The notes beneath the pieces are model-generated. The model saw only the letters and a program-made list of their open reading frames with translations, was not told the DNA's origin and did no database searches. Shown in pieces: positions 1 through 64,000 of a stretch of 64,000 nt of DNA. The position numbers and the translations under genes are program-made. The stretch lies in IMG/VR virus record IMGVR_UViG_3300042868_009074, positions 124,001-188,000 of that record. The stretch is one strand, 5' to 3'. Numbering within the stretch: the first letter of the stretch is position 1; the number at the start of each line of letters is the position of its first letter.

Positions 1-2335
1 TATTTAAAAATGAATCCCAAATTCCTCTAGACGAAGCATTTATTTGTGTATCTAACTTTTCTGCATTGCTTCTAAAATCAGAAATATCTGGTGTAAATAT
101 TTTAGTTTGGGTCTCAGCTGGAACAAAAAAGCTTATATTACTTCCGTCTGTCCACTCTTTGTAAACGTTTGTAACAAAAACATCTTGATCGCTATAGCCT
201 ATGACTTCCGGATCTGCAGGAGAGATAGCTTCCATAGCGTTTCGGATAGCAAGTGTAGTATTCAGTCCCGCTCCAGTACTTGAAGGATTTGTGTAGTTTC
301 CTTCTGGTGGAGTTGTTGAATCTGTAGTATCAGTTGGTTTTTTTAGTAAAAACTCTTCGTTAACATAGTTATGAAGTTGGCCTGCAGCTTTACCCATATA
401 TTGTCTATATCTACCCCAGTTAATTGACTGATTAAAATCGTTGATCATAGGCAGAAAAGGCTTGTGATTAAAGTTTGACATTTGCAGAGTAACCGCCAAA
501 CCAAAAGGATAGTTTTCTATAGTTTCGATTATCATGTCGTTTAATGCAACACCTGTAATGCCATGAACTGAATTTAGATAATGATTTTTAATAGGTATAA
601 TTGGAGAATATTTAAAAGCTGCAACCATGCCTCTTAGCGATGAAAGAAATTTATCTATTTGATCTTCATTCCCTGTTTGCTTAAAGTCAATTTTGTAATT
701 ATCTTTTAGATTAATCTTAGAAGCATCTTTGATCGATATGCCCCATATTTCCTCATAGTTGGGGAAGTATAGTTTCATGGATATTTGAACGTGCTTATAC
801 CCGGCGTTATACTTGGCTGATGTTCTTTGTCTAAGACCTTGTTCTCCAAGTGAGGAAATCTTGAATGTAGTCCCTACATCTATTTTGATTGGTGGTACGT
901 AGAAGTTAGCAGCGCCTAATCTTAGGTGAAATACGTCTGGGGATTTAGGAGCTATGTTTTGTCTAAATGGAGATTCTTCTAAAGCTTTTCTAATCCTTTG
1001 TGCGGTATTAACTAATTCCCATGCACCAGTAAATATGCTCTCTCCGTTAACTTGACCAAATGAGGCGACTAAGTCTTTTAGGATAGCTTCTGGGTCATTC
1101 TGGGAATCTTCAACTCCTCCACCAGCTCCATTGTTAGAGTAATCACCAGCAATTGCGAGAGCTTCAAAGAAGAAATTAATTAAATCAGGAAAGTAATTAT
1201 AAAGAGTAGCCATTACAACTGGTTGTCTAGAGAGCACAGAAAGAGTCACCCCTAATTGCTGCAACCATACAGTGTCTCTAGTGCCGTTAACTATATTTCC
1301 TGCACTTGCTTTAACCGTATTTTCATTTCTAAATCTGTCTCTACCGAATTGTCTTATTTCGTCAGAATGAACTAATAGATCCAATAAACCACTTGCTTCC
1401 ATCTGTTGGAATAGTATTTTTTGGTACTTAGAGTCTAGCGCTGTAAGTGTGGCTCCATCTCTTGGTGAAAGTATTTTTTGGAAAACATCATAACCACTAA
1501 GATCTGATAGAACTTGATCAGCTTGTATAAATATGTTATTTTTTCTAGCGATAGTTGCGTATAAGCCACCAACTGCACCATCTGTTGAGTTGTACAACTC
1601 TGGGCTAAGACTGACAAGATAATTCTCTAAAAACGCTATCCTTGATAGATAATTTTCATCAGAATCAAAAACTGGATTAACAGTAGTATCTGTATTATCT
1701 GTAGGTGGATTATTAGCTCCAGGATTAGGTGAGATTTTAGTTTCACCTGATAATGTTTTAGTAACTGGATCCCATTGTCTTAATCTTATAATTGCGTATT
1801 TAACAAATACACTTAAAGATATATAGTTACCAAATAAAGAAAGACCGTTACCCATAGAGGGAGACCTGTCAGTGCCATCTTTATCTTTATTGTAATAATT
1901 GGTCCAAGCAATGTTTGCTGCTCCATCTTTTTGATCTAGATTTGCATTTGGAGAAAGATTGTTATAAAAGTTCTTTCTTAAAAAAGCAACTATTTGTGCG
2001 TCTGTAGCTTTTGAGCTATAGCCACTAGGAGTCATTGGAGCTAAGTAAGAAGCTGCTTCTTTTCTACAAAGCACCCAAAGAGGATCATCAGCATCCGGGA
2101 GAATGGCACTCTCTAGCGCCGGCATTTCGTCCAAATACCAGTAGTGGCTCTCTTTATCTACGTACTGCTGGCTATATGTTCCCTGTTTTACAAATAAAGA
2201 ATAAGTAATTGGCCTGACAAGATAATCTTTCATCTTTATATATGCAAGATTAACTTCTTCTATATAGTCGTCAACTGATTCTTTAGTTGGAAAATTGTCT
2301 TCTAACCAAGCTATAATTTTTGGATTAACTGCCAT
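1..2335 (-). CDS. Large virion/baseplate-region protein, 3' end runs off the window (partial)
   Basis: ATG at 2335 (MAVNPKIIAWLEDNF...); spot checks show an open frame down to position 1 with no stop, which is why the ORF track omits it. It follows the tape-measure-like genes. Confidence 0.6.
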   Translation of the reverse strand, partial: MAVNPKIIAWLEDNFPTKESVDDYIEEVNLAYIKMKDYLVRPITYSLFVKQGTYSQQYVDKESHYWYLDEMPALESAILPDADDPLWVLCRKEAASYLAPMTPSGYSSKATDAQIVAFLRKNFYNNLSPNANLDQKDGAANIAWTNYYNKDKDGTDRSPSMGNGLSLFGNYISLSVFVKYAIIRLRQWDPVTKTLSGETKISPNPGANNPPTDNTDTTVNPVFDSDENYLSRIAFLENYLVSLSPELYNSTDGAVGGLYATIARKNNIFIQADQVLSDLSGYDVFQKILSPRDGATLTALDSKYQKILFQQMEASGLLDLLVHSDEIRQFGRDRFRNENTVKASAGNIVNGTRDTVWLQQLGVTLSVLSRQPVVMATLYNYFPDLINFFFEALAIAGDYSNNGAGGGVEDSQNDPEAILKDLVASFGQVNGESIFTGAWELVNTAQRIRKALEESPFRQNIAPKSPDVFHLRLGAANFYVPPIKIDVGTTFKISSLGEQGLRQRTSAKYNAGYKHVQISMKLYFPNYEEIWGISIKDASKINLKDNYKIDFKQTGNEDQIDKFLSSLRGMVAAFKYSPIIPIKNHYLNSVHGITGVALNDMIIETIENYPFGLAVTLQMSNFNHKPFLPMINDFNQSINWGRYRQYMGKAAGQLHNYVNEEFLLKKPTDTTDSTTPPEGNYTNPSSTGAGLNTTLAIRNAMEAISPADPEVIGYSDQDVFVTNVYKEWTDGSNISFFVPAETQTKIFTPDISDFRSNAEKLDTQINASSRGIWDSFLN

Positions 2336-2345
2336 ATAATATCAC

Positions 2346-2810
2346 TTACTTAAAATAGTTATCGGTTTTTAACATTTTATCCATAGCGGATTTAGTGTTA
2401 TTGGAAAAAGAAAGTTTACTGTAATTATCTATTGTACCACGTTTTGAAGTACTAGAAGTAAAACTCATTGAAGAAACTTTGCCTACACTAGGAGCTTTTC
2501 CTTTTGAACTAGCTATTCTATTTCTTGCTTGTTGATGCTTTGGATTATCGTATCCTGCTTTGTTCATCTGAACATGAGTTGTTGATGAATTTATATATCC
2601 TTCAAGAGAAGGTTTACTAACTTTAGCCTGAGACTTCTGTTCTTGTTGTTTTAATTGTTGATCTCTAGAGCCAACATTAAAATTATCTTGACTTTGAGGA
2701 CCGGAGACTTTTTGAGCATTAGCTTGAGCTTGTTTTACCCTAGGCCTTGTATCCGGGTTGCTTTTTGCAGCGTCGGCCAAGCGGGAATTGGATTGTTGAA
2801 TATTGTCCAT
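2346..2810 (-). CDS. Hypothetical protein (Gln/Ser/Lys-rich)
   Basis: 154-aa ORF tightly packed between neighbouring genes. Confidence 0.6.
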   Translation of the reverse strand: MDNIQQSNSRLADAAKSNPDTRPRVKQAQANAQKVSGPQSQDNFNVGSRDQQLKQQEQKSQAKVSKPSLEGYINSSTTHVQMNKAGYDNPKHQQARNRIASSKGKAPSVGKVSSMSFTSSTSKRGTIDNYSKLSFSNNTKSAMDKMLKTDNYFK

Positions 2811-2820
2811 TACCTATTTC

Positions 2821-5800
2821 CTAATAAGAACTTGCAATTTCTTGATACGGGTCTTTACCCGCATTAGGTATGCCAGAGTATATAGTAGCGTTTGAACCAG
2901 ATTCTGATATGCTTTGAGAAGCATTAATAAACTGTTGGACCTGTGCTTGAGAGCCCACTATGTCTACGCTATAGGATGATCCTAGGTCTCCATTTGACGT
3001 CGGGGAAAAGGATGGGTATTCCATTGTCTCAGTAGTAGGTCTTTCGTATGGGCTTCCACCAGGCAAGAGAGGCGGTCCAGCCACGCCCTCTGCAGTATGA
3101 TCTCTACTCTTCATCTTATTAAATACAGCACCTCCTAGTGCTGCTATTCCTAACCCTACAGCTATTTTAGTTTTATTACCTTTTGCGTAATTGAGGAAAT
3201 TAGGAAATTTTTCAGATAGTGCATCGCCTATCTTTGTATACTTAGGACCCGTTAAATCAGCCATTGTTCCTGCTGCTGTCCCTACCTCGTCAGATAGATA
3301 TCTTGCTGCTATATCGTTAAAAACTGGTATAGGATTTCTTAAATCTTGTTCAAAAAGACTTAAAACGTCTAAAGCCTCTTGAGAAGTAGATACTCTTCTG
3401 GCTTCAAATCTTGACCCCATTAAAGCTAACTGATTTATATATTGGTTATGCTCTGGTAAAGAGTTCAGGTTAGCAACCGGACCAACTCCATCGGCCATTG
3501 ATTGATCAACTAGATCTTTTCTAATTAGAGATAAGGTTGTATCTTTATCTTGAGAATACATTAATTGAGTAAAGTGTTCTAGTTTTTTAGCCTGTTGTTG
3601 GTCGACTGTTTCTGCTGTTTCCAACATTGTTTCTTCTATGAGGTCTCTAAGTGATCTTCCTTTCACGTCTCCGTGTTTAGCTGTAAGATCAGGAAATATA
3701 TCTTGTAAATTGTCGTCAACAAACCCACCTCGTTCAGTAAGTCCTGCTTCTGGTGAGTGGTTTCCTTCTGGACGCAGTATTTCTTGTAGTCTTTTTGCAA
3801 CGGAATCTTCTGCGCTTGCTGCTCGCTCTCCGGCTGATTCTTCTAATTTTACAATTAAAGAATTAAAAATTTCCTCATCCCCAGCAACTGATTTACTAAC
3901 TTTATTTACTAAATCTGACTTTACAGCTTCGTAAGCTTTTCCTAATTGTATTCTTCCAGTTTTATCAAAAAAGTGCTCGCCCCTAAGAAGGGCATCATCC
4001 ATTAGTTTTCCAAGAGTCCTTGTATCAGCATCTTCTGATGCTATTAATCTTTGTGATTCTATATAATAATGTTCTAGCAGACTTCTTGCATCTACTGGAC
4101 TTTCGATTGATGTTAACTGTTTTTCTAAATGATTATAGATCAAAGCCCTTGCTGCTGCTTCGTACTGTTCTCTTTGTCTCATTAGTTCAGCTTGAACATA
4201 TCCAAGTTTGTCTGACGGAGAATGGAAAGCAGCTATCATATCTCCTAAGCCACCTTTTATTAGACCTTTTACTTCTTCATTTATATTATAGCTACCAAAA
4301 TTCAAGTTATTAGTTACAGCTCTAATTTGAGAATTTAATTCTCCTATTTCTTTAACTAAATTTGTTTCTACTATTTCTTCTCCAATTTTTAAGTCTACTT
4401 TTTTTAACAAATTTAGATCTGTTAATTCAATTAATGAACGGTCTACATTTGCGTCTCTACCAGCTTGAGATTTTGCTTTTAACATTTCAGAAAAAGCTGT
4501 ATCACCAGTTCTTTGAATTTTTAACTTATCTTTTATACCTCCAAATTCTGATGCCGCTTCTTCAAGGGTGGAGCTTCTGTATCTTGCTAATAGATCCTCT
4601 CCTTTATAGGCTAATCCAAACCTCTTATCTCCTAACATTGTATTAATTGCTCTTTGTTGCACCTTTTCATATGTTTCACCTTCATCAAAATTTGGTTTAC
4701 TTTTAAATTCTTTAAGGCTAGCCCTAATGAAATTATAAAAATCTTCAGTTTCTTTAGTCGCAGCATCTGGTCCATACCTTTTTAAGTATGCCCTGCTTCC
4801 TTGTAGTATTCCTTGTAGAAATTCTTCAACGTCTTTTGAGTTAGAACCTTTTGCCCTAAATACCAATTCATCCATTCCCATTCTTAAAAATTCATCAGTT
4901 CCAAGCTGTCCAGAGTGAAAAGCCATTCTCATCTTTCCAAATTCTACTCCAGTTTGACGTATCATGTTTTTTGAAATTGCAGCGCTTTGCGCGTTTACTG
5001 CTTCCATTATTTTAGCCCTTTTACCAGGGTCCATAAGTGCTGCGGTAAAATCTTCTATTCCTTCGTATTCTTCTAAAACTCTTGTCGCCTTTGAATCAAA
5101 AAGAGATCTCCAATTTTTATCATATCCATCTAGTTGGGTTCCAACAAGTTCTTCTTTTAAGTCATCTACATTCAGATTGTACAATTGAAAAAATGCTTTA
5201 GCAGTTGAATCTTCTATATTTACTCCTTGAGTTGTTTCAAAGTACCTTTGATTTTTAACAACCTCTTCAAACAATTGAGTCATTTGTATTTTAGCATTTC
5301 CTCCAATTGCTGCGTCAATTGCAGATTCAGGGTCATACGCAAAAAAGTGAGATTTAAAGAAATCAACATCGTCAGGAGTCATTGTGCTACTCTTTAATAT
5401 GTCATCCATTTGTCTTTCAAACGAAGTAGTAAATCCCAATGTGTCAATATAAGAACCAAGACTTCCAGCTTTTTGAGTAGTAGCTTGTTCAGCCAACCTA
5501 GTCTTAAGATGCATCATCTCTTCCAGTATTGAATTTCCTATTTTTGTATTATCTGATCTAACGCCAAGACTTGCTAGATAATGTGCAGTAGTAGTCTCAG
5601 AGAAACCTAAAGCTTTGCCGTCAATTTGTAATTCATTATAAAATTTAGCGTGCTCTGCAAAAGTTGCTCCTGGCGGTAGAAAATCATTATCGAATACCCC
5701 TTTTGATCTATTTGAGTCAACAATATTTCTCATTGCGTCAACAAATCCTTGATCTTCCGATATTGTTAAGGATGAATTTTGGATTTGTATTCTTCTACTA

Positions 5801-8800
5801 TTTCTATAAGCAGCTAATTTACTAGGATCATCTGCAAAGTCAGCTTCTGTTAATTGTCTAGCAGTAGACATCCTTATACCAGTCTTTGGATCTACTACTG
5901 TTTTTGCTATAAGATTTTCACTAAGTTCGTTGATGAGCCCTTTACCTGGTCCATAAACACCTGGTCCTAACTTTGATCTTTCTGAAACTCTAATAATCAT
6001 GTCTTCAATTACATCATCGCTAATATATCCATTTTCACCATTTCTATATATGTCAGCAAGTGCCATATTATTTCTAGATATAGCGTTAAGATACCTAACT
6101 GCCCTGAAATCTTCAGCTTCTCTTGCTGATAGACGTGATAGTGATGTAGATAAAGTAGTTTCAAAACCATCTTTAGTTTTATTGCTGTAGAGTAAGTTAA
6201 TCCCAGTTGATTGATCCATTTGTTCGCTAAAGGACATTAACGCTTCTCTAAAGTTTTCCCCCAGTTGATCTTGCCCTCCAAACATTCTAGCAATTGTCTT
6301 ATTGTCCATTTGAGGTGCTAATATAGAAAATTCTTCCGGACCAGTCGGCTGTCTAAATGAAAAAGCAACTAATCTTCTTCTTGCAGTGCCATCACGACCT
6401 ATTTCGTTTGAATTTATATAATGAAGATCTGTAATAAATTTGTCGTCTAAGTCGAATCCACCTTTTGCTTCATAGAGTTCATCTAGAGTAGAACCGCCAA
6501 CCACGATCTTATGATCATCGTGTCTATACTTTGGCATTCTTAGTATTTCTCCACTATTTGCTAATGATATTTCTCTATGTGCATTTTGGTTAAGAAGAAG
6601 TGTATCTTCCGCTCTTCTACCAACTCCAATTGTTTCAGCAAATGATCTGTTTTTTTCTATTTCAGAATGTTTTAACCCACGTCCTATTAGGTTTTCTTCC
6701 GTATCAACCGCATGTCTTTGAGCGTTTGGCAGTACAACTGCATTGATATCTCTTTTTATTGCTTGTCCGTCTGCGCCTACTCCGGACTTATATTGTTTAC
6801 CTTTTCTAAATACTTCTTTAGAAGAAGTTTCAATTATCTTATTTAAAAGCTCAGGAAGTTCTGTTGGTCTTGCACCATTTCTTATGGCTGTTTGTATTTC
6901 AAGAGCATCTTGTCTATATCTCATAGCCATTGATCTTGATTGAAAACCTAATTGTTCAAAATCATCTGGATTTAAAGAAGCTTGTCTTTCTATACTTCTT
7001 AAGATAGATTCAGGAACTACTCCAGTATCTTTCATTGTTTTTATCTCAGCGCTAAATTGAGACATGTTTTCTCTAACTTGATCAACTAATTGTTGATTGC
7101 TATATACTTCAGGATGGAATATGGAAGCTTGAAAATCGCTAAAAACTCTTTCTCCAGGAAAATGCCTAGCAGAGTCTAATGATATATATTGCCCAGAAAC
7201 ACCTGCTTCTCCAAAGAGAGACCAATTTGCTCTACCAAAGTTTGTTTCTCTTTTAAATAGTTCTTTTGAACCAAATCCTATAACACCAAGATCATCAGAG
7301 ACATGGCTTATATCTCTAACGTCTAAAACTGCCTTTACTCCACCTTGAGATAATCCAATTCTTGCAGTTAAGTCATCATGTGATTCTGCTATTTTTTGAG
7401 TTGCGCTTTTTACATCAGCTAGTCTTTTCTTTACGTGATCTATTCCGTATCCATCTCCAAAAATTCTAGCTATCTCAGCTTCTCCGGCTGCTGCATCAGA
7501 TTTATGTGTTGATATAATAGCTTCTAATTCTCCAATTTCAATTCGATTAGCATGTAGCTTATGCTTTACCGCAAAATCAGCAAGTACTCCTGAACCGTCA
7601 TATACTCTTTCTCCATCTCTAAGTTTTTGTACAATGCGGCCTAATTTATTATGACTTAATCCAGCTGCATTACTTAGCCCATCCATATTAGGACCCTGTG
7701 TTTTGGAAAGATTTTCTAAATGTTCGATGAAATCATCAAGCTTAAATCCTGCACCTCCTTTATCAGATGCATAATATTTTTTTAATTCCTCACCTAAAGA
7801 TTCAAATTCAAATTCACCTACACCGGCTACTTTTAATATACCTCTGATTGATTCAGCTGATACATTAAGCTCATCTTGCCCTACGCCTTTTATTATTCTT
7901 AAATTTGCAGTTAAAGAAAGTTCATTCTTTGCATTTGCAGATATTGATTTTTCCGTAAAATCTTCAAATAAACTTTTTCCATTATCTAATTTAAAAGCTT
8001 CTAATAATCTAGATTCAGTAAAATCTGTTTTTATAAATAAATCATCTAATGTTTTAGGAAGAGCATCTAGTGACTCTAGTCTTTTGTATAATTCTGGATT
8101 ATTAGTTTTAATTTTTTCAATAGCTGCTTCTATTAACGTGTCTACTTTATCTCCTGCTAAGGAAAAATCTCTTGAAGATGTTGAAGCGGAAATTCTTTTG
8201 TCTAATTTTTGGAAAAGTCCACCCAATTGTTGTAATGGATTATAGTTAATGAGAGAATCCATATTATCTGATAATATAGCTGGATTTGCTAATCCTATTT
8301 TCATCATAGCAGAACGGGAAACAGCTTCACCTCCCATTGCGACGCTAAGCTTCGCGTACTGAGCTTGAGTTAAATAAGTAATAGCACCGTCTTCGTTAAT
8401 GAACCTATACCTTAATGCCACTGCATTGTTATCTCTCGTAGTTAAGAAACCAAAAGTACTTTCATTTTCATTTAAAGCGCCTGTTAAAGAAATTTCTGGA
8501 AGAGGTATATGCTTAGGTTCAGCTCCTCCTGTGGTGTAAGCTGGATTTAATATCCTAGCTTCTTCTCTTTGCAGATCATGAAGTTCTTTTAATTTTATTC
8601 TCAAACCTTTTGGCACGTTGTCGTCAGTATATTGAATAGCAGATTGCCCGTGTATTATATTATTGATATCAGAGTAGGCAAGTCTTTCAACCTCTATTCT
8701 TCTTCCTCTTAATGAACTGAGTCCAGCATCTTCTAATACTTGTTGCATTAGGGTGTTTGAAGATGATCTTTCTAAAAATTCATTTATTACATTAGTCTGA

Positions 8801-9036
8801 CCTAAATGCTCGTAGCCAAATGGGTCCAGAGCTGAACCTGCTAAAATTTGAGCTTCATTTACTCCCAATTGGGCAGTATGGACATAGGCTTGCCCTAAGC
8901 CCTCTTCTGTTAGGTCGTACAACCTTCCGGTAACTGAAGATTTAATCTTAAAATCACTACCAATTTTAACTCTAGATAAAAGACCTCTTTGGAAGTAAGG
9001 ACCGTCCATCGATGAAAGATATTCATTCATGTCCAT
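2821..9036 (-). CDS. Giant virion protein (2071 aa); candidate two-barrel RNA-polymerase-like domain plus tape-measure-like C-terminal part
   Basis: Intact 6.2 kb ORF directly after the tape measure. Motifs R559...GGVK568AVL, ELFK595, GGFD862LD864D865K and FR895QPT; hydrophobic Gly/Ala segment near the C-terminus (IAVGLGIAALGGAVF). Confidence 0.6.
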   Translation of the reverse strand: MDMNEYLSSMDGPYFQRGLLSRVKIGSDFKIKSSVTGRLYDLTEEGLGQAYVHTAQLGVNEAQILAGSALDPFGYEHLGQTNVINEFLERSSSNTLMQQVLEDAGLSSLRGRRIEVERLAYSDINNIIHGQSAIQYTDDNVPKGLRIKLKELHDLQREEARILNPAYTTGGAEPKHIPLPEISLTGALNENESTFGFLTTRDNNAVALRYRFINEDGAITYLTQAQYAKLSVAMGGEAVSRSAMMKIGLANPAILSDNMDSLINYNPLQQLGGLFQKLDKRISASTSSRDFSLAGDKVDTLIEAAIEKIKTNNPELYKRLESLDALPKTLDDLFIKTDFTESRLLEAFKLDNGKSLFEDFTEKSISANAKNELSLTANLRIIKGVGQDELNVSAESIRGILKVAGVGEFEFESLGEELKKYYASDKGGAGFKLDDFIEHLENLSKTQGPNMDGLSNAAGLSHNKLGRIVQKLRDGERVYDGSGVLADFAVKHKLHANRIEIGELEAIISTHKSDAAAGEAEIARIFGDGYGIDHVKKRLADVKSATQKIAESHDDLTARIGLSQGGVKAVLDVRDISHVSDDLGVIGFGSKELFKRETNFGRANWSLFGEAGVSGQYISLDSARHFPGERVFSDFQASIFHPEVYSNQQLVDQVRENMSQFSAEIKTMKDTGVVPESILRSIERQASLNPDDFEQLGFQSRSMAMRYRQDALEIQTAIRNGARPTELPELLNKIIETSSKEVFRKGKQYKSGVGADGQAIKRDINAVVLPNAQRHAVDTEENLIGRGLKHSEIEKNRSFAETIGVGRRAEDTLLLNQNAHREISLANSGEILRMPKYRHDDHKIVVGGSTLDELYEAKGGFDLDDKFITDLHYINSNEIGRDGTARRRLVAFSFRQPTGPEEFSILAPQMDNKTIARMFGGQDQLGENFREALMSFSEQMDQSTGINLLYSNKTKDGFETTLSTSLSRLSAREAEDFRAVRYLNAISRNNMALADIYRNGENGYISDDVIEDMIIRVSERSKLGPGVYGPGKGLINELSENLIAKTVVDPKTGIRMSTARQLTEADFADDPSKLAAYRNSRRIQIQNSSLTISEDQGFVDAMRNIVDSNRSKGVFDNDFLPPGATFAEHAKFYNELQIDGKALGFSETTTAHYLASLGVRSDNTKIGNSILEEMMHLKTRLAEQATTQKAGSLGSYIDTLGFTTSFERQMDDILKSSTMTPDDVDFFKSHFFAYDPESAIDAAIGGNAKIQMTQLFEEVVKNQRYFETTQGVNIEDSTAKAFFQLYNLNVDDLKEELVGTQLDGYDKNWRSLFDSKATRVLEEYEGIEDFTAALMDPGKRAKIMEAVNAQSAAISKNMIRQTGVEFGKMRMAFHSGQLGTDEFLRMGMDELVFRAKGSNSKDVEEFLQGILQGSRAYLKRYGPDAATKETEDFYNFIRASLKEFKSKPNFDEGETYEKVQQRAINTMLGDKRFGLAYKGEDLLARYRSSTLEEAASEFGGIKDKLKIQRTGDTAFSEMLKAKSQAGRDANVDRSLIELTDLNLLKKVDLKIGEEIVETNLVKEIGELNSQIRAVTNNLNFGSYNINEEVKGLIKGGLGDMIAAFHSPSDKLGYVQAELMRQREQYEAAARALIYNHLEKQLTSIESPVDARSLLEHYYIESQRLIASEDADTRTLGKLMDDALLRGEHFFDKTGRIQLGKAYEAVKSDLVNKVSKSVAGDEEIFNSLIVKLEESAGERAASAEDSVAKRLQEILRPEGNHSPEAGLTERGGFVDDNLQDIFPDLTAKHGDVKGRSLRDLIEETMLETAETVDQQQAKKLEHFTQLMYSQDKDTTLSLIRKDLVDQSMADGVGPVANLNSLPEHNQYINQLALMGSRFEARRVSTSQEALDVLSLFEQDLRNPIPVFNDIAARYLSDEVGTAAGTMADLTGPKYTKIGDALSEKFPNFLNYAKGNKTKIAVGLGIAALGGAVFNKMKSRDHTAEGVAGPPLLPGGSPYERPTTETMEYPSFSPTSNGDLGSSYSVDIVGSQAQVQQFINASQSISESGSNATIYSGIPNAGKDPYQEIASSY

Positions 9037-9038
9037 CT

Positions 9039-12000
9039 TTATCTAACTCCTGCTTTTATATTTACGGATCCAGATCCTGAATAAGATCTAGACTCAGATA
9101 TGGTCCCGTTAATTCCTTGGTCATACATTAAACTTTGAAGTCTATTTTTGACATCCTGTGAATTTCCCATTTTTCTACCGTTGCCAAATTCTGGATAACT
9201 AGGATTTGTTAAATTTGCTTCTTTGATCTGTTGTGGATAGTAACCCATTTGCGACATCTCTAGACCCATTGATTGTCCCATTTTTATCTTTACATGTTCC
9301 ATATTTGTATTTGGGTGCCAACCTTCCCAATCTTTACCTGGAAGTTCATGAGTTTGGAAATATTCAGTTAGATCTGGTTTTCTTTCTACTGGCATTCCCC
9401 AAGCAGCTTCGTATATTCTTCTCTCTAGTCTTCCTGCAGTTGACAAAATTCTTTTTCTTTCGCCGGCAGGAGCTTGTATCATTGCTTTAAAATGATCTCT
9501 TTTTCTTTTTGGAATACCAGCAGCTAGTGTGTCTACTGAAGTGCTGTCAAGATCTGTGCCATACATGGTCTTCTTGCTTGCTGCCATGTATTGCTTAGCA
9601 GCTTCGACATCACCAGATTGGGCTGCTCTAGAAGCTGCTGTTCTATTTTTTGTATAAGTTAAAATATCAGAATATTCTTCTAGCGCTAATTCCTTTTTTC
9701 TTTGCATAGGGATAAATCTACGTTCAGACAATTTACTAAAAGCAGAAAAACCACCAACAGTTAAAGCACCTATCGCAGTAGCGCCTGCCTTTGCAGCTTT
9801 TCCTTTCACAAATTGTCTAAAAGCAAAACCACCAACAGCTGCAGCAAGAAGCGGATTTCTTTGTGTTCCCTTGTAGTAGATAGGCTGAACAAAACTTTCT
9901 ACAGGTCTTTGCCATTCTGGAAACGTAGAACCATAAATATGTCTTCTTTCGTAGTCTTCAGTAGCATTTTTTCTTCCTGTAAACTTGTTATTAATAAAGT
10001 TGTCAGTATGAAGAGCAGCGTTTTTTGCAGTTGAGAATGGGTTAAGAGCTTTGTCCGTAAAGCTACTATCGTCGTAAGCGGTAAAGTTATTTTTACTATT
10101 TTTTATAGCGTTTTGTTGCGCTCTAATCTCGGCAACTTTTTCTCTCTCTTCTTCAGATAAACCTATCTTATCAATTCTTCTTTCTAGGTTTCTGTATTCT
10201 TTAGAGTATGGGGCAACGTCTGCTAGTATGTCTAATTGATTAACTGCTCCATATCTACCATTTCTATCTGGATATAATTTATTTAGCCTTTCATAGCCAA
10301 TACCAGGTAATCTCATTTCTCCTTCTGCAACTTTTGTAAAAGGATCGCCTGTTGTAAAGTCTATAAAGTTTTCACTTCCCGGCAAGAATGGATATTTTTT
10401 ACCCATAGTATTCTTAATTGGGTTAAGCATATTGACAGTTGTTCTTTTACGTGGAACAAATCTTCTTGCTATTTCTGATAGTTCAATATTTCCAAGTGGA
10501 CCTTCTGCTGGCAACGGTAAATCGCCCATACCTCCAAGGTTTAAGTCCCAGAATGCCCTAGTTGTGCCGTATGCCTCAGAAGCTGATTGCAGAACCGGTT
10601 TATCTGGCTCAAAATCGTATGCTCCCATTCCTAAAGATCTTCTAACATTACCTTCCATGAAACCATATATACCAGCAGTTTCTTGAAGCTTATATGCAAG
10701 ATCTCCCTTTAGATAATCGTTAGATCCGCTTCTTATCGGCAATCCAGATGCCACTATCTTTTCTGGCATCATCATAGGGCCTACAGGAGGCCCGTATACG
10801 CCCCCTGAGCTGCCTCCTGAGCGTGTAGAGATAGATTGGGCTAGAGATGGACTACCGAGCTGCAAATAGCCGTTAGAAGAGCTATTACCTGGTCCTGAGT
10901 TTCTAGATAAAGCTATGTTTGAAGAAGATAATTGATTTCTAACAGAATTACCAGCAGAATAAGTAGCACCAGCTGAACTTGCGTACATCGCATTAGATTT
11001 TGAAGATACTGTACTTTCAGATCCTTGGTATGATCCAGAAAAAAATGCAGTTGTAGGTATATTCCTAAGAGGTTTTCTTGGGATATTTGGTGGTGGAGCA
11101 GCTGCATAAGAAATTTGAGGATTTGGTGCTATATCAGCTTGTCGAAATATCCTTTGCTGTTGAGGAAGATACGCTCCGCCTTGGCCTGCCGGGACGTATG
11201 ATGCTAGGGCTGCATCAACTTCTTCTTTATGCATTACCTTCTGTGGTTTAAGTATTTTTCCAACAGTCATGTTTAACGCTGGAGTTAAGGGACCAAAAGG
11301 ACCACTAAAGTATTCTCCAGTTAAAGGATATGGCCTATCTTCATAATGCTTTCTTTCAAATCTATATGGGTCTAATGGTCTTAGCGGTGAGAAGTCATTG
11401 TAGAAAGCTGCTTTTTCAATTGGGCTACCAAACGCCTCGGGTGTAAACGTAGGGGCAGATTGCATTCTCCTGTACCACGATGGCCTGAAGTATTGTATCT
11501 TTCCACCCTTAAAAGGAGTATTACCTAACGCCCACCATCTGCCTTGTCTTACGGCTGTTTCGCCTTTTAGAAGTTGATCTTTTTTCTCTTTGCGATTCAT
11601 TCCACCAGGAGTAACCCCTGACATTATAGATCTTGCTTCAACTCCGACTCTAGCTGCCCCACCAAGAACAAGAGGAGAATAAACCCTTTCTCCTCTATCA
11701 TCTTTTGGATTGACCATTCCACCAGCAGTTCTATCTACTGTTAAGGCAGCTGTTCCAATTGCTAAAGCTGGAAGAACTCTTTGGCCAACAAGACCTGCTG
11801 AAAACATCGAAACTGGTCCGCTATAGGCGTTCATATCGGTGCCTGCGCCTACTGTGCCAAAGTATCTATTCAGTCTTCCAAAACCATGAGACATTGGAAC
11901 TGAGGCAAAAGAAAAACCTTCTTCGTTACCATATGTTCCTATTCCACTTGCGCTTAATAGGGTCTTTACAGGGCTTCTATTAAGTGCTGTTTTAAATGTT

Positions 12001-22011: not shown

Positions 22012-24099
22012 TTACGCTCCTGGACCTGTTGATACTGAGAACTTTATATTCTTTAAACTTAAACTAGAAACTAAAGATATATCAAATACTAATACACCTT
22101 TTTCGTATCTATCAGCGTAGGCATCAAAATCGTAGTCCCTAATAGCCTTAGCTTTTAATATAGATTCTAACATTGACTTTACATTTGTTATAATCTTGTC
22201 ATTAGAAAACTTACCGATTGATTGATAACCAATTGATTTTATCTCATTGATTACCATTGCAGCTAATCTTATTTGTGGTGTTTTACTAAAAATACTATTT
22301 TTGTTTGCTAAAGTATAATCATTTGAAATATATATCTCATAAGGATTTCCTCTATTAGCTTTTCTGCTTCTATAGACCGTGTTAATACCAAGATTGTCTA
22401 ATCTACTTAAAGATTCACCCGATAAATTTGCGCCATACAGTGAGTAAGCACTGTTTACTCTCTTTCTTATCATTCCGTTATATACAGGTGTATTAGAAAG
22501 TGTTCCTGCAAAAGATGCTGCTGCGGTCCCTGCATAAGAAATTGGAAAACCAGTATGATCAAAATTTATTTCGCCGTATATTGGTATTACAAATCTTCCT
22601 AGATCAGAAGAAATTTGCTTATTATTATCATATGTTGTAAATTTATTTTTAAATATTGGATTAGATTCTAATACAGCTATATCTGAATCTTTTACACCAT
22701 TTGATCTAGAACCTATAATGCCAATTTGAACAAATCCAGTTTCATTGTGAAAGTCATTACAATAATTTGCTAATTGAGAAATAAAATCTACATTTCCAAC
22801 ATTCATAATACTAGTTTCTAGAGGAACTATCATATCTATAAATTCGTAATTTTTTGCTATTTCATAACTTGCCGCTAATCTTTCATAATACTTTTGGTAA
22901 AAATTAAGACTTGTTGGTGTTGCTGCAGAAGATGATAAGTAAGCTTTTGAACCTATTCTATCCCCAGTGTAATCTACATATTCACTCATTGGTGCTGTTG
23001 CGCAAATGAATATATCTCTAGCCCCAGAATTATATGCCTCAAATATTCCTCTTAATAAAGGAGATTTTCTATCTCCGGATAAAAGGTTAATAGCTTCTTG
23101 AATTGAACTAATTCTAATTACATCATTAAGGGCTATTCCGTCTGCATGTCCGATAAGTAAAATTGAATTTGTACTGTAAGGTTGAAGACTGTCGTACATA
23201 GGTCTATAGCTTATTTTTGTAGGCTGATTTGGACCAGATAATACAGGAGATACTCCGTCTACATTAACGTAAGATATTTTTCCCGCTGGATATAATGAAG
23301 AAAATTGAACATTACTAATATTAAGACTAAATAATACTTGATCTTCTGCCGGAGAATTAGCTATGTAGTAATTGCCATCTATTGAATTTGAAACACCGTA
23401 AATATAGACATAATCTCCAGTAGAAAAGCCGTGTGGTCCAACAGTGTATATTTTAACTATTCCATTATTTACTTCATATCCAGAAATTGTTTTTCCGGAA
23501 ATAGATTTTTCTTCAGTAATTTGAAAATTAATTTCACTTATTTGATCAATATCTTCATGAACAGTTTTTATTACTACCGTGTATATTCCCGACATTAAAT
23601 TTGGTGGGACAGTATATATAAAATTATATTCAGAATCAGATATTCTTTCTATATAGGCGTCAGATACATGAACTGCTCTACCTGTTTGTTTTGATGGATC
23701 AAAGCTAGATAATGATAAAGTAGAGTTCTTAATAGATTTTAACTTTACTGTATACTCATTTATAATTTGCTCTACTTGATATTGCCCATCCATATTTCCG
23801 CCAATACCATAAATACTTAAAGTTGAATTAACACTAAGATTATGTTTTATTGAAAAAGTAAAATTAGGATGTATATAACTATTTGAGTCTTTTGTAATAC
23901 CTGAAATAGCAGTTACCTTGTAACTGGATGACATTACAGATATAGGAGGAAGTATTACGTTGCCATAATTGTTTTGCCCTCTTATGACAGATATATAAAT
24001 ATCTTCTGGGACAGTAGCAAGTAATGGATCATAAAAAGATGAACCATTACTAAACGAAAATTTAAATCTTACATTACCATTCTTGGCAACTAATAACAT
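22012..24099 (-). CDS. Second sheath-like protein with N-terminal beta-rich extensions
   Basis: The C-terminal ~400 aa show sheath pattern (LLRGIFEAYNSGARDIF; LDNLGINTV; QIRLAAMVINEIK; VFDISLVSSLSLKNIKFSV). The N-terminal part has two H-(G/N)-x-S-x(5,6)-IYG modules. Confidence 0.65.
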   Translation of the reverse strand: MLLVAKNGNVRFKFSFSNGSSFYDPLLATVPEDIYISVIRGQNNYGNVILPPISVMSSSYKVTAISGITKDSNSYIHPNFTFSIKHNLSVNSTLSIYGIGGNMDGQYQVEQIINEYTVKLKSIKNSTLSLSSFDPSKQTGRAVHVSDAYIERISDSEYNFIYTVPPNLMSGIYTVVIKTVHEDIDQISEINFQITEEKSISGKTISGYEVNNGIVKIYTVGPHGFSTGDYVYIYGVSNSIDGNYYIANSPAEDQVLFSLNISNVQFSSLYPAGKISYVNVDGVSPVLSGPNQPTKISYRPMYDSLQPYSTNSILLIGHADGIALNDVIRISSIQEAINLLSGDRKSPLLRGIFEAYNSGARDIFICATAPMSEYVDYTGDRIGSKAYLSSSAATPTSLNFYQKYYERLAASYEIAKNYEFIDMIVPLETSIMNVGNVDFISQLANYCNDFHNETGFVQIGIIGSRSNGVKDSDIAVLESNPIFKNKFTTYDNNKQISSDLGRFVIPIYGEINFDHTGFPISYAGTAAASFAGTLSNTPVYNGMIRKRVNSAYSLYGANLSGESLSRLDNLGINTVYRSRKANRGNPYEIYISNDYTLANKNSIFSKTPQIRLAAMVINEIKSIGYQSIGKFSNDKIITNVKSMLESILKAKAIRDYDFDAYADRYEKGVLVFDISLVSSLSLKNIKFSVSTGPGA

Positions 24100-24100
24100 T

Positions 24101-24469
24101 TTAGGATGGTCTTTCTCTGGTTGCCCCAGCTACCCAGTATACGGTTTTACCAAATTTACCTTTTATTGGAGAACATTGATCTATTAAAAATACTTGCAAT
24201 CCAGTTGGATATTCTTCATAAATCCTATCTCCGGACTTAGGATTCGATAAACTGTCAAAATAATAAATCATTTCAGAGTTTACAGTTAGACCTTCTATGT
24301 TTTCCATCAGTGAATTACTTTGACCAGTTAGCTGGGCATTGTAGGATCTGACTGTTACCTTTTCCATTCTTGTAGAATACAACATGTCGTCATTTAAACG
24401 TCTCTGTAAAAGTATATCATGTCCCCATTGTTTTAATGTATTTCTAAAAGTTGCAACTAGATCAATCAT
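24101..24469 (-). CDS. Putative head-closure/neck protein
   Basis: 122 aa, beta-rich, PKSGDRIYE motif; position between connector and tail genes. Confidence 0.5.
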   Translation of the reverse strand: MIDLVATFRNTLKQWGHDILLQRRLNDDMLYSTRMEKVTVRSYNAQLTGQSNSLMENIEGLTVNSEMIYYFDSLSNPKSGDRIYEEYPTGLQVFLIDQCSPIKGKFGKTVYWVAGATRERPS

Positions 24470-25385
24470 ACTTCTTTAATGTTCTATCTGGATTCATAAA
24501 ATTGTCTCCATTTGGATTTAAGCTTAAATTACCATTGGTACCCATTGTGTACAAACCTGTTTCCGATAGGTATACAGCTGTACCTGTTAAAGGGTCTACC
24601 GTGCTAGGGTTGGGTATATTAGCATTAGAGTTCCTAAGAACCACTCCTTTAGCTCCAACTTTGTGGGCTATCATTTCAGATCTTAAAGCTGTAGCAATTT
24701 GGCACCAGGTAACAGCGTTTGCTCTTGTTACTAAGCTTCTTGGAGAGTTTCTATTTCTAACCTCTAAGTCACCAAGTCTTACTGATACTTCGTCATCTCC
24801 TCCGCCATATCCATAAGTTCTACTTAGCTCGCATGCTGCAGCTGATTTGATATACTCTTGTGCCGTAAAGTTTAAAGCTAAACCGTTATTTACGATCTCG
24901 GTAGAAGAAGAATTATATATTTCAGTCACTTCCCTGGAGTAGTGATGGATTATTTCCCCTACTTGAAGAACAGATGCTTCTGGAAAAAACGGCAACAATA
25001 ATTCTGGATCTATATACAACGGCGTTAAATCAGCAGCAAAGTAAATAGTTTCTGTAGCTCTTAAAGTTACAGTTGGCTTATAATCAACGGTTGATGTACT
25101 TACGTATAGCTGTTGTTCTACTAATATTAAAGTTCCATCTGACAGAGTGCCTGTAAATTGAATTTTGTATTCACCAGCAGAACTCGGTTTGTAATCATAG
25201 TAAAAAGTTGAAGAAGTTAAGGCAGTCCCAATACCAGATATGATTTGTTGGTCACTTGAGTTGTAAATGCGAACAGCTACAGATACGGGATTTACGTCCA
25301 CTTGTTCATTTGTAGTTGAATTTATGTCTACAAAATGTACTTTAATTCTAACGGTATCATTAACGAGAACGTTTGCTGCAGACAT
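24462..25385 (-). CDS. Putative head-tail connector/adaptor with N-terminal Ig-like region
   Basis: AAACEL...VSVRLGDLEV pattern typical of adaptor proteins; gene position. Confidence 0.45.
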   Translation of the reverse strand: MSAANVLVNDTVRIKVHFVDINSTTNEQVDVNPVSVAVRIYNSSDQQIISGIGTALTSSTFYYDYKPSSAGEYKIQFTGTLSDGTLILVEQQLYVSTSTVDYKPTVTLRATETIYFAADLTPLYIDPELLLPFFPEASVLQVGEIIHHYSREVTEIYNSSSTEIVNNGLALNFTAQEYIKSAAACELSRTYGYGGGDDEVSVRLGDLEVRNRNSPRSLVTRANAVTWCQIATALRSEMIAHKVGAKGVVLRNSNANIPNPSTVDPLTGTAVYLSETGLYTMGTNGNLSLNPNGDNFMNPDRTLKKYD

Positions 25386-25419
25386 TACATTACCTCAAAG
25401 TTTAGTGGATTATGTTAAT

Positions 25420-25425
25420 ATAGTA
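25420..25425 (-). promoter_or_regulatory. Putative late promoter motif (AAAACAC)TACTAT
   Basis: 35 nt upstream of the 25385 start; extended context matches the portal copy. Confidence 0.55.
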
Positions 25426-25451
25426 GTGTTTTAAAAGCTTAATTCTAAGAG

Positions 25452-25751
25452 TTAAATTAGCTCTACTACAATCTCGCCAGAAGTCCTAATCGAACCTAGA
25501 GAGTTTAAGAGTTGCCCTGATTGGCTGCTTCCAACTTCTAGAGTTATTATTCCAGTTGGAGCATAGTCTATTGATATAACACCTATAGTTGACGCAGTAG
25601 AGTAATCCTGCCTTGTGCTTGTGATTACATTTATGCCATTAAGGATGATAGGATTTGGCAAACCTTGTACATTTATAATTAAAGTACCAGCGTATGATAT
25701 TGATGGTTCATTGTATGTCATATCTGCTTGATTATAGGTAGCCATGTACAA
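25452..25751 (-). CDS. Hypothetical small virion protein
   Basis: 99-aa ORF preceded by a TACTAT motif at 25778-25783. Confidence 0.55.
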   Translation of the reverse strand: MYMATYNQADMTYNEPSISYAGTLIINVQGLPNPIILNGINVITSTRQDYSTASTIGVISIDYAPTGIITLEVGSSQSGQLLNSLGSIRTSGEIVVELI

Positions 25752-25802
25752 AGTCCATTCTTTATAGTTATACTTTAATAGTAATGCACTTATTCCTTAT
25801 TA

Positions 25803-26609
25803 TTAAAGGGAATAATTTTTTGTATTTAATCTATTCCTGTAATCAGAGTTTAAGTTTGGCATCCAGTATTTATATTCACTCTCTTGCCCGACTAACTCTT
25901 CTCGGTCAAAAGATGTACCATAACAAGCTATGCTCAAGTAGGCGTATCTCTGACCTGCTGAGACCGGAAGGACTTCATGTCTACCAATATAACTAGAAGG
26001 ATATATTGCCACTGAGCCCGCTTTTGGTTTCCATACCGTTGGTATATTTGGAAAATGTAATTCTCCGCCAGTATAATTATAGTCGTTTAATTGATCTTCT
26101 GTTTCTACGCAGTCATTTAAGTACAAGTTAATACTAGAGCTATTATGCATTGATACCTGACTACCGGTTGGTTTACCCCATTCGTAAGGGACTTGATCGT
26201 CGCAGTGTTGACCTATTCCTTGCCCGTTTTTATATCCGGCTATGTGACCGTTAGGTCTCCACCAAGAAGTTCCTGCTGCGTCCGGAAAATAACAACAGTA
26301 TTCTACAAGAGCATCATAGATTGCATCTTCTAGTGAATCTATAAAATCTATGTACTTCTGGGGAGCTTCAATGCCTAACTGATTGCCTTTTGTGTCTAAG
26401 AATCTTTCAGGTGCTTTTGCTATATCTGATAAATTAAATTTAAAACCAGTTTTATTAGTGGCGTACTTAATCCCATCTTCTTCATGGTAGGTAAAAGTAC
26501 TTTCTTCATTTTTACGCATCCAACTCATATACTCAAAAAGAAGATCTTGATCTATATTGATTACATTATCAATTATGACCACGCCCATTCCGATGTGTTT
26601 TGATTCCAC
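25803..26609 (-). CDS. 2OG-Fe(II) oxygenase (prolyl-4-hydroxylase-like)
   Basis: HCD...GGELHF...HEV...RY facial triad and 2OG-binding Arg. Confidence 0.85.
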   Translation of the reverse strand: MESKHIGMGVVIIDNVINIDQDLLFEYMSWMRKNEESTFTYHEEDGIKYATNKTGFKFNLSDIAKAPERFLDTKGNQLGIEAPQKYIDFIDSLEDAIYDALVEYCCYFPDAAGTSWWRPNGHIAGYKNGQGIGQHCDDQVPYEWGKPTGSQVSMHNSSSINLYLNDCVETEDQLNDYNYTGGELHFPNIPTVWKPKAGSVAIYPSSYIGRHEVLPVSAGQRYAYLSIACYGTSFDREELVGQESEYKYWMPNLNSDYRNRLNTKNYSL

Positions 26610-26617
26610 GATGTTCC

Positions 26618-27508
26618 TTAGTAGTTGGATTTAGTTATGTAGAATTGAGGAGAATCTTCTTTGTATCCAGATTCTAATAAGTGATTTTTTAGATCTTCTC
26701 TCAGCGTCGGCATATACACATTGGTAGATTTTTTTGATAACTCGGGATCTTTTAATGGGTCTGACACGTATTCATGCACTTCTTGATTAGGAGTCCCTTG
26801 GCTATACCATCCAAGATAACTGTATCTAAATCCCTCTATTACAGGTTTAACTTCATGAGCAGCCATGTAATTGGATGGAAAGAGTAGTACGTCTCCTTTT
26901 TTGGGAGAATAATCTATATCTAAATAATTAAAATAATGATGACCACCCATGTAATTGTTTCCATCTAATTCTTCTTCATTGTCAACGGAATCATTAAAGT
27001 ATACTAAAATACTAATTACATTTCTTAAAGCTAACTGATCTTTTGGTTCCAATACATCGTAAATATAATCAGCACTAGTATCTGAATGAGAACCAAGGTA
27101 AACATTTTTTGGGTATTGAAGAATATGACCTTTGACTTTCCACCATACACATTTGTATGCTAATGGAAATAACTCAAAGTATTGTAGCAAACATTTATCT
27201 TTTGAAGATTCTATAAAAGATAAGAGGTTACGAAGATCATCACTATCACTATAATGGATAGCGCTAGCTCTTTTGGGCATTTGATCTATACTGCTTTTGT
27301 TGAAAAAATAACCACTCTTATTTACATATATTTCTTCGTTAGTTTCAGGGTTAAGTCCAGGAGTGTACATCTCATTCCACTCTTCTTGGATTAGCTCATC
27401 AGATTTCTTGAGTAGATTAACCCAATCTAAGCTTAAGCAATTCTCAAATACTACTACTCCACCACCTAAGTGTTTTGGTTTTACTTTATTAAATATCATT
27501 TTTTTCAA
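26618..27508 (-). CDS. 2OG-Fe(II) oxygenase (prolyl-4-hydroxylase-like)
   Basis: HSD...YMGG...AHEV...RY. Confidence 0.85.
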   Translation of the reverse strand: MKKMIFNKVKPKHLGGGVVVFENCLSLDWVNLLKKSDELIQEEWNEMYTPGLNPETNEEIYVNKSGYFFNKSSIDQMPKRASAIHYSDSDDLRNLLSFIESSKDKCLLQYFELFPLAYKCVWWKVKGHILQYPKNVYLGSHSDTSADYIYDVLEPKDQLALRNVISILVYFNDSVDNEEELDGNNYMGGHHYFNYLDIDYSPKKGDVLLFPSNYMAAHEVKPVIEGFRYSYLGWYSQGTPNQEVHEYVSDPLKDPELSKKSTNVYMPTLREDLKNHLLESGYKEDSPQFYITKSNY

Positions 27509-28424
27509 TTTCTTTATTTGTATTATTGCTTGTTAGGGTTCTTTTTGCTGCTTCGGTTAATAAGTATATTTTTTGCTCATCGTCTTTTGCATACTTTTTT
27601 TCAATTTGATCTAAATAATCATTAACTATTCTAGGCATCCATACTTGACCACTGTCCATTACATCTGATGGATCTCTAATGTTAACACCTTTTTCTATAT
27701 GATTAGAACCCTGTGAAAAGTAACCAACGTATGCATATCTTTCACCCTCTTGACATTCCATGACTTGATGAGTTGCTAAGTAGTTAGAAGGAAACATTAA
27801 TACATCTCCAGATTTTGGAGAATAAGTAAAGTCTGCGTAAGGAAAAACTATTTCTCCGCCTACATAATCATTTTCACTTCTTACTTGATCCAAAGAAGAT
27901 ACAGAGTTATTGAAGTAAATTAATCCACCTAAAACATTTCTTATTGCAAGTTGTTGATCTGGTTCTGCTCCTGGCTGATAGTTGATGTCGTTGTCGCAGT
28001 GTTTTCCAAATCTTCCACCTTTTCCATATCCAACTATATGGCCCTGGGTTCTCCACCATAAACAGGGTAGCATCATAGGATAAAACTCTACATACCTTAG
28101 CATGCAGTAATACAGCACATCTTCGCAAGCTTGAAAAAAGTTATGATACTTTTGATCCAAGCTACCATCAAGAAAATTCATTATATGATTACAGGCTATT
28201 TCTACATCTTCCAATGAATACCTATGGCCACTTCTGTTTACTGCATAAATTGGATCACCAAATTCATCTTTAATAAAAGTAAAATCGTCCTTTAAAGCCT
28301 TAAGTCTTAGTGATCTTGCAAAATCTAGTATGTACTCATGGCTTTCCATCGGAATTACGTTCTTAAAAAGAACAATTCCCATTTTGTGCACTTCTATGTT
28401 TTCTTCTTTAATTTCGAACATCAT
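27489..28424 (-). CDS. 2OG-Fe(II) oxygenase (prolyl-4-hydroxylase-like)
   Basis: HCD...YVGGEI...THQV...RY. Confidence 0.85.
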   Translation of the reverse strand: MMFEIKEENIEVHKMGIVLFKNVIPMESHEYILDFARSLRLKALKDDFTFIKDEFGDPIYAVNRSGHRYSLEDVEIACNHIMNFLDGSLDQKYHNFFQACEDVLYYCMLRYVEFYPMMLPCLWWRTQGHIVGYGKGGRFGKHCDNDINYQPGAEPDQQLAIRNVLGGLIYFNNSVSSLDQVRSENDYVGGEIVFPYADFTYSPKSGDVLMFPSNYLATHQVMECQEGERYAYVGYFSQGSNHIEKGVNIRDPSDVMDSGQVWMPRIVNDYLDQIEKKYAKDDEQKIYLLTEAAKRTLTSNNTNKEIEKNDI

Positions 28425-28510
28425 GGCCCTAGGCTGCCTCTGCTAACTAGACTGTGTGAAATGATTGTTTTTCATCATTGAGTCAATCATTATATGATAC
28501 AGTATAGCGT

Positions 28511-29143
28511 ATGGTTATGCAAATTAAAACAAATCCTGTAAGAATCGCAGAAGAAATATATCAGATCAAGAACTATTTTACGGAAGATGCTTTTGATTTA
28601 TTGTATTCAGATATATCATTAAAAATACTTTCATGCAATAAAGATGAAAATATAACATATCAAGACATTGATTATGAATACTATCCGGAATATAAAAATG
28701 ATAATCCTCCTAAAACTAAAGTTAAAGTACCTTCATCGAGCGTTCACTTTATAGAGCCTTACAAAACCGAATTTTTAAATAAGACGAGAGAAAATTTGTC
28801 TTCAATATATCAAACTACAATATATGAAGAAAAAGATGCTAGTGTAGTTGTATTTTTTCCAGGAGAAGGGATACGAACACACTGGGATGGAAGTGTAGAT
28901 GTGCCTACTTATGGTGGTCATCCACATAGAGATTATAGTAGTGTATTTTATTTTAATGAAGATTTTGAAGGTGGACTTTTACATTTTACAGAGATCAATA
29001 TAAAAATAAAACCTGAGCCAAATATGCTATTACTATTTCCAACCACAATACGCTATTCACATCGTGTTGAAGAAGTTACTTCTGGAATTAGAATGATGAG
29101 TCCATCCTTTTGGTGCTCAGACAAAAAGGACAGAAATATTTAG
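28511..29143 (+). CDS. 2OG-Fe(II) oxygenase (prolyl-4-hydroxylase-like)
   Basis: HWD...YFNEDFEGGLLHF...SHRV...R; one of only two plus-strand genes. Confidence 0.85.
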   Translation: MVMQIKTNPVRIAEEIYQIKNYFTEDAFDLLYSDISLKILSCNKDENITYQDIDYEYYPEYKNDNPPKTKVKVPSSSVHFIEPYKTEFLNKTRENLSSIYQTTIYEEKDASVVVFFPGEGIRTHWDGSVDVPTYGGHPHRDYSSVFYFNEDFEGGLLHFTEINIKIKPEPNMLLLFPTTIRYSHRVEEVTSGIRMMSPSFWCSDKKDRNI

Positions 29144-29937
29144 GGCATTAACTGCTCATTATAGTCCTGCAGACTCAATACATCGTTTCTTATATTTGGA
29201 AGCCATTCAAGATTATCTCCATTGCCAGATGTTCCATCTGCACTTTTTGGTATTCCATAAGCAAAAAATTCTAAAAACACATATCGTGAACCATTTATTA
29301 CAGGAGTGACTTCATGTGTGCCAATATAGTTAGATGGATAGACAACAGCGCTACCTGCCTTAGGCATATAATCTAAGCCTGTATATTTAAATTTTATATG
29401 CCCACCAGTAAAATTCTCACCATTAAGCTGATCTTCATTCTCCACACAGTCGTTAAGGTATAAAGCGCTGCTGAGTGTATTGTGGATTGGGAATTCATTC
29501 TTTGGCATTTCGTCAAACTCAAACTGGATTGTATCATCACAATGAGGACCTATGCCCCTACCATTATTGTAACCTGCTATGTGGCCACTGGTTTTCCACC
29601 ATATAGAGGGAGTAACTTCCGGGTAAAGCAAGCAATACTGCACTACGCATTTATACAGGCCGTCTGTACATGCTTGCATAAATTGTTTTCGCTCTTCAGT
29701 AAGCGTTCTGCCATAGGTGGCAAATCTTTCTGGAGCTTTAAGTACATCGCTTAATTCAAATTTAAAGTTTGTTTTATTTACTGCAGAAGTTATACCATCT
29801 TTTTCTACGTAAGTAAAAATAGTTTCTTCTTTTTCTTGTAGCCATGAAACGTATTCTTTTAAAAATGCTTGATCTACGTTAATAACGTTATCAAATGAAA
29901 CTACTCCACCACCATGATTATGATACTTTATTGACAT
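29140..29937 (-). CDS. 2OG-Fe(II) oxygenase (prolyl-4-hydroxylase-like)
   Basis: HCD...FTGG...THEV...RY; close paralogue of 25803-26609. Confidence 0.85.
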   Translation of the reverse strand: MSIKYHNHGGGVVSFDNVINVDQAFLKEYVSWLQEKEETIFTYVEKDGITSAVNKTNFKFELSDVLKAPERFATYGRTLTEERKQFMQACTDGLYKCVVQYCLLYPEVTPSIWWKTSGHIAGYNNGRGIGPHCDDTIQFEFDEMPKNEFPIHNTLSSALYLNDCVENEDQLNGENFTGGHIKFKYTGLDYMPKAGSAVVYPSNYIGTHEVTPVINGSRYVFLEFFAYGIPKSADGTSGNGDNLEWLPNIRNDVLSLQDYNEQLMP

Positions 29938-31045
29938 ACTGTATATTCACTTCTGGTTGACCATCGCATGCTTTGCCTATCATTTGTTCATTACTACTTG
30001 CGTCTTGTTTATCATTTGATTTTTCTATAGATTCTACATTTGATGTTTCTGCATATTGCACAACGCTTCTAACTTGATAAATAGGATTCCATCCCATTTG
30101 AACACCGCTTTTTTCTATATTTAAATTGCTATACATTGAAAAGGGAGATCTGCAATATAGTTCATAATCATCATAAATATTGTCCATCCAAACAGGAGGG
30201 CACCATTCAAAACTTTCATCTGCTTCTGATATAAGAATGTTTGTTGCAGGTTCGCTTGAACCCTGTCCAAAGAATGTAAGATAAGTATATCTTACTCCAT
30301 CTCCCATTTTCCCTACTTCATGCGCAGCCAAATAGTTTGTTGGGAAAAATATTATATCTCCTTTTTTTGGAACATAAGATACTCCAAGATGAACAAAATT
30401 TAAATGTCCACCCATAAAATTTTTTCCATTCAGTTCTTCTTCTGATTCAACGCAATCATTAAAGTATACTAATGCACCACATGTTTGCCTAGATGCCATC
30501 ATGCCTCTCGGCATGTATCTGATACCCTTACTGACTTTATAGTTAGTATCATTGTCAGCGTGACAACCTAGCACTCCTCCATCGCCGTATCTAAGAATGT
30601 GACCTCTTGTTTTCCACCAGATACTACCCAACATTAGTGGATAGTGATCTATGTATTTTAAAAGAGATTTATATATTTGATCTTCTAAGTAAATGAAAAA
30701 ATCTTTTATCTGTTCAGTACTGTTTGGATTGACTGGAGCAAGAATCCTTATCGGAGTACAGGGGACATCTTTTTCTTCATATTTAAATCCGTCTTCATTA
30801 ATTCCATATCTCTCACCATCATCTCCGGTTACCCATGTCCATCTATTCCTATGTGCTGCTTCAGACTCTGAATCTATATAATCTAAAACTAAATTTTCAT
30901 CCATTTGAAAAGCATTCTTGAGAACAACTATTCCAGGAGCTAAAACTACAGCTTCAAGGCTTCCTATTTCTTTAAGCTCATCTTCTCCTATTGCAGGAGA
31001 AACTGGATAAGCTGTCTTACTACGTCTTTGATCGCCTTCGTTCAT
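29918..31045 (-). CDS. 2OG-Fe(II) oxygenase (prolyl-4-hydroxylase-like)
   Basis: HAD...FMGG...AHEV...RY. Confidence 0.85.
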   Translation of the reverse strand: MNEGDQRRSKTAYPVSPAIGEDELKEIGSLEAVVLAPGIVVLKNAFQMDENLVLDYIDSESEAAHRNRWTWVTGDDGERYGINEDGFKYEEKDVPCTPIRILAPVNPNSTEQIKDFFIYLEDQIYKSLLKYIDHYPLMLGSIWWKTRGHILRYGDGGVLGCHADNDTNYKVSKGIRYMPRGMMASRQTCGALVYFNDCVESEEELNGKNFMGGHLNFVHLGVSYVPKKGDIIFFPTNYLAAHEVGKMGDGVRYTYLTFFGQGSSEPATNILISEADESFEWCPPVWMDNIYDDYELYCRSPFSMYSNLNIEKSGVQMGWNPIYQVRSVVQYAETSNVESIEKSNDKQDASSNEQMIGKACDGQPEVNIQYVNKVS

Positions 31046-31656
31046 CCCAATACCTCATCTATCGCTTCTCTAATCGTCCATCCGGCACCTTGTATTCTTG
31101 GTATTTCGTCTAGTGGCATGTCTTGCCAATTAAATCTTGCAACCATAACTCCATCTTTACTGACCATAAACTTTTCATATCCATGAGGGATTCTAGCTAT
31201 AGCTTGTCCAGCTACATTCTGACCCTTCTGAGCTGCGTCTGATTGGTTTGCAGCGGTGTCAGAGTAGCTTCTCTTTTCGTTGCCCTTTAACGCAGAAAAA
31301 AGAGGATGTTCATTTTTTCCATTTACATCTATTTTTTCAAAAAATGGAAACGTGACAAAAGGGTAGTGCTCTTTTATAAACGCACTTATTTCTTCATTAG
31401 TTCCAGGTTCTGTAGAAGCAAATTGATTACAGGGAAATGCTAAAACAGAGAATCCTCTATCTTTAAATTCATCATGCACTTTTTGAAGCTGCCAAAGCTG
31501 TCTACAAGTTCTGGCATAGGACCAAACTCTTGAACATTGTGGTTCATAGCCTGCTTTGCTGGAAACGTTAACCATCAATGTTAGCTTTCCCTTGTACTTA
31601 GATAGACCGTCTTCTTCACCATCTATAGTTCTAATTGGTATGTTATATATTGACAT
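31042..31656 (-). CDS. Glutathione peroxidase-like protein with atypical active site
   Basis: VNVSSKAG, VLAFPCNQF, FEKIDVNG..EHPLF and EKFMV...VARF GPx motifs. Confidence 0.85.
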   Translation of the reverse strand: MSIYNIPIRTIDGEEDGLSKYKGKLTLMVNVSSKAGYEPQCSRVWSYARTCRQLWQLQKVHDEFKDRGFSVLAFPCNQFASTEPGTNEEISAFIKEHYPFVTFPFFEKIDVNGKNEHPLFSALKGNEKRSYSDTAANQSDAAQKGQNVAGQAIARIPHGYEKFMVSKDGVMVARFNWQDMPLDEIPRIQGAGWTIREAIDEVLG

Positions 31657-31945
31657 TATATGAATCTGCCTTAAAAATCATTTTTGGATATTCGTCTATT
31701 TGCACAGTTCCCATGATGCTATTATATAGAAAGTTACCTTCTATTTTAATAGAAGCTTTTTGTGGTGTGTCAACATTAAATTTTATTTCCAATTTTCCAT
31801 TTTGTAATTTGCCATTATCAAAAATAGCGGAACCCATCTCTGTGGAAATACTACCTGAAACATGTGGAGTTATGGCGTCTAATTTAAGATTATAGTTTTC
31901 ATCACCAAACGGCGTATCTATCACCATTTTCCATTCACCAATCAT
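31643..31945 (-). CDS. Hypothetical small beta-rich protein
   Basis: 100-aa ORF starting IGEWKMVIDTPFG; overlaps the GPx start. Confidence 0.6.
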   Translation of the reverse strand: MIGEWKMVIDTPFGDENYNLKLDAITPHVSGSISTEMGSAIFDNGKLQNGKLEIKFNVDTPQKASIKIEGNFLYNSIMGTVQIDEYPKMIFKADSYNVNI

Positions 31946-32002
31946 ATGATCCTCACATTAATTTTACTAAGGTTTATATTATACTACAAAACCAAAACAT
32001 TT

Positions 32003-32764
32003 TTATTCTACAAAAAATAATTTCTCCTCATAGCCTGAAGGAGGGTCGTCTTTATGCCATACATTAATTCCAACTATAAATCTTTGACTATTTTCACCAC
32101 TTGGAGTAGTACCATGTAATATGCGTCCTGCGTCAAAATATACAACTCTATTAGGCCTATAGGTAATGATATCTCTTTTGCCAATTGGTTTATAGTATTT
32201 TTTTAAATGAGTCATTGTATATGGATCTTCTTCCGTAGTTAATAATACATATTCTTTTACTACATCTACGTCTACCCTGCCGGGGTGAATTTCCAAAACA
32301 CCAGGATATACATTCTCGTCCACCTCAAAATGCGCATAGTATACTGCTCCTATCATCGGGCATCTAAATTCACCATTTTTTTCGTAGACAAAGGTATCTT
32401 CGTCTAAATGAGTTGGAAGAAACTGGCCGGGATTATAAGTTCTTGTCCAATATTCAAAACCAACTATCTCATCCAAATCGCAAGGTAAGTTATCTTCCCA
32501 TATAGCTTTAACTAATCTTTTCTTTACAGTATCGCATGGGCTTCTCCACCAACCATCCCAAAACATCCAAGGAGAAAATACGGAAGCGTTATCATTATGA
32601 TAGATATTTCCAGTTTTTAATTGCCTTGGACTTTCACCCATAGACGCAGGAAAAAAAGTAGGATCGTTTTCTATGTCTTTGAGAAGCTCTTCATCTTTGA
32701 TGTAATCATCAATTATAACTATTGAATTTTGAGCTTTTTTAATTTTAGGATTTTGATATTCCAT
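32003..32764 (-). CDS. 2OG-Fe(II) oxygenase family protein
   Basis: FEYWTR...HLDED...LHGT...RF. Confidence 0.75.
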   Translation of the reverse strand: MEYQNPKIKKAQNSIVIIDDYIKDEELLKDIENDPTFFPASMGESPRQLKTGNIYHNDNASVFSPWMFWDGWWRSPCDTVKKRLVKAIWEDNLPCDLDEIVGFEYWTRTYNPGQFLPTHLDEDTFVYEKNGEFRCPMIGAVYYAHFEVDENVYPGVLEIHPGRVDVDVVKEYVLLTTEEDPYTMTHLKKYYKPIGKRDIITYRPNRVVYFDAGRILHGTTPSGENSQRFIVGINVWHKDDPPSGYEEKLFFVE

Positions 32765-32766
32765 AT

Positions 32767-33432
32767 TTACTCATAGTGGAATTCATTTAAAGAAAGAGCC
32801 AATGGTGGATTATCTTTATGCCAAACATTTATAATCATCACTTGTCTAATCCCAGAATTTGCTGGAGTGGTATTATGTATAACGTGACCAGCATCTAGTA
32901 TTATTAATCTATTTCCTTTGTAGGCTATTCTTTCTCTTTCTTCCACAGGAGATATCTTAATGTTTTCTTTTTCTAAAGCTTCATGCGATCGATCAATTAA
33001 GGTGTGTTTGTGAATTTCCAAAAATCCACCATCTGTGTTTTCGCATCCGTATAATATTGCGCCATTTATTGGGCCGGTAAACACTTTATCCCTAGCATAA
33101 AGGAAAGTGTCTTCATCCACGTGTGTCGTAAGAAATTGTCCAGCCCTGTATGTTCTTGTCCAATATTCAAAACCAAGTATATCGTCATGCTGGTATTCTA
33201 ATCGACTACCCCATATACTTTGTATTATTTGTTTCTTTAATGTATTAGCTGGACTGTTCCACCAACCGTCCCAGAACATATATGGTGCGTAGCAGCTTGC
33301 TTGCTCGTAGTGGTAGCTATTGAGCTCTGTAGCTATTTGGTCTCCACTACCCATTGATTCAGGATAAAAGTTAGGATCTTTTAGCATCTTTGAATAAAGA
33401 TCTTTGTTTAAAAAATTATCTAATACAATCAT
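32767..33432 (-). CDS. 2OG-Fe(II) oxygenase family protein (tandem paralogue of 32003-32764)
   Basis: FEYWTR...HVDED...IHNT...RQ; both carry MFWDGWW.SP. Confidence 0.75.
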   Translation of the reverse strand: MIVLDNFLNKDLYSKMLKDPNFYPESMGSGDQIATELNSYHYEQASCYAPYMFWDGWWNSPANTLKKQIIQSIWGSRLEYQHDDILGFEYWTRTYRAGQFLTTHVDEDTFLYARDKVFTGPINGAILYGCENTDGGFLEIHKHTLIDRSHEALEKENIKISPVEERERIAYKGNRLIILDAGHVIHNTTPANSGIRQVMIINVWHKDNPPLALSLNEFHYE

Positions 33433-33461
33433 TTTTTATTCCATCTATTGCGATTAAATCG

Positions 33462-34643
33462 CTAATTATTAATACTTGGAGAAACATAGACGTATAGATC
33501 CATTCTAAGTTCTGGATTTGTTACCATTGACTTTTTAAGTACGTCGGTAATACTATTGTTTGCTTCTACGTAAGATGGAACAAAGGCTTTAATAAACATT
33601 TCTTGAATATCTACAGTTTTTGGATCTAAACTATTTTCTATACAAAATTTATATATTATTGATTCAAATAATTCATTTTCTTTATCTAAGAATAATTGTG
33701 GGATTGATGGAGACAATGGATGAATAGAAGATAAAGATCCTAAAGTTCTATATCTTAAAGTTGAAATAAACCAATTTTTAAAATTAGGAGGAAGAATTTG
33801 ATCTTCTTCTATTTTTCTTCTTGGGTCAGGGTCATTGCTTAAGTATCGTTCTAGTACAGTAGGGAAACTAAACTCTTCCATCTCCGTAATAATTTCATCT
33901 GAAAAATCAAGGTCTACCATTGCTTGATTACATTTTACTGGAAGTGAGGTTGTATTATTCCATGGATCATTGGCGCATTTAGACCAATGATATGCTGTCT
34001 TTAAAGCTCCAAATAGAGTTCTGCATATTCCCCCACAACCTGGCCAATTTATATATGCAGAATCGGGAATGTTTTTAAATGTAACCTTAGCAATGTGTAT
34101 ATTACCAACTGAATTAATTAAAGAGACGTGAGATATTAAATTGTCGGCAGTAAAATATGATATATCCAAAAGGGGTCCTGGTACCCCATTGGTTATGGTC
34201 ATGTCGTGAAAACCTATAGCTCCATATTCCTCTAGGTCGCATCTTCCAGCTTGTATGTCAAGAAAAAAGTTTTTCCATTCTGGGTCATTCAGCAGCGTAT
34301 CATAGTTTTCTATCAGTTTTGCAGCGGAGTTAAAAATCATAAATAAACTTTTATCTTTTTCATAATAACCGTCTATTATATCTGTTAACCATTCATAATT
34401 TTGATGATTAATTTTTTCAGTTTTATTATCTGAAATAACATAATATGTAAAATTGTTTTTAAAAACACCCAAATGAAAAAATGCAATTAAGGTTTGATCA
34501 CCAATATCATATAAATCATATTCGGTATATTCCATAAACCCACTAGGGTAAAGGAGATTTATTGTGAAATCATCCTTAATACTGGTTATAGCATAGGCAG
34601 CATAGTTGCTTGGATCATATTCTTCGTGCGCCTTGATTTGCAT
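33462..34643 (-). CDS. Hypothetical protein
   Basis: 393-aa ORF; no recognised motif. Confidence 0.6.
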   Translation of the reverse strand: MQIKAHEEYDPSNYAAYAITSIKDDFTINLLYPSGFMEYTEYDLYDIGDQTLIAFFHLGVFKNNFTYYVISDNKTEKINHQNYEWLTDIIDGYYEKDKSLFMIFNSAAKLIENYDTLLNDPEWKNFFLDIQAGRCDLEEYGAIGFHDMTITNGVPGPLLDISYFTADNLISHVSLINSVGNIHIAKVTFKNIPDSAYINWPGCGGICRTLFGALKTAYHWSKCANDPWNNTTSLPVKCNQAMVDLDFSDEIITEMEEFSFPTVLERYLSNDPDPRRKIEEDQILPPNFKNWFISTLRYRTLGSLSSIHPLSPSIPQLFLDKENELFESIIYKFCIENSLDPKTVDIQEMFIKAFVPSYVEANNSITDVLKKSMVTNPELRMDLYVYVSPSINN

Positions 34644-34655
34644 TTTAACTCCTAG

Positions 34656-34877
34656 TTACAGTAAAGATATCTTATTGTCTATCTCTTTTATCTTATAGAT
34701 TATATCATAGATGTCTTTTTCAGCTGTGCTATTTTCAGCGGGGATGAAGCTGTCTTCATCAAACTCTTCTAGATCTATGTTTAGTATTGACAGTCTTAAA
34801 ATTAAAGCTTTTTCAAGTTCTGTTTTCACTAATTGATATGCTTCTTTTTTTTGTTCAGAAGATAGGCTAAATCGCAT
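34656..34877 (-). CDS. Small acidic hypothetical protein
   Basis: 73 aa; shares L.ID...FDE.SF with the adjacent ORF. Confidence 0.6.
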   Translation of the reverse strand: MRFSLSSEQKKEAYQLVKTELEKALILRLSILNIDLEEFDEDSFIPAENSTAEKDIYDIIYKIKEIDNKISLL

Positions 34878-34879
34878 GC

Positions 34880-35143
34880 TTATACTTCTAGACTTGCAAT
34901 TTCCTGTTTAATAATATTTAGAGCATCTAAACCCTTTTTTAATCGCCCACGTGCACCTACTACTCTTAGGTCACTTAAATCAATAGATGGATCTTCTTCT
35001 TCAAAACTGTTCTCATCAAATGTTACTGGGTCAATTTCCAGCACTATAAGAGCTTCATAGATATCCTTTTCATGTTTTGGGATATTTTCTTGCAATATTT
35101 CTAATTTAGTGCTTTTGTCTACATTGTTAAAGAGCATAACCAT
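34880..35143 (-). CDS. Small acidic hypothetical protein
   Basis: 87 aa; LEIDPVTFDENSF. Confidence 0.6.
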   Translation of the reverse strand: MVMLFNNVDKSTKLEILQENIPKHEKDIYEALIVLEIDPVTFDENSFEEEDPSIDLSDLRVVGARGRLKKGLDALNIIKQEIASLEV

Positions 35144-35182
35144 TCCTTTGGATTCTGGACATATATCACATATAGTACCAAA

Positions 35183-35917
35183 TTATTTTGTAAATTTACC
35201 ATTTTTTGTATCATCTGAAAATGGCTCAGCAAGTTTGATCAGCCCATCATGCTTTGGCCCAATTTGGTTACCGTTTTCATCTAGCCCACTTCTAATGCCG
35301 TTCATCCAAGTCCAAGGTTGTTCGTGAAGCTTTTTCATTTTTGCGTCGCCGTATGATTGACGTTTGGCCATTAGTTCTGGCTTATCCCAAAGATTCTCAA
35401 CTACTACTTCTGTATTCTCTAGAAGATCATTGTTGTATATATTAAAGAACATAAATGGCATTCCTGCTTCAAATCTAACTGGTTCTCCAATTTTAGTAAT
35501 TTTCCAATTCATATTAAATTCATCTGGCCACCAGGAGCTTGGTATGGTTGCTGATAGTGGAGCTGCGCCATCTACAAAATAATTTGGAGATCCTGATATC
35601 CAGGTGTCGTAACCTTCTTCGGTGTTGATGGCCCATCCTGTTGCAAAAGAAATAATCCCAATTATAGATGGAATTACCACTGGTCTTCCATCTAAGAATT
35701 CTCCCTCTAAAACTCTAGGAGTTGTATTTCCGCCATCCCATTGAACTACTACATCCTGTTGCAATATCAGTTCCCAACCATTTACATTAGCTGCAGACAT
35801 GGGCAAACACTTATAAGCGTGCTTGTTGTAGGTTTCGTCCATCCAATCTCTCTTGAGTCTAGATTGTTGTATCTTTGGTGGATTTTGATGAGTTTTAGTT
35901 AATGTTATTTTCGTCAT
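35183..35917 (-). CDS. DUF6065-like protein
   Basis: RDWMD...HAYKCLPM..AN..GW and F.MNWKIT..G..V.FE.G.PF pattern. Confidence 0.6.
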   Translation of the reverse strand: MTKITLTKTHQNPPKIQQSRLKRDWMDETYNKHAYKCLPMSAANVNGWELILQQDVVVQWDGGNTTPRVLEGEFLDGRPVVIPSIIGIISFATGWAINTEEGYDTWISGSPNYFVDGAAPLSATIPSSWWPDEFNMNWKITKIGEPVRFEAGMPFMFFNIYNNDLLENTEVVVENLWDKPELMAKRQSYGDAKMKKLHEQPWTWMNGIRSGLDENGNQIGPKHDGLIKLAEPFSDDTKNGKFTK

Positions 35918-37322
35918 ACTCTTCTTCTAGAAATTGTTCTATAACTTTTTTAATGTTTGCCAATGCGTCCTCAGGGGATGTACTTCTATTTCCACTGCTG
36001 TATGCTAAGTCTAATAAATCTGAATTACAAAATCTAACATACTTACTTCCATCTTTGGATACGATAAATTTCTCAAAATTTCCATTAATTACATTACTAT
36101 TTTTTTGTAATTCTTTAAAAAGCGGATGCATATCTCCCTTTGGCTGACGAAAATCTATGTCAGTTTTATCGTGCTCTTCTCTTACTCTTTTATAGGCTTC
36201 TTTATCTTGGTTTGGATCTAAAATATTAACCATCTCAGAAAATGGAAAATCTGTATTATAAAGTTTTACCATATGATCTTTCATATTCTCGGCACTAGTG
36301 TTAGAGTCAGCAAACTCTCCATAGGCATCTTGGCAAAAATCTGTACTAGGGAGAGCTAAAGCTTCAAATCCCAAATCTTTATATTGATTGTAGATATCTT
36401 GAATAATTGTATACTGAGGAGAGTTTGCGCATTCTCCGGTTACGTTGAATAGTATAGAAACTTTTCCTTTAAGATTTGCTAAGATCCCATCTTCTCCATC
36501 TATGGATTTAAGTGGAAAATCATATATGTTATTATCTACATGTTCTACAAATGATTCTTCTGAATTTTGATTCATTTTTTCTCCTTTTATTATATTATTT
36601 TGTATAAATAAGTCAAGATCATCAGGCGTACCCATACCATGCATAGCATTTACTTTATGCGAAATGATTAATTTTTGATCTCCTATAGCCTCATTGTATA
36701 CCGGGCATATGTAAAATTCGTCATTTGTTCTAATATTTTTTTGTATCATTTTATTAGCGTATTTAACATAATCTGAACCTTTTTTCCAGAAGTATATACC
36801 ACAAGTAGCTTCATTGCTAATTACATCTTTTTCTGCAACTGCGTCAATAGTTCCAAAATCATTATTTTTAACGTAAGACCATTTGGGATCGGAATTTTCA
36901 AATGTTAATATTCCTCCATCTATGCCTTTTAGTATAAAATTGTTGATTATGAGATTAATATCATCGTCTATGTATTGATCAATATTTGCTATAACTAGAT
37001 GATCATTATTATCTATTAAGTCTTTTGCTAGCAAGCTAGATGATACTGCGCCGGGTAGCTTGCCATTTTGTATAATAATTTTACCTTGATTTACATGCTT
37101 ATGAATCAATTCTGCAATGTTATATAAATCTTGGTCTTCTTTTCTAACTATGAATATATATTCTGCTTCAATGCCAATATTTTCTATAACTATTTCTATC
37201 ATCGTTTTATTATTTATTTTAATCATTGGCTTGATATCTTTATAGCCAGCATCTTTAAATCTAGAACCTTCTCCAGCCATTGGTATCAAGACTTTAATTT
37301 TTTGCTTTTGTTCATTATTCAT
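35895..37322 (-). CDS. Sugar-phosphate nucleotidyltransferase-like domain in frame with a glutathione-peroxidase-like domain (internal start at 36575)
   Basis: N-terminal LIPMAGEGSRFK...KPMI and GMGTPDDL. C-terminal FNVTGECAN, ALPSTDFC and NGNFEKFIV. AAAGGAG sits 6 nt before the in-frame ATG at 36575. Confidence 0.75.
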   Translation of the reverse strand: MNNEQKQKIKVLIPMAGEGSRFKDAGYKDIKPMIKINNKTMIEIVIENIGIEAEYIFIVRKEDQDLYNIAELIHKHVNQGKIIIQNGKLPGAVSSSLLAKDLIDNNDHLVIANIDQYIDDDINLIINNFILKGIDGGILTFENSDPKWSYVKNNDFGTIDAVAEKDVISNEATCGIYFWKKGSDYVKYANKMIQKNIRTNDEFYICPVYNEAIGDQKLIISHKVNAMHGMGTPDDLDLFIQNNIIKGEKMNQNSEESFVEHVDNNIYDFPLKSIDGEDGILANLKGKVSILFNVTGECANSPQYTIIQDIYNQYKDLGFEALALPSTDFCQDAYGEFADSNTSAENMKDHMVKLYNTDFPFSEMVNILDPNQDKEAYKRVREEHDKTDIDFRQPKGDMHPLFKELQKNSNVINGNFEKFIVSKDGSKYVRFCNSDLLDLAYSSGNRSTSPEDALANIKKVIEQFLEEEYDENNIN

Positions 37323-37330
37323 AATAGTAT

Positions 37331-38623
37331 TTAAATAATTTCTTGATTGTTTAATATTTCAACTGATAAATCTTTCCAGTCAGCTTGAATGATAGTATAC
37401 CAATTTCCAGTTTTAATGTAATTTAAATATTTGTCTAGTGTATTAACACGAGTTGGATTAAAGAAAATTCTAAACTTTTGATCATCAAAAGGATGAGCAA
37501 TTTCTATTATTTTTGTTTTTTTATCAGCAAAAATAGCGTTACATAATCCACTTCCTTGAAGACTAATTATTGTATTAGAATTTTGAATTAAGCTTATTTG
37601 TTCAATATAACTTAATTCTTCAAAGAAAACTTTTTTAATTTGTTTTTCTTTTTTATTAAAAATAGTTTTTAACAAATCTATAAACTTATTTTCGTCTAAT
37701 ATTGTTCTATCAAGATATGTTTTACACGTATTAAGAAAATCTTTTGGGTTAATTGTTTCTTGTTCTAACATTTTTTTAAAATCTTCATTAAACTTATTTG
37801 AATAATTTTCTCTAGAAATATACAATACATCAATTTTTTGATCAAATTTATTAATGTATTTTTTATGCCTATTTACCATAAGGGATAAACCAAATAGGCA
37901 AGTTTCGTAGCCTGGGAATGTAAATGGAAATTCTATATCAGCATCTACATAATCTTGGACTAAAGATCTTGAAGCCCTGTAGTACCTTGTCATTTCTGAC
38001 ATATTTGACATTTTATCTCCAGAAACTAATTTTACAAGATTAAATTTTTTATCTATTTCATCAGATATTAAAGCATTATCGTCATGTATGATGTACACTT
38101 CTTCTATAAGTACATTTTCTTCACCATTAGAAAAAATGTCTTCATTATTTAAATTAAATTCCTTTTTATATATATCAAATATGCCTTTATGGTAAGCATG
38201 GTCGTGATGGTCAAATATAAAAAATGGTTTTATTTCACTATCAAAATCATTAAGTGTTTCAAATTGACTATAGAATTCAGTAAATCCATGGAATATAGGA
38301 GTAAAAGCTAAGACTACAAATCTTTTACCACTAACTACTCTTGTTGGATAATCATTTTCTTCTACGCAATTTTGATTTCTGTTTTCTCCTTCTTTAAATG
38401 ATTTTATTAATAAATTTTTTAATTTTAATATTTGAAATTTATTTTTTGATTCATATTTTTGATCTTCATCTAAAGTAATTGTAATTTCATGGTCAATAAA
38501 TTCAACATTTTCACAGTCAACTGCAATTTGAGCAGTTGTGTATTGAATGTTTCTAGTAAATTTGCTAGGAATTTTTTCAATTTTATTTGTATCAAATATA
38601 TAAAAATAAAAATCATTTTCCAA
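37331..38623 (-). CDS. GT61 (DUF563-like) glycosyltransferase
   Basis: LYISRE...R.I...FEELSYIEQISLIQNSNTIISLQGSGLCNAIF....IIEI C-terminal signature. Confidence 0.7.
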   Translation of the reverse strand: MENDFYFYIFDTNKIEKIPSKFTRNIQYTTAQIAVDCENVEFIDHEITITLDEDQKYESKNKFQILKLKNLLIKSFKEGENRNQNCVEENDYPTRVVSGKRFVVLAFTPIFHGFTEFYSQFETLNDFDSEIKPFFIFDHHDHAYHKGIFDIYKKEFNLNNEDIFSNGEENVLIEEVYIIHDDNALISDEIDKKFNLVKLVSGDKMSNMSEMTRYYRASRSLVQDYVDADIEFPFTFPGYETCLFGLSLMVNRHKKYINKFDQKIDVLYISRENYSNKFNEDFKKMLEQETINPKDFLNTCKTYLDRTILDENKFIDLLKTIFNKKEKQIKKVFFEELSYIEQISLIQNSNTIISLQGSGLCNAIFADKKTKIIEIAHPFDDQKFRIFFNPTRVNTLDKYLNYIKTGNWYTIIQADWKDLSVEILNNQEII

Positions 38624-38624
38624 T

Positions 38625-39311
38625 TTAATCAGCCTTTAATAGAGTTGGCAGTGGTGCCGTTTCAATTCCAGAAGAAGGTGTTTTTGATTGGCCAATTTCA
38701 TTATAGTTATACATTGTAACTGCACTATATTTAGTGCCTTTAGTTACTTCCATTGATCCATGTGCATAGATATAGGTTGAAGGAAAGAATATGACATCTC
38801 CCTTTTGAGCTTTAAATTTAAGGTTTAGATAAGGGAACCAAAGCTCTCCTCCTTCATAGTCATCATTGAAGAATCCGACTGAAGAAAGTGTGCAAAAGTA
38901 TGAAAAACCTGAATCTGTATGGACTTGGAAGTGCTGACCTTCTCCGTACTTTATGAAGTTAATTGCTTCCATAAACTCCATCTTAAAATTATATCTTCTT
39001 TCATAATCCGCTAAGCAAGTCTCTAAGATAGAGTTATAGTCATCATAAACATTCTTAATCTCAGATAGTTCTTCTGGAAGATGGTCCCAGTGCTTTGGTC
39101 CTATTTTTAAATCATAGCAATCTCTATACTCTGGCATTTTTTCGTTATATCCAACCATAGCTTCATTCCATTTAAAATAATCATGGTCACTATCAACAAG
39201 AGTGTCTTCTAGTCTTTTAGGAATGTTAACGCCGTCTGGTACTGCGTTTCTGTAGAGTATTACTCCTAATTTTGGGTCTTCTATATTAAAAATTTCCAAT
39301 TCAATCTCCAA
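38625..39311 (-). CDS. 2OG-Fe(II) oxygenase (prolyl-4-hydroxylase-like)
   Basis: HTD...FFNDDYEGGELWF...AHGS...KY. Confidence 0.85.
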   Translation of the reverse strand: MEIELEIFNIEDPKLGVILYRNAVPDGVNIPKRLEDTLVDSDHDYFKWNEAMVGYNEKMPEYRDCYDLKIGPKHWDHLPEELSEIKNVYDDYNSILETCLADYERRYNFKMEFMEAINFIKYGEGQHFQVHTDSGFSYFCTLSSVGFFNDDYEGGELWFPYLNLKFKAQKGDVIFFPSTYIYAHGSMEVTKGTKYSAVTMYNYNEIGQSKTPSSGIETAPLPTLLKAD

Positions 39312-39338
39312 TTTATTACTAGCTTGCTAGTTCTGTCA

Positions 39339-39347
39339 TGATATACT
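39339..39347 (+). promoter_or_regulatory. Extended -10-like element TGATATACT in the divergent intergenic region
   Basis: Upstream of the plus-strand oxygenase at 39400; the same 9-mer occurs at 53658-53666 on the minus strand. Confidence 0.45.
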
Positions 39348-39399
39348 TTACCATAGCGTTTATTGAATAGTCAAATTTTGAAAATATGAGAGGCAAAAT

Positions 39400-40020
39400 A
39401 TGGAACAGTCACTCGTTCAACCAGGCCATTTTGGTAATTCTGTTAACAATATAAAAGTAATTGATAATTTTATAGAGCTAGATGATCTTAAGATTGTACA
39501 AAAATTTTTGCCCACCATCAACGAATGGATGGATGCCGGAGAGAATCAATATGCAGATGATGGAACTTGTATCTATGATGCCTCTTACTGGGCAAATAGG
39601 CAATGTAGTTGGGATATTCTTCAGAGAATTAATATTCAAGTTTATAATATAATTGATAAATACATTGAAAAAATGAAACAATTTTTAGAACAATCTTTTA
39701 ATGTCGGTCTATCTACTAGGCCTCCAGTGATAATTAAATGGCGTCCTGGCATGGAACAAAGACCACATGCAGATAAGCAAACTAATGACGGTAAACCAAA
39801 TCCTTTTCCAACTTATGATATAAATTCATTGTTTTATTATAATGATAATTTTCAAGGTGGAGAATTATACTATCCCGACCATGATTTAACTGTAGTTCCA
39901 AAACCTGGCTTAGCTGTTGCTCATCCTGGAGATATCAATTATCTACACGGAGTCAAGCAAGTTGTCTCTGGAGAAAGATATACTACTCCATCTTTTTATA
40001 CCATTACTGAGTTAAAGTAA
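39400..40020 (+). CDS. 2OG-Fe(II) oxygenase (prolyl-4-hydroxylase-like)
   Basis: HAD...YYNDNFQGGELYY...LHGV...RY. Confidence 0.85.
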   Translation: MEQSLVQPGHFGNSVNNIKVIDNFIELDDLKIVQKFLPTINEWMDAGENQYADDGTCIYDASYWANRQCSWDILQRINIQVYNIIDKYIEKMKQFLEQSFNVGLSTRPPVIIKWRPGMEQRPHADKQTNDGKPNPFPTYDINSLFYYNDNFQGGELYYPDHDLTVVPKPGLAVAHPGDINYLHGVKQVVSGERYTTPSFYTITELK

Positions 40021-40026
40021 AAAAGA

Positions 40027-42381
40027 CTAAGCTTGCAAGTCGCCCAAGGCTACCCAAGTATCAGTAGCTCTCTTGATTAACGTGACAGAAGACCATTGAG
40101 CTCTTAAGTTAGCTCGGTTTGCTGTGCCTTGCGGTGTAGCATTTAACGTTACGCCTGCAGTTACTACAATGCTTGTAGCTCCTGCTCCTGTTTGAAGAAC
40201 TGTAATTTGACTTCCAATTGGAAAGGCTACTGATGCATTTGTTGGGATTGTTACTGTATTAGCTGAAGCAACACTCATTTCAATCATGTCATCTTTGTCA
40301 TTTAACACTAATGTGTAACTAGCAGTTTGTGCATTTGTTATAACATTAGAAGAAGCAAAGTCTAATGATATTGTTCCATTACCAACTTGTAATTTTTTAT
40401 TAGTAGTATCCCAAGAAAGTCTTGCATCTGTAGTAGATGAACTAGTGGAAAGGGTTAGAGTTGGACTATTCGTTACTGGACTTGTAAAAGTTTTGTTTGT
40501 AAATGTTTCGGTTCCTGCAAGGGTTGCTAATGTGCCAGTAGTTGGAAGAGTTACCGATGTTGTACCAGTTGCAGTCAATGTAGTTGCAAATGCACCTGAA
40601 GTGGTAAAGTTTCCACCAAAAGTAAGAGTCTTACTTGCATTAACTATAAGGTTCCCAGTTATAGTTGTTGTTGATCCACTATTACCAATATTTATTGCAG
40701 TAGCATAAGCATTACCTACGCCTACTGATCCGACTGATGTACTTCCATAACCACCATCAATTGATACACTTCCACCATTGTTAGTTGCTCCGCCAGAAGC
40801 ACTCCCTCCATACAGAGCTGCTGGACCACCAGATACTACCCCTGTTCCTACGGCGTCGGCTCCTGCTACACTGACATATGGAGCTGACTGATTTCCTGAT
40901 CCATTTAAGTTATTAGGTTTAATCATCAGAGTTCCATAAACTGCACCACTTGTTGTTATTTGTGAGCCACCGCTTTGTCTGCCAACTACGGTTAAGATAT
41001 TATTTATTGTTGTTGCTCCGGTTGCAGCACCAATGTTGAGTGCCGTTGCTGCACCTGCAAAGTTTATAGTTGTTTGACCAACATTCAGCAAGGTAAAGGT
41101 AGAACTTAGGCTATTTAACGAGGTTTCAATAGTTGGACTTGTTAAAGTTTTATTAGTAAAAGTTTCAGTTCCTGCGAGTGTTGCTAATGTACCGGTCTCT
41201 GGCAGTGTTATGCTAGTGTTGTCTGTAGTTGCAAGTGTGGTTGAATAAGCGCCGTCTTCTGTAGTAATTGTAAAGTTTCCGCCAAGAGTAATAGTTTTAT
41301 CATAATTGACCCAATTGGTTCCATTGTATCTTAGCATTTGCCCAATTGATGATGATGTTATTACGGTGTCGGAAAGATCATTTAATACTGCTGAACCAAG
41401 ACTTCCAGTCGGACCAGTCGGACCAGTCGGACCAGTCGGACCAGTAATGCCAACCTCGCCCTGTAAACCAGCAAGGGACACAGCCGCAGAGCTAAAAGAA
41501 CCTTCACCTGCTTCATAGTCAGAATAAACACTGAAACTAGTGTCTTGAACAAGGGCTGTAATTTCACCGGTAATATATCCTGATGCTGCATTGACTTTTA
41601 CGTGATTACCTAAAGCAAAAGCTCCAGTGTTAGCGGAAGTGAATACATAGGTAGTGCCAATAGTTCCATCAATGGAAGTTGCACATGATGCAGTAACTCC
41701 AGCATAAGCGCGTCCTGTAGAACCCGTAGGCCCTGTAGGCCCTGTAGGCCCTGTTGGACCAGTCAACCCAGTATCCCCAGTTGGGCCAGTTGGACCGGTG
41801 TCTCCAGTAGGGCCAGTTGGGCCTGGAGCACCTTCTGCTCCATTTATCCCATTTAATCCATTTATTCCAGGTTCTCCTTGTGGTCCGGTAGGGCCTGGAG
41901 CACCTTCTGCACCAGGCATACCTGGAGCACCTTCTGCTCCTGTAGGACCAGTATCCCCCATGGGTCCGGTAGGGCCGGTAGGACCGACCTCAAGGCCTGC
42001 TACGGCTATATAAACCGATATCCTGACTGAGTTAGAAGCTGGGGCAGAATCAAAATAAACTGTGATAGTGTTACTAGATGTAGCTTCCCAAGAAGTTAAT
42101 ATTAAACCATATGGAGAAGCTGCTTCTCTAACGGTTACACTTACATCTCTGCTTCCAAAATTATGGGTAAGAACAAATGAAGTACTGGTTCCATCTCCTA
42201 CAGTTGCATTATAAACTGTGCCAGCTAAGCTAACTGCACTAGTGAATTCTACAATAGCATTAGAGCTATTCTTGTAAAATATTTTTCCATCAGCGTAGTT
42301 TAACGCCAATTCACCATGATCCAGCGTTGTAGGAGCCTGAGTTGGAGTTGCTGATCTTTTTATTTTAATAGTGTTAGCCAT
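40027..42381 (-). CDS. Collagen-repeat tail fibre/virion fibre protein
   Basis: [10 protein letters not shown]...GELALN fibre-type N-terminus; Gly-X-Y (GPT, GAP) tracts; duplicated [20 protein letters not shown] segment. Confidence 0.75.
41401..41990 (-). repeat. Collagen-like Gly-Pro-Thr / Gly-X-Y coding repeats (two tracts)
   Basis: 9-nt tandem units (gtcggacca, gtaggccct) encoding (GPT)n at ~41401-41445 and ~41713-41990. Confidence 0.85.
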
Positions 42382-42393
42382 AGTAGATCTCTT

Positions 42394-64000: not shown

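Follow-up and report, generated by a model that had tools for sequence, protein, structure and literature searches.

Why does a giant phage from lake water carry ten prolyl-hydroxylase-like enzymes adjoining tail-fibre genes with proline-rich repeats? The genes in question occupy positions 25803–40020 of the window (the whole stretch of 64,000 nucleotides that was analyzed), and this island has the fibre/capsid genes on one side and the neck/sheath genes on the other. The best explanation of the whole, to which we give about an even chance of being right, is that the phage has here its own version of a conserved module of the late region, one acting on proline-repeat fibres.

The oxygenase array and its neighbours

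All the elements that a sequence-only reading had named in this stretch were confirmed where it had placed them. These were the ten ORFs with the HxD...H...R/K motif in three subgroups, the GT61, nucleotidyltransferase and DUF6065 genes and two GPx-like domains within the array (all borne out by Pfam scores), and the collagen-like fibre gene and (Y/F)FPP-repeat gene that flank the island. The features are listed below.

25803–26609, −: group A 2OG/Fe(II) oxygenase, 268 aa; PF13640 38.3 bits; HCD...H...R; 48% identical to 29140–29937
26618–27508, −: group A oxygenase, 296 aa (the modelled one); PF13640 45.2 bits; model pLDDT 92
27489–28424, −: group A oxygenase, 311 aa; PF13640 36.9 bits; relatives' orthologues 55–57% identical
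28511–29143, +: group B oxygenase, 210 aa; PF13640 40.9 bits; HWD...H...R
29140–29937, −: group A oxygenase, 265 aa; PF13640 38.0 bits; 15 related viral loci
29918–31045, −: group A oxygenase with C-terminal extension, 375 aa; PF13640 34.0 bits; relatives' orthologues 61–85% identical
31042–31656, −: GPx-fold protein lacking the peroxidase tetrad, 204 aa; PF00255 100.8 bits
31643–31945, −: conserved ORF, 100 aa; no family match; homologues at the same place in relatives
32003–32764, −: group C probable 2OG oxygenase, 253 aa; no Pfam match; H119, D121, H217 and R228 invariant
32767–33432, −: group C probable 2OG oxygenase, 221 aa; PF13640 19.3 bits, under the cut-off; 38% identical to 32003–32764
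33462–34643, −: ORF, 393 aa; no family match; homologues (37–41% identical) in the closest relatives only
34656–35143, −: tandem pair of small ORFs (73 aa, 87 aa); no family match; homologues adjoin DUF6065 in relatives
35183–35917, −: DUF6065 protein with dUTPase-like beta-barrel, 244 aa; PF19541 154.6 bits; model pLDDT 88
35895–37322, −: sugar-phosphate nucleotidyltransferase (residues 1–245) fused to a GPx-like domain (~265–475); PF00483 43.2 bits, PF00255 45.9 bits
37331–38623, −: GT61 glycosyltransferase, 430 aa; PF04577 48.1 bits
38625–39311, −: group B oxygenase nearest collagen-type P4H, 228 aa; PF13640 39.8 bits
39400–40020, +: group B oxygenase, 206 aa; PF13640 26.6 bits by hmmscan (cut-off 27), 28.4 bits in the genome scan; phrog_61 2OG-Fe(II) oxygenase, E 2.9e-14
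40027–42381, −: 784-aa collagen-like fibre protein, a candidate substrate; PF01391 63.6 bits; run of 31 G-X-Y triplets
42394–42850, −: (Y/F)FPP-repeat gene, a candidate substrate; a +1 shift at GTA CGG A (CGG = 42736–42734) would give 151 aa
42931–45057, −: fibre or virion structural protein, 708 aa; phrog_6002 virion structural protein, phrog_24210 tail fibre

The HxD...H residues were kept in all ten ORFs, and the basic residue ~10 residues further on was Arg (Lys in 38625–39311). Five genes formed subgroup A (30–48% mutual identity), three loosely related ones subgroup B, and two subgroup C (38% identity). Seven of the ten ORFs passed the PF13640 cut-off of 27 bits by hmmscan, or eight if the genome scan is counted. 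The group C pair are probably 2OG oxygenases as well, judging by the invariant residues and by their ESM-Atlas neighbours, which are named 2OG dioxygenase and bear PF13640 in 21 of 30 cases; in hhalign, 32003–32764 gave a weak match to group B with the HxD region aligned.

The P4H-like character assigned to these enzymes in the earlier reading was upheld by both sequence and fold. ORF 38625–39311 matched the Bacillus anthracis P4H, its closest solved sequence relative, with E 3.5e-5, and its H131, D133, H184, and K194 were invariant across 27 orthologues. The top Foldseek matches of the group A model (26618–27508) were a PiuC/YbiX-type oxygenase and the PBCV-1 vCPH, B. anthracis, Chlamydomonas, and PHD2 prolyl hydroxylases; neither TET/JBP nor AlkB was among the matches listed for this model. 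The modelled ORF had 330 homologues in metagenomes, none of them named.

Matches to 38625–39311-like oxygenases were present in only 217 of 50,697 cultured-phage records (0.4%), yet ten oxygenases lie here within 14 kb, so the cluster is not due to chance. Nor is the island an assembly artefact, since the stretch 35183–40020 was contained in 20 lake-water runs. The word "inserted", applied to the island before, proved misleading. Each paralogue has its own orthologue in relatives (50–80% identical), in which the array is kept at the same position; the duplications are therefore old, the island is no recent insertion, and the stretch is a conserved module instead. The gene content of the island differs between relatives, with P450, TauD-family dioxygenase, WS/DGAT-like acyltransferase, and 2OG-FeII_Oxy_5 genes filling the variable slots.

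Recurrence beside proline-repeat fibre genes

A DNA pattern revealed 110 FPP loci on 109 IMG/VR contigs. P4H-like oxygenases were encoded on at least 99 of these 109 contigs (with many loci mutually related, the locus counts do not represent independent events). Usually the oxygenases lie directly downstream of the FPP gene as 2–15 tandem paralogues with DUF6065 among them. An oxygenase was found inside the fetched stretch in 78 of the 110 loci, with a median distance of 352 nt between the FPP ORF and the nearest oxygenase ORF, and in 19 of the 22 loci flanked by at least 3 kb on each side; the remaining whole contigs had PF13640 elsewhere in 21 of 31 cases. The ten FPP contigs devoid of PF13640 are fragments, estimated to be 4–31% complete. 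The HxD...H...R/K motif was present in 170/170 unique oxygenase ORFs near FPP genes, the types of 38625–39311 and 39400–40020 being the commonest.

In four genomes of 109–154 kb (at least 97% complete), the FPP gene is placed just upstream of 7–15 PF13640 genes on the same strand, with DUF6065 within the array; gene and array are directly adjacent in three of them and ~2.3 kb apart in G032. No homologue of the capsid protein of the present phage was detected in the four complete genomes, and none of its portal in the three that were searched, whereas the positive controls matched. The reverse search, anchored on DUF6065, gave group B oxygenases in 46/46 loci and an upstream FPP gene in 43/46, the other three having collagen-like fibres/repeats instead. 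The expected co-occurrence of oxygenases with PPxF genes recurs in ~100 contigs, including lineages without a detectable capsid/portal homologue, a far stronger link than a sequence-only reading could have revealed. The same expectation failed for collagen, as collagen-like repeats occurred in only 5/46 DUF6065-anchored loci and PF01391 had no match in four relatives that have the array. With FPP in 43 of 46 DUF6065 loci, the conserved partner is the proline-repeat fibre, mostly FPP rather than collagen.

The C-terminal domain of the collagen-like protein 40027–42381 is common to array-side fibres in 73 of the 110 loci. FPP repeats are hosted by FN3-bearing and fibre-type proteins.

The glycosylation genes behaved differently from the conserved core. 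The best solved match of 35895–37322 was 4evw, an NDP-sugar pyrophosphorylase; of this fusion only the GPx half recurs in other loci, there as a free-standing gene, and the nucleotidyltransferase half had no match in any FPP locus. The GT61 gene shows the lowest GC in the window (0.28). Across 5.8 billion proteins just 13 relatives of it turned up; it was found in 0/110 FPP loci and 0/77 DUF6065 loci, and occupied the same island position in both relatives whose context was fetched, followed by a HAD+NTP_transferase gene. This absence and the few relatives mark glycosylation as an add-on of a small sub-lineage. Of the hydroxyproline-then-glycan pathway envisaged earlier, the cassette is indeed present here, but glycosylation is lineage-specific and not general to the arrays.

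The proposal that peroxidases shield the Fe(II) enzymes was left unsupported. In comparison with solved GPx, all four catalytic residues are replaced in 31042–31656 (Cys by Ala, Gln by Thr, Trp by His, Asn by Gly), and none of the 19 homologues in its family has Cys at the peroxidatic position, with a Cys six residues further on invariant. The GPx-like domain of 35895–37322 keeps Cys and Asn and has lost Gln and Trp; throughout its family Cys and Asn are invariant, with Gly standing in place of Trp. By these residues, the GPx-like proteins do not appear to be ordinary peroxidases. The model of the DUF6065 protein matched the dUTPase superfamily (VIA Z 10.7, Foldseek E 2e-5), with no dUTPase family match and no conserved acidic residue found in 35183–35917. 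Its relatives are encoded by at least 579 viral contigs and were found in no cultured-phage record searched.

Proposed hydroxylation of fibre repeats and competing explanations

The module belongs to a broad group of uncultured phages, largely freshwater. It comprises an array of P4H-type 2OG/Fe(II) paralogues, one DUF6065, and one or two GPx-derived thioredoxin-fold proteins, and is encoded directly downstream of proline-repeat fibre genes, usually (F/Y/H)FPP tetrapeptide arrays; in the present sub-lineage (GPT)n collagen is additional to FPP. Gene content, intact catalytic triads, P4H-like fold, and recurrent gene linkage form the basis of the best, though unproven, reading, which is hydroxylation of the fibre repeats. 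The oxygenases would work inside the infected cell, while the fibre is being assembled or earlier, on repeat residues that are most likely prolines, and separate paralogues might serve separate sequence contexts or ring positions. Fibre stalks hydroxylated in this way would differ in stiffness, stability, or stickiness, an effect like that of hydroxyproline in collagen and plant extensins. Here and in a few close relatives, the inserted NDP-sugar cassette (nucleotidyltransferase and GT61) may put a sugar on the modified fibre. In the weakest step, the conserved cysteines of the GPx-like proteins would provide a thiol-based helper, e.g., one keeping iron reduced without ascorbate.

Several points speak against fibre-repeat hydroxylation: 10–15 paralogues are many for one simple repeat, the P450, TauD, and WS/DGAT-like genes of the variable slots usually act on small molecules, accessory genes commonly land near fibre genes, a second FPP gene lies at a distance from the array in several genomes, and the interrelated loci do not count as independent events. 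For the one studied viral P4H, a Chlorovirus review lists an unpublished analysis with no hydroxyproline in PBCV-1 virions. For the viral "prolyl hydroxylase" genes, a puzzle of long standing, the recurring pairing with proline-repeat fibres supplies a substrate that can be tested.

The enzymes might instead be directed at the host, hydroxylating its proteins (e.g., translation factors or ribosomal proteins) or using up 2OG and reshaping host physiology, with the fibre neighbourhood acting as a tolerant insertion hotspot. A precedent is set by the cyanomyoviruses, for whose multi-copy 2OG oxygenases roles in nitrogen-stress/2OG physiology and DNA repair have been proposed, and cyanophage 2OG-Fe(II) oxygenases are the nearest cultured-phage homologues. 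EF-Tu-hydroxylating bacterial P4H-type enzymes also occur among the structural matches, and the variable island content would suit such a role. A hotspot, however, leaves unexplained the same-strand adjacency of FPP genes and arrays in phages without a detectable capsid/portal homologue, as well as the upstream proline-repeat fibre gene in 46/46 DUF6065 loci. We consider this explanation unlikely, though worth keeping in mind.

Small-molecule or lipid/envelope chemistry seems improbable. The array, joined by P450/TauD/acyltransferase genes in relatives and by GT61/nucleotidyltransferase here, would serve during infection to produce or modify a metabolite or a glycan of the cell surface. The P450, TauD, WS/DGAT-like, and 2OG-FeII_Oxy_5 genes, the nucleotide-sugar enzyme encoded with a glycosyltransferase, and the nucleotide-binding type of the DUF6065 fold all agree with it. 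These small-molecule-type genes, however, are the variable and not the conserved part, the conserved core enzymes group with protein prolyl hydroxylases and not with small-molecule families, and GT61 is missing from all FPP and DUF6065 loci.

Phage DNA hypermodification is known to combine an oxygenase, a glycosyltransferase, and a sugar-activating enzyme. The gene set of the island matches this logic, and the PHROG families matched by groups B and C bear "DNA endonuclease" labels. TET/JBP- or AlkB-like hydroxylation of DNA or RNA bases, followed by glycosylation of the phage genome, is still hardly credible: at E ≤ 0.01 no ORF matched any Pfam family of the Tet_JBP or AlkB type, the structural matches listed are protein hydroxylases, nearly all arrays are without GT61, and the "DNA endonuclease" matches are weak, the same proteins matching a 2OG oxygenase PHROG better. 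Just as hard to credit are non-catalytic paralogues serving as structural or binding virion components, which would fit genes on the late strand of the structural region, yet the iron- and 2OG-binding residues are retained in 170/170 copies, unexpectedly if catalysis were lost.

Known systems and putative +1 frameshifting

The vCPH (A085R) of PBCV-1 is likewise a virus-encoded, monomeric-type P4H, and its structure 5c5t was among the best matches of the group A model. PBCV-1 also encodes proline-rich repeats, which its P4H is reported to hydroxylate in vitro (Eriksson 1999, as cited by later authors). In contrast to the single gene there, tandem arrays of 2–15 paralogues are present here, the (F/Y)FPP or (GPT)n repeats belong to fibre proteins encoded right beside the enzymes, DUF6065 and GPx-like partners are added, the host is bacterial, and the sequence identity to vCPH is only ~13–19%. 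T4-like cyanomyoviruses have PF13640-type genes in several copies per genome and hold the nearest cultured-phage homologues (24–34% identity). Theirs is a different lineage, the present portal being related to the Bacillus phage 0305phi8-36 group, and here the tandem array is fixed beside FPP-repeat fibre genes with DUF6065.

The B. anthracis P4H (with collagen-like BclA) has the 2OG-binding Lys in common with 38625–39311, whereas the other nine paralogues use Arg. The (G-X-Y)n repeats of the neighbouring fibre recall BclA and the animal collagen P4H system, but collagen repeats are not a conserved neighbour here. The partner of the animal collagen P4H, PDI, has a thioredoxin fold; the array has no PDI homologue but includes thioredoxin-fold GPx-like genes, whose partnership with the oxygenases is conjectural. 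Plant extensin and Skp1 (Dictyostelium/Toxoplasma) follow the same logic as the pathway proposed here: prolyl hydroxylation of a proline-rich sequence or specific site is followed by O-glycosylation by dedicated transferases, and the Dictyostelium PHD-type P4H 6t8m was among the structural matches. To our knowledge, these pathways employ glycosyltransferase families other than GT61, which here is confined to a small sub-lineage; haem peroxidase is absent here.

The FPP gene is split, a leader ORF and a junction preceding the repeat ORF 42394–42744, which reads (YFPP)9(FFPP)6; 48 of 53 split homologues have the same arrangement, and no indels were seen in four runs. Because the zero-frame product amounts to no more than a short leader, the frameshift must be efficient. 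Besides the FPP gene, the large terminase gene and at least six others require a +1 frameshift at CGG_A. Glass-sponge mitochondria use +1 frameshifting at CGG_(A)/UGG_(A), with an extremely rare zero-frame codon before the +1-frame GGA, and Ty3 is a further comparable system; the motif NNN CGG A is identical here, in a phage and in at least eight genes, including the large terminase. Structural genes of Listeria phage PSA also undergo +1 frameshifting, but PSA shifts on CCC and the present phage on CGG.

Oxygenases and companion genes of the island

The window covers bases 124001–188000 of the source record (267,766 bp, IMG/VR completeness rating 100%), which is a myovirus with a recognisable tail sheath, major head protein, portal and large terminase; the distant kin of its portal are those of the Bacillus phage 0305phi8-36 group (30–39% identity). 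The stretch 35183–40020 was almost fully present in 20 lake-water metagenome runs, hence the virus is real, recurrent and of freshwater. No DNA-level match of the island to cultured phages was obtained by megablast, and distant blastn with the neighbouring fibre/capsid stretch 40027–48000 returned nothing beyond short fibre and collagen matches. Counts in a promoter and terminator scan did not differ from those of shuffled sequences (88 vs. 83; 15 vs. 10). Two adjoining giant ORFs lie downstream of the tail genes. Coordinates of these and other features are as follows.

2821–9036 (−), giant ORF, 2,071 aa
9039–15980 (−), giant ORF, 2,313 aa
31042–31656 (−), GPx-like gene
32003–32764 and 32767–33432, group C oxygenase pair
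35183–35917 (−), DUF6065 gene
35895–37322 (−), gene with a GPx-like C-terminal half
38625–39311, group B oxygenase
39400–40020, group B oxygenase
40027–42381 (−), collagen-like fibre
42394–42850 (−), (Y/F)FPP-repeat gene (FPP gene)

All ORFs that the sequence-only reading had listed were present, ten of them with HxD...H and a basic residue. The iron-binding triad HxD/E...H occurred in 10/10 oxygenase ORFs and was invariant in three alignments, A1, A3 (27 orthologues of 38625–39311) and A4 (group C). The basic residue after the distal His binds the 2OG C5 carboxylate; it stands about 10 positions past that His, as Arg in nine ORFs and as Lys in 38625–39311, and was invariant as R228 (A1), K194 (A3) and R228 (A4). 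All-against-all BLAST gave three subgroups, in line with the earlier estimate of at least three: group A with five long proteins (30–48% identical), group B with three short ones and group C with a pair. In hmmscan seven ORFs passed the curated PF13640 threshold, in the genome scan eight, 39400–40020 being borderline (26.6 and 28.4 bits). Group C stayed below it (19.3 bits for one ORF, no hit for the other); its H, D, H and R were invariant and the nearest ESM-Atlas clusters were viral 2OG dioxygenases. The hhalign comparison of groups C and B was too weak to establish a relationship, aligning the HxD region alone (probability 11%, E 0.0027), and a profile search of the PDB with group C found no match. 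Two further PF13640 genes lie elsewhere in the genome, outside the window.

The model of a group A protein (pLDDT 92; 330 metagenomic homologues of the protein, none with an informative name) is predicted to adopt the double-stranded beta-helix fold. It had 339 PDB matches at E ≤ 0.001, prolyl hydroxylases leading. The best were a PiuC/YbiX-type oxygenase, the PBCV-1 viral collagen prolyl hydroxylase (vCPH), prolyl hydroxylases of B. anthracis, Chlamydomonas, Dictyostelium and Pseudomonas, and human PHD2. Against vCPH, BaP4H, Cr-P4H and PHD2 the TM-score was 0.54–0.71 by target, at a low identity of 13–19%. In sequence, 38625–39311 matched the solved Bacillus anthracis prolyl 4-hydroxylase (P4H) with E 3.5e-5. 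The nearest relatives in both sequence and fold are proven P4Hs, at low identity.

The island had been described as inserted among fibre and neck genes, which was not borne out. A search with one group A protein returned 15 related viral contigs, and in the seven that were mapped the array occupied the same spot, with fibre genes on one side and neck/sheath genes on the other. Each window paralogue had its own orthologue in the relatives at 50–85% identity, the paralogues being 25–48% identical among themselves, so that the duplications must be old. The conserved set comprised the two fibre-adjacent group B genes, DUF6065, group C, a 100-aa ORF, the first GPx-like gene and group A. The GT61, nucleotidyltransferase and 393-aa ORFs were absent from these mapped relatives and lie in the lowest-GC part of the window (0.28). 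Variable slots of the relatives' islands held genes for a cytochrome P450, a WS/DGAT-like acyltransferase, a TauD-family dioxygenase and 2OG-FeII_Oxy_5 (locus L004, 2711–5229 and 7390–7995; locus L008, 10776–11609).

Profile searches (GT61, NTP_transferase, DUF6065, GSHPx) recovered the GT61, the nucleotidyltransferase, DUF6065 and the two GPx-like domains named earlier. The Glyco_transf_61 match scored 48.1 bits against a cut-off of 27 and covered model positions 41–137 of 137. Its relatives numbered 13 among 5.8 billion proteins, all 55–97% identical. Two of them with genomic context had GT61 at the same island position as the window, followed in both by a gene joining HAD-phosphatase and NTP_transferase, a small ORF, a separate GPx-like gene and DUF6065. 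The window nucleotidyltransferase is fused to the resident GPx-like gene, for which homologues in other loci covered the GPx half only. The few GT61 relatives and these half-length homologues mark the cassette (sugar activation and transfer) as acquired late by a small sub-lineage; that it keeps one place within the oxygenase module of the two relatives mildly supports a functional tie.

The GSHPx profile matched 31042–31656 with 100.8 bits and 35895–37322 with 45.9 bits. The catalytic tetrad of glutathione peroxidases consists of Cys/Sec, Gln, Trp and Asn. Compared with the solved enzymes, 31042–31656 retained none of the four (Cys→Ala, Gln→Thr, Trp→His, Asn→Gly); across 19 homologues the peroxidatic position was never Cys, and a Cys six residues on was invariant. 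The C-terminal half of 35895–37322 kept Cys and Asn in 18/18 sequences, had an invariant Gly for Trp, lacked the aligned Gln in 18/18 and carried a second invariant Cys. The earlier reading of the two as peroxidases that protect the Fe(II) enzymes is unsupported; by sequence they are conserved thioredoxin-fold proteins with cysteines rather than standard peroxidases.

DUF6065 is the most faithful companion of the arrays. Its model, built from 44 homologues (pLDDT 88), showed a beta-barrel of the dUTPase type, followed by a C-terminal helix (VIA Z 10.7, Foldseek E 2e-5), and all 13 chains at VIA Z ≥ 8 fell in the dUTPase fold group. It had no dUTPase Pfam match at E ≤ 0.01, and the catalytic Asp and motifs were not found. 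Invariant in the 44 homologues were R23, W25, M26, H33, A34, Y35, C37, P39, N44, G47, N112 and G220, none of them acidic. DUF6065 was also considered as an eleventh oxygenase and rejected, since the fold is dUTPase-like rather than cupin/DSBH. The family is mostly viral, with relatives encoded on at least 579 viral contigs. Bacterial members (31–34% identical, five genomes) had inconsistent neighbours (RNase D, Ppx/PPK, GST) and no oxygenases. Proteins 65–75% identical were found in five MAG contigs binned across four phyla (Acidibacter, Cyclobacteriaceae, Gammaproteobacteria, Verrucomicrobiales); these are probably mis-binned phage contigs and therefore give no clue to the host. A literature search found no paper on DUF6065.

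Linkage to proline-repeat fibre genes

Beside the array in the window we confirmed the collagen-like fibre, with a run of 31 G-X-Y triplets, and the (YFPP)9(FFPP)6 protein. The sequence-only reading had named co-occurrence with both kinds of gene across phages as a check; it held for the FPP repeats, and collagen was not a conserved partner. No collagen-repeat match was found on the whole contigs of four array-bearing relatives, whose fibre homologues lack G-X-Y runs; the same four carried one or two (F/Y)FPP genes each, all directly after a fibre gene.

We searched IMG/VR for DNA encoding FPP(F/Y)FPP(F/Y)FPP(F/Y)FPP, which was found on at least 120 contigs and gave a clear FPP ORF in at least 110 loci. 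A P4H-like ORF lay within the fetched stretch in 78 of 110 FPP loci, with up to 11 per locus, and the nearest oxygenase ORF stood a median of 352 nt from the FPP ORF. All 170 unique oxygenase ORFs of these loci fitted a loose HxD...H...R/K pattern. Where at least 3 kb was available on both sides (n = 22), 19 loci had oxygenases, 16 had DUF6065 and 19 had the fibre C-terminal domain. For 31 of the 32 loci without a nearby oxygenase the whole contig was scanned, and PF13640 was present in 21; the ten negative contigs are fragments, estimated to be 4–31% complete. In total, at least 99 of 109 FPP contigs carried P4H-like oxygenases. Many of the loci are mutually related, so the counts are not independent events, and local profiles miss divergent oxygenases, which makes the oxygenase counts lower bounds.

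The reverse test started from DUF6065. Among the best 80 of at least 579 loci, 46 had at least 5 kb upstream; group B oxygenases were present in 46/46 and an FPP gene in 43/46. In the three loci without it, collagen-like (G-P-T type) fibres stood in the place of the FPP gene. Among 50,697 cultured-phage records, 217 matched 38625–39311, nearly all of them cyanomyoviruses at 24–34% identity, and none matched DUF6065 or GT61.

Four genomes of 109–154 kb, estimated to be at least 97% complete, had 7–15 PF13640 genes each. In all four an FPP gene preceded a tandem oxygenase array on its own strand, with DUF6065 within the array; FPP gene and array were directly adjacent in three genomes and about 2.3 kb apart in the fourth (G032). 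No homologue of the window major capsid protein was detected in any of the four, nor one of the portal in the three tested (G028, G032 and G035); as a control, the portal query retrieved orthologues in close relatives at E 1e-219. The module is therefore common to phages that seem unrelated in core structural genes. In G032 (154,192 bp, complete, with direct terminal repeats), FPP-coding DNA was noted at both record ends (11–162 and 153977–154182), inside or beside the terminal repeat, the 12-gene oxygenase array lying about 2.3 kb from the right end.

The FPP repeat stood alone as a small protein, as in the window, or entered varied architectures: as the C-terminal part of proteins with fibronectin type III domains, in the interior of fibre-sized proteins (900–1,500 aa), flanked by Cys-rich modules, or ahead of Hint-type domains that matched weakly (loci L029, L049, L051, L090, L109, L034, L036 and L092). 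In surface proteins it behaves as a module of stalk or linker type. Many FPP proteins open with a similar short leader, MA...K..G..S...NDFLEP. The literature search gave no paper on phage FFPP repeats.

Possible functions of the oxygenase array

Gene content, fold and linkage raise the hypothesis that the oxygenases hydroxylate the proline-rich repeats of the adjoining fibre proteins, which we hold at about even chances. Peptidyl-proline hydroxylation by the array is a prediction from the linkage of its genes to those of proline-repeat proteins. Arrays of up to 15 prolyl-hydroxylase paralogues would act on receptor-binding fibres at their (F/Y)FPP and collagen-type repeats, assisted perhaps by the rewired thiol (GPx-fold) proteins and by DUF6065 as a dUTPase-fold partner. 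In some lineages the hydroxylated repeats might afterwards be glycosylated. For PBCV-1, the one studied viral P4H, a review lists an unpublished analysis in which no hydroxyproline was found in virions.

The main rival takes the oxygenases as host-directed or 2OG-consuming accessory enzymes, roles that have been suggested for cyanophage 2OG oxygenases; we regard this as possible, at somewhat less than half the weight of fibre hydroxylation. Small-molecule chemistry, at which the P450, TauD and acyltransferase genes in the relatives' variable slots hint, seems unlikely. Nucleic-acid modification is highly improbable, as no island ORF had a Tet_JBP or AlkB-type Pfam match at E ≤ 0.01, and no TET/JBP fold was among the listed structure matches of the group A model; a non-catalytic role of the oxygenase paralogues deserves equally little credence.

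Prolyl-4-hydroxylase genes are among the more abundant "auxiliary" genes reported from aquatic viromes, and a recent virome survey stated that the viral use of P4H "remains cryptic". The locus and its approximately 100 relatives supply a concrete candidate substrate in the (F/Y)FPP and collagen-type repeats of the adjoining fibre proteins. If fibre hydroxylation is true, phage fibres would be structural polymers based on hydroxyproline, like collagen and extensins, with a bearing on host recognition and on particle stability in lakes, and the engineering of proline-rich materials would gain bacterial-compatible hydroxylases from the arrays.

A predicted +1 frameshift at CGG_A

The FPP gene as called, beginning with TTG at 42744, is truncated. 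Further upstream, a leader of 42 codons starts with ATG at 42850; it is colinear with the N-terminal end of a contiguous homologue in the related viral contig G001, and the repeat frame is +1 relative to the leader. The junction reads GTA CGG A, with CGG at 42736–42734, and skipping the C gives a product of 151 residues. In contigs of four independent lake runs the junction showed no indel, one strain differing by 13 substitutions in 186 bases. Among 72 unique small FPP genes, 12 were contiguous and 53 had a leader one base off frame; in 48 of these 53 split genes a leader-frame CGG lay within the doubly open codons, followed by A in 44. For the relatives, a −1 slip on the A-run that precedes the FPP gene was discarded by reasoning, as a stop follows after a few codons.

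CGG was absent from the 13,271 codons of 20 long window genes and made up 19 of 2,317 Arg codons in the long ORFs of the genome. The phage encodes 14 tRNA genes, including two for tRNA-Gly(UCC), which reads GGA, and none for CGG. The tRNA genes lie outside the window (genome 8972–13530, 30190–58710 and 222732–250572), and those for Leu(UAA), Asn, Lys, Met, Arg(UCU) and Gly(UCC) occur in two copies each, situated towards opposite ends of the record.

When ORF extensions under quadruplet reading were counted loosely over the whole genome, CGGA did not stand out from other quadruplets (CGGA 16, median 9, maximum 27), and a test of tight +1 junctions was used instead. There, CGGA was the most enriched of 244 quadruplets (8 vs. 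0.51 expected, p = 7e-8), above the start-codon and ribosome-binding-site words typical of ordinary gene boundaries. The CGGA=G reading was applied solely to genes where the genome itself shows it.

Tight CGGA junctions
Window 60300, large terminase (59088–60951, −)
Window 57401
Window 50182
Window 42736–42734, FPP gene
Window 18150
Genome 257703, outside the window
Genome 114757, outside the window
Genome 94503, outside the window

In the large terminase the split falls between the Walker A and B motifs, as read off the translation. The shifted product has 620 residues, and Terminase_6N matched across the junction with 33.4 bits vs. 17.2 for the N-terminal half alone, the ATPase domain crossing the junction only in the joined reading. 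The terminase orthologues were contiguous in two other viral contigs (G002 and G004) and split in G001 at the same place, again at CGGA. The gene at 48571–50308 shared its CGGA split, at residue 42/43, with three relatives, and the genes at 17238–18282 and 56483–57488 had contiguous orthologues in relatives. Domain span and contiguous orthologues argue that the joined products are real proteins, as far as sequence can tell.

The CGG_A shift motif is already known from glass-sponge mitochondria, and Listeria phage PSA uses a +1 shift on CCC; in the literature searched we found no phage precedent for a +1 shift at CGG_A. The event resembles the programmed +1 shift at a rare codon of the Ty3/glass-sponge mitochondria type, and here too the zero-frame codon is rare. 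Production of the substrate protein would depend on an efficient +1 shift at the almost unused codon CGG, a signal that the phage also uses in its terminase and other essential genes. That the whole forms a widespread, undescribed phage system, in which hydroxylase arrays mature fibre stalks in a fashion likened to plant extensin maturation and a +1 frameshift gates their substrate, is put forward tentatively, with less confidence than fibre hydroxylation itself.

The frameshift, a side finding, has a practical consequence, as genes with CGG_A are mis-annotated by standard gene calling. Since standard gene callers split the terminase and other genes at CGG_A, marker-gene and completeness analyses of such contigs can mislead.
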